Positions 1-29,344 of a stretch of 29,344 bases of DNA are shown here, piece after piece. The notes under the pieces were generated by a model. That model made no database searches and was not told the origin of the DNA. It saw nothing but the letters and a program-made list of their open reading frames with translations. The stretch lies in IMG/VR virus record IMGVR_UViG_3300003323_001383; one strand, given 5' to 3'. Positions within the stretch are counted from its first letter, which is position 1. Each line of letters opens with the position of its first letter. The position numbers were made by a program, and so were the translations under genes. Origin of the DNA: a virus.

Positions 1-27
1 AAGTTCCGGCCGCCTCCGGAGGGGCGC

Positions 28-405
28 TCACGACTCCATGACCGCGAGGAGGAGCTCCAGCCTCCTCATTTTCTCGGACGAGAGGGCGTCCAGTATGGCC
101 TCCTCCTCGATGAACGGCTCGTGCTGGGAGTCCGAGCGGAGGCGGGAAGAGACGATCTGGGCCGCCTTCTCGTCCGAGACGCGCTCGCTGACGAGGTCGT
201 AGCCGTCGTTCCCGTTCGGGGTCGGCGTCCTCCTCCACCAGGAGCCGCCCTTCCAGTCGACGCAGCTCTCGGCCGACAGGAGGCGGACGCCGAGCCTCTC
301 GGCCTCCAGGGTGAGCCACTCCCCGTCGTCGGACGGGTCGACGTGGAGCTCTATCGGGTCCGTCGAGGAGATGCCGTCCACGACGTCTATGGAGAGGATT
401 CTCAC
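28..405 (-). CDS. hypothetical protein; GTG start abutting tRNA-Glu; C-terminus ...LLLAVMES
   Basis: 125-aa ORF; reverse complement of 28-60 encodes LELLLAVMES*; a member of the recurrent VME[S/T]-terminal set. Confidence 0.5.
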   Translation of the reverse strand: MRILSIDVVDGISSTDPIELHVDPSDDGEWLTLEAERLGVRLLSAESCVDWKGGSWWRRTPTPNGNDGYDLVSERVSDEKAAQIVSSRLRSDSQHEPFIEEEAILDALSSEKMRRLELLLAVMES

Positions 406-477
406 GGCCCGTTCTTCTAGCGGCTAGGAAGACGCCCTTTCAAGGCGTTAACGCGGGTTCGATTCCCGCACGGGTCA
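406..477 (+). tRNA. tRNA-Glu(TTC)
   Basis: acceptor ggcccgt/acgggtc (one G-U), anticodon arm acgcc-cTTTCaa-ggcgt, T arm gcggg-ttcgatt-cccgc. Confidence 0.85.
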
Positions 478-485
478 CAGCTTAC

Positions 486-557
486 GCCGGCTTAGCAATC
501 CAGGGAATGCACGCGCTTCGTAAGCGCGAGAGGCGGGTTCGAGTCCCGCAGCCGGCT
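486..557 (+). tRNA. tRNA-Thr(CGT)
   Basis: acceptor gccggct/agccggc, anticodon arm cgcgc-ttCGTaa-gcgcg, T arm gcggg-ttcgagt-cccgc. Confidence 0.8.
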
Positions 558-573
558 CTCTGTAATTTCGGAC

Positions 574-984
574 GTGGTCAAGTCGCTAGTGGACGAGACG
601 GAGAGGTTCCTGGACGTCATGGGGTCCTCCGGGGTGTTCGTCCTCGCCAGGATCCCCTGCCCCGACGGCGACCCCGTCGAGGTCAGGCTCATCCGGCGAA
701 AGGACGGGTCGGGGTTCGCCATGACGGTCAAGAGGGGCGAGGCGGGCCTCCTCTCGGACTACTGGCCCGCGTACGAGCACGGCTCCTGGTTCGTCAGCGA
801 CCTGACGGACAAGGACGGGAGGGTGACGACGATCCGGGGGCTCAGCCCCGAGCGTGTCGCCCAGTACGTCCACGAGGACGCGAAGAAGGCGGGGGTGGAG
901 GTCGACCGCCTAGCCCTCGCCGAGGCCATCTCCGACGAGATGATGCTCCGAATGTCGGCCGTCGCCGACGTCCTCCTGAGCTAG
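574..984 (+). CDS. hypothetical protein (136 aa, GTG start)
   Basis: ORF immediately downstream of the tRNA pair; no recognisable motif. Confidence 0.45.
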   Translation: MVKSLVDETERFLDVMGSSGVFVLARIPCPDGDPVEVRLIRRKDGSGFAMTVKRGEAGLLSDYWPAYEHGSWFVSDLTDKDGRVTTIRGLSPERVAQYVHEDAKKAGVEVDRLALAEAISDEMMLRMSAVADVLLS

Positions 985-1682
985 CACTGGTTCCAGCTCA
1001 TCCCGTGGAGGAACCCGTGCCACCCGTCGACCGCGATGGAGCCGGCGCCGGCCGCGCAGGTGTGGCCACCCTTCCCGACGTGCAGGGTCCCGTCCTCCGG
1101 GCTCCCGGAGATGACCCAGCACCGGTGGGTCTTCTCCTCCCTCATGGTGCAGTTGGACGCCCGTCCGCAGACGTCCCAGTCCACGCCGTTCGGGGTCACG
1201 CCGCGGAGGTGCCTCCCGTCGCAGTTGTCCCAGGCCCAGCAGTGGCCCGGCTCGTGCGAGTCTGACCAGTAGACGTCGCCGGGCTCCGGGCGCCCCGAGG
1301 GCGTGTCGAAGAGCTTCGACGAGGAGACCTGGCGGTTCACTATCTCCCCGGACTGGCCGACCTCCGAGGGGGTCGAGGAGGGAGGGACGGGCGCCCCGCA
1401 ATGGTCGCACTTCGTCGGCCATGCCTCTTCGGGGAAGTCGCCCTCCTCCCCGAAGGACTCCGGGACGGCCTCGGGGAACAGGTAGTCTCGGATGACGGCA
1501 GTGGCGTTGTGGCCGCCGGAGTGGCCCCGCCCGTAGGCGTTCGGGCAGGTGTTCTGGTAGTCGTACCTCGGGTGCCCCTCCGGGCACTGGTCGCACGGAG
1601 CGACGGAGCTGACGATGGCCCGGTCCCAGTAGACGCGGAGCTCGGAGCGCACGCCGACCCTTCGGATTAGCCTGGCCTTCAT
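981..1682 (-). CDS. hypothetical Cys/His/Trp-rich protein (~233 aa from the MKARLIRR start)
   Basis: minus-strand ORF inside 981..1799; many C/H/W residues (CDQCPEGH, CDHCG, HCWAWDNC); function not recognisable, the start is uncertain. Confidence 0.4.
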   Translation of the reverse strand: MKARLIRRVGVRSELRVYWDRAIVSSVAPCDQCPEGHPRYDYQNTCPNAYGRGHSGGHNATAVIRDYLFPEAVPESFGEEGDFPEEAWPTKCDHCGAPVPPSSTPSEVGQSGEIVNRQVSSSKLFDTPSGRPEPGDVYWSDSHEPGHCWAWDNCDGRHLRGVTPNGVDWDVCGRASNCTMREEKTHRCWVISGSPEDGTLHVGKGGHTCAAGAGSIAVDGWHGFLHGMSWNQC

Positions 1683-1720
1683 GCGGAGGCCGCCCGATAG
1701 GAGGTGTACTCTCCTCGAAT

Positions 1721-1956
1721 GACCCCGTAGCCTAGAGGAAAGGCACGGCCAAAAACGGAAGCCGCACTCGAAAGAGGGGCCGCTGGAGGGGGCGAGCACA
1801 AGACCGCACGGCGTCGCCGGGGCGGCCCTCTACTCGCCCTGACCTGGACCGAGGTTGCGGATGCACCGAATGGCACGGAGCTCCCGGGTCGCTAGGGAAG
1901 CGCGTTTCCTACATGGTCCTTTGCGGTCGACGCGGGTTCGAGTCCCGCCGGGGTCG
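1721..1956 (+). ncRNA. composite tRNA-like element: canonical tRNA 5' acceptor and D arm, an expanded anticodon region, a ~150-nt structured insertion, then a T arm and matching 3' acceptor
   Basis: 5' gaccccg-ta-gcct-agaggaa-aggc matches the 5' halves of other tRNAs here; the 3' end gcggg-ttcgagt-cccgc-cggggtc pairs 7/7 with the 5' acceptor; cggcc...ggccg could close a 29-nt anticodon loop; the insert has internal helices (gggcgag/ctcgccc). Confidence 0.4.
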
Positions 1957-1962
1957 CAGTCC

Positions 1963-1991
1963 CTCCATCGCGCGCTGGCCGCGCGGTGGAG
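1963..1991 (+). promoter_or_regulatory. 12-bp stem / 5-nt loop hairpin (ctccatcgcgcg-ctggc-cgcgcggtggag), followed by a locally AT-rich stretch
   Basis: inverted repeat with one mismatch, read directly from the sequence; no U-tract immediately after it, so its terminator role is uncertain. Confidence 0.3.
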
Positions 1992-2083
1992 GGAGTAGTA
2001 CTCGAAATAGGTCACGATCTCGTTGATCCTCACATAATTTTTAGTATCGGAAGTGCCCGAGTGGTCGGTCACATTTTTGTCAC

Positions 2084-2156
2084 GGCCAGGTAGCTCAGTT
2101 GGAAGAGCGGTGCACTGAAAATGCACGCGTCGCGGGTTCGACTCCCGCCCTGCGCC
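2084..2156 (+). tRNA. tRNA-Phe(GAA)
   Basis: D arm tagctcagttggaagagc, anticodon arm gtgca-ctGAAaa-tgcac, T arm gcggg-ttcgact-cccgc; the acceptor has two mismatches. Confidence 0.7.
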
Positions 2157-2196
2157 ACAGGGTGCCGGTGCCCTTCCGAAAGGAGAAGCCGGCTAT

Positions 2197-2279
2197 GCTC
2201 AGGTGGTGGAATGGCAGTCACGCCGGCTTGAGGTGCCGGTGACGGAAACGTCGTGCGGGTTCGACTCCCGCCCTGAGCA
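2197..2279 (+). tRNA. tRNA-Leu(GAG)
   Basis: acceptor gctcagg/cctgagc, anticodon arm ccggc-ttGAGgt-gccgg, long variable arm, T arm gcggg-ttcgact-cccgc. Confidence 0.85.
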
Positions 2280-2285
2280 CTCTTG

Positions 2286-2368
2286 CCGAGGTGGTGGAAC
2301 TGGCAGTCACGCTGCGTTCAGACCGCAGTGCCCGAAAGGGCGTGGAGGTTCGACTCCTCTCCTCGGCA
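2286..2368 (+). tRNA. tRNA-Leu(CAG)
   Basis: acceptor gccgagg/cctcggc, anticodon arm ctgcg-ttCAGac-cgcag, long variable arm tgcccgaaagggcgt, T arm ggagg-ttcgact-cctct. Confidence 0.85.
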
Positions 2369-2374
2369 CGAACT

Positions 2375-2448
2375 GGAGGTTGACTGGGACGGTTAGACCT
2401 GGCTGCCCTGATAAGGCAGTAGACCGAGTTCGATTCTCGGAGCCTCCA
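2375..2448 (+). tRNA. tRNA-Ile(GAT), followed by a genome-encoded CCA
   Basis: acceptor ggaggtt/agcctcc (G-U), anticodon arm ctgcc-ctGATaa-ggcag, T arm ccgag-ttcgatt-ctcgg, then a-cca; I could not fold the D arm canonically. Confidence 0.55.
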
Positions 2449-2449
2449 C

Positions 2450-2521
2450 CAGGGATAAGGCTCAAGGTGGGCCGCCGGCTTGGGGTGTCGGTGCAGGCGG
2501 GTTCGATTCCCGCATCCCTGA
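2450..2521 (+). tRNA. tRNA-Pro(GGG)
   Basis: acceptor cagggat/atccctg, anticodon arm ccggc-ttGGGgt-gtcgg, T arm gcggg-ttcgatt-cccgc; starts inside the previous CCA. Confidence 0.75.
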
Positions 2522-2525
2522 CGAC

Positions 2526-2593
2526 GGGGACGTGTGACGGGTCACGGCCTTCCCCCGCAAGGAGGGCTCGCGGGTTCGACTCCCGACGTCTCC
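2526..2593 (+). tRNA. short, non-canonical tRNA-like gene with anticodon CGC (Ala); reduced D arm and 7-bp anticodon stem
   Basis: 5' ggggacg / 3' cgtctcc-a; hairpin gtgac-gg-gtcac in place of a normal D arm; gccttcc-ccCGCaa-ggagggc; T arm cggg-ttcgact-cccg; only ~67 nt. Confidence 0.4.
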
Positions 2594-2603
2594 ACTCACT
2601 TCT

Positions 2604-2677
2604 CTGGGCGTGGCTCAACCTGGTAGAGCACCGGCTTCGGGTGCCGGGGATTGTGGGTTCGAATCCCGCCGCCCAGA
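2604..2677 (+). tRNA. tRNA-Pro(CGG)
   Basis: acceptor ctgggcg/cgcccag, D arm gctc-aacctggta-gagc, anticodon arm ccggc-ttCGGgt-gccgg, T arm gtggg-ttcgaat-cccgc. Confidence 0.85.
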
Positions 2678-2685
2678 CTGTTTCG

Positions 2686-2757
2686 CGAGACGAGGTAGCA
2701 GGTGACACCACCGCCTTGACAAGGCGGCCACGCCGGGTTCGATACCCGGGTCTCGCA
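2686..2757 (+). tRNA. tRNA-Val(GAC)
   Basis: acceptor gcgagac/gtctcgc, anticodon arm ccgcc-ttGACaa-ggcgg, T arm ccggg-ttcgata-cccgg. Confidence 0.85.
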
Positions 2758-2759
2758 CG

Positions 2760-2821
2760 AGGTCGCGCCCAGCGAAGGGCGGTCACACAAGCAAATGGAG
2801 GTTCGAGTCCTCCCGTCCCCA
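2760..2821 (+). pseudogene. orphan tRNA 3' half (insert-end motif, T arm, acceptor) with no adjacent 5' half
   Basis: gcccagcgaagggc hairpin, then gtcacacaagcaaatggaggttcgagtcctcc-cgtcccc-a, which aligns with the insert-end and T-arm segment of the interrupted tRNA at 11554-11682; the only upstream complement, ggggacg, is at 2526. Confidence 0.4.
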
Positions 2822-2843
2822 CGAGCCCGCGAGGGCCACCCAC

Positions 2844-2906
2844 GGGGATGTAGCCGAAATGGAATAGGCAACGATATTGAAAATCGTCAACATATCCCGA
2901 TCCCCA
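2844..2906 (+). pseudogene. AT-rich tRNA-Ser(TGA)-like fragment lacking a recognisable T arm
   Basis: ggggatg-ta-gcc-gaaatggaata-ggc-a-acgat-atTGAaa-atcgt, then caacatatccc and gatcccc-a; local GC far below the window average. Confidence 0.3.
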
Positions 2907-2927
2907 CATCGGGCGCGACCCAGCTCT

Positions 2928-3497
2928 TTAGAGGACGAAGTCCTCCGCCAGGGCCTCCCGCAGGCGCGAGATGGTCCGGGCGTGTATCTGCGAGATGCGG
3001 GGCTCGGACACGCCGAGCTCGGCCGCTATGGAGCGATAGTCCACGCCGTGGACGTGGTGGGAGACGAAGATGTGGCGCTCGCGCCACGGGAGGAGGTCGA
3101 CGAGTTCCCAGACCTTCGACAGGGCGAGGGCCGCCGCGGTCCTTGCCTCGACGTCGTCGCCCGACATTGCGTCCTCGAGCGACCTGTGCCCGGAGTCGAC
3201 GAGGACGTGGACCGCCCTGTCCGGGTCGCCCTTGGCCCTCATGCGGTGGTGCCTCGGCATCCAGTCCTTCGTCCGCAGGTCGTCCTTTATGGCGCCGCGG
3301 ATCCTTATCCTCGCGTAGGCCCCGAAGTTCTCGCAGTCGGGGTGGAGGCGCGCCGCGTCCCAGAGGCCGGACATCGCGGCCGCGTGGAGGTCGTCGTACA
3401 TGATGTGCGCCGGAAGGCGCCGCTTGAACCCGAGCGCGATGCTGCGGGCGAGGTGTGCGTGGTCCTTCATGAGGATCGAGACGCGATACTCGTTCAC
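2928..3497 (-). CDS. RNA polymerase sigma factor, FliA/WhiG (sigma-28) family
   Basis: region-2-like RLPAHIMYDDLHAAAMSGLWDAARLHP...YARIRIRGAIKDDLRTKDWMPR parallels the E. coli FliA region RLPASVDVDDL...ASWRIRGAMLDELRSRDWVPR; C-terminal region-4 HTH DYRSIAAELGVSEPRISQIHARTISRLRE. Confidence 0.85.
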   Translation of the reverse strand: MNEYRVSILMKDHAHLARSIALGFKRRLPAHIMYDDLHAAAMSGLWDAARLHPDCENFGAYARIRIRGAIKDDLRTKDWMPRHHRMRAKGDPDRAVHVLVDSGHRSLEDAMSGDDVEARTAAALALSKVWELVDLLPWRERHIFVSHHVHGVDYRSIAAELGVSEPRISQIHARTISRLREALAEDFVL

Positions 3498-3560
3498 CCC
3501 TTAAGGATAGCATTCGTCAACCCTTACGATAAGGTATTCTCCAAAAGCTTGTGGGCGGCC
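3498..3560 (-). promoter_or_regulatory. AT-richer upstream region of the sigma-factor gene with a TTGACG -35-like hexamer
   Basis: minus-strand reading gggTTGACGaatgctatccttaagggGTG; GC drops locally; no clean -10 hexamer identified. Confidence 0.25.
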
Positions 3561-3587
3561 GTAGCACAGCCGTTGCCGCCCTGACAC

Positions 3588-3659
3588 CGGGACGTAGCCT
3601 AGAGGCAAGGCGCATGTTTTGGGTACATGCTCACGCAGGTTCGACTCCTGTCGTCCCGA
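3588..3659 (+). tRNA. tRNA-Pro(TGG)
   Basis: acceptor cgggacg/cgtcccg, D arm gcct-agaggca-aggc, anticodon arm catgt-ttTGGgt-acatg, T arm gcagg-ttcgact-cctgt. Confidence 0.85.
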
Positions 3660-3661
3660 CT

Positions 3662-3734
3662 GTGGCCGTAGCCAAGCGGTTAAGGCGGTCGGTTGTGGTC
3701 CGACTATTCGCGGGTTCGAATCCCGCCGGTCACC
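3662..3734 (+). tRNA. tRNA-His(GTG)
   Basis: acceptor gtggccg/cggtcac (G-U), anticodon arm gtcgg-ttGTGgt-ccgac, T arm gcggg-ttcgaat-cccgc. Confidence 0.8.
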
Positions 3735-3753
3735 CAGAGTGTAGTCTAGGTCG

Positions 3754-4035
3754 GTGTCGTCAGCGAAGGTCCAGGTCGTGGTCGTCGACCACAGGAGAAA
3801 GAGGAGGGAGGGATCCGGGACCCTCGGCGTCCTCCTCGTCGAGTACCCCTACTCGGCGTACGTGCTCCAGAACCCCGCCATCAGCGGGCGCGGGAACACG
3901 GAGGAGGAGGCCGTGGAGGCCGTAAGGAAGGCCCTCCTGACCGTAGACAAGTTCGACCTCGGCAAGGAGTCCCGGAAGGTCGTCGAGCTCGACATCGCCG
4001 ACGAGATGACGGTCCGCGACGTGATGGAGGGATAG
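3754..4035 (+). CDS. HicB-like / UPF0150-family small protein; C-terminus ...RDVMEG
   Basis: GVLLVEYPYSAYVLQNPAISGRGNTEEEAVEAVRKAL resembles the HicB antitoxin fold (Y-x-A-x-V-P...G-x-T-x-E-E-A); the start (GTG at 3754) is uncertain. Confidence 0.5.
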   Translation: MSSAKVQVVVVDHRRKRREGSGTLGVLLVEYPYSAYVLQNPAISGRGNTEEEAVEAVRKALLTVDKFDLGKESRKVVELDIADEMTVRDVMEG

Positions 4036-4036
4036 G

Positions 4037-4642
4037 ATGGACGACTCGGAGATCAAGGTTACGCCGGCCCAGAGGCTGGCCGCCCAGGTGCTGGACGCCT
4101 TCACCCGGAAGGACGTCCCGGGCCTGGAGGACATGGACCCGAAGGACCCGTTCGCCGTCATGACCAAGGCGAGCGAGTCTCTGTTCACGCTCACGATGGA
4201 CCTCCTGAGGCGCTCCGGCGGACCGGTCGGGGAGATGTGCTCCTACGCCTGGGACGTCTTCCACCACGGCCACGTGCAACTTGCGGTCGGGCCCGAGGTC
4301 CCGTCCCTCCACGTCGCCATCGTCGGGACGGCCAAGGAGGCCCGGTGCCTCGTGTTTGTCCCCCACGGTTGGCCCGACATGATCAAGGAGGCGCCCCTCA
4401 TGCAGGCGGGGGCCATCGTCTTCACGGCGTCCCAGGTCGTCGACTTCTACAACGGCATGTACCCTCCGAAGACCCCGTCCTCCAGGATCCAAGAGCGGGC
4501 GTCCGCCTTCGAGGCGGAGTTCCTGAGGGACGCCGACATCTCCTCCCTGAACGAGTACCAGAGGGGCGTCGTGGCGAGGAACAAGCCGGGAGGCCTGGCG
4601 AAGATGACCTACGTCCGCCGGCCGATGGCCGGGAAGAACTGA
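4037..4642 (+). CDS. hypothetical protein (201 aa)
   Basis: ATG preceded by ggaggga; overlaps the previous stop (ATGGAGGGATAGGATGG), suggesting translational coupling. Confidence 0.6.
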   Translation: MDDSEIKVTPAQRLAAQVLDAFTRKDVPGLEDMDPKDPFAVMTKASESLFTLTMDLLRRSGGPVGEMCSYAWDVFHHGHVQLAVGPEVPSLHVAIVGTAKEARCLVFVPHGWPDMIKEAPLMQAGAIVFTASQVVDFYNGMYPPKTPSSRIQERASAFEAEFLRDADISSLNEYQRGVVARNKPGGLAKMTYVRRPMAGKN

Positions 4643-4705
4643 ACCGCCGAGCCCGTAGGGCGCCATCCCGGCGCCCGCAGGGCAAGGCCTGAAGGAGATA
4701 CTGAG

Positions 4706-6730
4706 ATGAACAACGAGAGCATGGGGGCGGCCGAGACCATCGTCCAGTCCCTTCTGTCCCACGCGGACCACATGTACCACAACCGTCCCGGCGTCGTCGT
4801 CGCGGACGCCCGCTTCAAGGTCGGGGTCCGTTGGGAGTACGTGACGCACCGCGAGAAGTGCCGGACCCACGAGGACGACCCGGTGAGGCCGGAGAAGGAC
4901 GCCGAGGGCAAGAAGACCGGCCGCCTGCTCTGCTCCAAGTGCCAGTCTGACGTCCGGGGGAACGGCCACAGGATCGTCTACCGGAAGGTCAAGGTCGGCA
5001 AGAAGGAGGAGGAGCAGAAGGTGGGCTACCTCGGCCCCGACGGGAAGGACGTCCTCGGCCCGAACGGGCAGAAGGTCGCCGAGTACCGCGAGGCCGGCGT
5101 CTTCCCCGAGATCGCCGTCTGGATGTACGAGCAGGTCGCGAAGGTCTGGGAGCTCGACAACGAGTTCGCCGCCCGCTGGGCGTCGCACGCGTTCGGCGAG
5201 GACCACAAGGACCGGGCCGTGATCATGGCGGCCTTCATGCTCGTCCAGTCCCGCAAGGGGGACCCCGTCCGCGAGGACGGCAAGGTCCTGTTCCACGACG
5301 ACGACTTCCGGGACGTCGGCGAGGCCATGGTCCTGCACCTGAAGGACAAGAGGAAGAAGGACGAGCGCGAGATCTCCCCGCGCATGCTCCTGCGCATTCA
5401 CGAGGTCCTGTCGCTCGACGGGATCGCGGCGGTCAACCGGCGCCTCGGCTTCGGGGTCTCCGCCCGCAGGCCGCCCTTGGGCCGCTGGGCGAAGGCCGTC
5501 GAGAAGTGGCTCCTCTACCGGGAGGAGAACCCGAAGATGCTGGAGGGCCTGGTCAAGTCCGGGCAGAAGTCGACCGTCGTCGAGCTCTGCAAGCGCGTCG
5601 GGTACAAGCCCGCCTCGCCCAGGTTCTTCGAGATCCTCGGCGTCCGGCAGAAGCAGGCGCCGGACGGCAGGCGCACGGTCGCCATCGGCCTCGACATCAG
5701 GTCCGGCGGCTCGTGGGAGGGCATGAGCGAGGAGCAGATCTGCGAGGCGATCGTCAGGGACAAGGTCGGCTACAAGCGGGTGGCCGGCATGGTCCCCAGG
5801 TCCGTCGGCGTCACCCGCGCCGTCATGGCCGCGACGATCGAGGCCGGGGGCGTCTCCGACAAGGAGATGATCATCCTCATGCCGACCCTCGAGGAGCTCG
5901 GGCTCCTGGACGTCCCCTCCGTCAAGGAGAGGATCGAGCGCGCCGTCAAGGGCGCGGACGACATGCGCGCCGCGAACGTCGCGGCCCGGATGCGCTCCCA
6001 GGAGGCGAAGGAGAAGCTCCAGGAGGCCTCGGACAACGCCCTGAAGAAGGCGGTCGAGGAGGTCATGAAGGACATGCGCGCGTACATCCTAGTCGACAAG
6101 TCGGGCTCCATGGAGGGCGCGATCGAGGCGGCGAAGGGATGCGTGACGAAGTTCCTCCAGGGCTTTCCGCCCGAGCGGGTCCACGTGGCGTACTTCGACG
6201 CCGTCGGCCGCGAGGTCAGGATCCCGCACCCGTCCGCGGCCGGGGTCGCCAAGGCCTTCTCCGGCATCACGGCCGGAGGCGGGACCAACTACGGCCAGGG
6301 CGTCCTCGCCCTGAGGGACCACGTCCCGAAGGACGAGGAGGACGTCGTCATGATCTTCATCGGCGACGAGGGCCACGGGATCGGCCGGCTCATCAGGCTC
6401 GGCGAGGGCGACCACCCGTCGTTCGCCGCCGACGTCCAGAGGTCCGGCCTGCGGCCGATGGCGTTCGGGCTCATCCCGATCGTCTCGAAGAACCCGCAGT
6501 TCCCGCGCGGCAACTCCGTCCGGAAGACGGCCGCCGAGCTCGGGATCCCCTGCTTCGAGATCGGCGAGGAGACCTTCGCCGACCCCTACGCCATCCCGAG
6601 GACGATCAGGAACATCATCGCGGCGACCCCGGTCACCGCGAGGGCGACGGCCGCCCCGGTCCGGCGGCAGACCCTGGTCGAGGTCATCATGAAGACCGAG
6701 CTCCTCCGGAAGCCCGCTTGGGCAGCCTGA
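4706..6730 (+). CDS. Ro60/TROVE-like protein with a C-terminal von Willebrand A (vWA) domain and an N-terminal Cys-rich extension
   Basis: AAGGAG RBS 10 nt upstream of the ATG; the C-terminal YILVDKSGSMEG (MIDAS DxSxS)...ITAGGGTNYG...VVMIFIGDEGHG...IPCFEIGEETF...IRNII parallels the human Ro60 vWA region VDVSASM...AGGTDCS...VFIVFTDNETF...CGFDTGALDVIRNF; the N-terminal 130 aa contain CSKCQSD...GHR. Confidence 0.65.
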   Translation: MNNESMGAAETIVQSLLSHADHMYHNRPGVVVADARFKVGVRWEYVTHREKCRTHEDDPVRPEKDAEGKKTGRLLCSKCQSDVRGNGHRIVYRKVKVGKKEEEQKVGYLGPDGKDVLGPNGQKVAEYREAGVFPEIAVWMYEQVAKVWELDNEFAARWASHAFGEDHKDRAVIMAAFMLVQSRKGDPVREDGKVLFHDDDFRDVGEAMVLHLKDKRKKDEREISPRMLLRIHEVLSLDGIAAVNRRLGFGVSARRPPLGRWAKAVEKWLLYREENPKMLEGLVKSGQKSTVVELCKRVGYKPASPRFFEILGVRQKQAPDGRRTVAIGLDIRSGGSWEGMSEEQICEAIVRDKVGYKRVAGMVPRSVGVTRAVMAATIEAGGVSDKEMIILMPTLEELGLLDVPSVKERIERAVKGADDMRAANVAARMRSQEAKEKLQEASDNALKKAVEEVMKDMRAYILVDKSGSMEGAIEAAKGCVTKFLQGFPPERVHVAYFDAVGREVRIPHPSAAGVAKAFSGITAGGGTNYGQGVLALRDHVPKDEEDVVMIFIGDEGHGIGRLIRLGEGDHPSFAADVQRSGLRPMAFGLIPIVSKNPQFPRGNSVRKTAAELGIPCFEIGEETFADPYAIPRTIRNIIAATPVTARATAAPVRRQTLVEVIMKTELLRKPAWAA

Positions 6731-6738
6731 GGCGCACG

Positions 6739-7095
6739 ATGTCGAGGAGGATGGGGCGGGAGCCCCTCCCCTCCCCGGTGTCGCACCGGTCCTACCTCGC
6801 CAGCCCGGCGTTCGGGCTGGCAAGGTCGGGCCGCAGCATCTTCTCGGTCCCGAAGAGGGGGCCGCTCTTCTACGCCGACTTCGAGGCGACGGAGCTCCGG
6901 ATGATGGCCTCCCTGGGCCTCTTCAGGTTCCCGTGCCCCGCCTGCGGAGACCCGCTCCTGGCGAGCGCCCGCTCCGGACGGAGGTCGATGGGGTACCCGC
7001 ACGACCTTGCCGGAAGCCAGGACGACATCCTCGTCCAGCACGCCCTGAAGAAGGGGGACCCCGAGCACGGCGTCCTCCTCGTCATGACGGCGTAG
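6739..7095 (+). CDS. hypothetical small protein with a CPACG motif
   Basis: ATG 9 nt after the previous stop; the same frame extends far upstream as a GC artefact, so support is weak. Confidence 0.3.
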   Translation: MSRRMGREPLPSPVSHRSYLASPAFGLARSGRSIFSVPKRGPLFYADFEATELRMMASLGLFRFPCPACGDPLLASARSGRRSMGYPHDLAGSQDDILVQHALKKGDPEHGVLLVMTA

Positions 7096-7146
7096 GGTTC
7101 CCCGTGCTGCCCGGCTTTCGAATACGTGGCCCCGGCCCCTGACCTC

Positions 7147-7220
7147 CCGCCGGTAGCTCAGCGGTCACGAGCACGCGCCTTATAAGCGTGGGGTCGGTGG
7201 TTCAACTCCACCCCGGCGGA
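7147..7220 (+). tRNA. tRNA-Ile(TAT), a rare UAU anticodon that decodes AUA
   Basis: acceptor ccgccgg/ccggcgg, D arm gctc-agcggtcac-gagc, anticodon arm cgcgc-ctTATaa-gcgtg, T arm ggtgg-ttcaact-ccacc. Confidence 0.7.
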
Positions 7221-7264
7221 CGAAGCAGGCGGAGATGGCGCGCCCTCGGGCGTAACGTCGTCCC

Positions 7265-7338
7265 GGGCCCATCGTCTAAGTGGTTAAGGCCCCCGGCTCA
7301 TAACCGGGTAATTCTCGGTTCGAACCCGAGTGGGCCCA
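7265..7338 (+). tRNA. tRNA-Met(CAT)
   Basis: acceptor gggccca/tgggccc, D arm gtct-aagtggtta-aggc, anticodon arm cccgg-ctCATaa-ccggg, T arm ctcgg-ttcgaac-ccgag. Confidence 0.85.
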
Positions 7339-7364
7339 CTCCCGGCGCGGCCGGGGAAGAAATC

Positions 7365-7658
7365 ATGACCAAAACAAAGCTAGTTCAGGCGCTCTCGGAA
7401 CAGAACGACATCACCCGGGCCCAGGCCAAGGGGATCCTCGACAGTCTCTACTCGATCGCGGAGAACGCGCTGAGGGAGGAGGGGTCGTTCACCCTCCCGG
7501 ACGTCGTGAAGCTGACCCTGAAGGACGTCCCGGCGCAGCCGGAGCGGCAGACGATCAACCCCTTTACCAAGCTTCCTCACACCTCGCCCCCGCGCCCGGC
7601 CTCGAAGAAGGTGAAGGCGTCGCCGGCGGCGACCATCAAGAAGGCGTTCCAGAAGTAG
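7365..7658 (+). CDS. HU/IHF-family nucleoid-associated DNA-binding protein
   Basis: MTKTKLVQALSEQNDITRAQAKGILDSLYSIAENALREEGSFTLPDV...NPFT matches the HU fold signature (MNKTELI..LSK.QAK.ALE.....I...L..G..V.L.GFG.F); ggggaag RBS. Confidence 0.8.
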   Translation: MTKTKLVQALSEQNDITRAQAKGILDSLYSIAENALREEGSFTLPDVVKLTLKDVPAQPERQTINPFTKLPHTSPPRPASKKVKASPAATIKKAFQK

Positions 7659-7661
7659 GGC

Positions 7662-8648
7662 ATGTCCTGGCGGGACCTGCTCCAGAAGGAGGACGAGAGC
7701 CTCGTCCTCCCGTGGACCGGAGGGAGGACCGTCCTCTCGCCGGGCCCCGCGTACCAGATGCAGGGTCCGAAGCCCAGGGAGCACGGGTGGAAGGCTTTCC
7801 AGATAAAGGGAAGGAACGCCTTCCACGTCGGCCCGTCGGACCCGGAGGTCTCCGTCCTCGGAAGGCGCGTCACCGGGTACCTCGTCGGGGACCGCGTGGT
7901 CCCCGACGGGACACGGGTGGCCTCCGGCTACGATGGGATAATCTACTCCTCGGAGGCGGTCCACCTCCTCGAGCCCGGGATCGCCAGGTTCGCCAGGGTG
8001 TCCGCCGGCCGCGTCGCCGACGGGGCGCCCCTGGTCTTCGTCTCGGAGGAGATGCCGCTCGGGCCCGAGCAGGACGTCCTCGCCGCGTTCCAGGACCGGG
8101 CCCCGAACCTGGACGGGATCCGCGACGTCGAGCCAGCGCTCTACGCGGCCTTCGTCCTGGAGGTCGGCCAGAGGGCGTCGGCGGAGAAGGCCAGGGCCGA
8201 GCTCGAGGCGCAGCGCGCCCTGGAGGCCGCCCAGGCGGCCGAGAGGGAGCGGATCGGGAGGCTCGTGGAGCAGCTCTCGGACGCGCGCGGGAGGCGCGAG
8301 ATGGCGGCCTACGACTTCGCCCAGGCCGCGTCGGCGGCGCTGACCCTGGCGGAGGCTGAGTACCTGGACCACCGGGCGTCCGCCAACCGAGGGGAGATGG
8401 TCGTTACCTTCCGCCTCGAGGGGCGGAGGTTCGAGTGCGTGTGCGACGCCAGGACACTCCGGATCGTCGACTCGGGCATCTGCCTCGTCGACCACAGGAC
8501 CGGGGTCCGCGGCGACGACCGTTTCACCCTCGAGTCGCTCCCCGGCGTCATCCGCCTGGCGATGAGGACCGGCAGGCTTCACGTCTTCCGCCGGGTCGAC
8601 GACGACTACGGCGAGCGGGAGCACGATGACGACGACTACGACGACTAG
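7662..8648 (+). CDS. hypothetical protein (328 aa) with an acidic DDDYDD C-terminus
   Basis: ATG 4 nt after the HU stop; coiled-coil-like Ala/Glu/Arg-rich middle. Confidence 0.6.
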   Translation: MSWRDLLQKEDESLVLPWTGGRTVLSPGPAYQMQGPKPREHGWKAFQIKGRNAFHVGPSDPEVSVLGRRVTGYLVGDRVVPDGTRVASGYDGIIYSSEAVHLLEPGIARFARVSAGRVADGAPLVFVSEEMPLGPEQDVLAAFQDRAPNLDGIRDVEPALYAAFVLEVGQRASAEKARAELEAQRALEAAQAAERERIGRLVEQLSDARGRREMAAYDFAQAASAALTLAEAEYLDHRASANRGEMVVTFRLEGRRFECVCDARTLRIVDSGICLVDHRTGVRGDDRFTLESLPGVIRLAMRTGRLHVFRRVDDDYGEREHDDDDYDD

Positions 8649-8649
8649 G

Positions 8650-9021
8650 ATGTCGAAGAAGACCTACAACGAGCGCCTGAGGGTCCTCATGGAGGTGACG
8701 GCCGCGAGGGCCGGGACGGCGGGTTTCAGCGTCGTGGTCCCGCACGCGAGCCCGAAGGAGGTCTGGCGGCTCGACGGGAAGGACATCCGGGACGTCAAGG
8801 CGAGCCTCTCCGGCATGGCCGAGCTCCAGTCCGACCAGGAGTGCGACGAGTGCCTCGAGCTCCTTCCGAGAGGGCACACGGTCGCCGGGAAGGTCATCCT
8901 CTGGGAGAGGGACGGGGGCATACTCCAGTCCCGGTTCCACTGCACCTGCATCCCCTGCTTCGTCCAGGACCGCGGGGGCTACCTGTCCTCAGCCGTCGTC
9001 GCGCTGGTCATGGAGACCTGA
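8650..9021 (+). CDS. hypothetical Cys-containing protein; C-terminus ...VALVMET
   Basis: ATG directly after the previous TAG; CDEC...HCTCIPC cysteines; ends gtcatggagacctga. Confidence 0.55.
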   Translation: MSKKTYNERLRVLMEVTAARAGTAGFSVVVPHASPKEVWRLDGKDIRDVKASLSGMAELQSDQECDECLELLPRGHTVAGKVILWERDGGILQSRFHCTCIPCFVQDRGGYLSSAVVALVMET

Positions 9022-9045
9022 CGCGGGCCGGCGTAACGTCCCCGC

Positions 9046-9390
9046 ATGGACAACGACGAGTGCCCGTCGCGGACGACCTACAACGAGCCGATCCGGCACG
9101 TCGGCAGAGCCAGGACGGCGACGAAGCTGGCGATTCTGGCCATCGCGGCCGCGGCCGTCCTGCTCGTGGTCTTCGCGGAGCGACAGCCGAACCCGAGGAA
9201 GGAGCACGACAAGTACGTCTCCGAGCGGCCGGCCTGGAAGGGCCGGGAGTGGAGGGAGACCGAGGCCGTCCTCTTCGAGGACCCGGGCCACCCCCTCACC
9301 TATCACGTCTGCACCTTCCGGGGGTGCGGGCACTACTTCGAGGACAAGACGGGGACCGACATGGCTCCGGGAAACGGGCAGAAGGAATGA
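9046..9390 (+). CDS. hypothetical membrane protein with one TM helix
   Basis: hydrophobic stretch LAILAIAAAAVLLVVF; its stop overlaps the next start (ATGA). Confidence 0.55.
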   Translation: MDNDECPSRTTYNEPIRHVGRARTATKLAILAIAAAAVLLVVFAERQPNPRKEHDKYVSERPAWKGREWRETEAVLFEDPGHPLTYHVCTFRGCGHYFEDKTGTDMAPGNGQKE

Positions 9391-9791
9391 GCATCGAGGA
9401 CGCGGCGGTCGTCGGCAAGGACGGGACCGTGGTCTACTGGCACTCCCCGGAGAACAGGTCGTACGGGTTCATCCCCGACTCCAGGAAGCTCTGGGACGTC
9501 ATATGGGAGGGGAGGGCCTCCATCGACGGGATCGCCCACACTCACCCGGGCAGGGGCTACCCGAACCCGTCGAAGACGGACCTGACGACCTTCGAGGCCG
9601 TCGAGAAGGGCATCGGGCGCCGCATCAAGTGGTGGATACTGAGCGCGGACTCCTCGGTCCTCCTCGAGTGGAGCGACGAGTTCTCCGGAGGGTACGACGT
9701 CACCAGCTACATGACCGTGGAGCGAGAGCCGGGGTGGATGGCGGCCCTCAGGGCCCGCTCTTTCCCGGAGCTCCAGGCCGCGCCCGCGTAG
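9387..9791 (+). CDS. JAB/MPN(+) JAMM-type metalloprotease-domain protein
   Basis: IAHTHPGRGYPNPSKTD fits the JAMM motif H-x-H-x(7-8)-S-x-x-D (compare RadC HNHPSGDPTPSQAD), with an upstream WEGRAS glutamate; ATGA overlap with the upstream gene. Confidence 0.6.
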   Translation: MSIEDAAVVGKDGTVVYWHSPENRSYGFIPDSRKLWDVIWEGRASIDGIAHTHPGRGYPNPSKTDLTTFEAVEKGIGRRIKWWILSADSSVLLEWSDEFSGGYDVTSYMTVEREPGWMAALRARSFPELQAAPA

Positions 9792-9799
9792 CGCGGCCC

Positions 9800-10522
9800 A
9801 TGTCGCTGGACTGCATCATATCCGTCACCCCGAAGGCCCGAGGGAGGGCCAGGAAGACCGTGAACGGGCCGGTCTCCCGCTTCATCCGGGACGACGAGGA
9901 CTACTACCAGGCCGTCCTCAAGCACCTCAAGGAGTGCAGGGTGTGCGACCCCGCGGAGGCCCTCCGGGGGTTCCTGAAGAACCGGCGGGCCGAGAAGTTC
10001 GGTGGCAGGGTCTCGGGCCTCCTCCTCAACATGGCGGCCAAGTACGTCAAGAACTTCCGCCACCGCGGCGAGGAGATCGACGCCCTCTACAGGGAATACC
10101 TCGTCGGGCATTTCTCCAGCTTCCACGACCTCGAGGAGGCCAGGGGTCTGACGGTCGAGGAGGTGCGCCGGGCCCACTCGATGTACATGACCCGGCACGA
10201 GCGGGAGGTCCGCCTCGCCCTCGAGTCGGAGGCCGGCCCGAAGGAGAAGAAAAAGCGCGCGGAGCCGCACCCGTTCGACGAGGCGCAGAGCCGCATGGGG
10301 TGGAAGGACGAGGTCTGGCCGAGGGAGGCCCTCGGCCGCATCGTCCCGGTCGATCTCCAGTTTTACGCCTCCCTCTCCGAGGAGGAGGCGGAGGACCTCG
10401 GCCCCTACCCCCTCGCCGTCTGGCTCGTCACCCGCCACAGCTGGGAGACGGCCATCCGGGAGGAGTCGGTCATCGCGGAGTACGCGAGGCTCCAGCTCGC
10501 GCAGAACGTCATGGACTCGTGA
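9800..10522 (+). CDS. hypothetical helical, charged protein (240 aa); C-terminus ...AQNVMDS
   Basis: lies between the JAB and E1-like genes; N-terminal Cys residues (DCIIS, ECRVCD); I see no E2 HPN motif. Confidence 0.55.
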   Translation: MSLDCIISVTPKARGRARKTVNGPVSRFIRDDEDYYQAVLKHLKECRVCDPAEALRGFLKNRRAEKFGGRVSGLLLNMAAKYVKNFRHRGEEIDALYREYLVGHFSSFHDLEEARGLTVEEVRRAHSMYMTRHEREVRLALESEAGPKEKKKRAEPHPFDEAQSRMGWKDEVWPREALGRIVPVDLQFYASLSEEEAEDLGPYPLAVWLVTRHSWETAIREESVIAEYARLQLAQNVMDS

Positions 10523-10559
10523 GGGTCCGAGTGTAGCGATAGTGGAAGGAGACACGAAA

Positions 10560-10847
10560 ATGGTAGACATCGTTCAAGTTGGAGGAGGGTTCGTCGGCCC
10601 GAACGAGGCGAAGGTGAACCTTTCCTGGGGAGGGCAGAACTACGACCTCTCCAACCCGGTCCCCCTGGACATCACGGACGCGGACCTCAAGGGCGTCCTA
10701 TCCGAGGTCATCCGCGCGGGCGGCGACGGCATCCCGGCGGACCAGGACGTGGGCCCGATGGCGAACTTCGTCGTCGAGCGGCTCGGCCCGACGGCGAGGC
10801 GCCCGCACAACCTCATCATGGTCCAGCCGAAGACCGAGTTCGGCTGA
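10560..10847 (+). CDS. small protein ending ...KTEFG; candidate beta-grasp / ubiquitin-like partner of the adjacent E1
   Basis: 95 aa; ggaaggagacacgaaaATG RBS; alternating beta/alpha-like pattern; terminal Gly just before the stop; sits immediately upstream of the E1-like gene. Confidence 0.45.
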   Translation: MVDIVQVGGGFVGPNEAKVNLSWGGQNYDLSNPVPLDITDADLKGVLSEVIRAGGDGIPADQDVGPMANFVVERLGPTARRPHNLIMVQPKTEFG

Positions 10848-10893
10848 GGAGGCCGGCCCCGGAGATCCCGGGGCCGAGCCCTTAGGGGTCAGG

Positions 10894-11466
10894 ATGAAGA
10901 AGGTCACGATCGTCGGCGCCGGGGCCCTGGGCTCTCACCTCGTCATGCTGCTTCGGAACCACGCCGACATGAAGGTCGTGGACTTCGACCGCATCGAGAC
11001 GAAGAACACGATGTCCCAGCTCCACGGCAAGAGCACGGTCGGGAAGAACAAGGCAAAGTCTCTCCAGCAGACGATGCTCTTCCTGTTCGGCACGAGGCTC
11101 GAGGCGGTCCCGCACCGGCTCGAGCCGTCGAACGTCAAGGAGCTCCTCGAGGGCTCGGACCTCGTGGTCGACTGCGTCGACGACGGGCCGACCCGGAGGG
11201 TCATCCAGGCGTTCTGCGTGGAGAGAGGGATTGCGTGCCTGCACGGGGCGCTCTCGGCCGCCGGGGCAGACTTCGGCCAGGCCCGGTGGACCGAGGAGTT
11301 CACAGCCCACGACCGGACGGAGGGCGCGCCGACCTGCGAGGACGGCGAGCATCTTCCGTACATCGCGAAGGCCTCGGCGCAGCTCGCCATCGCGGCGCAG
11401 GACTTCCTGCGCGACGGCTCCAAGCGCGGGTTCCTCGTGCAGCGGGGCCCGGTCAAGGAGATCTGA
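10894..11466 (+). CDS. minimal E1-like adenylyltransferase (ThiF/MoeB/UBA superfamily)
   Basis: VTIVGAGALGSHLVMLL...VVDFDRIETKNTMSQL nucleotide-binding motif, then DLVVDCVDDGPTRRVIQAFCVERGIACLHGALSAAGADFGQ; only 190 aa. Confidence 0.8.
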   Translation: MKKVTIVGAGALGSHLVMLLRNHADMKVVDFDRIETKNTMSQLHGKSTVGKNKAKSLQQTMLFLFGTRLEAVPHRLEPSNVKELLEGSDLVVDCVDDGPTRRVIQAFCVERGIACLHGALSAAGADFGQARWTEEFTAHDRTEGAPTCEDGEHLPYIAKASAQLAIAAQDFLRDGSKRGFLVQRGPVKEI

Positions 11467-11553
11467 GGATTGACGGCGGTACGTCCGCCGGTGTAAAGTA
11501 ACGACGTCAGCAGCGAGACGCCAAGCGTCTCCGGGACCAGAAGGTCCCTCTCG

Positions 11554-11682
11554 GGGTTCAAGGAGACTGGGTCTCCACCAATCGGTAAAATTGGCAAATC
11601 ACCCAGAGTCGGCAATCGGGCCAGCGATGGCCCTCCCGAACGGCTCTCACAAGCAAGCTAGGTTCGATTCCTAGGGACCCCA
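11554..11682 (+). tRNA. tRNA-Tyr(GTA)-like gene interrupted by a ~58-nt insertion between the anticodon stem and the T stem
   Basis: 5' ggggttc-aa-ggag-actgggt-ctcc-a-ccaat-cgGTAaa-attgg; 63 nt of insert (11595-11657) ending ggctctcacaagcaagc; then ctagg-ttcgatt-cctag-ggacccc-a, which pairs with the 5' acceptor (one G-U). Confidence 0.55.
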
Positions 11683-11717
11683 CACGCCGGGCCTTCCGGC
11701 GTAAGATCGCAGAGTTC

Positions 11718-11851
11718 GCCCCGTAAGAGGTCTGGGTACCTCATTTCCCTTCCACGGAAACACACAACACCCCAGGCTAGCCAATCGACCCCTCGCGGGG
11801 TCACCAGGCACAGTCTCACATGCATGGATGGTTCGATTCCATCACGGGGCT
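11718..11851 (+). tRNA. tRNA-Gly(TCC) interrupted by a ~61-nt insertion in the variable region, with an encoded CCA
   Basis: 5' gccccgt-aa-gagg-tctgggta-cctc-a-tttcc-ctTCCac-ggaaa; 66 nt (11761-11826) containing caatcgaccc and gtctcacatgc; then gatgg-ttcgatt-ccatc-acggggc-t-cca; acceptor 7/7 complementary across 134 nt. Confidence 0.7.
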
Positions 11852-11880
11852 CCAGAGGCGTTCAGCGCGGCAAAGCACAC

Positions 11881-11952
11881 ATGCAATTAGCTCAAAGGTA
11901 GAGCGTCGGCCTACTAAGCCGGATGTTGCGGCCTCGAAAACCGCATTGCAAT
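11881..11952 (+). pseudogene. degenerate, AT-rich tRNA-like sequence (anticodon ACT, non-canonical 9-nt T loop, encoded t-cca)
   Basis: atgcaat-ta-gctc-aaaggta-gagc-g-tcggc-ctACTaa-gccgg-atgtt-gcgg-cctcgaaaa-ccgc-attgcaa-t-cca; the first acceptor pair is mismatched. Confidence 0.35.
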
Positions 11953-11991
11953 CCAACCTCCCGCTTTCCGAATCGAACGTCTCGTAGTCTT

Positions 11992-12119
11992 GCCCGAAGT
12001 CGGGGTCTGGGACCCCACCAGTTTTTGGAACTGACAAACCCAGCGTCGCGCATCGACCCCCGTGAGAGGGTCAGCAAAGCGGCTCTCACAAGCTTCCGGT
12101 TCGAATCCGGATTCGGGCG
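11992..12119 (+). tRNA. tRNA-Gln(TTG) interrupted by a ~55-nt insertion in the variable region
   Basis: 5' gcccgaa-gt-(c)gggg-tctggga-cccc-a-ccagt-ttTTGga-actga; 60 nt (12035-12094) containing catcgaccccc and ggctctcacaagc; then tccgg-ttcgaat-ccgga-ttcgggc-g; acceptor 7/7. Confidence 0.55.
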
Positions 12120-12146
12120 CAAGGAAAGGCAGAGGTAACGTGAAGG

Positions 12147-12506
12147 ATGAACTCCTCCGTTGATCTGCCTCCGCAAGGCATCCTTCGGCTTCTCGAGGAC
12201 GCGAGGAAGGTGTCCGTGTGGCTCACCGACTGTCACTTCGAGCGAAGGCTCGGGGATCCCTCGGACGTCTCCTTGTTCGACCTCAGCTTCCTGAGAGGCG
12301 ACTTCGCCGAGAGGAACGGGGTCCGGGAGCTCCGCATCGAGGGAGTGACGGTGTGCCATCCGGTGACGAGGCAGGAGCTCGAGCCGTTCTTCGACGGCAG
12401 GGAGGTCGTGAACCTCGTCGGGTGCCGGCACTGCGGCCGTCCTTGCGACCCGGAGCACGGGATCTGCCCGGACTGGGCCGCCGCGGCGTGTGTTCTGTCC
12501 TCGTAG
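12147..12506 (+). CDS. hypothetical protein (119 aa) with a C-terminal CRHCGRPC...C cluster
   Basis: ATG preceded by gtgaagg; its last codons overlap the start of tRNA-Arg. Confidence 0.5.
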   Translation: MNSSVDLPPQGILRLLEDARKVSVWLTDCHFERRLGDPSDVSLFDLSFLRGDFAERNGVRELRIEGVTVCHPVTRQELEPFFDGREVVNLVGCRHCGRPCDPEHGICPDWAAAACVLSS

Positions 12507-12571
12507 CCTAAGGGATAGGCGGCGCTTTCCTAAAGCGTTATTATATGCAGGTTCGAGTCCTGCCGAGGACG
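12497..12571 (+). tRNA. tRNA-Arg(CCT)
   Basis: acceptor gtcctcg/cgaggac, anticodon arm gcgct-ttCCTaa-agcgt, unusual AT-rich variable loop tattatat, T arm gcagg-ttcgagt-cctgc. Confidence 0.75.
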
Positions 12572-12575
12572 CGAT

Positions 12576-12648
12576 GGGGTCGTAGCTCAAATGGGAGAGC
12601 GTCTCGATGGCATCGAGAAGGTAGCCGGATCGTTACCGGTCGACTCCA
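12576..12648 (+). tRNA. tRNA-Ala(GGC)
   Basis: acceptor ggggtcg/cgactcc (G-U), D arm gctc-aaatggg-agagc, anticodon arm tctcg-atGGCat-cgaga, atypical T arm gccgg-atcgtta-ccggt. Confidence 0.65.
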
Positions 12649-12699
12649 CTGGTAGAAACGCGAGGAGTGCCTCGACACTCTCGATCGTAAGCTCTTGCC

Positions 12700-13089
12700 A
12701 TGCGAGGAGCGACCGTCGAGGACGACCGCGCCGAGTGCCGGCGCCGCTGGTGGTACAAGGGCAAGGACGGCAAGCCATGCCTCCCGACGGCGGATGGCGC
12801 CGAGGAGGACCTCGAGCGCCTCGCCTACTTCGAGTACCGGGGCGTCGACGAGCTGCACGGCGAGCTCGACCGCGTCGGTCCCTACTGCATGCTCACCCAC
12901 CTCGTCGTCACGGCCATGGGGTCGGAGAGGGCGGCGAAGGAAAAGCTCACGTTCGGCAAGGCGTTCGAGTACGCATGCCGCTTTCTCAAGCTCCCGGGCA
13001 GGCCGCCCGTCGACGTGGAGGAGGCCGTCCTCAAGGTCGCGTTCCAGGTAATAGCGACGGGCAGAATAGACGGCCTCCCGGACGCCTGA
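12700..13089 (+). CDS. hypothetical protein (129 aa)
   Basis: ORF between tRNA-Ala and tRNA-Thr; its stop lies 1 nt before tRNA-Thr(TGT). Confidence 0.5.
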   Translation: MRGATVEDDRAECRRRWWYKGKDGKPCLPTADGAEEDLERLAYFEYRGVDELHGELDRVGPYCMLTHLVVTAMGSERAAKEKLTFGKAFEYACRFLKLPGRPPVDVEEAVLKVAFQVIATGRIDGLPDA

Positions 13090-13090
13090 C

Positions 13091-13162
13091 GCCCATCAAG
13101 CATTGACGGCGATGCACCGGCTTTGTATACCGGGGAACCCGGTCCGACTCCGGGGATGGGCT
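13091..13162 (+). tRNA. tRNA-Thr(TGT) with a TCCGA-type T loop
   Basis: acceptor gcccatc/gatgggc, D arm gcat-tgacggcg-atgc, anticodon arm ccggc-ttTGTat-accgg, T arm cccgg-tccgact-ccggg. Confidence 0.7.
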
Positions 13163-13186
13163 CGGAAGAGCGTAAGGTCGTCCGGC

Positions 13187-13600
13187 ATGGCGGAAGTGAA
13201 CAGCATACCGTTCTCCCCGGACAGCTCCGGGAGGGTGGAGGAGTGCCACAGGCTGGACACGCCGAGTACGACGGGGATGGACCAGTTCCGGTGGACAATC
13301 CTCAAGCCCGGCCTCGTGACGATGGTCAGGATAGTGCCGGTCGCCCCCGGGACCATGAACGAGGAAGGGGTTGCCCCGTGGGACGAAGAGCTCGCCCTCA
13401 AGTGCGAGATAAAGGACATACTCGTAAGGGGGCACCGTCAGGACTGGGAGCTCAGGCACCCGTCCGGGAGGCCCCGCCTCAGCTTTGTGTGGAAGCCGGG
13501 CATGGCGGTGGCTCCGAAGGACACGCTGCAGATCAACATAGCCTCTCCTCCGGGCTCCTACCTGGTCGGGGAGCTCTACCTGACATGGTTGGCGGACTAA
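13187..13600 (+). CDS. hypothetical protein (137 aa from the MAEVNS start)
   Basis: the ORF listed from 13103 overlaps the tRNA, so I chose the internal ATG at 13187. Confidence 0.5.
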   Translation: MAEVNSIPFSPDSSGRVEECHRLDTPSTTGMDQFRWTILKPGLVTMVRIVPVAPGTMNEEGVAPWDEELALKCEIKDILVRGHRQDWELRHPSGRPRLSFVWKPGMAVAPKDTLQINIASPPGSYLVGELYLTWLAD

Positions 13601-13671
13601 GCCCTCGTAGCTCAGTGGCAGAGCACGTCCTTGGTAAGGACAAGACACGGGTCCGATTCCCGTCGAGGGCT
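13601..13671 (+). tRNA. tRNA-Thr(GGT), with an encoded CCA
   Basis: acceptor gccctcg/cgagggc, D arm gctc-agtggc-agagc, anticodon arm gtcc-ttGGTaa-ggac, T arm acggg-tccgatt-cccgt, then t-cca. Confidence 0.75.
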
Positions 13672-13677
13672 CCAGTC

Positions 13678-13748
13678 GCGGGACTGGTATAGAGGCTGTG
13701 CCTCGGCTTTCCAAGCCGAAGAGACCGGTTCGAGTCCGGTGTCCCGCT
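13678..13748 (+). tRNA. tRNA-Trp(CCA)
   Basis: acceptor gcgggac/gtcccgc, anticodon arm tcggc-ttCCAag-gccga (anticodon CCA), T arm accgg-ttcgagt-ccggt. Confidence 0.75.
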
Positions 13749-14131
13749 CCTAGAGGCCCGCGCGCCTCCGCATCCGGCCCTCCCACTCTCGGCCGAGGCG
13801 CTGCCCGCGCTCCGAGACGGCCTTCCTCTCCCTCGGGTCGGCCACGTCCTTGCTCTTGCCGCGGCTCGAGATGCGCTCCACGGCGGTTATCCGGCCGCAC
13901 GCGACGTGGACGTGGAAGACCTCCGCGTCCTTGTTGAAGCCGTGCTCGTCGAGCTTCCGCGTCGCCGCGGAGACGTCCTTCCTGCTCTGGAACAGGACGC
14001 TCCCGCTGAGGAGGGAGGTGGAGCAGACGACGCGCCATCGGCCGATGTTCATCGGGGTTGCCATCCCGGGGCCTTACGCTCGGGGCCCGCGCACCTCCGT
14101 AGGTCCTTCCCGGACGGGCGTACGGTCCGGG

Positions 14132-14539
14132 ATGGCGAAGGTCCTGATAGTGGACGACTCCGCCCTGGTCCGGGTCCTGATGGCGGACTGGCTGCGGAGG
14201 GAGGGGCACGAGGCGGTCTCCATCGACTCGCCCGCGCTTCTGGGATCGACGATGATGAGGGAGCGCCCCGACATCGTCGTCATGGACGTCGACCTCGGAG
14301 GGGTCCGGGGAGACAGGATGACGGCCGTGGCCCGCGAGAGCGGGCTCATCGACTGTCCGGTGGTCCTCGCCTCGGCGAGGCGCGACTCGGACCTCGCGAT
14401 GCTCTGCGTCGAGTGCGGGGCCATCGGGTACGTGCAGAAGGGCGAGGACGGTCCCGCCTTCGTGCGCGCTCTCGAGTCGTACATGACGCGCCGTTCGCTC
14501 CTCCCGGCGTCGAGGAGGAGAGTGTCTTCGCGGGCGTAG
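14132..14539 (+). CDS. standalone response-regulator receiver (CheY-like REC) domain protein
   Basis: MAKVLIVDDSALVRVLMADWLRREGHE...PDIVVMDVDLGGVRGD carries the conserved acidic pocket and phospho-acceptor Asp; no output domain. Confidence 0.75.
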   Translation: MAKVLIVDDSALVRVLMADWLRREGHEAVSIDSPALLGSTMMRERPDIVVMDVDLGGVRGDRMTAVARESGLIDCPVVLASARRDSDLAMLCVECGAIGYVQKGEDGPAFVRALESYMTRRSLLPASRRRVSSRA

Positions 14540-14601
14540 CCTAGTGGCTCAGGTGCTGCGTTGCCAACGCAGATACGCGGGTTCGATTCCCGCCGCCCGC
14601 A
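14530..14601 (+). tRNA. tRNA-Gly(GCC)
   Basis: acceptor gcgggcg/cgcccgc, anticodon arm ctgcg-ttGCCaa-cgcag, T arm gcggg-ttcgatt-cccgc; its 5' end overlaps the last codons of the REC gene. Confidence 0.85.
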
Positions 14602-14617
14602 CCGGTAGCGTGCAGTC

Positions 14618-14953
14618 ATGGGAGCAGGATTCTCGGAGCGAGACCTTGGCCGGGTCCCGGGCCTTCCGGAGGTCCGCCTCCTCCTCGTGGGCCGCCCGCT
14701 GAAGGACGGGACCCGAGAGATGACGCTGACCATGAGGAACGTCCAGTCCAGGGACGTGTGCAAGGCCGTGGAAGGGAGGATAGTCATGGACCCCATTCCG
14801 GGGACGGACGGCCTGAGCGACGCCGAGAGGCTGGCGCTCTCCGTCCTCCCGCACTCGGCCGCCCTGAGGAGCGACTTCCCGTCCCTCCTCCGCGACCCGT
14901 TCTGGCAGGCCGCCATCGACGTCCTGCTCGTCGAGCACGTCATGGAGTCGTAG
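14618..14953 (+). CDS. hypothetical protein (111 aa); C-terminus ...LLVEHVMES
   Basis: ends gtcatggagtcgtag. Confidence 0.55.
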   Translation: MGAGFSERDLGRVPGLPEVRLLLVGRPLKDGTREMTLTMRNVQSRDVCKAVEGRIVMDPIPGTDGLSDAERLALSVLPHSAALRSDFPSLLRDPFWQAAIDVLLVEHVMES

Positions 14954-15055
14954 ATCCCGGCCGGCCCGGCGTAGGCTGGGGGATGACAAGAGGATCCTTC
15001 CACGAGAAGGGCCGGAACCCGTTCCGGTGAGCCCCTGATGCGCGAGGAACCCTGC

Positions 15056-15694
15056 ATGAAACGACTGATCCTAGCCGCTATCCTTTTCCTCCTCCCCGTT
15101 CCGGCCCTGGCCCAGGTCCCCGCCGGGACCTGCTCCTCCTACAGCCTGACCGACAGCTTCGAGGGCTCGTCCGCCAGCCTGTGGTCGCCCTGGAACTCCT
15201 CCTCGACCGGCAGCATCCGCCTGGGAACGACCTCGTCGGCACGGACGGGCTCGTCCGCCGCCCTGATGAGCTTCAACAGCCGGGAGCCGCTGGGAGGGTT
15301 CCTGGTCATCGACAAGCTCTTCAACGTCGGGTCCACGACCACCAAGGCGCGGATGCCCCGCCATGGTTGCCTGGAGCCGACCTTCCCTCCGCCCTCGGGG
15401 CCGCCGAAGTTCTGCATGGCGAGCGCCTGGATCCGGTCCGCCGGGGCCGGCGCTGCCGGGGCGGTCCAGATCATCGACCCGGACACGTGGACCTACCGGG
15501 CCAGTCAGTCCTTCAACATCGTCGGCAGGCCCGGGTGGACCCAGGTCGTGACCCCGGTGTCCACCCAGTTCTGCGACCGTGACGTGGTAGCCCGGGTCGT
15601 GCTGTCCCGGGACTCGACGACCTCCGAGGCGATGGTCGTGGACGACGTCCAGATAACCTGGTTCTTCGGCCCGTCGGGCACGCTTCCCCCATGA
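15056..15694 (+). CDS. secreted Ser/Thr-rich protein with an N-terminal signal peptide
   Basis: MKRLILAAILFLLPVPALAQ signal-like N-terminus (ATG at 15056); mature part S/T/G-rich. Confidence 0.65.
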   Translation: MKRLILAAILFLLPVPALAQVPAGTCSSYSLTDSFEGSSASLWSPWNSSSTGSIRLGTTSSARTGSSAALMSFNSREPLGGFLVIDKLFNVGSTTTKARMPRHGCLEPTFPPPSGPPKFCMASAWIRSAGAGAAGAVQIIDPDTWTYRASQSFNIVGRPGWTQVVTPVSTQFCDRDVVARVVLSRDSTTSEAMVVDDVQITWFFGPSGTLPP

Positions 15695-15725
15695 GACAGA
15701 CCAGGGAGGTACGGTCCTCCCTGAT

Positions 15726-15797
<72 letters not shown>

Positions 15798-15805
15798 CCG
15801 TAACG

Positions 15806-15876
15806 GCGACGTGGTCGAATGGCTCAGGCTCCGGACTGCAAATCCGGCCACGCGGGTTCGATTCCCGCCGTCGCCT
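15806..15876 (+). tRNA. tRNA-Cys(GCA)
   Basis: acceptor ggcgacg/cgtcgcc, anticodon arm ccgga-ctGCAaa-tccgg, T arm gcggg-ttcgatt-cccgc. Confidence 0.75.
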
Positions 15877-15878
15877 CG

Positions 15879-16277
15879 ATGGACGCAGACTCCGAGCTCC
15901 AGAGGCACCACAAGGCATCGAGGGACGCCCTCGCGGTCGTCCGGGCCGTCCACGCGGCCCTCGACCGCCCGCTGTCCGGCGGGCCGTCGCGGGAGTCCAC
16001 GCAGGCCATCCTGGACGCCGCGCGGAGGGCCGTCCCGCGCCAGGCGGTCCCGCACCCGTGCACGGTCCGGTGCTGGCGCGTCGGCGCCCCGTCGGGCCTC
16101 GACGAGCGAGGGAGGTGCCTGGAGTGCGGGTCCCCCGGCGTCAGGAGCGACAAGGAGGAGTACGAGAGCCTCGTCTCCCCGGAGGTCGTGGCGAGGCTCT
16201 GCGAGCAGCTCATGCTCTTTCGGGACGCCGTGGAGCACCCGGCCGTCCTCGCCGCGGCGGCGGTCGGCGCCCTCTAG
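15879..16277 (+). CDS. hypothetical protein (132 aa) with a CxxC pair (CLECGSPG)
   Basis: ATG 3 nt after tRNA-Cys; its stop overlaps the stop of the convergent phosphatase gene. Confidence 0.5.
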   Translation: MDADSELQRHHKASRDALAVVRAVHAALDRPLSGGPSRESTQAILDAARRAVPRQAVPHPCTVRCWRVGAPSGLDERGRCLECGSPGVRSDKEEYESLVSPEVVARLCEQLMLFRDAVEHPAVLAAAAVGAL

Positions 16278-16930
16278 CGGGAGACGGCGTACGCGGCCCG
16301 GAGGCGCTTGTAGTCGTCGTTTGGCGCGCCGGCGGAGGTCGAGGAGTCGGCGACGGAGCAGGCCTCCGGGAACGGGACGCCCTTGTTCACGAGATAGCTC
16401 GTGTGAACGGCCCCGGTCCGGTCGGCCCCGAGGGTGCAGTGGACGAACACGGCCTTAGGGAGGCCGGACTGGTCCGCCATCACGGACGCCACCGTCTCGA
16501 CGAGGCCGGAGAGGTCCCAGCCCGGGGACGTCAGGTAGACCTTCGGGTCCTCGCCCTCGGCGAACCCCTCGATCGGCCACCAGTAGAACGTGGCGGGGAC
16601 GGACTTCCCCTCCGTCCTGAGGATGCACTGCTCCCCGTTCCTCGGGTCCCATCCGGGCTGGAGGTAGGGCGGCCAGTAGGAGGGAGAGGGGGCGCCGATG
16701 CCGAAGGCCGACATCTCCGGCCCGAGCATGTAGGCCTCCCCGACGCAGTCGATGAGGCTGAAGACGACCACCTCCCGCCCGGCGAGAGGGACGCCCGAGG
16801 CCGACTCGAGCTCGTCGAGGGCGAAGGAGTAAGGGTCCCCGACGAGAGGCATGCAGCTCCGGACCAGGGCGTTCCCGCCGACCGTGTCCACGTGCTTCAC
16901 GCGGTCGGGAAAGAAGACTTGTCTCGTCAT
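16274..16930 (-). CDS. Cys-based protein phosphatase (dual-specificity / PTP-like, CX5R)
   Basis: VHCTLGADRTGAV matches the HCxxGxxR(S/T) P-loop; start chosen at MTRQ. Confidence 0.7.
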   Translation of the reverse strand: MTRQVFFPDRVKHVDTVGGNALVRSCMPLVGDPYSFALDELESASGVPLAGREVVVFSLIDCVGEAYMLGPEMSAFGIGAPSPSYWPPYLQPGWDPRNGEQCILRTEGKSVPATFYWWPIEGFAEGEDPKVYLTSPGWDLSGLVETVASVMADQSGLPKAVFVHCTLGADRTGAVHTSYLVNKGVPFPEACSVADSSTSAGAPNDDYKRLRAAYAVSR

Positions 16931-16948
16931 GACGCCATCAGACAATAA

Positions 16949-17025
16949 AGCCCCCGTAGCCTAGCGGATCCAGGCGCTCGTTTTCTAAACGAGGTCACAC
17001 GCTGGTTCGAGTCCAGCCGGGGGCA
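16949..17025 (+). tRNA. tRNA-Arg(TCT)
   Basis: acceptor gcccccg/cgggggc, D arm gcct-agcggatcc-aggc, anticodon arm ctcgt-ttTCTaa-acgag, T arm gctgg-ttcgagt-ccagc. Confidence 0.85.
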
Positions 17026-17029
17026 CCAC

Positions 17030-17102
17030 GTCCCGTTCTTCTAGAGGCCCAGGAATCTGCCCTCTCAAGGCGGCAACGCGGGTTCGAATCCCGCACGGGA
17101 CG
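17030..17102 (+). tRNA. tRNA-Glu(CTC)
   Basis: acceptor gtcccgt/acgggac, anticodon arm ctgcc-ctCTCaa-ggcgg, T arm gcggg-ttcgaat-cccgc. Confidence 0.8.
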
Positions 17103-17108
17103 CCCCTT

Positions 17109-17182
17109 ACCGGGGGAGCCAGCTAGGCGACGGCGCCTCTCTTACAAGGAGGAGATGGCGGGTTCGAACCCCGCACCCGGTA
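17109..17182 (+). tRNA. tRNA-Val(TAC)
   Basis: acceptor accgggg/acccggt (one mismatch), D arm gcc-agctaggcgac-ggc, anticodon arm cctct-ctTACaa-ggagg, T arm gcggg-ttcgaac-cccgc. Confidence 0.7.
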
Positions 17183-17187
17183 CTCAC

Positions 17188-17259
17188 GTCCCCGTAGTCT
17201 AATGGACAGGCACATCGCTACGAACGATGTATATGCAGGTTCGAGTCCTGCCGGGGACG
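17188..17259 (+). tRNA. tRNA-Arg(ACG)
   Basis: acceptor gtccccg/cggggac, anticodon arm catcg-ctACGaa-cgatg, AT-rich variable loop tatat, T arm gcagg-ttcgagt-cctgc. Confidence 0.85.
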
Positions 17260-17275
17260 CTGTAACGTCAGACGG

Positions 17276-17512
17276 ATGACGAGAGAGGAAAGGGTCCGCG
17301 TCCTGCTCGGGGACGGCGGCTCCCGCTGCAACAAGATGCACCTGGCGGCCGGCTGGGGCTTCGAATGGAGATGGGAGGGAGAAGGGCCGGAGAAGAACGG
17401 GACGATGCGAAGCCGCATGCTGTTCCTCATCGACGGGGAGTGGAGGAGGGCCAAGAGCTGGGACGAGGACGTCCGGCCGCTCCTCAAGGACTTCAAGGCT
17501 CCCGTAGCCTAG
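17276..17512 (+). CDS. hypothetical small protein (78 aa); 3' end overlaps tRNA-Arg(CCG)
   Basis: ORF only; the 15-nt overlap with the tRNA makes the stop position doubtful. Confidence 0.3.
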   Translation: MTREERVRVLLGDGGSRCNKMHLAAGWGFEWRWEGEGPEKNGTMRSRMLFLIDGEWRRAKSWDEDVRPLLKDFKAPVA

Positions 17513-17569
17513 AGGATCAGGCACCGCCCTCCGAAGGCGGCTAGGCAGGTTCGAGTCCTGCCGGGAGCG
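17498..17569 (+). tRNA. tRNA-Arg(CCG)
   Basis: acceptor gctcccg/cgggagc, D arm gcct-agaggatc-aggc, anticodon arm ccgcc-ctCCGaa-ggcgg, T arm gcagg-ttcgagt-cctgc. Confidence 0.85.
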
Positions 17570-17583
17570 CGTAGGATCGCAGG

Positions 17584-17847
17584 GTGCGGTGCCTCATCGG
17601 ACGATGCCGGAGGAAGGTGTCCCGTTGGTGGAGGATCGACTCCGCCGACGGGACCTTTCTCACCGCGTCCTGCGGCGTCTGCGGCCCCATCGTCAGCACG
17701 AGCGTCCTCGACAGCTCGGGGGTGACGGCGGTGAGGGAGATAGAGTACGGGGACTTCCTGGCCGCCGAGGTCATGGAGGCGGAGCCCGTCCTCGTGGGGA
17801 GCATCCTGGTCGGGAACGGCCGGATCATGTACGGGCCCCAGCCGTAG
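17584..17847 (+). CDS. hypothetical small protein (87 aa) with an internal AEVMEA motif
   Basis: ORF only; competes with an overlapping frame (17589..18053). Confidence 0.3.
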   Translation: MRCLIGRCRRKVSRWWRIDSADGTFLTASCGVCGPIVSTSVLDSSGVTAVREIEYGDFLAAEVMEAEPVLVGSILVGNGRIMYGPQP

Positions 17848-17876
17848 GTGCCTTTCCTCCCGGCGTACGGTTGGGT

Positions 17877-18053
17877 ATGGACAAGGTCATCGGCGAGTGC
17901 TCCCAGTGCGGTGGCAGGGTCATGTCGAACGGCGTGTGCTCCAACTGTAAGGCGACCGTCAAGCGCCAGCTCCCCGTCATCGAGACGGAGGGAGGCGACG
18001 ACCCGTCGGCGCAGCCCGGGGGCGGCCGCGTCCAGCAACAGTGGGAGCGCTGA
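17877..18053 (+). CDS. small zinc-ribbon protein (CxxC...CxxC, 58 aa)
   Basis: MDKVIGECSQCGGRVMSNGVCSNCKAT has two CxxC pairs. Confidence 0.4.
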   Translation: MDKVIGECSQCGGRVMSNGVCSNCKATVKRQLPVIETEGGDDPSAQPGGGRVQQQWER

Positions 18054-18080
18054 CTCGGGCTCTCATCGAAAGGGCGGGAC

Positions 18081-18287
18081 ATGCAGGAAAGAGGGCGGAC
18101 AGGATGCGGATGCATCCCGGGCGAGGTGTGCTGCGACGCGGCCACCGAAGCGTCGAGAAGGCTGAGGGACCTCCTCCCAGAGGCCCTGAAGAATGGGGAC
18201 TGGCGAGAGTTCGACCGGGTCCGTTCATGGCTCACTCAGCACCATTTCGGGTTCGTCAGGCTCACCGGGACCCACGGCCCCGGGTGA
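18081..18287 (+). CDS. hypothetical small protein (68 aa)
   Basis: ORF with an ATG start; no recognisable motif. Confidence 0.3.
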   Translation: MQERGRTGCGCIPGEVCCDAATEASRRLRDLLPEALKNGDWREFDRVRSWLTQHHFGFVRLTGTHGPG

Positions 18288-18328
18288 GGAGGCGAGGCCG
18301 ATAGACCCCATGTAAGGTCTCCGAGGAT

Positions 18329-18784
18329 ATGGCGGAGATCCGGAAAGCGTTGACGAAGAGGTACGTCGTGGATCCGAAGCTCCTCCCGGAGCTCGGGCCC
18401 GGCAGGACCGTGGTGACCGGCTACATGTCGGACGACCCGTCGGTCAGGCTCCGGGCGACCGACACAGGCGCCTGGATCCAGATATGGAGGCCGTCGGACG
18501 CCTCCCGATACTTCGAGTATCAGATACCCCTGGAGGAGGCCGAGTCCATGATGGAGCTCTGCTTCCGGCGCACCGCCAGGACGACCTGGGAGGTCAGGCA
18601 CGGCGGAATGACGTGGAGGGTGTGCGAGTACTCGGGGAGGCACGCCGGACTCTGGACCGCGTTCCTCGAGCTCGACACGAGGAGCACGGGCTACGAGGAG
18701 CCGCCGTGGGCCGTCAAGAACGTGAGCGGGGACCGTCGCTTCACGGACGAGGGGCTCTCGCGCCTGCAGAGGACGCCCTCCTGA
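18329..18784 (+). CDS. hypothetical protein (151 aa)
   Basis: ATG-initiated ORF with a balanced composition; the N-terminal AEIRKAL weakly resembles the CYTH EIERKF motif, so no family call is made. Confidence 0.5.
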   Translation: MAEIRKALTKRYVVDPKLLPELGPGRTVVTGYMSDDPSVRLRATDTGAWIQIWRPSDASRYFEYQIPLEEAESMMELCFRRTARTTWEVRHGGMTWRVCEYSGRHAGLWTAFLELDTRSTGYEEPPWAVKNVSGDRRFTDEGLSRLQRTPS

Positions 18785-19017
18785 GGCTCTGCGGGACCAA
18801 GGGCTGCGGCGCCGAGGCCGTGCGCTTCTTCCTCATGACGGGGGCGATCAAGGTCCTCGCGATGACGTGCGAGGACTGCGCCCGGTTCACGGGGCCCGAG
18901 TACACGCCGGTCACGGTCCTCGTGGAGGAGATCGGGGAGGGCGAGCTCGCCGTGCTCGAGGTCATGGAGATTGAGACGGTGCGAGGCTGGACGCCGGGGG
19001 CGCAGCCTCGCACCCGA

Positions 19018-19088
19018 TAGGGAGTCGTCTAAAGGCAGGACATCGAGCTTTGGACTCGCGAATGGGGGTTCGAGTCCCTCCTCCCTAA
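19018..19088 (+). tRNA. tRNA-Gln(TTG)
   Basis: acceptor tagggag/ctcccta, D arm gtc-taaaggcag-gac, anticodon arm tcgag-ctTTGga-ctcgc (top pair mismatched), T arm ggggg-ttcgagt-ccctc. Confidence 0.6.
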
Positions 19089-19089
19089 C

Positions 19090-20535
19090 TCATGGCGGAA
19101 GACGGCGGTTCCTTGCGATCACGCTGTCTTCCTGAAGGGTCGCCTCCTCGTCGTAGTCCTCGTCGTCGACGTCCGGTTCCTCCACGTCCTCGGGCTCCTC
19201 GTCCTCGGGCTCCTCGTCTTCGTCGTCCCCGTCGTCGCTCTCGCCGTACAGCGCCTCGTGCCTGGCGATCTGCGTCATGCAGATCTCGGCCATCCGGAGG
19301 CGGAAGTCCCGGTTCGCCTCCCACTGGCCTTCCTGGCTCCCGTTGGAGGTCGGCGACCACTGGCCGTGGAGGATGGACCCGTAGACGGTGCTCACGTAGG
19401 CGAACTCGGCCATGTCGATCACGTAGGCCGCCATCTCCGCTTCGTTCTTCGCGAGGGAGAGGCCGAGGGAGAAGGCCTCCCGGAGGCCGAACCCGGTCGT
19501 CCCCTCCCGGCCATAGATCCCCCTGGAGAAGGCGTTGGAGTGGTCGTACGTCTCGTGGAGCCTCAGCTCGGCGTAGGCCGCGCGCAGCTCCTCGCGCTTC
19601 TCCGGGTCGATGGCCGTCTCCTCGATCTTCCTCTCGATCTCGGCCTTCCTCTTCATGGAATCGAGGGTCTTCTCCAGGAGCTCCAGGGCGTCGCCCTTCA
19701 TCCGCTCGAAGGTCATAGTCCCGATCTTCGTGGAGAGGAGGACCTGCCAGACGTCCTCGCGGATCATCGCCTGGGATGTGGGGCGCGGCTCGACGATCCA
19801 GGCCCTCTCCTTTCGGCCGACGGGACTGCCGACGTAGACGTCCTCTCCCGGCAGGGCGGCGACCAGTATCTCGGCCGGGCTCGCGTAGTTCCCGGTCCCG
19901 ACGGTGATCATGGCCGCGTACCCGGCGGCCTTGATGGCCTCGAGCGCCGCGTCGAGCTTCCCGTCCGGGGAGTCGTAGCGCGAGTACAGGTCGAGGCGCA
20001 CGCGGACATACCCGCTGGAGACCTCGTCCACCATGTGGCCGGTGCCGCGCTCCTCAGAGTGGAGGGGTAGGCCCGCCTTCTCGAGGGCGGCGCGGATCCT
20101 CCGCACTGACGGGATTCCGGGCTTCGGCTCGTACCTGTCGGGGTCCCACTCGACGTGGGAAGGGAAGGAGTCGGCTATGTTGACCCTGCCCTCCCAGAGG
20201 GCCGTCAGCCAGGCCTTCCTCCCCATGTCGGCCCGGACCTCCACGTCGTGCGAGGAGTTGTCGCCGGGGCCGCGCTCGACGCAGCACCTCCGCAGGGCCT
20301 CGAAGAAGGCGCGCGTGGTCAGGGTGTCGTCGAGGCTCTTGAGTTCGACGGTCCCGTAGTCGTTGTACCGCCCTCTGACGGGCACCCCGTGCGGCTGCCA
20401 CCGGCTGTCGACGTAGCAGTGGTGGGCGTTCCCCTCCGGGGAGGTCGCCGAGCGCTTGAGTGCAAGGAAGCGGACCCTGTTGCCGGACTCCACGGAGAGC
20501 CCGGACACCAGGCATACCTGATTAAATGATCCCAT
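19090..20535 (-). CDS. hypothetical protein (481 aa) with a poly-acidic C-terminal tail
   Basis: ATG at 20535; C-terminus DDGDDEDEEPEDEEPEDVEEPDVDDEDYDEE. Confidence 0.65.
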   Translation of the reverse strand: MGSFNQVCLVSGLSVESGNRVRFLALKRSATSPEGNAHHCYVDSRWQPHGVPVRGRYNDYGTVELKSLDDTLTTRAFFEALRRCCVERGPGDNSSHDVEVRADMGRKAWLTALWEGRVNIADSFPSHVEWDPDRYEPKPGIPSVRRIRAALEKAGLPLHSEERGTGHMVDEVSSGYVRVRLDLYSRYDSPDGKLDAALEAIKAAGYAAMITVGTGNYASPAEILVAALPGEDVYVGSPVGRKERAWIVEPRPTSQAMIREDVWQVLLSTKIGTMTFERMKGDALELLEKTLDSMKRKAEIERKIEETAIDPEKREELRAAYAELRLHETYDHSNAFSRGIYGREGTTGFGLREAFSLGLSLAKNEAEMAAYVIDMAEFAYVSTVYGSILHGQWSPTSNGSQEGQWEANRDFRLRMAEICMTQIARHEALYGESDDGDDEDEEPEDEEPEDVEEPDVDDEDYDEEATLQEDSVIARNRRLPP

Positions 20536-20540
20536 CTTTG

Positions 20541-20568
20541 GCCTTTTCCGCCGCTACGCAGCGGCGGA
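20541..20568. promoter_or_regulatory. near-perfect 26-28-bp palindrome tttccgccgc-tacgca-gcggcggaaa between two minus-strand genes
   Basis: 10-bp GC-rich stem read directly from the sequence; not followed by a U-tract in either orientation. Confidence 0.35.
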
Positions 20569-20580
20569 AAGGACGTACGC

Positions 20581-21036
20581 TCAGTCGCTCATCACCTGGT
20601 TGACGATCAGGAAGTTGTGGACGAACTCGGCGAGGTCCTTCGCCTCCTTGACGCCGAAGAGCCGGTGCTGGGGGCAGACCACGAAGTTCAGGCGGTCGGC
20701 GATCCTCACCAGGCGGGGGAACGTCGTCCGGGAGTTCGCCCCCTTCTTCGGGAGGGGCTGCTCCTTCCAGTTCCTCCCCATCGTCCTCCACGTCCCCTCG
20801 GGGACGGGGCTGTCCGGAGTTGTCAGGTGGGAGTAGGACCACCGGATGTGGACGGTGCGGCTCGTGGCCTTCAGGAACCCGAGCTCCACGGAGTGCTCCT
20901 CCTCACGGACTATCCCGTCGGAGCCGACGACCTTGGCCGTCACGATGACGGTCTTGTCCCATCCGTCCCCCGTGAAGGACGGGGTCCCGATGGAGATCCT
21001 GTAGGGGACGTCGCTCGCCTTGAGCTCCGGCCTCAT
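20581..21036 (-). CDS. hypothetical protein (151 aa); C-terminus ...FLIVNQVMSD
   Basis: minus-strand end caggtgatgagcgactga encodes QVMSD*; the start overlaps the upstream gene's stop (ATGA). Confidence 0.55.
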   Translation of the reverse strand: MRPELKASDVPYRISIGTPSFTGDGWDKTVIVTAKVVGSDGIVREEEHSVELGFLKATSRTVHIRWSYSHLTTPDSPVPEGTWRTMGRNWKEQPLPKKGANSRTTFPRLVRIADRLNFVVCPQHRLFGVKEAKDLAEFVHNFLIVNQVMSD

Positions 21037-21368
21037 TCCTCGGGCTCGTCCGGGCGCGCGTCGATGCCGTGCTCCTTGAGGGCCGACGCGAGCTTCCGGA
21101 CGCCGGCCGTCGCCGCGTCGTAGGCTGCCCTGTCGTCGGGGCGGGCGATGAGGTCCTCCTTCGCCCTGGCGATGTCGGCCAGAGATCCGGACTCCATCAG
21201 GGCGTCGCGGGCCCTCGACCACTCGGCGCTCCCCTGGATGTGCCCGAGCTTCTCCAAAGGGGTGGTGAAGACCCGGTCCTTCCACCTGAAGAACTTTGCG
21301 CGGAGGGAGTCTCCCTCCCTGAGCTCGGCCTTGGTCTCCTCCCAGCTTTTGTCGGACATGGCCGACAT
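21033..21368 (-). CDS. hypothetical protein (~110 aa from MSAMSDKSWEE)
   Basis: coding-like Lys/Glu/Arg-rich segment; the longer upstream extension is an Arg/Pro-rich GC artefact. Confidence 0.5.
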   Translation of the reverse strand: MSAMSDKSWEETKAELREGDSLRAKFFRWKDRVFTTPLEKLGHIQGSAEWSRARDALMESGSLADIARAKEDLIARPDDRAAYDAATAGVRKLASALKEHGIDARPDEPEE

Positions 21369-21376
21369 TACGCTTC

Positions 21377-21460
21377 GCCGCCGTGGCAGGAACGGTAGAC
21401 GCGGATGGCTTAAAACCTTCTGCCCTCGCGGGCGTGCCGGTTCGACTCCGGCCGGCGGCA
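21377..21460 (+). tRNA. tRNA-Leu(TAA)
   Basis: acceptor gccgccg/cggcggc, D loop ...ggtagacgcg, anticodon arm gatgg-ctTAAaa-ccttc (one U-U), long variable arm tgccc-tcgc-gggcg, T arm gccgg-ttcgact-ccggc. Confidence 0.8.
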
Positions 21461-21477
21461 CCGACGCTCGCTCTCTC

Positions 21478-21559
21478 GCCGTCGTGGTGGAACTGGCAGT
21501 CACAGCGCACTCAAAACGCGCCGCCTCAGGGCGTGCGGGTTCGACTCCCGCCGACGGCA
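21478..21559 (+). tRNA. tRNA-Leu(CAA)
   Basis: acceptor gccgtcg/cgacggc, D arm gtgg-aactggcag-tcac, anticodon arm gcgca-ctCAAaa-cgcgc, long variable arm, T arm gcggg-ttcgact-cccgc. Confidence 0.8.
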
Positions 21560-21840
21560 CGAAACCTGGCCTTCCGGAACTCCTCGACCTTCTGCTTGTT
21601 CCGCCACCCCCGGACCTTCTTCCGCGAAACGCGGAGCTCGGACGGGTCGTAGGCGTAGCGCAGGAGGCTGGGGATCCAGTAGACGTCGACCTCCGGGCCG
21701 TAGACGCCGTTCCCGAAGTAGGCCGGCCCGACCACGATCCCGGAGCAACCTCCGAACTCGGCGACGTGCTCCCGGGACCCGTTGGCGCGGAAGGCCTTCC
21801 GGAGGGAGGCGGACATGCGGACGACGGTCCCGGGGGTCAT
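21526..21840 (-). CDS. hypothetical protein (104 aa); its 3' end overlaps tRNA-Leu(CAA)
   Basis: minus-strand ORF with an ATG start; overlaps the downstream gene by ATGA. Confidence 0.4.
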   Translation of the reverse strand: MTPGTVVRMSASLRKAFRANGSREHVAEFGGCSGIVVGPAYFGNGVYGPEVDVYWIPSLLRYAYDPSELRVSRKKVRGWRNKQKVEEFRKARFRAVGGSRTRTP

Positions 21841-22073
21841 TCCGGGTCGAACTCGAGATAGGAGTAGACCGCCACGGCCCCGTCGTCGTGCTTGACGAAG
21901 TACAGGTCGCCCCCGGCGCCGCCGACCGCATCGAGGACCTGGCCGGAGGCCCCGTTCTTCCGGGCGGCGACGAGGTCGGCCCCGCCGATCATGCCCATCG
22001 TGGCGTTCTTCTCGAAGCAGTCCACGGTCCGCACGCGGACGCCCCTCTTCAAGATTTGGCTCGGCTGCTCCAT
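21837..22073 (-). CDS. hypothetical small protein (78 aa)
   Basis: minus-strand ORF, Gly/Ala-rich; coupled to the previous gene. Confidence 0.4.
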   Translation of the reverse strand: MEQPSQILKRGVRVRTVDCFEKNATMGMIGGADLVAARKNGASGQVLDAVGGAGGDLYFVKHDDGAVAVYSYLEFDPE

Positions 22074-22149
22074 GCCGAGGAATACAACGACGTTAGCCCG
22101 ACTTTCGCGGAGGGAAAGTCAAGACAGTAACATAGACAGGCAGGAACCG

Positions 22150-22668
22150 ATGAGAACCCTTCTTCTGACCCCGTGGCTCTTCCCGCACAAGGTCCTCTCC
22201 TGGGAGGACGCCGTGACCCTCGTCTACCGGGGGAAGGTCGACGTCCTGGTCGAGTACGGCCAGGAGGTCTCCTCCCCGTCCGTGACGTGGAAGGTCCCGG
22301 CGGTGCTGCGCCTGCGCAAGCCCATCGGGCACATGCGGAGGGGCGTGAAGTTCTCCCGACTGAACGTCTTCACCCGGGACAAGTTCCGGTGCCAGTACTG
22401 CGGGGAGAAGTTCTGCTTCGACGACCTGACCTACGACCACGTCATCCCGGCCCGCCTCGGCGGCGAGAAGGACTGGGAGAACATCGTGACGGCCTGCAGC
22501 CCCTGCAACAACAGGAAGGGCGGCAGGACCTGCGACCAGGCCAGGATGTGGCCGCTGAACTGGCCGAAGAAGCCAGAGTCCGTCCCGGCGACCGGCCCCC
22601 TGATCAAGAGGGACGGTATCCCCGAGGAGTGGCAGGGCTTCTGCGACGGCCTCATACACATCACGTGA
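22150..22668 (+). CDS. HNH endonuclease
   Basis: CQYCGEKF...LTYDHVIPARLGG...NIVTACSPCNNRKG: HNH core with flanking Cys pairs. Confidence 0.8.
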   Translation: MRTLLLTPWLFPHKVLSWEDAVTLVYRGKVDVLVEYGQEVSSPSVTWKVPAVLRLRKPIGHMRRGVKFSRLNVFTRDKFRCQYCGEKFCFDDLTYDHVIPARLGGEKDWENIVTACSPCNNRKGGRTCDQARMWPLNWPKKPESVPATGPLIKRDGIPEEWQGFCDGLIHIT

Positions 22669-22689
22669 AACGAGTGTACCCTGAGGGAC

Positions 22690-23214
22690 ATGGGCGCAAC
22701 CGGCTATAACCCCCTTCAACAGATGGTCCCGTCCGGGCCGTCGGGTCCCTTCGGGATCCCTGTCGTCATGAAGGCATTCCCGGAGGAAGGACACGCCGTC
22801 CTGGAGGAGCTCGTCCTGACGGACAGGCTGAAGGTCCTCCTGAAGGCCCGGGCGAGATACCAGGCCGTGGGCTCCCTTCAGTTCATGCCGAGCGCCTCCG
22901 CCGTCCTCGTGGAGAGGAGGGAGGACGGGACGACGAGCGAGAGGGAGATCGCCAGCATGACCATGCCGGAGATCCTGGGCCTTCCCTCCACGTCGCTGAT
23001 GTGGCAGAACATCGTCCTCTACCTGGAGACGGCCCACAAGCTCTCGGTGAAGGAAGACAAAGGCAAGATACGGGACGCCTGCGCGGCGGCCGGGAAGGCG
23101 GCGATGAAGTTCACGGCCACCCTCATGGCGGACGTCGCGATGGGCGTCCTGAACGACGAGGATATGGCCGAGGCCAAGGACTCGGCAGTAGTGTTGCAGG
23201 TCATGGAGACCTGA
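22690..23214 (+). CDS. hypothetical protein (174 aa); C-terminus ...VVLQVMET
   Basis: ends gtcatggagacctga. Confidence 0.55.
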   Translation: MGATGYNPLQQMVPSGPSGPFGIPVVMKAFPEEGHAVLEELVLTDRLKVLLKARARYQAVGSLQFMPSASAVLVERREDGTTSEREIASMTMPEILGLPSTSLMWQNIVLYLETAHKLSVKEDKGKIRDACAAAGKAAMKFTATLMADVAMGVLNDEDMAEAKDSAVVLQVMET

Positions 23215-23220
23215 GAGAAC

Positions 23221-23302
23221 GGAGCGTCCTGCTGAAGGCTGGCAACGGGACTGGAAATCCCGGGGGACCGAAAGGTCGGTGGTTCGATTCCACGGCGCTC
23301 CG
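23221..23302 (+). tRNA. tRNA-Ser(GGA)
   Basis: acceptor ggagcgt/gcgctcc, D arm tgc-tgaaggctg-gca, anticodon arm cggga-ctGGAaa-tcccg, long variable arm gggacc-gaaa-ggtc, T arm ggtgg-ttcgatt-ccacg. Confidence 0.8.
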
Positions 23303-23308
23303 CGAAGG

Positions 23309-23391
23309 GGAGACACAACCCGATAGGCGACGGGACCGGTTTTGAAAACCGGCGAGCTACGGCCTTGGGAGTTCGACTCTCCCTGTCTCCG
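23309..23391 (+). tRNA. tRNA-Ser(TGA)
   Basis: acceptor ggagaca/tgtctcc, D arm cccg-ataggcga-cggg, anticodon arm ccggt-ttTGAaa-accgg, long variable arm, T arm gggag-ttcgact-ctccc. Confidence 0.8.
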
Positions 23392-23398
23392 CGTGTAC

Positions 23399-23481
23399 GG
23401 AAGGACCTGCCGAATGGCCGGCAACGGGACTCGAAATCCCGGGGCACCGAAAGGTGGGAGGTTCGATCCCTCGTCCTTCCG
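23399..23481 (+). tRNA. tRNA-Ser(CGA)
   Basis: acceptor ggaagga/tccttcc, D arm tgc-cgaatggccg-gca, anticodon arm cggga-ctCGAaa-tcccg, long variable arm cacc-gaaa-ggtg, T arm ggagg-ttcgatc-cctcg. Confidence 0.8.
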
Positions 23482-23495
23482 CAGTAAGATACCCC

Positions 23496-23999
23496 ATGGA
23501 GCCAATCGAGCTCGTGCGCGGCATCCGGGTCGAGAGCGTCCGCGTGGGCGCCCAGACGATGAAGGAGGTCGACCCGAGCAGGCCGGGCTCCCTCCGGCGC
23601 GGATCCACGATCTGCCACTACAACGTCACCGTCGTCTACCCGAACGGGCTGAGGAAGAACCTGTCCACGGCCTGGGACGGACTCGGAAGGAAGGTCGCGA
23701 GGGCCGTGGGGCTCAGGCTCCAGGGGAAGGCCGCGCTGGACGCCGCGCTCGAGGCGAACCGGATCGTGTTCGCGGCCGTGGAGGCCTTCCGCCAGTCGCC
23801 CGCCTGCGCCGACCTGGAGGGGAAGGCCCTGGCGGCCGAGCGCCGGAAGCTGCAGAGGCACGACGAGAGGGAGGCCGAGGCGCAGAGGAGGCGGGACGTC
23901 AACGAGATCAAGCGCTGCCTCCGGAGGACCTTCCTGACGGAGGAGCAGGTCCTGGACCTCTGGAGGGAGGCCCAGGTCTCCGAGGTCATGGAGTCCTGA
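23496..23999 (+). CDS. hypothetical protein (167 aa); C-terminus ...AQVSEVMES
   Basis: ends aggtcatggagtcctga, the same 17-mer as at 25763-25779. Confidence 0.55.
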   Translation: MEPIELVRGIRVESVRVGAQTMKEVDPSRPGSLRRGSTICHYNVTVVYPNGLRKNLSTAWDGLGRKVARAVGLRLQGKAALDAALEANRIVFAAVEAFRQSPACADLEGKALAAERRKLQRHDEREAEAQRRRDVNEIKRCLRRTFLTEEQVLDLWREAQVSEVMES

Positions 24000-24401
24000 T
24001 CAGTCGACGCGGACCTTCTTCGCGGCCTGAGGCTGGGCCGCCGGAATGACGATGGTCATATAGCCGTCCTCGACCTTCGCCGATATGGCGTCGAGGTCCG
24101 CCTTCTCGGAGATGGCGATCTTCACCGAGCTCTTCTGCCCGTCGAGCTTCCTCGTCCACTCGACCTGGAGGGACCTCGAGCTCACGGACACGTCGACGTC
24201 GCCCTTCTTGCACCCGGGCACCTCGAGCTCGACGGTGACGACCGGGAGGCCGTCGCGCTTCTCCTTCGTCACCTTGTGGGTCGAGTGCCCGAGGCGGACC
24301 GACGTCCCCTCGAGGGCGTCGTCGAAGATGGACTCGACGGTGTCCATGGCCTTGTCGAGGGCGTTCGAGATGCGGCGCACGTGCACGAAGAGGTCGTCCA
24401 T
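24000..24401 (-). CDS. small heat-shock protein (Hsp20 / alpha-crystallin domain)
   Basis: ...VELEVPGCKKGDVDVSVSSRSLQVEWTRK...AKVEDGYMTIVIP is a typical alpha-crystallin beta-sandwich signature. Confidence 0.8.
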   Translation of the reverse strand: MDDLFVHVRRISNALDKAMDTVESIFDDALEGTSVRLGHSTHKVTKEKRDGLPVVTVELEVPGCKKGDVDVSVSSRSLQVEWTRKLDGQKSSVKIAISEKADLDAISAKVEDGYMTIVIPAAQPQAAKKVRVD

Positions 24402-24410
24402 TCCGCCACT

Positions 24411-25040
24411 CTACACTCTGGAAGATGAATCGCCCGTGGGGGCGAGCCCGGTTGCTGCCCGGTGCGGACCTTCGGGTCTGGAGATCGAGCCTCCCGTCTT
24501 CCTCCACTGCCATCCACCCGACCAGCCTTCAAACAATCCTTTGAGACGCGCCTCCCTGACAGCAGGGACGATCAGCATCCAGGCTTGATAAGGCATATCT
24601 TTCCGTATATAGTTGCATCGGACGCAGGAGGGGATGACATTCGATTGGAGATGTCCGATGTCGTTATCGATCCTGTCCAACGTCATGCGACCCTCGGTCT
24701 CCAGGCAGTACGCGCAGCCACCCGATATTCGTTCTCGGATGAAATCAGCAGTCAGGTCGTTCTCCCGGCCTCGCCTCCTATCACCTTTTCTGGAATCTAT
24801 GAGAATAAATTTCTCAGGATTCAGGTTCTGAGACCTAGCCTCTCTTATCAAAGAGTTGATCCGGTCTTTCCCCGACCTGGTCCTCTTCCGAGGTGTTTTC
24901 TTATATCGAGCCCCGCGACCCTTCCCGTCACATTTCCGGCATATACTACGAGGCTTGCCGTACATCACCCTCATCAAGGATGGTTCTTTCTCCTCCCCGC
25001 AGGCCTTACATTTGATCTTTTGCGGAATAATGTCCGACAT
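24411..25040 (-). CDS. HNH endonuclease with an N-terminal Cys-rich (CxxC...CxxC) zinc-finger region; encoded mostly in a low-GC island
   Basis: KCKACG...CRKCDG zinc finger; GGCAYCLETEGRMTLDRIDNDIGHLQSNVIPSCVRCNYIRKD is the HNH core; GC drops sharply across ~24530-25100. Confidence 0.7.
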   Translation of the reverse strand: MSDIIPQKIKCKACGEEKEPSLMRVMYGKPRSICRKCDGKGRGARYKKTPRKRTRSGKDRINSLIREARSQNLNPEKFILIDSRKGDRRRGRENDLTADFIRERISGGCAYCLETEGRMTLDRIDNDIGHLQSNVIPSCVRCNYIRKDMPYQAWMLIVPAVREARLKGLFEGWSGGWQWRKTGGSISRPEGPHRAATGLAPTGDSSSRV

Positions 25041-25100
25041 CACTTCGACTTCCGCAATAGGAAGTCTCTCGCCTCCGCCTTTCCGCCGTAATCTCCGACC
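24411..25100 (-). mobile_element. putative homing-endonuclease insertion (low-GC island carrying the HNH gene)
   Basis: the only extended low-GC stretch in the window coincides with a freestanding HNH endonuclease gene. Confidence 0.35.
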
Positions 25101-25499
25101 ATGGATCCCGACCTATGCTTCATACCCGATGTCAACATCGACGATGACGATGCGGGGGAGGCGGACCGCCGCCTGGCCTACCTCCGGTCCATCATCCGGG
25201 AACGTAGGCAGGACGGGGACTGCGCCTGGTCCTTCGGGTTCGACTTCAGCGGGTCGAACCACGCGCACGGGATCGTGTACGTGGTCGACTCGCGCCCCGG
25301 GTCCACCCGAGTGTGGGAGCTCTCGAAGAAGCACGAGGAGTGGAACGGCACGCCGAGGGCCGGAAGGAGGAGGTTGTCGATGGAGCCCCCGCCTGGCCAG
25401 CAGGTCGCCCACGTCCCGAAGGGGCTGTTCCAGCTCGAGGCCGAGGACCTCGTCGCGGCCATGGCGGAGATCATGGCCGGACGGATCTTCGATGCGTAG
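25101..25499 (+). CDS. hypothetical acidic protein (132 aa)
   Basis: ATG ORF starting at the edge of the low-GC island. Confidence 0.45.
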   Translation: MDPDLCFIPDVNIDDDDAGEADRRLAYLRSIIRERRQDGDCAWSFGFDFSGSNHAHGIVYVVDSRPGSTRVWELSKKHEEWNGTPRAGRRRLSMEPPPGQQVAHVPKGLFQLEAEDLVAAMAEIMAGRIFDA

Positions 25500-25779
25500 C
25501 TGGTTCATCGTCCACCCGCTCTGGGACTGCGCGACGATGATGGCCGAGTACCACGGAGGGCGCGCTGAGGTGTTCGTCGAGTATCGGGACACCCCGTGGG
25601 AGGGGGTGAGGCCCTTCCGCATCCAGGTCGGGGAGTTCGACGGCCTGGAGATCAGGGCGTTCAACGAGATGCAGGAGAGCCTCAAGGACGTCAGGGAGTC
25701 CGCTGGGGAGGAGGGCTGGAAAAGGTTCATGGAGGAGCTCCGCAAGGCGTTCGTGATGGCCGAGGTCATGGAGTCCTGA
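25492..25779 (+). CDS. hypothetical small protein; C-terminus ...KAFVMAEVMES
   Basis: an ATG overlaps the previous stop by 8 nt (an alternative ATG lies at 25537); ends aggtcatggagtcctga. Confidence 0.45.
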   Translation: MRSWFIVHPLWDCATMMAEYHGGRAEVFVEYRDTPWEGVRPFRIQVGEFDGLEIRAFNEMQESLKDVRESAGEEGWKRFMEELRKAFVMAEVMES

Positions 25780-25872
25780 CAGCCGGTTGACGGAGGACGC
25801 CCGAAGGCGTAGAATGGCCGCATGAGAGAAAGGAGGTGCGCGATGCGGATCACAGCCTGAAGGAGGCCCCAT

Positions 25873-26271
25873 ATGAAGAAGCGCAAGCAAAGAGCGCGCC
25901 CAACGAGGCGCGTCCATAACCTGTACGTGCACGTTCTGACCGGCTCGTCGTCGATCATGTCGTACATGCACTACAGGATCCAAGACGTGTCCGTGGCCCG
26001 GCAGATAATGGCCCTCACCTTCGCCCGGGAGTGGGGAGGCAGGTCCGGCATCGACGTCAAGAGGCTCGAGGGCATCGTCGTGCGCGGACCGGTCCCCGAG
26101 GTCATCGCTCGCTACGCCAAGGAGGTCCCGGGAGCGAACCTGCGCCGCATCACGAGGGCGGTCGTCAGGACGGGCGACGTCCGCGCGATGAGGGTCCTCG
26201 CCGGCGTCCCGGGCGTGGACCGGGCCTACCTGGAGAACGCCATCGTCGTGGCGGAAGTCATGGCCGTCTGA
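25873..26271 (+). CDS. hypothetical basic protein (132 aa); C-terminus ...IVVAEVMAV
   Basis: ATG ORF; N-terminal MKKRKQRARPTRR. Confidence 0.5.
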   Translation: MKKRKQRARPTRRVHNLYVHVLTGSSSIMSYMHYRIQDVSVARQIMALTFAREWGGRSGIDVKRLEGIVVRGPVPEVIARYAKEVPGANLRRITRAVVRTGDVRAMRVLAGVPGVDRAYLENAIVVAEVMAV

Positions 26272-26287
26272 GCCTACCGCGACGGCG

Positions 26288-26728
26288 ATGAAGAGACGGA
26301 TGAGGAAGAGCGTGGAGGGGATCGAGCTCCACGCGGTGCTGGCCACGATCGCCGCCAACGGGATGGTCTACATCTCCCGCAGGACCGAGCTCGAGGGGAG
26401 GGAGCCGACCATAAGCTGGCAGCTCGCAAACCGGCTGAGCGCGGACAATTGGATCGAGATCGAGCCCGGGGACAGGCGCAACTATGCCCGGAACAGGCAC
26501 AACGCGACGACCTACCTGGAGAACGTCTACCTCGACTCCCGGCCGGGAATGCCCAAGCGCTACATGCCGCACGCGTACGACATCCCCGAGTCCTTCGTCA
26601 AGAGGATCGAGGCCGCGGGCATCAAGGGGGCGCAGTTCGACCCGAAGGAGCAGAGGATAGGGGTCCCGCTCCCGGAGTGGGAGGCGATCCTCAAGACCCT
26701 GAGGGGCGTCGGTAAGATCAGGGCGTGA
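26288..26728 (+). CDS. hypothetical protein (146 aa)
   Basis: ATG ORF; its stop overlaps the GTG start of the Nudix gene (GTGA). Confidence 0.5.
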   Translation: MKRRMRKSVEGIELHAVLATIAANGMVYISRRTELEGREPTISWQLANRLSADNWIEIEPGDRRNYARNRHNATTYLENVYLDSRPGMPKRYMPHAYDIPESFVKRIEAAGIKGAQFDPKEQRIGVPLPEWEAILKTLRGVGKIRA

Positions 26729-27132
26729 AGCGCCGATCCTCCTGCCTCGTCGCCGCGGACGACTTCGGGAACCTCCTCCTCCAGCACAGGACCGACGACG
26801 CCCCGACCTGGCCCGGCTACTGGGGCCTGTTCGGGGGAGGGCGGGAGGAGGGGGAGGACGCCCGGGCCGCCCTGGTCCGGGAGATCAGGGAGGAGATAGG
26901 CCTGGACGCGGCGGCCGCCGTCGAGGTCGGGGTCGTCGAGACCCCGGTCCTCGTCATGGACGCGTTCTTCCTCCGCCTGAGGCCGGAGCACTGCATGCCC
27001 CACGAGCTCGCCAGGGCGCAGACGGAGGGCCAGGGCCTCGGGTTCTTCCCCTTCGAGGCCGTCCGCAGGATGAAGGTCGTCCCGGAGGACGTGGAGGCGA
27101 TGCTCCTGGCCCTCAAGCTTCTCGCCCGATGA
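26725..27132 (+). CDS. Nudix hydrolase
   Basis: GLFGGGREEGEDARAALVREIREEIGL is a canonical Nudix box (GX5EX7REUXEEXGU). Confidence 0.75.
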   Translation: MKRRSSCLVAADDFGNLLLQHRTDDAPTWPGYWGLFGGGREEGEDARAALVREIREEIGLDAAAAVEVGVVETPVLVMDAFFLRLRPEHCMPHELARAQTEGQGLGFFPFEAVRRMKVVPEDVEAMLLALKLLAR

Positions 27133-27712
27133 CCTCTATCGCCTGCTCGTAGGACAGGTCGGTGCGGACCGCGACCCTGTCGGCAAGGAGGAGCGCCAGC
27201 GGCAGGGGGAGCGTCATGTTCATGATGCCGCCCTCGGGCAGGGCCTCCCGAATCCTCTCCTGGGCGAGGGAGTAGACGTCGCGCAGGACGACGGGGGAGT
27301 AGGTCCCGGATCCCGTGCTCCACGGGTCGCAGAGGCCCGGGTCCGACGTCACGAAGTGGACGGCGCACGCCGGGGGTCGGACTCTGTGCGCCGAGCACCG
27401 GCCGTCGTCCGACAGGACGGGGCAGCGGGTCCTCATCTTGAACCAGCTCTCGGACGAGCCGGTCCTGGCCAGGTCGGCGACGGACTCGCAGGCCTCCCGG
27501 ACCTTCTTCCAGAGGCCCTGGGAGCGGAGGTCCTGCACGACGACCGTCGCCTCGGCCACGGTGACCTCTATCATACGGTGGCAGCAGGAGCTGCACCCGG
27601 GGGTGCAGCTGTCCCGCGGCGCCATGGTCAGGCGCCTCTTCTCGGAGTCGGAGGCGGCCTGCATGACCGCCACCCTCACGGCGTCGACGGACGTCCCGAG
27701 GGGGACGTCCAA
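27113..27712 (-). CDS. YkgJ/UPF0153-like Cys-cluster (CxxCxxCC) protein
   Basis: CTPGCSSCCH plus downstream C..C pairs; 3' end convergent with and overlapping the Nudix gene. Confidence 0.5.
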   Translation of the reverse strand: MDVPLGTSVDAVRVAVMQAASDSEKRRLTMAPRDSCTPGCSSCCHRMIEVTVAEATVVVQDLRSQGLWKKVREACESVADLARTGSSESWFKMRTRCPVLSDDGRCSAHRVRPPACAVHFVTSDPGLCDPWSTGSGTYSPVVLRDVYSLAQERIREALPEGGIMNMTLPLPLALLLADRVAVRTDLSYEQAIEVIGREA

Positions 27713-28090
27713 TCAGGCCGTCTCCCGCCGGTCCCGCGGGATGAGGATGGAGTCTATGTCCTCCTTGTCCACCTCCGCGAAGATCAGCGACCTCGTGTAG
27801 GCGTCCGACACGAGGTTCATGGTGCTCTGCCTCATCCTCTCCTTGATGGCGGACTCCGTCGACGCCCTGGAGGCCGGGGAGGAGAGGAAGCTCCCGTCGG
27901 CCGACAGAAGGGCCTCCAGGAGCTTTGCCTTCGCCATCTCGATCAGGAGGAGCTCCGCGGCGAGCACCGGGTGGTCGCCGGGGACGTGGCAGCGCAGGAA
28001 GAGCATGCGGGCCTTCCTGCGGGCGTACAAGCCGATCGCGTCCCTGACGGGGGCGGCCGGGTTCCTGTCCTCTGCCATCACTGGTGTCAC
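27713..28090 (-). CDS. hypothetical protein (GTG at 28090 or ATG at 28078)
   Basis: minus-strand ORF with helical Ala/Leu/Glu-rich content. Confidence 0.4.
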   Translation of the reverse strand: MTPVMAEDRNPAAPVRDAIGLYARRKARMLFLRCHVPGDHPVLAAELLLIEMAKAKLLEALLSADGSFLSSPASRASTESAIKERMRQSTMNLVSDAYTRSLIFAEVDKEDIDSILIPRDRRETA

Positions 28091-28096
28091 GGTCCC

Positions 28097-28816
28097 TCAG
28101 ACTACAGCGGAGGTCGCCTTGTCCGCCTCGACCTTGCGGACGAGGGAGTCGACGCGGTCGTCCTTGGGCTCGGCCTTCGCCGGCTCCGGCTTGGCCGCCT
28201 TGGGGGCCTTGGGCGCCTTCGGCTTCGGGGCCGCCTTCGCAGCGCCGGTGGCCATGCTCAGCTGGCTGTCGACGTTCGAGATCTCCGGGTCGTTGTTGAC
28301 CAGGTTGTAGAACGTCTGCTTCGACCAGTAGCCCCACTTGGAGACCGTCTGGGAGTAGGCCTCGGTCGTGTGGATGGTGGTGCCGGCGGGGAGGCCGCGG
28401 AGCAGGTCCTTGACCGCCGTGCGGATGGACGGGCGCCCCTCGACCGGGGCCTTCTCCTCGGGCTTCGGGGAGGCGGGCGCCTTGGCCGGCTTCGCCGGTG
28501 CCTTGGCAGCGGGCTTCGCGGGGGCCGGCTTCGCGGGGGCGGGCTTGGCCGGAGCGGCCGGGGCCGCGACGATCGTCACACCGACTTCCATCTTCTTGAA
28601 GACGTGGCCGGTGATGGTGACCCGCTCGCCCTTCTTGAACGCCGACAGGTCGACCGTCTTGGCGAAGTGGTACACGGTCTTGCCCAGCGTCACGGTGTGC
28701 GCCTTGACGTCGATCGCCTTGATCGCGCCAGTGGTCGCACTGTTGGTGGCGGCAAAGGCCGCGGTGCCGGTCGCAAGGGAAGCAACCAGAACGAGCGGAA
28801 GCAGGAATTTGCGCAT
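28097..28816 (-). CDS. secreted protein with Pro-Ala-Lys (PAKPA) low-complexity repeats
   Basis: signal peptide MRKFLLPLVLVASLATGTAAFA (ATG at 28816); PAKPAPAKPAPAKPAAKAPAKPAKAP and KAAPKPKAPKAPKAAKPEP tracts. Confidence 0.6.
   Translation of the reverse strand: MRKFLLPLVLVASLATGTAAFAATNSATTGAIKAIDVKAHTVTLGKTVYHFAKTVDLSAFKKGERVTITGHVFKKMEVGVTIVAAPAAPAKPAPAKPAPAKPAAKAPAKPAKAPASPKPEEKAPVEGRPSIRTAVKDLLRGLPAGTTIHTTEAYSQTVSKWGYWSKQTFYNLVNNDPEISNVDSQLSMATGAAKAAPKPKAPKAPKAAKPEPAKAEPKDDRVDSLVRKVEADKATSAVV
28440..28560. repeat. short tandem nucleotide repeats (ggcttcgcggggg-like units) encoding the PAKPA tract
   Basis: ccggcttcgccgg...gggcttcgcgggggccggcttcgcgggggcgggcttggccgg, read directly from the sequence; coding, not a CRISPR array. 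Confidence 0.5.
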
Positions 28817-28975
28817 TGATGGTCTCCGGTAAGGCCCGGCGACGCTGCCGGGCGAATTGCTCCGACACATCCCGTGTCGGCGGAGACGTTCTAGAAAAAC
28901 CCCTTTGCACGCCCTTTTCGCCAATCTTACATCGGCGCAAAGTTCGAGGCTGGCTGTGTAAGGTTCGCTGTCGGC

Positions 28976-29293
28976 CTAGTGATCCTGCCGGAATTCGACG
29001 CCGATCTCCTTGAGGCGGCGCCACTTGATCCGGCACGGCTGCTTGCTATGGCCGTCGAGCAGCAGATCGAACGTATCGGGGATGCCCACGACGGAGCTCA
29101 CCAGCAACTTGGCGCCGGTCGAAGACAGGTTGCGGATCGTACAGTCGATCGTCGAGCGGCCGGCATTGAACACGATCTTGCCGCCCTTGAGGGTGCTACG
29201 GCGCTGCGCGTTGCGCTTGTCGCCGTCGGTATCCGTCATGGTCATCGCCGCCTCCATTCGCTGCGTAGATATGAGCTGAATGCGCCGCGACAA
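28976..29293 (-). CDS. PilZ-domain protein (putative c-di-GMP binding)
   Basis: NAQRRSTLKGGKIVF (RxxxR) and TIRNLSSTGAKL (D/NxSxxG) motifs, spaced as in PilZ. Confidence 0.6.
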   Translation of the reverse strand: MSRRIQLISTQRMEAAMTMTDTDGDKRNAQRRSTLKGGKIVFNAGRSTIDCTIRNLSSTGAKLLVSSVVGIPDTFDLLLDGHSKQPCRIKWRRLKEIGVEFRQDH

Positions 29294-29344
29294 TATCGGT
29301 TTCGCTCCGGATTTCCCGGGCTTTTCATCAAGTTGAGTTAATGC

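Follow-up and report, generated by a model that had tools for sequence, protein, structure and literature searches.

A C-terminal V-M-x-x ending shared by mostly unrelated small proteins of huge phages, a candidate docking tag

Herein we describe an eight-residue C-terminal motif, [L/V/A/I]-[V/A/I]-x-[D/E]-V-[M>L,I]-x-x-COOH, at the ends of 13 of the about 49 genes in the window, by which we mean the whole 29,344-nt stretch of viral DNA analysed (IMG/VR record IMGVR_UViG_3300003323_001383). An earlier note on this DNA had suggested a common recognition signal, and this is the best remaining explanation of an ending that is selected at the protein level, enriched and borne by mostly unrelated proteins. 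On balance, the ending is probably a protein-level C-terminal docking tag for one common putative reader, and its most plausible role lies in sorting or encapsidation, as with the T4 capsid-targeting sequence (CTS). We infer the reader, its possible identity and the events that would follow binding from the pattern of endings set out below.

Results

A fixed C-terminal register in the window

All ten genes of the first list end in V-M-x-x-stop in both the ORF list and the codon view, as the earlier note had written them, but that list was too short, with an eleventh VM gene and two V-L variants missed. The VM core at −4/−3 also stands, whereas the true span is eight residues and M can be replaced by L or I; position −2 is mostly E/D and position −1 is S/T/A/G. 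The carriers, and two probable derivatives, are as follows (L005 to L009 are related loci).

28..405, minus strand: carrier, 125 aa, ends ...LELLLAVMES; paralogue of 574..984
574..984, plus strand: carrier, V-L variant, 136 aa, ends ...SAVADVLLS; the L005 orthologue ends ...LCDVLCS
3754..4035, plus strand: carrier, 93 aa, ends ...MTVRDVMEG
6739..7095, plus strand: carrier absent from the first list (P0121), 118 aa, ends ...HGVLLVMTA
8650..9021, plus strand: carrier, 123 aa, four-Cys protein, ends ...AVVALVMET
9800..10522, plus strand: carrier, 240 aa, ends ...LQLAQNVMDS; between the JAB and Ubl genes
12147..12506, plus strand: carrier, V-L variant, 119 aa, Cys-rich, ends ...AAACVLSS
14618..14953, plus strand: carrier, start uncertain, possibly 14711; ends ...VLLVEHVMES
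17584..17847, plus strand: probable stop-loss derivative, full motif ...FLAAEVMEA (V at 17770), GAG at the stop position
18835..19020, plus strand: probable stop-loss derivative, full motif ...LAVLEVMEI (V at 18961), GAG at the stop position
20581..21036, minus strand: carrier, 151 aa, ends ...FLIVNQVMSD
22690..23214, plus strand: carrier, 174 aa, ends ...SAVVLQVMET; tRNA-Ser begins 7 nt past the stop
23496..23999, plus strand: carrier, 167 aa, ends ...EAQVSEVMES
25492..25779, plus strand: carrier, 95 aa, ends ...KAFVMAEVMES
25873..26271, plus strand: carrier, 132 aa, ends ...NAIVVAEVMAV

The 6739..7095 gene lies directly downstream of the vWA gene, and a minus-strand tRNA called inside it by ARAGORN lacks Rfam support. 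The last 10 nt of 12147..12506 overlap tRNA-Arg.

The enrichment that had been claimed is far above chance: VM stands at −4/−3 in 11 of 49 window genes against 0.0026 expected per gene (binomial P=1e-18), and V[MLI] is found at offset −4 in 13 genes but at the other offsets within −10 to −2 in 0–3. At the DNA level, 11 of the 56 GTNATG sites in the window (any frame, both strands) lie exactly four codons before an in-frame stop, compared with 7 of 327 in Virus Rctr197k, none of them in a real gene (Fisher p=4e-6). The ends are true C-termini (the earlier note had named misassigned stop codons as a refutation), as the coding signal (GC3 above 0.9) stops at the carrier stop codons and a tRNA gene or the next gene follows within 1–100 nt. 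Stop recoding is not involved, because the carriers use all three stop codons.

The genes at 17584..17847 and 18835..19020 are probably carriers that lost their stop codon, GAG being one base away from TAG; the first continues past the motif and GAG with a 21-residue G/P-rich extension, and the second with a 15-residue extension that runs into tRNA-Gln. Stop loss is documented in a parallel case (L007 9918 versus L006 9915), and the stop is lost in the L007 orthologue of 3754..4035 (TAA to TGG).

The motif sits at the end of the predicted terminal helix. Two carriers were modelled with AF2, each as a beta sheet followed by helices: 28..405 (pLDDT 76) has a beta domain and three helices, the last spanning residues 110–124 of 125, and 25492..25779 (single-sequence model, pLDDT 66) ends in a helix made up of residues 65–94 of 95. 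In both models, which are of moderate confidence, the motif-bearing helix reaches the penultimate residue.

The ending in related huge phages

Tabulating C-termini in relatives, as the earlier note had proposed, gave the motif in 59 of 199 genes and VM in 47 of 199 against 0.52 expected (P=2e-76). Carriers per locus numbered 8 of 30 in L005, 8 of 22 in L006, 15 of 39 in L007, 10 of 34 in L008, 5 of 25 in L009 and 13 of 49 in the window, while neighbouring offsets in L005–L009 held about 0–2 genes.

Individual orthologues retain the ending with small changes. Those of 6739..7095 end VMSA, VMES, VMGT, VMES and VMEA in L005 to L009, respectively; those of 8650..9021 end VMES, VMGT, VIEA and VLGA; those of 3754..4035 end DVMEE in L005 and DVMNG in L006; and that of 14618..14953 in L005 ends ...LLLVEHVMES. 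Homologues of both V-L variants in relatives end V-L-x-S or V-M-x-S (the L008 orthologue of 12147..12506 ends ...VRCVMSS). The 28..405 protein has seven small homologues among 1.84 billion representatives, and all end V-[ML]-x-x.

A scan of all IMG/VR for E-V-M-E-S followed by TGA returned 15 exact matches on one 436-kb huge-phage contig and 4, 2, 2 and 2 on four other contigs (63–427 kb), whereas with a TAA stop there were 76 matching stretches with a maximum of two per contig. On these contigs the register was perfect, with 10, 9 and 2 at the right offset versus 0 elsewhere. The 436-kb phage has about 58 carriers within the 94 kb sampled. Carrier genes form tightly packed arrays, and the motif is kept across phages of 49–68% GC. 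Related huge phages have dozens of further motif-bearing proteins, and the motif is a feature of this whole group rather than of the window only.

Selection acts on the protein

Conservation within the motif is restricted to codon positions 1 and 2, its valine codons are used as in the genome (Fisher p=0.44), and the DNA past the stop codon is not conserved (information content below 0.35 bit per base), which bears out the view that selection acts on the protein and that the motif is not a DNA repeat. Substitutions are conservative, with M, L and I interchanged among homologues and V also giving way to I. The 35 homologue pairs that contain a carrier and are aligned to the C-terminus all have the motif in both members, with 0 mixed. 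One carrier family at 21–39% identity has six invariant columns, V(−4) and S(−1) among them, and the 8650..9021 family has 12, including V at −4.

These observations largely refute the idea that the 3′ ends of genes hold a nucleic-acid signal, whether a PeSL-like motif for recombination or shuffling as in T4, a site of RNA processing, a terminator or a ribosome-binding site for the next gene, and we regard it as extremely improbable. The element GTCATGGAGTC is recurrent with GGAG inside it and at 4021–4037 acts as the Shine-Dalgarno sequence of the next gene (one case), 27 of 58 carrier stops on the 436-kb phage form an ATGA overlap with the next start codon, and PeSLs, short conserved elements that border many unrelated small ORFs of variable T4-like phage regions, are a precedent for conserved DNA motifs flanking shuffled phage ORFs (PMC4122927). 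However, third positions are free and follow the genome bias, the M to L/I and V to I changes alter bases yet preserve chemistry, and the bases after the stop are unconserved in a variable downstream context (tRNA genes, convergent genes, gaps of 1–100 nt). Moreover, GGAG at 2 nt from an overlapping ATG is too close for a ribosome-binding site, and stop-codon use is the same in carriers and other genes of the window’s clade. The likeness to PeSLs (promoter plus stem-loop) is that short conserved elements mark the edges of many unrelated small phage ORFs, but PeSLs are intergenic DNA, while here the conserved units are amino acids inside the ORF with unconserved flanks.

Most carriers are unrelated outside the tail

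With the last 9 aa removed, the 59 carriers fall into 32 unlinked phmmer families (HH links at ≥50% probability: four), and the 58 carriers of the 436-kb phage, likewise trimmed, are 58 singletons. No recognisable domain was found in carriers by Pfam and PHROG searches. A single paralogous family was therefore rejected, there being no homology outside the tail across most carriers. The earlier statement that the carriers are unrelated holds for most of them but not for all, as 28..405 and 574..984 are paralogues of each other and the RCSE...VM carriers form a further group.

Such paralogues fit a reading in which the ending is a relic of one ancestral C-terminal helix mini-domain, spread by duplication and recombination and kept for folding or self-association with no reader at all. 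Several families have a helix that begins at a CxxC or HxxC knuckle, as in zinc ribbons, and carrier arrays are typical of gene-family expansion. Set against this are the number of families that remain once the last 9–10 residues are removed, sizes that range from 38 to 316 aa, and dissimilar N-terminal parts (some Cys-rich with four Cys, some Cys-free). Furthermore, a purely structural helix needs no exact stop two residues past V-M in every family, and we consider this reading very unlikely.

Candidate readers

The earlier note had asked whether the JAB protease or E1 of the window act on these termini. This is disfavoured: of 49 related loci without motif enrichment in flanking DNA, 43 have JAB, Ubl and E1 (the vWA and 328-aa genes are kept in 49 of 49), therefore the module neither needs nor predicts the motif and is unlikely to be its reader. 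The class of Ubl modifiers or E1 substrates, in which a C-terminal Gly (GG or xG) serves for adenylation, was rejected on the same grounds and on the absence of a Gly-Gly end in the carriers; the module’s own Ubl ends ...TEFG.

The main rival is a C-terminal degron. It would hand many early accessory proteins to a host protease (ClpXP, Lon or FtsH), or to a protease or adaptor of the phage, for clearance at a fixed time; alternatively, the tags would swamp host proteolysis. C-degrons such as ssrA typically lie at a fixed distance from the free C-terminus, the carriers are small ORFans in the company of regulators (sigma factor, HU, CheY-like) and tRNA genes, and a universal host protease would be a fitting reader for a motif retained across the GC range above. 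Yet the motif is missing from sister phages that have the same core module, a pattern unexpected for such a reader, and no protease gene was seen in motif-positive loci, the sole ClpP seen being in the motif-negative locus L010. The ending itself is also at odds with ssrA-type tags, which have non-polar last residues (LAA) and are read by ClpX or Tsp. Although both are short tags at the free C-terminus, and both would be read by a common machine, here the key residues are at −4/−3, the last two are acidic or small (−2 mostly E/D, −1 S/T/G/A) and the tag is genome-encoded on many genes; the ssrA/ClpX class was rejected accordingly, and a degron in general appears unlikely.

If the tag served to dock its carriers to a regulatory hub, and not for sorting or turnover, the reader would be the phage CheY-like receiver (14132–14539), a phage sigma factor or a chaperone; we judge this distinctly unlikely. 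CheY binds short terminal amphipathic helices of FliM and CheZ. The receiver, sigma factor and HU were found in the window’s subclade only (tblastn E≤1e-5, sampled loci), although this co-occurrence comes from a handful of loci of 10–20 kb each. Between the window and L005 (87%) or L008 (85%) no protein is better conserved than the receiver, compared with 80% and 64% for the vWA protein, as expected of a hub, but the receiver is just 57% identical in L007 and 47% in L009, and it would be unusual for a single signalling hub to have dozens of different ligands. A PDZ-ligand type of motif (hydrophobic last residue, key positions 0/−2) was rejected, since here the fourth and third residues from the end are key and the last is small or polar.

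The preferred reading, a docking tag for sorting, would work as follows. The tag would form the last two turns of an amphipathic helix with positions −8, −7, −4 and −3 as its hydrophobic face; past V-M come exactly two residues, small or acidic, and then the free carboxylate, and one common reader would probably recognise that face together with the chain end. Placed on dozens of small ORFan proteins per genome, unrelated and fast-evolving, in one huge-phage group, such a signal could bring a changing accessory or effector repertoire to one destination, either the prohead, to be injected along with the DNA, or some other assembly built by the phage. The T4 CTS, the tail of the HK97 protease and the encapsulin cargo-loading peptide act in this way. 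Several observations weigh against it. T4 has a handful of CTS proteins, a number greatly exceeded by the roughly 58 carriers in 94 kb of one genome. The surroundings of the carriers resemble an early or accessory region more than they do a late one, genes for capsid, scaffold or portal were not seen adjoining carriers, and the motif matches no known encapsidation consensus. A hydrophobic helix face packed in the protein’s own fold would favour a structural role instead.

More tentatively, it is possible that these huge phages (contigs of ~190–440 kb, probably with Myxococcota-like hosts) have a sorting system of their own, in which a C-terminal ‘zip code’, ..Φ-V-x-E-V-M-E-S-COOH, on possibly at least 100 unrelated small effectors per genome would be read by a phage-encoded receptor that delivers them to the capsid for co-injection or to another phage-built compartment.

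Comparison with known targeting systems

In T4 the CTS is a terminal peptide that is the sole common part of diverse, fast-changing small phage proteins (PMC3012670); it directs proteins into the prohead, and the C-terminal propeptide of the SPN3US protease has been proposed to do likewise (PMC7411985). The likeness to the CTS of IPI-III and Alt lies in a short terminal peptide common to diverse small phage proteins, whereas the CTS is N-terminal, cleaved off and present on few proteins, and the motif is C-terminal, in fixed register and present on dozens. The T4-type class has an N-terminal propeptide of about 10–20 residues, which a motif at the extreme C-terminus does not match. For CTS cleavage we used the prohead-protease site L/I-x-E, cut after Glu; where −2 is Glu, V-M-E/S (slash at the would-be cut) resembles the hydrophobic-x-Glu context of gp21-type proteases, and this fit holds for 21 of 46 clade carriers and 37 of 58 on the 436-kb phage, −2 being also D, G, A, S, K and others.

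The encapsulin cargo-loading family has a consensus of the G-S-L-x-I-G-S-L type. Its C-terminal peptide suffices to bring unrelated cargo into an HK97-fold shell, and the cargo gene adjoins the shell gene (PMC7355545). A C-terminal peptide conserved across different cargo-like carriers is an encapsulin-like trait of our proteins, but the other marks of the class do not fit, with no shell gene in the window or relatives and a consensus of [LVA]-[VA]-x-[DE]-V-M-x-x instead. The targeting tail of the HK97 prohead protease (proposed for SPN3US) has the same C-terminal placement. Compared with encapsulin, HK97 and SPN3US, the putative tag has another consensus and far more tagged proteins, with no shell, scaffold or protease gene adjoining the carriers.

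In the type IVB (Dot/Icm) system, hundreds of unrelated effectors have a loose C-terminal signal of acidic residues plus a hydrophobic residue at −3 or −4. A large and diverse effector set with one C-terminal signal is the likeness to our case; however, the Dot/Icm signal is a degenerate one and serves a bacterial secretion system, while in the phage motif V-M is nearly invariant. If the phage sorting system outlined above is real, phages would have in it their own counterpart of the effector signals that secretion systems use.

The C-terminal motif occurs in a fixed register

In a first test, which was independent of gene calling, we located GTNATG sites in all six frames and measured their distance to the in-frame stop, and 11 of the 56 sites in the window lay exactly four codons before it. 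The same count in Virus Rctr197k, a GenBank phage relative (197-kb record), gave 7 of 327 sites, flat across offsets and with none in a real gene. The ten C-terminal V-M-x-x endings listed in an earlier note could each be read exactly as described, and an eleventh VM gene (6739-7095, downstream of the vWA gene) ends in ...VLLVMTA. On a curated list of 49 window genes, V-[M/L/I] begins at offset -4 from the chain end in 13, as compared to 0-3 at any of the remaining offsets between -10 and -2, while VM alone at -4/-3 was found in 11 against 0.0026 expected per gene (P=1e-18). The enrichment over chance that had been claimed thus holds, with ~27% of window genes tagged (hereafter carriers, i.e., genes ending in V-M-x-x-stop, with L or I tolerated for M). 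These are moreover true C-termini and not the product of misassigned stops: coding bias ends at the stops, and tRNAs or the next gene lie directly 3'. Stop-codon recoding is excluded, since TGA, TAG, and TAA are each in use. Compared with the other genes, carriers are a little shorter and their products more acidic (median 114 vs 132 aa, pI 5.7 vs 6.6; p about 0.01), a difference that does not discriminate between mechanisms.

The window has a G+C content of 67% and contains ~49 mostly small genes, interspersed among tRNAs. Its recognizable products include:

2928-3497, minus strand: sigma factor
4706-6730: vWA protein, 674 aa
7365-7658: HU
9390-9791: JAB protease
10542-10847: ubiquitin-like protein, ending in ...TEFG
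10894-11466: ThiF-type E1
14132-14539: stand-alone CheY-like receiver

together with a phosphatase, two HNH nucleases, Hsp20, Nudix, and a PilZ protein. The tRNA complement (1-29344) is very dense, with 34 ARAGORN calls, 27 of them confirmed by Rfam, which adds one extra tRNA at 11881-11952. The minus-strand tRNA-Gly called by ARAGORN at 6959-7044, inside gene 6739-7095, was unconfirmed by Rfam and is probably a false call. The spacers flanking the extra tRNA (11467-11880, 414 nt; 11953-12146, 194 nt) gave neither a convincing ORF nor an Rfam match. The T-arm-like sequence GGTTCGAGTCC occurs twice (1935-1945 and 2800-2810), in two spacers (1683-2083 and 2759-2927) that have no tRNA call from either tool and may hold tRNA genes that were missed or have decayed. 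Carrier 12147-12506 overlaps the 5' end of tRNA-Arg(CCT) with its last 10 nt (12497-12506).

The sequence CCGGCGTAACGTC is present as copies or near-copies at 7247, 9028, 14115, 17257, 17860, and 25083, ~17-26 nt ahead of the starts of genes or tRNAs, and may act as a promoter or leader. Its enrichment in the window is weak (27 matches with <=3 mismatches vs 16.5 expected; 27 reached in 1 of 100 shuffles) and unlinked to the carriers, and this intergenic repeat was rejected as an explanation of the tag.

Anatomy of the motif and selection at the protein level

A profile from 46 carriers, combined with a position-by-position enrichment test, resolved an eight-residue consensus: L, V, or A at -8, V or A at -7 (41 of 46), D or E at -5, V at -4, M at -3 (L or I in variants), a position rich in E at -2, and S, T, A, or G at -1. 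The hydrophobic residues at -8, -7, -4, and -3 form one helix face. A hydrophobic or helical stretch had been described ahead of the motif, and AlphaFold indeed places the tail in a terminal helix up to the penultimate residue in both carriers modeled, namely 28-405 (helix 110-124 of 125, pLDDT 76) and 25492-25779 (helix 65-94 of 95, pLDDT 66). The patterns of the beta-clamp motif, the sHsp I-x-I motif, and PDZ ligands do not match the tag.

The earlier view that selection acts on the protein and not on a DNA repeat is borne out. Conservation is confined to codon positions 1 and 2, third positions being free to follow genome bias (motif Val codons GTC 34, GTG 9, GTA 2, GTT 2, matching genome usage; Fisher p=0.44), and the DNA 3' of carrier stops shows no conservation. 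Among homologues, M, L, and I are exchanged and the last two residues vary (VMES, VLDS, VLAS; VMET, VMGT, VIEA; TA, SA, ES, GT), and the motif is shared by both members of every one of the 35 homologue pairs that contain a carrier and are aligned to the C-terminus, with no mixed pair. In the 28-405 family (21-39% identity), invariant columns number only six, among them V at -4 and S at -1. A profile search of 1.84 billion representative proteins with the 28-405/574-984 pair yielded seven small relatives only (weak matches to large repetitive proteins were judged spurious), and all seven end in V-[M/L]-x-x. Because conservation sits at the protein level, a DNA repeat, a terminator, a ribosome-binding site, or a shuffling element of the PeSL kind (PMC4122927) is ruled out as the general cause. 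A Shine-Dalgarno role of the embedded GGAG applies only at 4021-4037, the restriction/methylation sites GANTC and CATG are missing from some motif copies, and a three-codon mini-ORF (M-x-x-stop) would have no upstream ribosome-binding site.

In two places the complete eight-residue motif is followed by GAG, one base from TAG (17770 and 18961), and these copies (17758-17847, 18949-19020) run on into a short G/P/R-rich extension. Two related loci offer a parallel, with GTC ATG AAC GGA TAA in L006 (9915) and GTC ATG AAC AGA TGG in L007 (9918), where the read-through crosses conserved former intergenic DNA. From these sequences we count three apparent stop-loss events directly after the tag (GAG, GAG, and TGG for the stop), each adding a short G/P/R-rich extension out of what used to be intergenic DNA, so that stops in this position seem to be lost occasionally.

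Carriers are mostly unrelated to one another

The carriers had been described as unrelated, which is mostly correct, although a few real paralogue groups exist. After removal of the last nine residues, 59 carriers fell into 32 phmmer families, and only four profile-profile links reached >=50% probability, joining syntenic orthologues or close paralogues. One paralogue group comprises 28-405(-) and 574-984(+), which share 27% identity and diverge across a tRNA-Glu/tRNA-Thr pair. Pfam and PHROG searches returned no hit for any carrier, as compared to 12 of 36 window non-carriers (p=0.02). A Foldseek search of the 28-405 model against PDB gave nothing significant, and a homologue search with 6739-7095 recovered only itself.

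Distribution across related phages

Megablast of the window gave no match among cultured phages, a 4.6-kb stretch identical to part of it came from a root metagenome, and Rctr197k, in which the motif is absent, is its sole GenBank phage relative. Homologues of the vWA protein led us to syntenic contigs, on which we tabulated V-[M/L/I]-x-x ends per called gene.

V-[M/L/I]-x-x ends in related loci, by identity of the vWA protein to that of the window
Locus; vWA identity; ends/called genes
L005; 80%; 8/30
L006; 70%; 8/22
L007; 65%; 15/39
L008; 64%; 10/34
L009; 56%; 5/25 (mostly V-I or V-L)
L010; 55%; 0/21
Rctr197k; about 50%; 0/177

The tabulation of C-termini in relatives that the earlier note had proposed gave VM in 47 of 199 pooled genes vs 0.52 expected (P=2e-76). 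Wider vWA alignment scans yielded 80 metagenome loci, 18 MAG loci, and 69 IMG/VR loci on 200-620 kb contigs; motif-positive loci group in one part of a neighbor-joining tree of the vWA protein, and tblastn among the sampled loci detected carriers, sigma factor, HU, and receiver only in the window's subclade. The extended pattern also turned up in the correct register at loci of greater distance, chiefly L112, L173, and L015-L017 (13 at the right offset vs 0-4 at others). The Rctr197k terminase as query found no match on motif-positive contigs. The MAG loci, distant relatives of the vWA module in GTDB genomes (L092-L109), are mostly binned as Myxococcota (Kofleriaceae, Polyangia, Polyangiaceae, Myxococcales); as the host assignment rests solely on this binning of distant relatives, it may be a host-range hint for the phage group or composition mis-binning.

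Scanning all of IMG/VR for DNA encoding E-V-M-E-S-TGA retrieved 68 stretches, with 15 exact matches on one contig (IMGVR_UViG_3300032782_000001; 436,316 bp, 49% G+C), four on a 427-kb contig (3300028920_000001), two each on 393-kb (3300012980_000004), 193-kb, and 63-kb contigs, and the rest singletons. The TAA version matched 76 stretches with <=2 per contig, which is chance level. The 94 kb that we sampled of the 436-kb contig contain 58 ORFs with [V/I]-[M/H]-x-x ends, a carrier density biased upward because loci were fetched by motif match and ORFs called greedily. The pattern is tighter here, with V or I at -7 in 55 and S at -1 in 54 of the 58, and once the tail is removed none of the 58 has detectable kinship to another. 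Approximately 40 of them, small ORFs ending in [V/I]-[M/H]-E-S, form one 38-kb co-directional array (31374-69346; L291, L305, L266, L276, L316), and, across the regions sampled, the carrier stop shares an ATGA with the start of the following gene in 27 of the 58 cases. Pfam found no domain in the seven largest carriers. The array also holds scattered DNA-ligase-like, CYTH-like, and PLD-nuclease-like genes, called by eye from motifs without Pfam confirmation.

A putative docking tag and its possible reader

Any explanation has to account for a register fixed relative to the free C-terminus, a helix face of amphipathic character, a very large number of unrelated ORFan carriers in each genome, and strict retention within families despite drift elsewhere in each protein, as well as for absence of the tag from all recognizable enzymes and regulators and its persistence across phages of 49-68% G+C. 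Given the register, the helix face, the unrelated carriers, the retention, and the G+C span, the simplest explanation would be a short linear docking tag with one common reader, i.e., a partner that recognizes it, and we lean modestly towards such a general role. We infer this reader, and hence the function; the searchable literature yielded no description of the motif. The earlier suggestion of a common recognition signal survives in its docking form, while a C-degron ranks second and appears unlikely.

The JAB protease and E1 had been put forward as acting on the tails. They belong to a module (4706-11466) that also comprises the vWA protein (674 aa), a protein of 328 aa whose acidic tail contains aromatic residues (...DDDDYDD), and the ubiquitin-like protein (ending in ..K-T-x-F-G, sometimes with one extra residue), the E1 being small and of the ThiF type. 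In this module the vWA protein always ends in ...KP(A/E/S)WAA, and no E2 was found. The related contigs scanned (L005-L178), among them many huge-phage contigs 200-620 kb long, conserve the module; all 49 loci compared outside the window's subclade retain the genes for the vWA and 328-aa proteins, and JAB, Ubl, and E1 are present in 43. Action of JAB or E1 on the tails is disfavored because these 43 loci show no motif enrichment. A regulatory hub as docking partner, for example the phage CheY-like protein, is a reading that we rank third and regard as improbable; it would fit the receiver (14132-14539) being the best-conserved protein between the window and L005 (87%) and L008 (85%; vWA 80% and 64%, respectively), and its detection by tblastn among sampled loci only in the window's subclade, the motif-negative loci scanned having given no match to it.

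Should the tag prove to be a signal for sorting or recognition, it would provide a sequence rule for a functionally linked set of dozens of ORFans in uncultivated huge phages, in whose genomes a role can otherwise be assigned to almost no gene. The peptide could then serve as bait or complex-prediction query, a direct handle on the reader, and possibly as a portable tag to load or control proteins in engineered phages.

Where large sets of unrelated proteins are known to have nothing but a terminal peptide in common, they are cargo or effectors that a single machine sorts. Because large sets of this kind elsewhere are sorted cargo or effectors, with phage cases among them, we rank a sorting or encapsidation signal first among the specific roles, as a tentative reading by analogy that may well prove wrong. 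The T4 capsid-targeting sequence is the only feature common to diverse internal defense proteins (PMC3012670, PMC7411985), prohead proteases use C-terminal targeting (PMC7411985), and encapsulins, with HK97-fold shells, load cargo through a C-terminal peptide (PMC7355545). These three are the phage cases closest to the tag, although its scale, at ~27% of window genes and ~40 ORFs in the 38-kb array of the 436-kb phage, is well beyond that of T4 capsid targeting.

What the first reader, a model, noticed from the sequence alone, without database searches (positions are those of the whole stretch)
1721..1956. 236-nt composite tRNA-like locus: perfect tRNA 5' half and T-arm/acceptor 3' half separated by ~180 nt of structured sequence
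The 5' acceptor gaccccg, with a canonical D arm gcct-agaggaa-aggc, pairs 7/7 with cggggtc placed just after a perfect T arm 230 nt downstream. The anticodon stem cggcc can only close with ggccg 29 nt away. The remainder contains self-complementary blocks (gggcgag/ctcgccc, ccgc...gcgg). It is either a tRNA with two large insertions, a Y-RNA-like tRNA mimic, or a rearranged tRNA. It lacks the CTCACAAGC insert motif of the 11.5-kb elements.
Basis: seen in the sequence. Interest (0 to 1): 0.6.

Follow-up and report, generated by a model that had tools for sequence, protein, structure and literature searches.

The report
Phage tRNA-shaped noncoding RNA (Y-RNA-like)
The 236-nt locus is a real, precisely bounded gene for a tRNA-shaped noncoding RNA whose anticodon loop and variable region are replaced by a conserved structured module; it belongs to a widespread family in phages and bacteria that sits in tRNA arrays and next to RNA-repair genes, so it is most likely a protein-binding tRNA mimic, not a decoding tRNA.

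Summary
In detail: window 1721-1956 (+) has a 7/7 acceptor helix, a D arm and a T arm enclosing about 185 nt. It is not chance. A covariance model built from five short relatives scores exactly 1721-1956 at 73.4 bits (E 1e-14); ordinary tRNAs in the window reach at most 34.5 bits. The closest ortholog (L215) is conserved only between these two ends.

I found about 79 distinct relatives, 22 viral and 57 bacterial, of 152-297 nt. They share a tRNA body, an enlarged "anticodon" loop containing AAAACG, and a variable-region module GGUUGCGGAUGCAC-hairpin-GGGAAGCGCGUUUCC closed by a covarying helix. No Rfam 15 family matches.

Best reading: a Y-RNA-like tRNA mimic, probably the never-validated "band-7-associated tRNA" predicted in 2016, acting as a cofactor or scaffold in RNA repair or quality control. 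It is not an intron-containing tRNA, a tmRNA or a pseudogene. Function is inferred, not shown.

The parts
1721..1727 (+). Acceptor stem, 5' strand (GACCCCG)
   Evidence: Pairs 7/7 with 1949-1955. R1 match starts here. Pair 3 is C:G in the window and U:A in L215. All 7 pairs show double changes across 68 members.
1730..1744 (+). D arm: stem GCCT/AGGC, 7-nt loop AGAGGAA with GG
   Evidence: Sequence; MFE fold. Helix 2 is 93.9% paired, and all 4 pairs show double changes.
1746..1764 (+). Arm at the anticodon position: stem CGGC/GCCG closing the 11-nt loop CAAAAACGGAA. It carries the family-wide AAAACG motif and has no U33 or 7-nt anticodon loop.
   Evidence: Coordinates. The AAAAC(G/U) loop is present in nearly all members. 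Matched stems are longer than stems with permuted partners (4.46 vs 3.75, 0/200). Helix 3 is 75.5% paired.
1767..1776 (+). Small hairpin CTC-GAAA-GAG (GNRA loop), lineage-specific
   Evidence: MFE fold. L215 has a different hairpin, CTCCC-TAAACA-GGAGG, at the same place.
1777..1845 (+). Lineage-specific extension domain: helix GGGCGAG/CTCGCCC enclosing an internal loop, CCGC/GGCGG and an apical hairpin
   Evidence: MFE fold. It is shared with L215 and partly with L029 and L209, absent from the 152-167-nt short members, and different in most bacterial members.
1846..1850 (+). Helix P-x, 5' strand (GGACC), closing the conserved module
   Evidence: Pairs with 1915-1919. Helix 4 has 6 pairs, all with double changes, and is 91.3% paired. 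Partner-permutation test: 5.74 vs 4.61 +/- 0.11, 0/200.
1853..1867 (+). Conserved hairpin GGTTGC-GGAT-GCACC. The 14-mer GGTTGCGGATGCAC was used as the search anchor.
   Evidence: Identical in the window and L029, which were found without using it. It is invariant in all members, so no covariation test is possible (helix 5).
1868..1894 (+). CGAA-containing internal loop plus variable hairpin (GAATGGCAC...GGGTCGCTA)
   Evidence: CGAA directly follows GCAC in 32 of 79 members, including the window. Helix 6 is 89.8% paired, and all 5 pairs show double changes. A CGAA motif marks Ro60-binding Y RNAs (PMC4201824, PMC12135203).
1895..1909 (+). Conserved segment GGGAAGCGCGTTTCC. It is either a local hairpin, or its CGTTT pairs with the AAACG of loop 1750-1760 as a pseudoknot.
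   Evidence: Near-invariant. The pseudoknot is suggested by two joint changes: L205 AACUG/CGGUU and L109 ACUG/CAGU. This is an inference and not statistically tested.
1915..1919 (+). Helix P-x, 3' strand (GGTCC)
   Evidence: As for 1846-1850.
1932..1948 (+). T arm GCGGG-TTCGAGT-CCCGC
   Evidence: Helix 7 is 99.4% paired.
1949..1956 (+). Acceptor stem 3' strand CGGGGTC plus discriminator G1956. CCA is not encoded; CAG follows.
   Evidence: CCA is encoded in 21 of 79 members.
1960..1994 (+). 15-bp GC-rich stem-loop just downstream, with no U tract: a possible processing or termination element
   Evidence: Read from the sequence. It was not called by the terminator scan and is not conserved in L215. 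Its link to the RNA is an inference.
4706..6730 (+). 674-aa VWA-domain protein, the candidate (unproven) Ro60-like partner. It lies on the same strand, 2.75 kb downstream.

Best explanation
Window 1721-1956 (+) encodes a noncoding tRNA mimic.

Anatomy. It keeps the parts of a tRNA that processing enzymes read: a 7-bp acceptor stem, a D arm with GG, and a T arm. So it is probably cut out of phage transcripts by RNase P and a 3' nuclease like the neighbouring tRNAs, and given a CCA end. That step is inferred. The decoding parts are replaced. The anticodon loop is an 11-nt loop with the conserved AAAACG. The variable region carries a module of about 70 nt, plus here a 79-nt lineage-specific extension (hairpin 1767-1776 and domain 1777-1845). 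The module is made of the invariant hairpin GGUUGC-GGAU-GCACC, a CGAA-containing internal loop with a variable hairpin, and GGGAAGCGCGUUUCC. A covarying helix closes it all.

Family. The same RNA family occurs in many large phages and in bacterial tRNA arrays next to RtcB, Band-7/SPFH, HNH or Ro60/Rsr genes.

Proposed function (inferred). It most likely works as Y RNAs do. The module binds a protein partner: in this phage perhaps the Ro60-like VWA protein 2.75 kb downstream, elsewhere Rsr or Band-7 with RtcB. The tRNA-shaped body then recruits or mimics tRNA substrates, helping the phage keep its tRNA pool repaired or checked when host nucleases attack.

Status. Membership in the family is shown. 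The partner and the function are inferred.
For: Real and bounded:
- R1 scores 1721-1956 at 73.4 bits, E 1.3e-14.
- The L215 ortholog gives E 6.9e-43, and conservation stops at both ends.

Structure:
- On 68 members, 93.0% of cells are paired against 69.8% in shuffles and 40-47% in slid controls.
- 30 of 37 pairs have double changes.
- Partner-permutation tests support the anticodon-position stem and helix P-x.

Not a decoder:
- There is no ARAGORN or Rfam tRNA call.
- The loop is 9-11 nt with AAAACG in all members.

Context of the family:
- TROVE gene 0.3 kb downstream in L117, E 2.5e-21, with a YrlA-like hit upstream at 35.8 bits.
- RtcB (E 5e-125), Band-7 (E 2e-28) and HNH in bacterial loci.
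- Members sit in slots of arrays of 17-34 tRNAs.

Literature:
- A 'band 7-associated tRNA' next to RtcB and Band-7, occasionally next to Rsr, was predicted and never validated (bioRxiv 10.1101/312249).
- Y RNAs lie within 4 kb of Ro60 on the same strand (PMC4201824).
- A phage Ro60 binds CGAA-motif Y-like RNAs (PMC12135203).
- Jumbo phages carry TROVE with a tRNA-like partner for RNA repair (PMC7824862).

Window partner: Foldseek ranks Ro60/TROVE structures first for the 674-aa protein.
Against: - No expression, processing or binding data exist for any member.
- No RtcB, Band-7 or sequence-detectable TROVE gene lies in this 29-kb window.
- Three relatives (L216-L218) have that protein but no copy of the RNA within 8 kb.
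- About 35 Myxococcota loci show neither tRNAs nor repair genes nearby.
- The CGAA motif is present in only 32 of 79 members.
- The Rfam YrlA model does not match the locus.
- Identity with the published b7a-tRNA could not be checked, because the primary paper is not held.
- The alignment used for covariation was fitted to the model.
Confidence: 0.6

Rival explanations
1. An intron-containing tRNA gene, for example tRNA-Asp, which is missing from the array. The roughly 165 internal nucleotides would be removed by self-splicing or by an endonuclease plus RtcB ligase to give a decoding tRNA.
For: - The T arm, the acceptor stem and G73 resemble actinobacterial tRNA-Asp (from my own knowledge of those sequences).
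- ARAGORN finds no Asp, Asn, Lys, Tyr or Trp tRNA in the window.
- The family is linked to RtcB, a tRNA-splicing ligase.
Against: - No 7-nt loop with U33 and a purine at 37 can be assembled from the exon-like ends (read).
- Group I intron and all other Rfam models are silent even at E <= 10.
- The 'insert' is the most conserved part across phyla, while acceptor stems and discriminators vary freely (A 40, G 23, U 16). That is the opposite of what one isoacceptor with a mobile intron would show.
- The insert occupies both the anticodon loop and the variable region.
Confidence: 0.06
2. A decoy or inhibitor. The tRNA-shaped RNA would soak up a host tRNA-directed nuclease, a modification enzyme or a defence sensor (for example an RtcR/CARF-type sensor of tRNA halves), rather than act as a cofactor for repair.
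For: - It has a tRNA-like body without decoding capacity.
- It sits in phage tRNA arrays, which are thought to counter host tRNA depletion (PMC7824862).
- Many members have no repair gene nearby.
Against: - The same RNA is a chromosomal gene in many bacteria (Myxococcota, Deinococcus, Planctomycetota), where an anti-host decoy makes little sense.
- The conserved module is far larger than a decoy needs.
- The recurrent neighbours are repair or quality-control proteins.
Confidence: 0.15
3. A reduced or divergent tmRNA that rescues stalled ribosomes.
For: - Phages with big tRNA arrays often carry a tmRNA; L001 does.
- The T arm resembles the tmRNA T arm (16.3 bits over 18 nt).
- CCA is encoded in 21 of 79 members.
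Against: - ARAGORN finds no tmRNA here.
- There is no G3:U70 pair; pair 3 is C:G.
- The RNA has a full D arm and an anticodon-position arm, which tmRNA lacks.
- No conserved tag reading frame appears when the window is compared with L029.
- The Rfam tmRNA models fail.
Confidence: 0.03
4. A decayed or rearranged tRNA gene with no function, or a chance juxtaposition of two tRNA halves.
For: - Folding energy is no better than shuffled sequence (z 0.32).
- No promoter or terminator was found by simple scans.
Against: - About 79 distinct homologs occur across phages and several bacterial phyla, with the internal module nearly invariant and compensatory changes in five helices.
- Conservation against L215 stops exactly at both ends.
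Confidence: 0.01

Closest known systems
[quoted passage not shown]
   Same: - A tRNA-like noncoding RNA.
- Family members lie next to RtcB and Band-7/SPFH genes and, in other genomes, next to Rsr/TROVE, exactly the pattern described.
- Never validated experimentally.
   Different: - The published sequences could not be compared, because the paper is not held.
- It is described as 'strongly resembling an authentic tRNA', whereas these RNAs are 152-297 nt with a large module.
- This window contains neither RtcB nor Band-7.
- Many members, including this one, are in phages.
Bacterial and phage Y RNAs with a tRNA-like domain (YrlA, Rfam RF02553; YrlB of M. smegmatis; Yrl1/Yrl2 of Thermus phage phiLo)
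   Same: - A tRNA-mimicking D arm, T arm and 7-bp acceptor stem.
- A CGAA motif in an internal loop.
- Encoded on the same strand within 4 kb of a Ro60-type protein (L117: 0.3 kb; window: 2.75 kb from a Ro60-like candidate).
- In L117 the order YrlA-like RNA, this RNA, rsr mirrors yrlA-yrlB-rsr of M. smegmatis.
   Different: - YrlA is circularly permuted relative to tRNA: its ends lie in the Ro-binding stem and its acceptor is closed by a loop. This family has tRNA topology, with open acceptor ends and a closed module.
- RF02553 does not match.
- The full GNCGAAN0-1G motif is not met; the window has ACCGAAUG.
- Most members are not next to a TROVE gene.
Class II tRNAs and tRNA-Sec (long variable arm)
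   Same: The extra structure emerges between the anticodon-position arm and the T arm, as a long variable arm does. The Rfam tRNA model accepts the short member in L117 with a 95-nt insertion (38.9 bits).
   Different: - The variable-region structure is 80-170 nt and multi-helix, against 13-25 nt.
- There is no anticodon loop.
- The sequence of the insert, not of the body, is conserved.
tmRNA
   Same: A tRNA-like acceptor and T-arm domain enclosing a large structured insert; found in phages with tRNA arrays.
   Different: - It has D and anticodon-position arms.
- It has no G3:U70 pair and no tag reading frame.
- It is not detected by ARAGORN or Rfam.
Bacterial tRNA genes with group I introns
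   Same: A tRNA gene interrupted by a structured sequence of about 200 nt.
   Different: - No group I core and no Rfam hit.
- The interruption is not confined to the anticodon loop.
- No splice-compatible anticodon loop exists.

Membership tests
tRNA-like RNA family defined here (model R1; conserved module GGUUGCGGAUGCAC...GGGAAGCGCGUUUCC) | Full-length match to a covariance model built from other members | tested here: met
   73.4 bits, E 1.3e-14, model positions 1-152, at 1721-1956. Ordinary tRNAs in the window score at most 34.5 bits.
tRNA-like RNA family defined here (model R1; conserved module GGUUGCGGAUGCAC...GGGAAGCGCGUUUCC) | tRNA-type acceptor, D and T helices plus module-closing helices supported by covariation | tested here: met
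   93.0% paired against 69.8% in shuffles; 30 of 37 pairs with double changes. Window pairs are listed.
b7a-tRNA (Burroughs & Aravind 2016) | tRNA-like ncRNA encoded next to RtcB and a Band-7/SPFH protein (occasionally Rsr) | tested here: inconclusive
   Met for the family: Band-7 in 10, RtcB in 6 and TROVE in 3 related loci. Not met in this window: none of the three was found by tblastn or Pfam. Only 29 kb of a 95.6-kb contig were available.
b7a-tRNA (Burroughs & Aravind 2016) | Sequence or structure match to the published b7a-tRNA alignment | not testable with these tools
   The primary paper and its supplements are not held. Only a second-hand description is available.
YrlA (Rfam RF02553) | Match to the Rfam model at or above the gathering score of 69 bits | tested here: not met
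   No YrlA match at 1600-2080 even at E <= 10.
YrlA (Rfam RF02553) | Permuted topology: 5' and 3' ends in the Ro-binding stem, with the order T arm, closed acceptor stem-loop, D arm | tested here: not met
   The order here is acceptor 5' strand, D arm..., T arm, acceptor 3' strand, with open acceptor ends.
Y RNA in the broad sense (Ro60 partner) | Encoded within about 4 kb of a Ro60/TROVE gene on the same strand | tested here: inconclusive
Y RNA in the broad sense (Ro60 partner) | GNCGAAN0-1G / CGAA motif in an internal loop | tested here: inconclusive
   The window has CACCGAAUGG (1864-1873). CGAA-N-G is present, but the leading G is an A. CGAA is present in 32 of 79 members.
Y RNA in the broad sense (Ro60 partner) | Physical binding to Ro60/Rsr | not testable with these tools
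   Needs immunoprecipitation or EMSA.
Canonical decoding tRNA (with or without intron) | 7-nt anticodon loop with U33 closed by a 5-bp stem, and detection by tRNA finders | tested here: not met
   Not called by ARAGORN or by Rfam tRNA. The loop is an 11-nt CAAAAACGGAA.
Group I intron | Match to the conserved catalytic core (Rfam Intron_gpI) | tested here: not met
   No match at E <= 10.
tmRNA | G3:U70 alanine identity pair, tag reading frame, no D stem, detection by ARAGORN or Rfam | tested here: not met
   Pair 3 is C:G, and a D arm is present. ARAGORN finds none. Rfam matches only the 18-nt T arm at 16.3 bits.

The most novel reading that the evidence does not exclude
The family may be a distinct, undescribed class of structured RNA: a tRNA scaffold carrying a conserved multi-helix module that docks onto its own anticodon-position loop through an AAAC/GUUU pseudoknot. 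It would be distributed from huge phages to Myxococcota chromosomes. It would act as the RNA subunit of RNA-repair or quality-control particles built on divergent Ro60-like VWA proteins, which sequence profiles do not recognise as TROVE. That would greatly widen the known range of Ro/Y-RNA-type systems in phages.
Probability: 0.3. Interest if true: 0.75.

Novelty: new member of a known kind. Interest (0 to 1): 0.55.

Why it matters
tRNA mimics that partner with Ro60, Band-7 and RtcB are thought to organise RNA repair and quality control, but the Band-7-associated tRNA-like RNA has never been validated and has no Rfam model.

This locus gives a precisely bounded phage example. With it come about 79 relatives and a covariation-supported secondary structure. 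The genomic pattern is also clear: these RNAs occupy slots inside mobile tRNA arrays in phages and bacteria.

If the nearby, widely conserved VWA protein of large phages really is a Ro60 relative, many phages carry a hidden Ro/Y-RNA-like particle. That would bear on how phages defend their tRNA supply against host nucleases.

In practice, genome annotation pipelines currently miss these genes, or miscall them as tRNAs with odd inserts.

Tried and rejected
- Rfam at gathering and at E <= 10 on the locus gave only T-arm fragments (tmRNA, mascRNA). There was no tRNA, group I intron, YrlA or ribozyme match.
- ARAGORN found no tRNA or tmRNA here.
- BLAST of the locus against 50,697 phage records found no match. 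A 30-mer from the 5' half had no exact match in viral contigs.
- One viral scan was wasted on a wrong reading frame of the neighbouring gene.
- Synteny through the neighbouring gene 981-1682(-) did not help. Relatives L081, L083 and L084 have the sigma factor gene directly adjacent and no copy of the RNA.
- I tried by hand to assemble a normal anticodon arm for Asp, Lys or Trp from the exon-like ends. All attempts violate U33, purine-37 or variable-loop length.
- Folding energy as evidence: z = 0.32, uninformative in 67% GC sequence.
- A global MAFFT plus RNAalifold run on 81 members recovered only the acceptor, D, T and one hairpin, because the extension domains do not align. I replaced it with anchored tests and CM-based alignment.
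- TROVE by tblastn was absent from all 55 bacterial loci and from the window, so a universal Rsr link is rejected.
- Many genome-scan hits were chance matches inside a conserved enzyme gene and were filtered out.
- The simple promoter and terminator scan found nothing.

Full report
**Setting.** The window is 67% GC and looks like part of a large phage genome. ARAGORN tRNAs and Rfam 27, interspersed with small genes, a sigma factor (2928-3497, minus strand), a ThiF-like protein, an HNH endonuclease and an Hsp20. The only similar deposited phage record is Virus Rctr197k, and it matches a single gene. The source contig is 95.6 kb.

**Observation.**
- an acceptor stem, GACCCCG (1721-1727) pairing 7/7 with CGGGGTC (1949-1955), and discriminator G1956;
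- a D arm, GCCT-AGAGGAA-AGGC (1730-1744);
- a T arm, GCGGG-TTCGAGT-CCCGC (1932-1948).

The T-arm consensus at 1935-1945 is one of the few in the window that belong to no called tRNA. ARAGORN and Rfam do not call the locus. At E <= 10 Rfam returns only T-arm fragments. The minimum-free-energy fold reproduces the acceptor, the D arm, a hairpin at the anticodon position and the T arm. Its energy is no better than that of shuffles (z 0.32), so thermodynamics proves nothing here.

**Finding relatives.**
- Direct searches of phage records and of viral contigs with a 30-mer failed.
- nhmmer of the locus against loci fetched for another purpose found a homolog in a 407-kb phage contig (L029, E about 1e-9).
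- The 14-mer shared by the two, GGTTGCGGATGCAC, and the longer pattern GGTTGCGGATGCAC-N8-38-GGAAGCG then recovered many more. These came from viral contigs and from bacterial genomes.
- Chance hits inside coding sequence were filtered out.
- After curation there are 79 distinct sequences: 22 viral (152-297 nt) and 57 bacterial (202-244 nt).
- The bacterial members come from Myxococcota, Steroidobacteraceae and other Gammaproteobacteria, Burkholderiales, Planctomycetota, Deinococcus and Clostridia.
- The closest ortholog, L215 515-765, comes from a phage whose VWA protein is 80% identical. It gives E 6.9e-43.
- In the pairwise alignment, conservation begins at the first acceptor base and ends at the last, the flanks diverge, and acceptor pair 3 changes from C:G to U:A.

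**Significance and uniqueness.** A covariance model was built from five short members only (A1, R1). It matches the window at exactly 1721-1956 with the full model, at 73.4 bits and E 1.3e-14. The best ordinary tRNA in the window scores 34.5 bits, so there is one copy.

**Architecture.** All members share the following:
- a 7-bp acceptor stem;
- a D arm with GG in the loop;
- a short stem closing a 9-11-nt (sometimes longer) loop containing AAAAC(G/U), where a tRNA has its anticodon loop;
- an optional, lineage-specific extension, 1765-1845 in the window;
- a closing helix P-x (window GGACC 1846-1850 with GGTCC 1915-1919);
- the invariant hairpin GGUUGC-GGAU-GCACC (1853-1867);
- an internal loop that often contains CGAA, followed by a variable hairpin (1868-1894);
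- the near-invariant GGGAAGCGCGUUUCC (1895-1909);
- a T arm and the 3' acceptor strand.

**Covariation.** The test used the model-fitted alignment of 68 members.
- 93.0% of cells form standard pairs, against 69.8% after shuffling partners and 40-47% when partners are slid.
- 30 of 37 pairs show changes on both sides.
- Every pair of the acceptor, D, anticodon-position, P-x and variable-hairpin helices shows such changes.

An alignment-free test, pairing each 5' strand with its own or another member's 3' strand, also supports the anticodon-position stem (4.46 vs 3.75) and P-x (5.74 vs 4.61), both 0 of 200 permutations. Two caveats apply: the CM alignment leans towards the model, and the 14-mer hairpin is invariant by construction.

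**Possible pseudoknot.** A pairing between AAAC(G) of the loop and (C)GUUU of the 3' conserved segment is suggested by two joint changes, L205 AACUG/CGGUU and L109 ACUG/CAGU. It remains an inference.

**What it is not.**
- It is not a decoding tRNA. No 7-nt loop with U33 exists, and none can be assembled from the exon-like ends.
- It is not an intron-containing tRNA. The insert is the conserved part, while acceptor stems and discriminators vary (A 40, G 23, U 16), and no group I core is detected.
- It is not a tmRNA. There is no G3:U70 pair, D and anticodon-position arms are present, there is no conserved tag frame, and neither ARAGORN nor Rfam calls one.
- It is not a pseudogene, given the conservation.

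**Genomic context of the family.**
- In 17 of 26 viral and 19 of 59 bacterial loci a tRNA lies within 300 nt.
- In the bacterial loci with tRNAs, the RNA occupies one slot in arrays of 17-34 tRNAs. In L237, for example, it fills the 230-nt gap between tRNA-Lys and tRNA-Leu.
- These arrays are flanked on the same strand by RtcB RNA ligase (PF01139, E 5e-125), a Band-7/SPFH protein (E 2e-28) and an HNH endonuclease. Band-7 occurs in 10 loci, RtcB in 6 and HNH in 10.
- The window also carries a homologous HNH gene inside its array (21991-22668).
- In GC-rich phage contigs (L113, L117, L211) the RNA lies just upstream of a TROVE-domain (Ro60/Rsr) gene (E 2.5e-21).
- In L117 a partial YrlA match (35.8 bits, E 5.6e-6) lies just upstream of the RNA. 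The order YrlA-like RNA, this RNA, rsr parallels yrlA-yrlB-rsr in M. smegmatis (PMC4201824).
- About 35 Myxococcota loci show none of these neighbours, so the associations are recurrent but not universal.

**Comparison with the literature.**
- Wang et al. (bioRxiv 10.1101/312249) summarise a prediction by Burroughs and Aravind (2016). [quoted passage not shown] This RNA is occasionally found next to Rsr and has never been validated.
- The contexts found here fit that description, so the family is probably this RNA. I could not read the primary paper, so the identification stays provisional.
- Y RNAs of bacteria and phages mimic tRNA, carry a GNCGAAN0-1G/CGAA motif and lie within 4 kb of Ro60 on the same strand.
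- A Thermus phage Ro60 binds two such RNAs encoded upstream of its gene (PMC12135203).
- Jumbo phages with TROVE proteins are proposed to use them with a tRNA-like partner for RNA repair (PMC7824862).
- The present family differs from YrlA in topology. YrlA is circularly permuted, whereas this RNA has open acceptor ends like a tRNA. It also fails the Rfam YrlA model.

**Candidate partner in this window.**
- The 674-aa protein at 4706-6730 lies on the same strand, 2.75 kb downstream. It has only a VWA domain by Pfam.
- It belongs to a large, well conserved family of big-phage proteins (1889 hits).
- An AlphaFold model (pLDDT 81.6) shows a beta domain, about 320 residues of helical repeats and a VWA domain.
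- Foldseek against the PDB ranks Ro60/TROVE structures first: 9kop, 1yvp, 9nfa, 9l5y, with E 1e-8 to 4e-6 and alignments of 549-590 columns. Other hits cover only the VWA domain.
- Homologs of this protein lie 1.6 kb downstream of the RNA in L029 and 7.2 kb away in L215. Three other relatives (L216-L218) have the protein without the RNA nearby.
- The link is therefore suggestive only.

**Mechanism (commitment).** Shown: the locus is a conserved, structured, tRNA-shaped RNA gene of a widespread family embedded in tRNA arrays and recurrently linked to RNA-repair and quality-control genes. Inferred: it is released by RNase P and 3' processing like its tRNA neighbours; its conserved module binds a protein (a Ro60-like protein, or Band-7 with RtcB); and the particle helps to repair or cull damaged tRNAs or rRNAs during infection. 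I put about 0.6 on this overall reading. Family membership alone is about 0.95, and the specific Ro60-like partner about 0.35. The main rival is a decoy for host tRNA-directed enzymes (0.15).

**Verdict.** Novelty: a new, phage-borne, expanded member of a known but uncharacterised kind. Interest is moderate (0.55). The family is absent from Rfam, is much more widespread than the literature I could read indicates, and points to a possible hidden Ro60-like protein family in large phages.

Noticed in passing
window 11553-11682, 11718-11851, 11992-12119: Three complete cloverleaf tRNA-like genes downstream of a TTGACG-17-TAAAGT promoter-like site. Their anticodon loops are CGGUAAA (with G33), CUUCCAC (UCC) and UUUUGGA (UUG). 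Each carries a 55-65-nt structured insert in the variable region that ends in CUCACA(A/U)GC just before the T stem. Rfam has no match except a weak tRNA-Sec hit (23.3 bits). Orthologs occur in L215, L217 and L218, and the motif family occurs in many huge-phage contigs. Function unknown.
   Followed up: partly
window 2760-2900 (T arm about 2797-2813, CGTCCCC, 22-nt linker, GGGGATG 2846-2852, D arm, anticodon arm): A circularly permuted tRNA-like element. The order is a CACACAAGC motif, T arm, 3' acceptor strand, short linker, 5' acceptor strand, D arm, and an anticodon arm with loop AUUGAAA. It is conserved next to the sigma factor gene in L083 and L215. Similar permuted units form chains in the huge-phage locus L004. 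The topology resembles YrlA, but the Rfam YrlA score is only 15.4 bits.
   Followed up: partly
L004 about 8100-8260, L043 about 1440-1530, L057: In huge-phage contigs the motif CUCACAA also sits immediately 5' of the first base of ordinary complete tRNAs. This suggests a processing signal or the 3' end of a self-processing element.
   Followed up: no
window 4706-6730 (+): A 674-aa VWA protein conserved at 53-80% identity in very many large phage contigs. Its predicted structure is closest to Ro60/TROVE by Foldseek, yet Pfam finds no TROVE domain.
   Followed up: yes
window 11881-11952 (+): Rfam calls a tRNA here (50.4 bits) that ARAGORN misses. Its anticodon loop CUACUAA gives the unusual anticodon ACU.
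   Followed up: no
window 6959-7044 (-): This is the only tRNA ARAGORN calls on the minus strand (Gly-UCC, 86 nt). It has no Rfam support and is probably a false call.
   Followed up: no
window 10894-11466 (+) and relatives L215, L217, L218: A ThiF/E1-like protein lies directly upstream of the CUCACAAGC tRNA-like cluster. Relatives also show a faint Prok-JAB hit nearby, hinting at a ubiquitin-like conjugation module.
   Followed up: no
window 21991-22668 (+) and 24000-24401 (-): An HNH endonuclease (PF14279, E 1e-15) lies inside the tRNA array and is homologous to the HNH genes of bacterial RtcB/Band-7 tRNA arrays. An Hsp20 gene is also present.
   Followed up: partly
L237, L269, L279, L232, L298, L230 (bacterial genome contigs): Large tRNA arrays of 17-34 genes in Gammaproteobacteria, Planctomycetota and Deltaproteobacteria MAGs are flanked by RtcB, HNH and Band-7 genes. 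They look like mobile 'tRNA supply plus repair' modules that share components with this phage.
   Followed up: partly
window 17613-17657 (+): A minihelix-like acceptor plus T-arm motif (GTCCCGT...GGATCGACTCC...ACGGGAC) lies inside a high-GC3 open reading frame (17584-17847). It is probably a chance match.
   Followed up: no

What the first reader, a model, noticed from the sequence alone, without database searches (positions are those of the whole stretch)
9387..11466. Candidate ubiquitin-like conjugation/deconjugation cassette: JAB/JAMM protease - unknown 240-aa protein - small G-terminal ORF - minimal E1
A JAMM-motif protein (HTHPGRGYPNPSKTD) and a 190-aa ThiF/E1-fold adenylyltransferase (GAGALGS Rossmann motif, DCVDDG, GxxGxxGQ) are encoded 1.1 kb apart on the same strand. 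The ORF directly upstream of the E1 ends in ...KTEFG with a free C-terminal glycine. That is what an E1-activated beta-grasp/Ubl carrier would need. JAB + E1 + Ubl triads are established in prokaryotes (Mec/CysO/MoeZ sulfur transfer, lambda tail-assembly gpI/gpK, Bil and CBASS-associated systems). The E1 here is unusually small, and the cassette sits among phage-like genes next to the interrupted tRNAs. The intervening 240-aa protein ends in the VMDS tag and could be the missing E2-like or target component.
Basis: partly seen in the sequence, partly recalled or inferred. Interest (0 to 1): 0.8.

Follow-up and report, generated by a model that had tools for sequence, protein, structure and literature searches.

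The report
Phage ubiquitin-like tagging gene cassette
The window carries a real ubiquitin-like protein, the enzyme that activates it and the protease that trims it; with two upstream genes they form an apparently undescribed five-gene cassette that recurs in huge phages and in myxobacterial and actinobacterial genomes and has no recognisable E2 enzyme.

Summary
The window encodes a JAMM protease (9387-9791), a 95-aa protein ending ...KTEFG (10560-10847) and a 190-aa ThiF/E1 (10894-11466).

The small protein is predicted to have a beta-grasp fold. It belongs to a family of 172 cluster representatives. All 152 that reach the profile end carry an invariant aromatic-Gly end (RPKTxFG). That end is either terminal or followed by tails of 1 to about 190 residues.

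In 12 cassettes without the JAB gene, placed at about nine positions on an E1 tree, the Ubl always ends exactly at Gly. With JAB present, 22 of 27 have a tail (Fisher p=1.6e-6). JAB is therefore the maturase.

The 240-aa ORF is a lineage-specific insert, not an E2. The real conserved partners lie upstream: a 674-aa vWA/MIDAS protein (4706-6730) and a 328-aa protein with an OB-like domain and an invariant Cys (7662-8648). All five genes are colinear in 46 distinct viral loci. They also form a compact operon in Myxococcota, actinomycete, Verrucomicrobia and Planctomycetota genomes.

No known family model covers the vWA protein's N-terminal part, the 328-aa protein or the Ubl. No E2, RING or sulfur-transfer gene was found.

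Best reading: an E2-less Ubl activation and conjugation system. The target and biological role are unknown.

The parts
4706..6730 (+). 674-aa protein: an N-terminal region of about 450 aa with no recognisable family, plus a C-terminal vWA domain with an intact MIDAS motif (D464-x-S466-x-S468 at nt 6095-6109, T527, D554). It is the first gene of the conserved cassette.
   Evidence: Pfam VWA_2 scores 7.6e-8. The MIDAS residues are invariant in a 14-sequence alignment. A profile search against PDB hits only vWA domains. The gene is colinear with the other four in 54 viral loci and in the genome loci.
7662..8648 (+). 328-aa protein ('p328'). It has an N-terminal beta-rich OB-like domain (residues 12-145), a long helix (158-229), a small C-terminal alpha/beta domain with the invariant G-[IV]-C274-L motif (Cys at nt 8481-8483) followed by FxLxSLxGV, and an acidic/aromatic tail. 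It is the second conserved gene. It may be a thioester relay or a target, but this is unproven.
9387..9791 (+). 134-aa JAMM/JAB metalloprotease with E4, H51xH53 and S62xxD65. It is inferred to be the C-terminal maturase of the Ubl and possibly a deconjugase.
   Evidence: See for the domain and motif. When the JAB gene is absent, the Ubl always ends at Gly. The start codon overlaps the stop of the upstream ORF (ATGA at 9387-9390).
9800..10522 (+). 240-aa ORF. It is a lineage-specific insertion between JAB and Ubl, not part of the conserved system.
   Evidence: It has no family hits. Homologues occur only in L005-L007 out of 116 loci. In 35 of 46 distinct viral loci JAB and Ubl are less than 150 bp apart.
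10560..10847 (+). 95-aa ubiquitin-like protein with a predicted beta-grasp fold. Its C-terminal ...Q-P-K-T-E-F-G95 (nt 10821-10844) is followed directly by the stop codon.
10894..11466 (+). 190-aa minimal E1/ThiF-like adenylyltransferase. It has G8xG10xxG13, D30/D32, N38, Q42, K53, D93/D96 and Cys148 (nt 11335-11337). It lacks the N-terminal helix, the NLxRQ arginine and the zinc CxxC pairs.
   Evidence: Pfam ThiF scores 2.6e-23. NCBIfam ThiF/MoeB/UbaA hits are all far below their cutoffs. PDB matches are Uba4, MoeB, ThiF and Cap2. Residue conservation was measured in 100 distinct homologues.
8626..9390 (+). Two small ORFs (131 aa at 8626-9021 and 114 aa at 9046-9390) between p328 and JAB. They are lineage-specific fillers, not core genes.
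   Evidence: They have no family hits. Homologues occur only in L005-L007.

Best explanation
The region is the 3' part of a self-contained five-gene cassette: vWA/MIDAS protein, OB-plus-Cys protein (p328), JAMM protease, ubiquitin-like protein (Ubl) and minimal E1.

Shown or strongly supported by comparison: the Ubl is a beta-grasp protein whose functional end is the invariant aromatic-Gly. The JAMM protease is needed only when residues follow that Gly, so it trims the precursor. The catalytic residues of JAB, E1 and MIDAS, and one Cys of p328, are conserved across phage and bacterial copies.

Inferred: the E1 binds ATP-Mg and adenylates Gly95. The acyl group then passes to the conserved Cys148 of the E1 loop. 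From there the Ubl is transferred without a UBC-type E2, either directly to an amine on a target, as in archaeal SAMPylation and Thermus TtuB/TtuC, or through the invariant Cys274 of p328. The vWA/MIDAS protein acts as receptor or substrate adaptor, for example by binding an acidic residue of the Ubl or the acidic tail of p328. JAB may also reverse conjugates.

The cassette's patchy spread between huge phages and bacteria with complex life cycles suggests a role in phage-host or phage-phage conflict. That role is speculative.

For: C-terminus: 152 of 152 representatives that reach the profile end have [FYLV]-G. Of these, 26 end there, 69 have 1-5 extra residues and 57 have longer tails. The same pattern is seen directly in DNA for 49 distinct viral genes.

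Natural experiment: 12 of 12 JAB-less cassettes have a tail-less Ubl, against 5 of 27 with JAB (p=1.6e-6). The JAB-less cassettes sit at about nine places on an E1 NJ tree.

Linkage: all five genes are colinear on one strand in 54 viral loci (46 distinct) at 45-55% identity, despite variable inserts. The cassette is compact in bacterial chromosomes whose flanks are unrelated cellular genes.

Catalytic residues are conserved. No rhodanese, PP-loop, MoaE, ThiG or desulfurase family appears among the precomputed Pfam annotations of neighbouring genes in five loci or in the scanned upstream flanks of four bacterial loci.
Against: There is no biochemical evidence for adenylation, a thioester or a conjugate.

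The E1 lacks the canonical Arg of NLxRQ (Ser here; Ser/Ala/Thr/Asn in 100 homologues, never Arg) and the N-terminal helix that supplies the arginine finger in MoeB.

Confidence: 0.6

Rival explanations
1. The cassette is a sulfur-carrier system. The E1 adenylates the Ubl, which is converted to a C-terminal thiocarboxylate and donates sulfur, as in ThiS/ThiF, MoaD/MoeB, CysO/MoeZ/Mec+, QbsE/QbsC/QbsD or TtuB/TtuC. The sulfur might go to thiolation of the many phage tRNAs.
For: The E1's best matches are ThiF, MoeB, MoeZ and Uba4. JAMM trimming of carrier tails is known for CysO and QbsE (my own knowledge; discussed in PMC1779556). In phages the cassette sits inside tRNA arrays. tRNA genes lie 45-84 bp downstream of the E1 in loci L108, L109 and L078.
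Against: The end is [FY]-Gly, never Gly-Gly. No rhodanese, desulfurase, PP-loop, MoaE or ThiG family appears among the annotated neighbours. About half of the genome loci have no tRNA within 6-8 kb. The conserved partners are a vWA protein and an OB/Cys protein, which have no role in known sulfur relays. All curated sulfur-E1 models score far below their cutoffs.
Confidence: 0.15
2. The activated Gly is joined to a non-protein acceptor, such as a lipid amine as in Atg8-PE, a small molecule or an RNA end. Alternatively the Ubl serves mainly as a cleavable N-terminal chaperone that delivers the variable proteins fused behind it.
For: The aromatic-Gly end followed by a short removable tail resembles Atg8/LC3/GABARAP (my own knowledge). 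Between 12 of 49 (DNA-level count, more than 5 residues) and 57 of 152 (representatives) of the Ubl genes carry in-frame C-terminal tails longer than 5 residues, including HNH, wHTH and zinc-ribbon modules. p328 has OB-like and weakly dsRBD-like features.
Confidence: 0.12
3. The cassette is a virion or tail-assembly module like lambda gpI (Ubl) and gpK (JAB-NlpC), with no conjugation.
For: The JAB's best PHROG hit is a 'tail protein' family (phrog_5556, 5.9e-5). TAPI/TAPK are a known phage Ubl plus JAB pair (PMC1779556).
Against: Lambda-type modules have no E1 and lie among tail genes. Here there is an E1, no NlpC domain and no tail genes nearby. The same cassette also sits in bacterial chromosomes among ordinary cellular genes.
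Confidence: 0.03
4. The adjacency has no functional meaning. The genes are unrelated and merely inherited together in one phage lineage.
For: Phage gene order is often conserved by descent, and variable genes are inserted between the five.
Against: The same five genes occur as a tight operon in unrelated chromosomal contexts in several bacterial phyla. JAB presence co-varies with Ubl tails. The distant megaphage clade keeps vWA, p328, JAB and E1 in all six of its loci and a detectable Ubl in two of them, although the Ubl has moved.
Confidence: 0.02

Closest known systems
Archaeal SAMP/UbaA/HvJAMM1 sampylation and Thermus TtuB/TtuC/JAMM (E1-only Ubl conjugation; my own knowledge)
   Same: The parts list matches: a small beta-grasp Ubl with a C-terminal Gly, a single ThiF/MoeB-type E1, a JAMM protease, and no E2 or E3.
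   Different: Those Ubls end in Gly-Gly, and their E1s are full-length (about 270 aa or more, with zinc sites and an N-terminal helix) and also serve sulfur transfer. Here the end is [FY]-Gly and the E1 has 190 aa without these elements. Two further obligatory partners (vWA/MIDAS and p328) are present. NCBIfam SAMPActivE1UbaA scores 54.8 against a cutoff of 450.
Bacterial antiphage Ubl systems: Bil (BilABCD), type II CBASS Cap2/Cap3 and Bub (PMC10557695, PMC10097602, PMC11601596)
   Same: All are E1 plus Ubl or Ubl-like substrate plus JAB-type peptidase operons spread by horizontal transfer. The E1 resembles the Cap2 E1 domains (PADLOC E1-E2, 1.4e-13; PDB Cap2).
   Different: Those systems all have an E2 (separate or fused) and, for CBASS, a CD-NTase. 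Bub works through oxyester intermediates and a serine protease. Here there is no E2 domain, no PADLOC hit for the other four proteins, and the cassette is carried by the phages themselves.
vWA-MoxR 'FtsH ternary' conflict systems with an attached Ubl-conjugation module (Kaur et al. 2020, PMC7159879)
   Same: A vWA protein is combined with JAB, E1 and Ubl genes, and JAB is predicted to release the Ubl from a larger polypeptide. These systems are enriched in bacteria with multicellular habits.
   Different: Those systems include MoxR AAA+, FtsH, a Ubl-E2 fusion, a RING-type E3, EAD1 adaptors and caspase-like effectors. None of these is in this cassette.
Lambda/T1 tail assembly proteins gpI (TAPI, Ubl) and gpK (TAPK, JAB-NlpC) (PMC1779556)
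   Same: Both are phage-encoded pairs of a JAB and a Ubl with a conserved C-terminal Gly followed by extra sequence.
   Different: The lambda pair has no E1, has an NlpC domain and lies in the tail gene cluster. None of that applies here.
Eukaryotic Atg8/LC3 and UFM1/UBA5 (my own knowledge)
   Same: They share an aromatic- or aliphatic-Gly end hidden by a short tail that a dedicated protease removes, and UBA5 is a comparatively small E1.
   Different: No sequence relationship was detected. Those pathways use E2s (Atg3, UFC1) and cysteine proteases rather than JAMM. The resemblance is an analogy only.

Membership tests
E1-like / ThiF superfamily (Pfam PF00899) | Sequence score above the curated threshold | tested here: met
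   The score is 82.8 bits against a cutoff of 28.1, E=2.6e-23.
E1-like / ThiF superfamily (Pfam PF00899) | Rossmann GxGxxG, ribose-binding Asp, conserved Lys and Mg-binding Asp of DxxD(N) | tested here: met
   G8/G10/G13, D30/D32, K53 and D96 are 98-100% conserved in 100 distinct homologues; D93 is conserved in 96 of 100.
E1-like / ThiF superfamily (Pfam PF00899) | Arg of the NLxRQ motif and the N-terminal arginine-finger helix (MoeB R73 and R14; my own knowledge) | tested here: not met
   The motif is KNTMSQ here. The position is Ser/Ala/Thr/Asn in 100 homologues and never Arg. The protein starts 2 residues before the first beta-strand.
E1-like / ThiF superfamily (Pfam PF00899) | Cysteine in the crossover loop for an acyl-thioester or acyl-disulfide | tested here: inconclusive
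   Cys148 in (A/P)-T-C-E-x-G is present in 95 of 96 aligned sequences.
E1-like / ThiF superfamily (Pfam PF00899) | Two CxxC zinc-binding pairs of MoeB/ThiF-type E1s | tested here: not met
   They are absent. The protein ends 42 residues after Cys148.
Curated sulfur-carrier or SAMP E1 equivalogs (ThiF, MoeB, MoeZ, UbaA, PRTRC ThiF) | NCBIfam score above the model cutoff | tested here: not met
   The best score is 67.5 bits against a cutoff of 275 (ThiF). UbaA scores 54.8 against 450 and PRTRC scores 38.7 against 145.
JAMM/JAB metalloproteases | E...HxH...SxxD metal and catalytic motif | tested here: met
   E4, H51, H53, S62 and D65 are present. H, H, S and D are invariant in 84 homologues.
JAMM/JAB metalloproteases | Pfam Prok-JAB score above the gathering threshold | tested here: not met
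   The score is 18.5 bits against a cutoff of 25, E=0.0019. PADLOC JAB models give at best 0.0025.
Ubiquitin-like beta-grasp modifiers | Beta-grasp fold | tested here: met
Ubiquitin-like beta-grasp modifiers | Conserved C-terminal Gly, exposed directly or after processing | tested here: met
   All 152 representatives that reach the profile end have x-Gly there. Tails are present or absent in step with the presence or absence of JAB.
Ubiquitin-like beta-grasp modifiers | Sequence membership in a described Ubl family (ubiquitin, ThiS, MoaD, Prok_Ub, Multiubiq and others) | tested here: not met
   There is no Pfam, NCBIfam, PHROG or PADLOC hit.
Ubiquitin-like beta-grasp modifiers | ATP-dependent activation and covalent attachment to a target | not testable with these tools
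   This needs biochemistry.
Bil, CBASS type II and Bub antiphage ubiquitination-like systems | An E2 (UBC-like) protein or domain, and a CD-NTase for CBASS | tested here: not met
Sulfur-carrier systems (ThiS, MoaD, CysO, QbsE, TtuB) | Gly-Gly C-terminus | tested here: not met
   The ends are FG (129), YG (17), LG (4) and VG (2), with no GG.
Sulfur-carrier systems (ThiS, MoaD, CysO, QbsE, TtuB) | A linked sulfurtransferase or acceptor enzyme (rhodanese, desulfurase, ThiG, MoaE, CysM, TtuA) | tested here: not met
   None appears among the Pfam-annotated neighbours in five loci or in the bacterial flanks. Host enzymes cannot be excluded.
Lambda gpI/gpK tail assembly pair | JAB fused to NlpC/P60, located in the tail gene cluster, no E1 | tested here: not met
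   The JAB is a stand-alone 134-aa protein, an E1 is present, and the neighbours are tRNAs, a sigma factor and HU.

The most novel reading that the evidence does not exclude
The five genes form a complete ubiquitination-like pathway built from non-homologous parts. p328 would be a new, non-UBC fold that carries the Ubl as a thioester on its invariant Cys274, acting as an E2 analogue. The vWA/MIDAS protein would act as the E3 or substrate receptor. Huge phages would use the pathway to tag host or rival-phage proteins, while Myxococcota and actinomycetes use the same cassette as an immune or stress system.
Probability: 0.22. Interest if true: 0.88.

Novelty: new variant of a known kind. Interest (0 to 1): 0.72.

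Why it matters
Ubl conjugation in prokaryotes is currently known from archaeal SAMPs, Thermus TtuB and three bacterial antiphage families (Bil, CBASS Cap2/Cap3 and Bub).

This cassette would add a fourth, compositionally different family. It has the smallest E1 I know of in such systems (190 aa, without the canonical arginines or zinc sites). It has a new Ubl family with an Atg8-like aromatic-Gly end and ubiquitin-like fusion precursors. It has no UBC-type E2, and it has two obligatory partners from unknown families.

The cassette is carried by huge phages as well as by bacteria. This raises the possibility that viruses of bacteria, like eukaryotic viruses, run their own protein-tagging machinery.

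The JAB-loss versus tail-loss pattern already gives a clean, testable rule for the protease's role. Isolate genomes of Paraliomyxa miuraensis, Virgisporangium ochraceum and a Spirillospora strain provide cultivable sources for experiments.

Tried and rejected
1. The 240-aa ORF as E2 or target. Rejected because it has no family hits and is present only in three close relatives.

3. The vWA protein as a Ro60/TROVE RNA-binding protein. Unverified. Pfam and PDB profile searches see only the vWA domain. The only hint is a weak phrog_850 'RNA-binding protein' hit (0.0018). Rfam finds only tRNAs in the window and no Y RNA.

4. A near-identical sequenced phage. None was found by megablast. Only Virus Rctr197k and an uncultured 595-kb phage carry relatives. 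The ThiF-like gene of Xanthomonas and Erwinia jumbo phages sits in another context.

5. A recurrent 'cargo' domain behind the Ubl. None was found; the tails are heterogeneous.

6. An obligatory tRNA link. Weakened, because half of the genome loci have no tRNA nearby.

7. The promoter and terminator scan was uninformative.

8. Six completed literature searches and the papers I read found no description of this cassette (papers read). The library lacks most subscription journals, for example Burroughs et al. 2009 on E1-like enzymes.
Full report
OBSERVATION. The protein from 9387-9791 has a complete JAMM signature (E4, H51-x-H53, S62-x-x-D65). Family models see it only weakly: Pfam Prok-JAB gives E=0.0019, below its threshold, and PHROG 5556 gives 5.9e-5. 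In 84 distinct homologues the His, His, Ser and Asp are invariant and the Glu is present in 77 of 79 (numbers these residues three higher). The protein from 10894-11466 is an unambiguous ThiF/E1 domain (82.8 bits against a cutoff of 28.1). The ORF at 10560-10847 ends ...PKTEFG followed by a stop. The window has about 67% G+C, 34-35 tRNA genes and no close DNA relative among sequenced phages.

THE REAL UNIT IS FIVE GENES. I used tblastn of the E1, then profile searches of 59 viral loci fetched with an E1 alignment. These show the same order on one strand in 54 loci (46 distinct): a vWA protein of about 620-675 aa, a protein of about 320 aa (p328), JAB, Ubl and E1. Amino-acid identity to the window is 45-55%, and the contigs are 100-600 kb. 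The spacers vary and hold unrelated genes. JAB and Ubl are usually adjacent (median gap 51 bp). In the window these genes lie at 4706-6730 (vWA), 7662-8648 (p328), 9387-9791, 10560-10847 and 10894-11466. The 240-aa ORF, the two small ORFs at 8626-9390 and an HU-like gene (7365-7658) occur only in three close relatives (L005-L007). They are inserts, not components.

JAB IS THE MATURASE. A scan of 185,579 species genomes with the p328 alignment returned 47 loci. Most carry the whole cassette as a tight operon. In 12 complete cassettes the JAB gene is missing, and p328 and Ubl are only 25-175 bp apart. In all 12 the Ubl stops exactly at the Gly. In 27 cassettes with JAB, 22 have a tail (Fisher p=1.6e-6; 4e-7 with the viral loci included). 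On a neighbour-joining tree of the E1 the JAB-less cassettes fall in about nine separate places. The association is therefore replicated, not a single inherited event. The tree has no bootstrap support values. This shows by comparison that JAB is needed when the Gly must be uncovered. Whether it also removes the Ubl from targets is an inference.

THE E1. The Rossmann motif, D30/D32, N38, Q42, K53, D93/D96 and Cys148 in a (A/P)-T-C-E-x-G loop are 94-100% conserved in 100 distinct homologues. The family departs from textbook E1s in three ways. The Arg of NLxRQ, which aligns with Uba4 'SNLHRQ', is Ser, Ala, Thr or Asn and never Arg. The N-terminal helix with the arginine finger is absent. The zinc CxxC pairs and most of the C-terminal domain are also missing. 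All curated ThiF, MoeB, MoeZ, UbaA and PRTRC models score far below their cutoffs. The Cap2 E1 domains of CBASS are comparably similar. I therefore regard ATP binding as very likely, adenylation as likely and the Cys148 thioester as plausible but unproven.

DISTRIBUTION. Besides huge phages (including Virus Rctr197k and the 595-kb LR756511), the cassette occurs in Myxococcota MAGs and in contigs of 0.5-1.3 Mb. It is also found in the isolates Paraliomyxa miuraensis, Virgisporangium ochraceum and Spirillospora sp., and in Verrucomicrobia and Planctomycetota. The genes scanned in the upstream flanks of four of these chromosomal loci are ordinary and mutually unrelated: TPR, YcaO, Ser/Thr kinases, AraC, PCMT, Hsp70-like and Omp85. 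The five genes therefore travel as one unit. Some 'genome' loci with tRNA arrays are probably mis-binned or integrated phages. PADLOC 2.0 knows none of the proteins except through the E1's resemblance to Cap2.

MECHANISM AND RIVALS. The best reading (confidence about 0.6) runs as follows. JAB trims the precursor. The E1 adenylates the Gly and probably holds it on Cys148. The Ubl is then passed to a target without a UBC E2, either directly, as in archaeal sampylation, or through Cys274 of p328. The vWA/MIDAS protein acts as receptor or adaptor. A sulfur-carrier role (0.15) is suggested by the E1's nearest relatives and by the tRNA setting. It is weakened by the absence of a Gly-Gly end, by the lack of any sulfur-transfer partner and by the many cassettes far from any tRNA. 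A non-protein acceptor or a fusion-chaperone role (0.12), a lambda-type tail-assembly role (0.03) and meaningless adjacency (0.02) are less likely.

COMPARISON AND NOVELTY. The cassette works like the E1-only SAMP and TtuB systems and shares themes with Bil, CBASS Cap2/Cap3, Bub and the vWA-MoxR 'FtsH ternary' systems. It fails the membership tests for each of them: no E2, no Gly-Gly, scores below cutoff, and different partners. Six completed literature searches and five papers read gave no description of it, and the library is incomplete. I rate it a new variant of a known kind, with interest 0.72. The role proposed for the 240-aa ORF does not, and the cassette boundaries were too narrow.

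Noticed in passing
window 11881-11952 (+); window 6959-7044 (-): Rfam reports a tRNA at 11881-11952 that ARAGORN did not list. ARAGORN's only minus-strand call (tRNA-Gly, 6959-7044) is absent from the Rfam list. The stretch 11466-12497 after the E1 has no convincing ORF.
   Followed up: no
window 7365-7658 (+): An HU/IHF-like DNA-binding protein (Pfam Bac_DNA_binding, 2.6e-14) lies between two tRNAs and p328. It is present only in the closest relatives.
   Followed up: partly
L003 6168-6734: A 188-aa phage protein with a ribosomal L7/L12 C-terminal domain (1.9e-9) is inserted between p328 and JAB.
   Followed up: no
L001 4037-4537; P0147, P0162, P0179, P0224 and others: Many Ubl genes continue in frame past the FG into 30-190 further residues, like ubiquitin fusion proteins. 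One tail is an HNH nuclease, one a winged-helix domain and several are zinc ribbons.
   Followed up: partly
L002 (LR756511), L061-L065: A divergent megaphage clade keeps vWA, the p328 Cys domain, JAB and an E1 with an N-terminal extension (KFHHEEIYRG...). Its Ubl (...RPQAVFG) lies upstream of the vWA gene in L061 and L065 and was not found in the other four loci.
   Followed up: partly
L065 19471-19812: A second, unrelated ThiF-like gene lies about 9 kb downstream of the cassette E1.
   Followed up: no
L091 3374-6179: The vWA and p328 genes are present, but no JAB, Ubl or E1 is detected in the 4.6 kb downstream. This may be a two-gene variant or a split cassette.
   Followed up: no
L108 10324-10396; L109 5845-5920 and 10271-10340; L078 9912-10488: tRNA genes sit 45-84 bp after the E1 gene even in large bacterial contigs, which may mark integration sites. 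About half of the genome loci have no tRNA within 6-8 kb.
   Followed up: partly
window 8601-8645 (p328 C-terminus); L002, L061, L062: p328 proteins often end in an acidic/aromatic tail (DDDYGEREHDDDDYDD, NNYDEDDW, EHDYDDDDDD), reminiscent of protein-recruiting tails or MIDAS ligands.
   Followed up: no
L069 (Xanthomonas phage PhiXhv-12) 8932-9615: Cultured Xanthomonas and Erwinia jumbo phages carry a ThiF-like gene annotated 'thiamine biosynthesis protein' (35% identity over 61% of the E1). It follows an 892-aa hypothetical protein near the ligase and topoisomerase genes, without the other cassette genes.
   Followed up: partly
L005 650-1222, L006 1-281, L007 1504-2085 (- strand): A sigma-70 family gene is conserved just upstream of the cassette region in the window's closest relatives, and a response-regulator receiver gene lies downstream in L005 and L006.
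   Followed up: no

What the first reader, a model, noticed from the sequence alone, without database searches (positions are those of the whole stretch)
11554..12119. Three consecutive tRNA genes each carry a related ~60-nt insertion between the anticodon stem and the T stem
Each of the three tRNAs (Tyr-like GTA, Gly TCC, Gln TTG) folds into a normal acceptor, D and anticodon arm and a normal T arm. In every case positions 43 and 49 are separated by 60-66 nt instead of 4-5 nt. The three inserts share conserved blocks: 5' CA(A/C)A..CCCAG, a central CAATCG(G/A)CCC hairpin, and 3' G(G/T)CTCACA(A/T)GC immediately before the T stem. They differ elsewhere in a way that fits compensatory change in helices. 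Acceptor pairing spans the insert perfectly (7/7 for Gly and Gln). This is not the canonical 37/38 intron position. It is too short for a group I intron and far too long for a class II variable arm. The inserts are either a family of non-canonical tRNA introns, which would need a splicing activity, or a structured RNA module grafted onto tRNAs.
Basis: seen in the sequence. Interest (0 to 1): 0.88.

Follow-up and report, generated by a model that had tools for sequence, protein, structure and literature searches.

The report
Phage tRNAs carrying a conserved RNA module
The three inserts are real copies of a conserved, folded ~55-65-nt RNA module that a clade of very large phages attaches to tRNAs in three layouts (inside the tRNA, wrapped round its ends, or round a rearranged tRNA gene); standard tRNA finders miss these genes, and no description turned up in eight full-text literature searches.

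Summary
Windows 11553-11682, 11718-11851 and 11992-12119 are tRNA genes (Tyr-like GUA, Gly UCC, Gln UUG). Each has 60-66 nt between the anticodon stem and the T stem. ARAGORN and Rfam miss them, but ARAGORN calls them once the insert is deleted in silico. The insert is a conserved module: J0(...CC)-P1-J12(...YUCG)-P2-J21-P1'-YACAAGC. About 48 full-length copies occur in huge-phage contigs, with strong covariation (13 of 14 pairs compensatory). One is wrapped round an ordinary tRNA as leader plus trailer (window tRNA 11881-11952). No free-standing copy was found. Module tRNAs always lie just downstream of a conserved vWA / OB-fold / JAB / Ubl-like / ThiF gene cluster. My best reading (about 0.4) is a tRNA-linked maturation signal that is cut out, so the internal copies behave as introns, much as the archaeal BHB motif is used. 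The main rival (about 0.33) is a retained structured extra arm, which would give five-arm and two-piece tRNAs. No known family fits.

The parts
11553..11682 (+). W1: module-bearing tRNA, Tyr-like (anticodon loop CGGUAAA, G33). Module 11595-11654: J0 11595-11603, P1 5' strand 11604-11610, J12 GGCAAUC 11611-11617, P2 hairpin 11618-11633, J21 11634-11641, P1 3' strand 11642-11647, CACAAGC 11648-11654. T arm 11658-11674; acceptor 3' strand 11675-11681; N73 A.
   Evidence: 70.9 bits; the MFE fold is a cloverleaf plus the module hairpin, z -3.2.
11718..11851 (+). W2: module-bearing tRNA-Gly(UCC) with U73 and an encoded CCA at 11852-11854. Module 11761-11823: J0 11761-11773, P1 AGGCU 11774-11778, J12 AGCCAAUC 11779-11786, P2 hairpin 11787-11802, J21 11803-11811, P1' AGUCU 11812-11816, CACAUGC 11817-11823. 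T arm 11827-11843.
   Evidence: (65.3 bits).
11855..11983 (+). Type ii unit: an ordinary-order tRNA (11881-11952, anticodon loop CUACUAA, odd T loop) with the module formed by its leader and trailer. Leader: P2 3' strand GAGGCGUUC 11855-11863, J21 11864-11871, P1 3' strand AAAGC 11872-11876, CACAUGC 11878-11884 (the tRNA's +1 falls inside this heptamer). Trailer: J0 11953-11962, P1 5' strand GCUUU 11963-11967, J12 CCGAAUC 11968-11974, P2 5' strand GAACGUCUC 11975-11983.
   Evidence: Rfam tRNA 50.4 bits. The leader-trailer helices were found by search and recovered by RNAfold MFE. The class is supported statistically and by the homologous units in L195 and L198.
11992..12119 (+). W3: module-bearing tRNA-Gln(UUG) with G73. 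Module 12035-12093: J0 12035-12041, P1 5' strand 12042-12047, J12 GCGCAUC 12048-12054, P2 hairpin 12055-12072, J21 12073-12078, P1 3' strand 12079-12086, CACAAGC 12087-12093. T arm 12095-12111.
   Evidence: (56.7 bits).
2761..2920 (+). Type iii unit: a circularly permuted tRNA gene (anticodon loop AUUGAAA). Order along the DNA: P2 3' strand GGUCGCGCCC 2761-2770, J21, P1 3' strand 2781-2785, CACAAGC 2786-2792, T arm 2797-2813, acceptor 3' strand CGUCCCC 2814-2820, linker with hairpin 2821-2843, acceptor 5' strand GGGGAUG 2844-2850, D arm 2853-2869, anticodon arm 2871-2887, J0 2888-2898, P1 5' strand 2899-2902, J12 CCCACAUC 2903-2910, P2 5' strand GGGCGCGACC 2911-2920. A terminator-like hairpin follows at 2931-2945.
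   Evidence: the MFE fold reproduces exactly this architecture, z -3.0; 10-bp P2 starting right after ..AUC.
4706..11466 (+). Conserved gene cluster immediately upstream of the module tRNAs. A: 4706-6730, 674 aa, C-terminal vWA. B: 7662-8648, 328 aa, OB folds plus coiled coil. C: about 9384-9788, JAB/JAMM. D: 10542-10847, Ubl-like, ending ..PKTPFG. E: 10894-11466, ThiF/E1-like. Association only; a functional link is not shown.

Best explanation
The inserts are copies of one conserved RNA module. It consists of two helices, P1 and P2, separated by an internal loop. Three single-stranded elements are nearly invariant: CC before P1, YUCG before P2, and YACAAGC after P1.

A clade of huge phages always places this module at a point where two tRNA backbone ends lie close together. 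There are three layouts:
- (i) between position 43 and the T stem;
- (ii) between the 3' and 5' ends of an ordinary tRNA, formed by trailer plus leader;
- (iii) round a circularly permuted tRNA gene.

I take it to be a cis-acting maturation signal read by a dedicated factor, probably phage-encoded, and removed from the precursor.
- In layout ii, removal frees the tRNA ends.
- In layout i, the module is an intron. It would be cut right after the anticodon stem and inside YACA|(A)GC, and the halves would be joined. That leaves GC plus about 3 nt as a normal-length variable loop.
- In layout iii, the same cut and join would give a circular intermediate, which RNase P and 3' trimming then open.

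Shown: the module, its fold, its three layouts, its restriction to tRNAs, and its synteny with the gene cluster.
Inferred: that it is cut, where it is cut, that the ends are ligated, and by what.
For: - Module reality and fold: (see the observation check).
- It is found only attached to tRNAs. All 45 hits of a module-only model in 223 kb are the tRNA-embedded copies.
- Layout ii. Twelve of 207 ARAGORN tRNAs have YACANG[CT] across their 5' end, with +1 always at the 5th or 6th letter. In 9 of these 12, the longest leader-trailer helix starts right after CUC/AUC, against 8 of 194 other tRNAs (Fisher p = 3e-9).
- P1 and P2 covary between loci, for example AGCCC/GGGCU, AGUCU/AGACU and GCUUU/AAAGC. 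RNAfold recovers the wrap-round fold.
- In layout ii the module cannot remain on a functional tRNA, so it is transient there at least.
- Layout iii. In 11 of 11 permuted genes an 8-12-bp tail-leader helix starts exactly at the P2 position, and the window copy folds this way.
- The combination of intron, end-flanking and permuted layouts matches how the archaeal and algal BHB motif is used (established knowledge; PMC3978253 and PMC4090602, listed).
- 'GC' plus linker before the T stem is 5 nt in 20 of 32 copies and 6 nt in 8. J0 follows the anticodon stem directly and has the same CAAA(U/A)C..CC consensus as the trailers of layout ii.
- With the module deleted, ARAGORN accepts the exons as tRNAs.
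- The tRNAs look functional. U73 occurs in 7 of 7 Gly(UCC) copies, C74 is always present, and CCA is encoded in about 13 of 45.
Against: - No splicing endonuclease or RNA ligase is known for such a motif in bacteria or phages. None was found among about 45 window ORFs scanned against Pfam or in the gene tables of L195-L198.
- The junctions do not form a BHB.
- Internal-module tRNAs have a non-canonical core that would persist after splicing. U8 is present in 27% against 84% of ordinary tRNAs and A14 in 20% against 82%. D stems average 5.3 bp with 4.8-nt loops. This geometry is known from tRNAs that keep a long extra arm (tRNASec, allo-tRNA).
- Engineered tRNAs with aptamer hairpins on the variable arm are translationally active (PMC7590224), so retention is feasible.
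- The P2 ends of layouts ii and iii sit flush with neighbouring tRNAs. The P2 3' strand starts exactly 3 nt after N73 of the upstream tRNA. Ordinary RNase P and 3' processing could therefore do all the cutting, with no ligation.
- The linker after YACAAGC varies from 1 to 5 nt. Extra hairpins can sit before J0 or after YACAAGC.
Confidence: 0.4

Rival explanations
1. Retained extra domain. The module stays in the mature RNA as a structured fifth arm. It would replace the canonical core contacts and serve as a handle for a protein, such as a synthetase, a modification enzyme or a protective factor. Permuted genes would then yield two-piece tRNAs held together by P1, P2 and the acceptor stem, made by ordinary RNase P and 3' processing alone. 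In layout ii the handle would be present only on the precursor.
For: - Compact tRNASec/allo-like D arms and loss of U8 and A14 specifically in internal-module tRNAs. There is also a weak tRNA-Sec match.
- The junction strands are A/C-rich and sit next to GC-only D stems.
- P2 is longer (8-12 bp) when it is split. Its ends are flush with neighbouring tRNA ends, so no special nuclease or ligase is needed.
- No ligase or endonuclease gene was found nearby.
- Two-piece permuted tmRNA is a bacterial precedent (established knowledge). Aptamer-tagged variable arms work in E. coli.
- Three of the four window copies (W2, W3 and the permuted gene) duplicate anticodons of ordinary tRNAs in the same window, which suggests a specialised role.
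Against: - The identical module, with the same invariant nucleotides, flanks ordinary tRNAs, where it must be removed.
- The heptamer is in fixed register with the tRNA's +1 there.
- The 'GC+3' linker matches a class I variable loop.
- Permuted copies have canonical D arms, unlike the internal ones.
- A ~60-nt two-helix arm has no natural precedent in elongator tRNAs and might clash on the ribosome (inference).
Confidence: 0.33
2. Self-cleaving (or self-splicing) small ribozyme. The invariant CC, YUCG and YACAAGC nucleotides would form a catalytic core. The different layouts would be circular permutations of one ribozyme, as seen for hammerhead and twister. Cleavage would release tRNA ends or create ends for RtcB-type ligation.
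For: - About 15-18 invariant nucleotides in junctions, with variable helices and loops. This is the typical pattern for small ribozymes.
- It occurs in permuted topologies.
- The heptamer overlaps the tRNA 5' end in layout ii.
- tRNA-associated HDV-like ribozymes exist in phages (own knowledge: the theta ribozymes).
Against: - No match to any Rfam ribozyme family at E<=10.
- The strand order cannot be mapped onto the HDV-like double pseudoknot (by inspection).
- A single cleavage inside layout i would break the tRNA. Two precise cleavages by a 55-nt RNA have no precedent.
- J21 is unconserved.
Confidence: 0.08
3. Generic processing stems only. The helices would be substrates of host RNase III or RNase E that punctuate the tRNA array. 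The internal copies would be non-functional by-products or tRNA-like decoys that do not decode.
For: - The P1-internal loop-P2 layout resembles phage RNase III sites (own knowledge).
- Odd anticodon loops are frequent. G33 in CGGUAAA recurs in W1, L058, L072, L039 and L105, and 8-nt loops occur in at least 7 of 45.
- Three of the four window copies duplicate ordinary tRNAs.
Against: - Sequence-specific invariant single strands are not what RNase III reads.
- The odd loops are themselves conserved across distant phages. U73 tracks the Gly anticodon in 7 of 7 copies. The anticodon arms, T loops and 3' ends are all maintained.
Confidence: 0.07
4. Pseudogenes disrupted by a miniature mobile element or by assembly artefacts.
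For: tRNA finders do not call them. Multiple related inserts occur in one genome.
Against: Compensatory covariation including G.U pairs on the sense strand only. The copies are 40-60% diverged yet keep their structure across dozens of contigs from different samples. Acceptor pairing is perfect across the insert. The permuted and wrap-round forms have matching helices.
Confidence: 0.02

Closest known systems
BHB-dependent disrupted tRNA genes of Archaea and of the red alga Cyanidioschyzon (non-canonical introns, split and circularly permuted tRNA genes)
   Same: One RNA signal is used inside tRNAs at non-37/38 positions, round permuted tRNA genes, and in leader-trailer pairings. Permuted genes have the 3' half first, a short linker between the acceptor strands, and complementary outer tails.
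   Different: There is no bulge-helix-bulge geometry. The signal here is a ~55-nt two-helix module with invariant nucleotides. The host is a bacteriophage. No EndA-type endonuclease or ligase was identified, and excision is not demonstrated.
Long variable arms: class II tRNAs, tRNASec, allo-tRNAs and engineered aptamer-tagged tRNAs
   Same: An extra structured element emerges between the anticodon and T arms. D arms are compact (5-6 bp with short loops). Engineered hairpins at this site are tolerated in translation (PMC7590224).
   Different: The insert is 60-66 nt with two helices and conserved junction strands, against 10-24 nt and one hairpin. It occurs on Gly, Gln, Glu, Met, Phe and other tRNAs. 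The acceptor/T arrangement is the standard 7/5. The same element also occurs outside the tRNA body.
Two-piece (circularly permuted) tmRNA genes of alpha-proteobacteria, cyanobacteria and some phages
   Same: A bacterial-world precedent for a permuted tRNA-like gene whose product works as two base-paired pieces. There are weak Rfam hits at 2797-2852.
   Different: The window element has full D and anticodon arms, no tag reading frame and no pseudoknots. The scores (16-18 bits) are far below gathering.
tRNA-linked self-cleaving ribozymes in phages (HDV-like 'theta' ribozymes) and permuted hammerhead/twister ribozymes
   Same: A small structured RNA abutting phage tRNA ends. The conserved core sits in junctions, and topological permutations exist.
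   Different: No sequence or structure match. Theta ribozymes sit only 3' of tRNAs, whereas this module bridges both ends or sits inside the tRNA.
Group I introns in bacterial and phage tRNA genes
   Same: An intervening sequence in a bacterial-type tRNA gene.
   Different: Group I introns are at least ~200 nt, lie in the anticodon loop and have a P1-P9 core. Here the insert is 58-66 nt and lies after position 43.

Membership tests
BHB (archaeal/eukaryal-type) tRNA intron | Bulge-helix-bulge at the exon-intron boundaries: two 3-nt bulges separated by a 4-bp helix | tested here: not met
   The boundaries are unpaired A/C-rich strands (J0; YACAAGC plus linker) flanking a 5-7-bp P1. No 3-4-3 arrangement can be drawn.
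BHB (archaeal/eukaryal-type) tRNA intron | A splicing endonuclease (EndA family) and an RtcB-type ligase are available | tested here: inconclusive
   None among about 45 window ORFs (Pfam) or in the gene tables of L195-L198. The full phage and host genomes were not available.
BHB (archaeal/eukaryal-type) tRNA intron | The same signal is used in introns, permuted or split genes, and leader-trailer stems | tested here: met
   Three topologies are documented. This shows an analogy of use, not homology.
Group I intron | At least ~200 nt with a conserved P1-P9 core, in the anticodon loop | tested here: not met
   The insert is 58-66 nt and lies after position 43. There is no Rfam Intron_gpI hit at E<=10.
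Class II variable arm | A single hairpin of 10-24 nt, restricted to Leu, Ser and Tyr (and Sec) in bacteria | tested here: not met
   60-66 nt and two helices. It occurs on Gly, Gln, Glu, Met, Phe, Val, Asn and other tRNAs.
tRNASec / allo-tRNA | 8/5 or 9/4 (8/4, 9/3) acceptor/T helices, a 6-bp D stem and a long V arm | tested here: not met
   The acceptor/T arrangement is 7/5. The D arm is compact, so this feature is met only in part. Rfam tRNA-Sec scores 23.3 bits against a gathering score of 47.
Circularly permuted tRNA gene | The 3' half lies upstream of the 5' half on one strand. The acceptor strands are joined by a short linker, and the outer ends are complementary | tested here: met
   Window 2761-2920 and ten further cases.
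Circularly permuted tRNA gene | Maturation through a circular intermediate | not testable with these tools
   This needs RNA data.
Two-piece tmRNA | A tRNA-like domain without an anticodon arm, plus a tag reading frame and pseudoknots | tested here: not met
   ARAGORN reports no tmRNA. Rfam permuted tmRNA models score 16-18 bits against gathering scores of 47-70. A full anticodon arm is present.
Known self-cleaving ribozymes (hammerhead, twister, twister-sister, pistol, hatchet, hairpin, HDV-like) | A match to the family's core sequence and structure | tested here: not met
   No hit at E<=10 in 11480-12180. The HDV-like strand order is incompatible (by inspection). Catalysis itself is not testable here.
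Bacterial Y RNA (YrlA) with Ro protein | A Ro-binding helix plus a tRNA-like domain lacking an anticodon arm, with a Ro (TROVE+vWA) gene nearby | tested here: inconclusive

The most novel reading that the evidence does not exclude
Huge phages possess their own tRNA gene-disruption and maturation system. It would use a dedicated RNA signal, functionally analogous to the archaeal BHB motif but unrelated to it. This signal would direct excision and ligation of introns in the variable region, re-joining of circularly permuted tRNA genes, and release of ordinary tRNAs. It may be operated or controlled by the invariably adjacent vWA / OB-fold / JAB / Ubl / E1-like operon. It would be the first protein- or ribozyme-dependent non-group-I tRNA splicing, and the first permuted tRNA genes, in the bacterial and viral world.
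Probability: 0.3. Interest if true: 0.95.

Novelty: categorically new. Interest (0 to 1): 0.88.

Why it matters
- Annotation. tRNA complements of huge phages are being under-counted. Arrays of up to 6-8 such genes per locus are invisible to ARAGORN and to the Rfam tRNA model.
- If the module is excised, bacteriophages have an unrecognised tRNA splicing and permutation pathway with its own RNA signal. Disrupted tRNA genes were thought to be confined to Archaea and a few eukaryotes.
- If the module is retained, these are the first natural five-arm and two-piece elongator tRNAs. They would be a ready-made natural version of 'aptamer-tagged' orthogonal tRNAs.
- In either case the module is a compact, well-defined and experimentally tractable RNA. 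Its tight synteny with a ubiquitin-like/E1/JAB operon points to an unexplored link between phage tRNA biology and that operon.

Tried and rejected
- blastn of 11400-12300 against 50,697 phage records gave no match.
- Rfam at E<=10 over the region found no ribozyme, intron, riboswitch or Y RNA.
- I considered pairing between the D-loop CUGGG and the module's CCCAG. It is seen in all three window copies and is used in the RNAfold MFE of W2. It is not conserved in other phages, so I dropped it as a general feature.
- I considered anti-Shine-Dalgarno mimicry by J12 (GAUCACACCUC in some copies). It is absent from the window copies, so I dropped it.
- I tried to map the strand order onto the HDV-like fold. 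It is incompatible.
- I considered that the trailer of one unit pairs with the leader of the next, forming a spacer hairpin rather than a wrap-round. This is excluded for the window and for L195, where no such neighbour exists.
- The genome-contig scan gave 120 stretches, but only two contigs in MAG bins (L105, which carries homologs of both phage proteins A and B, and L118) hold CM hits.
- Protein A gave only the vWA domain. The Ro60 resemblance is inconclusive.
- Eight literature searches for phage permuted or split tRNAs, variable-loop introns and odd phage tRNAs found no description.
- The window region 1721-1957 is a possible larger variant, but its fold is not better than shuffles.
Full report

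Yes. The window is a high-GC, tRNA-rich stretch. ARAGORN finds 34 tRNA genes, almost all on the + strand, but none between 11554 and 12119. Rfam's tRNA model finds only a 72-nt tRNA at 11881-11952 in that interval. A permissive Rfam search adds one sub-threshold tRNA-Sec match for 11992-12118 (23.3 bits against a gathering score of 47) and nothing else at E<=10. There is no ribozyme, intron or riboswitch family.

Reading the sequence confirms three cloverleaf bodies with perfect acceptor pairing spanning 60-66 extra nucleotides between the anticodon stem and the T stem:
- W1, 11553-11682, loop CGGUAAA;
- W2, 11718-11851, loop CUUCCAC, U73, encoded CCA;
- W3, 11992-12119, loop UUUUGGA.

When the insert is deleted in silico, ARAGORN calls Tyr(gta), Gly(tcc) and Gln(ttg). 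RNAfold gives W1 as a cloverleaf plus one extra two-helix arm (z = -3.2).

**2. The inserts are one conserved, folded module.**

An exact-pattern scan of viral contigs (CTCACAWGC..GGTTCGA) returned 74 stretches. About 25 of them lie in tRNA-rich parts of 100-620-kb phage contigs and have the same architecture.

An alignment of 17 copies gives this consensus: J0 (8-17 nt, A/C-rich, ending CC) - P1 (5-7 bp) - J12 (ending YUCG) - P2 (variable hairpin, often capped by GNRA) - J21 (5-12 nt, not conserved) - P1' - YACAAGC - 1-5 nt - T stem. The first P1 pair switches A-U to G-C in concert (CCA..UCACAAGC against CCG..CCACAAGC).

A covariance model finds about 48 full-length copies at 37-75 bits, with up to 6-8 per locus. 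On 49 sequences:
- 90.2% of cells are paired;
- 13 of 14 pairs show double-sided changes;
- the covariation score is 0.684, against 0.245 in shuffles (0 of 500 reach it) and at most 0.18 for slid registers.

G.U pairs exist only on the tRNA-sense strand. A model of the module alone finds only the tRNA-embedded copies in 223 kb, so there is no free-standing copy. One of these, L105, carries homologs of both phage proteins A and B.

**3.

*(a) Circularly permuted genes.*

Its order along the DNA is:
- P2 3' strand (2761-2770), J21, P1', CACAAGC;
- T arm (2797-2813), acceptor 3' strand;
- a 23-nt linker;
- acceptor 5' strand (2844-2850, 7/7 with 2814-2820), D arm, anticodon arm;
- J0, P1 5' strand, J12;
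- P2 5' strand (2911-2920, a perfect 10-bp complement of 2761-2770).

The MFE fold reproduces exactly this arrangement (z = -3.0). In all 11 distinct permuted genes found, an 8-12-bp helix between tail and leader begins exactly where P2 begins in intact modules, straight after ..CUC/AUC.

*(b) Wrap-round.*

The heptamer YACANGC also spans the 5' end of some ordinary-order tRNAs. In those cases:
- the leader carries [P2 3' strand - J21 - P1 3' strand - YACA];
- the trailer carries [J0 - P1 5' strand - J12 - P2 5' strand].

The window's own example is the tRNA between W2 and W3:

| Element | Sequence | Coordinates |
|---|---|---|
| Leader P2 strand | GAGGCGUUC | 11855-11863 |
| Leader P1 strand | AAAGC | 11872-11876 |
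| Heptamer | CACAUGC | 11878-11884 |
| tRNA | | 11881-11952 |
| Trailer P1 strand | GCUUU | 11963-11967 |
| Trailer J12 | CCGAAUC | 11968-11974 |
| Trailer P2 strand | GAACGUCUC | 11975-11983 |

These assignments rest.

Of 207 ARAGORN tRNAs in 23 sources, 12 carry the heptamer, always with +1 at its 5th or 6th letter. In 9 of these 12, the longest leader-trailer helix starts right after CUC/AUC, against 8 of 194 other tRNAs (Fisher p = 3e-9). P1 and P2 covary between loci. RNAfold recovers the wrap-round fold in the window and in L195.

In layouts (a) and (b), the leader's P2 strand starts exactly three nucleotides after N73 of the upstream tRNA. In the window this is after UCCA of W2 and after ACGA of tRNA-Val.

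**4. What the tRNA bodies look like.**

Internal-module tRNAs form their own lineage.

| Feature | Module tRNAs | Ordinary tRNAs, same loci |
|---|---|---|
| U8 present | 27% | 84% |
| A14 present | 20% | 82% |
| D stem | 5.3 bp | 4.3 bp |
| D loop | 4.8 nt | 7.5 nt |

Otherwise the bodies look functional:
- canonical T loops and a 7/5 acceptor/T arrangement;
- C74 always present;
- CCA encoded in about 13 of 45;
- U73 in 7 of 7 Gly(UCC) copies.

Anticodon loops are sometimes odd, but in conserved ways. CGGUAAA (G33) recurs in W1 and in four unrelated loci. At least 7 of 45 have 8-nt loops.

In the window, W2 and W3 and the permuted gene duplicate anticodons of ordinary tRNAs: Gly UCC at 13678, Gln UUG at 19018 and Ser UGA at 23309. 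No ordinary Tyr tRNA is present in the window.

**5. Genomic context.**

Module tRNAs lie directly downstream of a conserved gene cluster:
- C, a JAB/JAMM protein with HTHPx8SxxD.
- D, about 90 aa, ending RPKTPFG plus 0-2 residues. This is Ubl-like.
- E, a ThiF/MoeB/UbaA-type E1-like adenylyltransferase.

As a reverse test, I chose four contigs only through homologs of B. All four have module tRNAs (55-66 bits) 80-210 nt after the ThiF-like gene. One of them, L195 from a 436-kb contig, has no ARAGORN tRNA at all in 21 kb.

So the association holds with the operon and not merely with tRNA-rich regions. Whether it is functional or just inherited synteny is open. Nothing in the operon resembles a known RNA nuclease or ligase. 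No such gene was found among the window's other ORFs, which include a sigma factor, HU, a response-regulator receiver, a DSP-type phosphatase, HNH, Hsp20 and NUDIX.

**6. Mechanism.**

Shown:
- A single conserved module is attached to tRNAs wherever two backbone ends come together: 43/49, 73/1, or the outer ends of a permuted gene.
- It has invariant junction nucleotides and freely varying helices.

Inferred:
- Because it must come off in the wrap-round layout, the simplest unified reading is a precursor-specific maturation signal recognised by one factor.
- The internal copies would then be introns. The cut would fall after position 43 and within YACA|(A)GC. That leaves GC plus about 3 nt, which is 5 nt in 20 of 32 copies.
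- The permuted genes would mature by end-joining followed by RNase P and 3' trimming.

This is exactly how the archaeal and algal BHB motif is deployed, although the motif itself is different. I give this reading about 0.4.

The main rival (about 0.33) is that the internal and permuted copies keep the module as a structured arm. Four points support it:
- the tRNASec-like compact D arms;
- the flush P2 ends, which let ordinary RNase P and 3' processing do all the cutting;
- the absence of any identified nuclease or ligase;
- the demonstrated tolerance of aptamer-tagged variable arms.

Smaller possibilities are a novel self-cleaving ribozyme (0.08), generic host processing stems or non-decoding decoys (0.07), and pseudogenes (0.02, effectively refuted by the covariation).

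**7. Comparison with known systems and novelty.**

None of the families I considered passes its defining tests: BHB introns, group I introns, class II arms, tRNASec/allo-tRNA, two-piece tmRNA, known ribozymes and Y RNAs (see the membership table). The permuted gene order is the one defining feature that is met.

Eight full-text literature searches found no description of phage permuted or split tRNAs or of variable-region modules. I therefore rate it as outside known kinds. Two caveats apply: the library does not hold all journals, and the biochemical fate of the module is unknown.

Noticed in passing
window 4706-11466 (+); also L002, L008, L026, L031, L058, L065, L068, L072, L195-L198: A conserved five-gene cluster (vWA protein, OB-fold/coiled-coil protein with no family, JAB/JAMM, a ~90-aa Ubl-like protein ending PKTPFG, and a ThiF/E1-like protein) always lies immediately upstream of the module tRNAs. 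This holds even in a locus with no ordinary tRNA. It looks like a ubiquitin-like conjugation or sulfur-carrier system. Its relation to the tRNAs is unknown.
   Followed up: partly
window 11583-11589; L058, L072, L039, L105, L198, L049, L065, L035, L008, L031: Module tRNAs often have non-canonical but conserved anticodon loops. CGGUAAA (G33 before GUA) occurs in six loci and CGGUUAA (G33 before GUU) in one. 8-nt loops such as CAUGUAAA occur in at least 7 of 45, and C33 or A33 in others. The irregularities cluster on GUN anticodons. Gly and Gln loops are canonical.
   Followed up: partly
window 1721-1957 (+): A possible larger relative. It has acceptor GACCCCG/CGGGGUC (7/7), a D arm, a T arm at 1932-1948 and about 150 nt in between, containing CACUCG and GCACAAGAC. 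The fold is no better than shuffles (z = 0.18), and it overlaps the start of a minus-strand ORF.
   Followed up: partly
window 11881-11952: The wrap-round tRNA has an A1.A72 mismatch, a T stem with a C.A mismatch, the T loop CUCGAAA, the anticodon loop CUACUAA (anticodon ACU as aligned by Rfam) and a much lower GC content (0.51) than its neighbours. Its counterparts in L195 and L198 also have mismatched 1-72 pairs and odd T loops.
   Followed up: partly
L198 14215-14355: This module tRNA has an additional GNRA-capped hairpin (UGCC GCAA GGCA) between YACAAGC and the T stem. Many other copies have a mini-hairpin (for example AGC GAAA GCU or CGU GUAA ACG) between the anticodon stem and J0.
   Followed up: no
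window 2758-2761, 11851-11855; L002, L035, L039, L195, L198: In the permuted and wrap-round units, the leader's P2 strand begins exactly 3 nt after N73 of the upstream tRNA, that is, at the position following a CCA-equivalent triplet. The units are thus packed flush into the tRNA array.
   Followed up: partly
window 6959-7044 (-): ARAGORN's only minus-strand call is an 86-nt 'tRNA-Gly(tcc)' in an otherwise + strand tRNA array. Rfam does not support it, so it is probably a false positive.
   Followed up: no
window 16274-16945 (-); L195 16927-17502 (-) and 18084-18887 (-): A dual-specificity-phosphatase-like gene is conserved near the tRNA region in the window and in L195. L195 also has a metallophosphoesterase. 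Enzymes of these folds heal RNA ends in some repair systems (own knowledge). No link was tested.
   Followed up: no
window 2928-3497 (-), 7188-7658 (+), 13850-14539 (+), 21892-22668 (+), 24000-24401 (-), 26725-27132 (+): Other genes scattered among the tRNAs: a sigma-70-family factor, an HU-like DNA-binding protein, a response-regulator receiver domain protein, an HNH endonuclease, Hsp20 and a NUDIX hydrolase. Most remaining ORFs have no family. The window's contig is 95.6 kb in the public collection.
   Followed up: no
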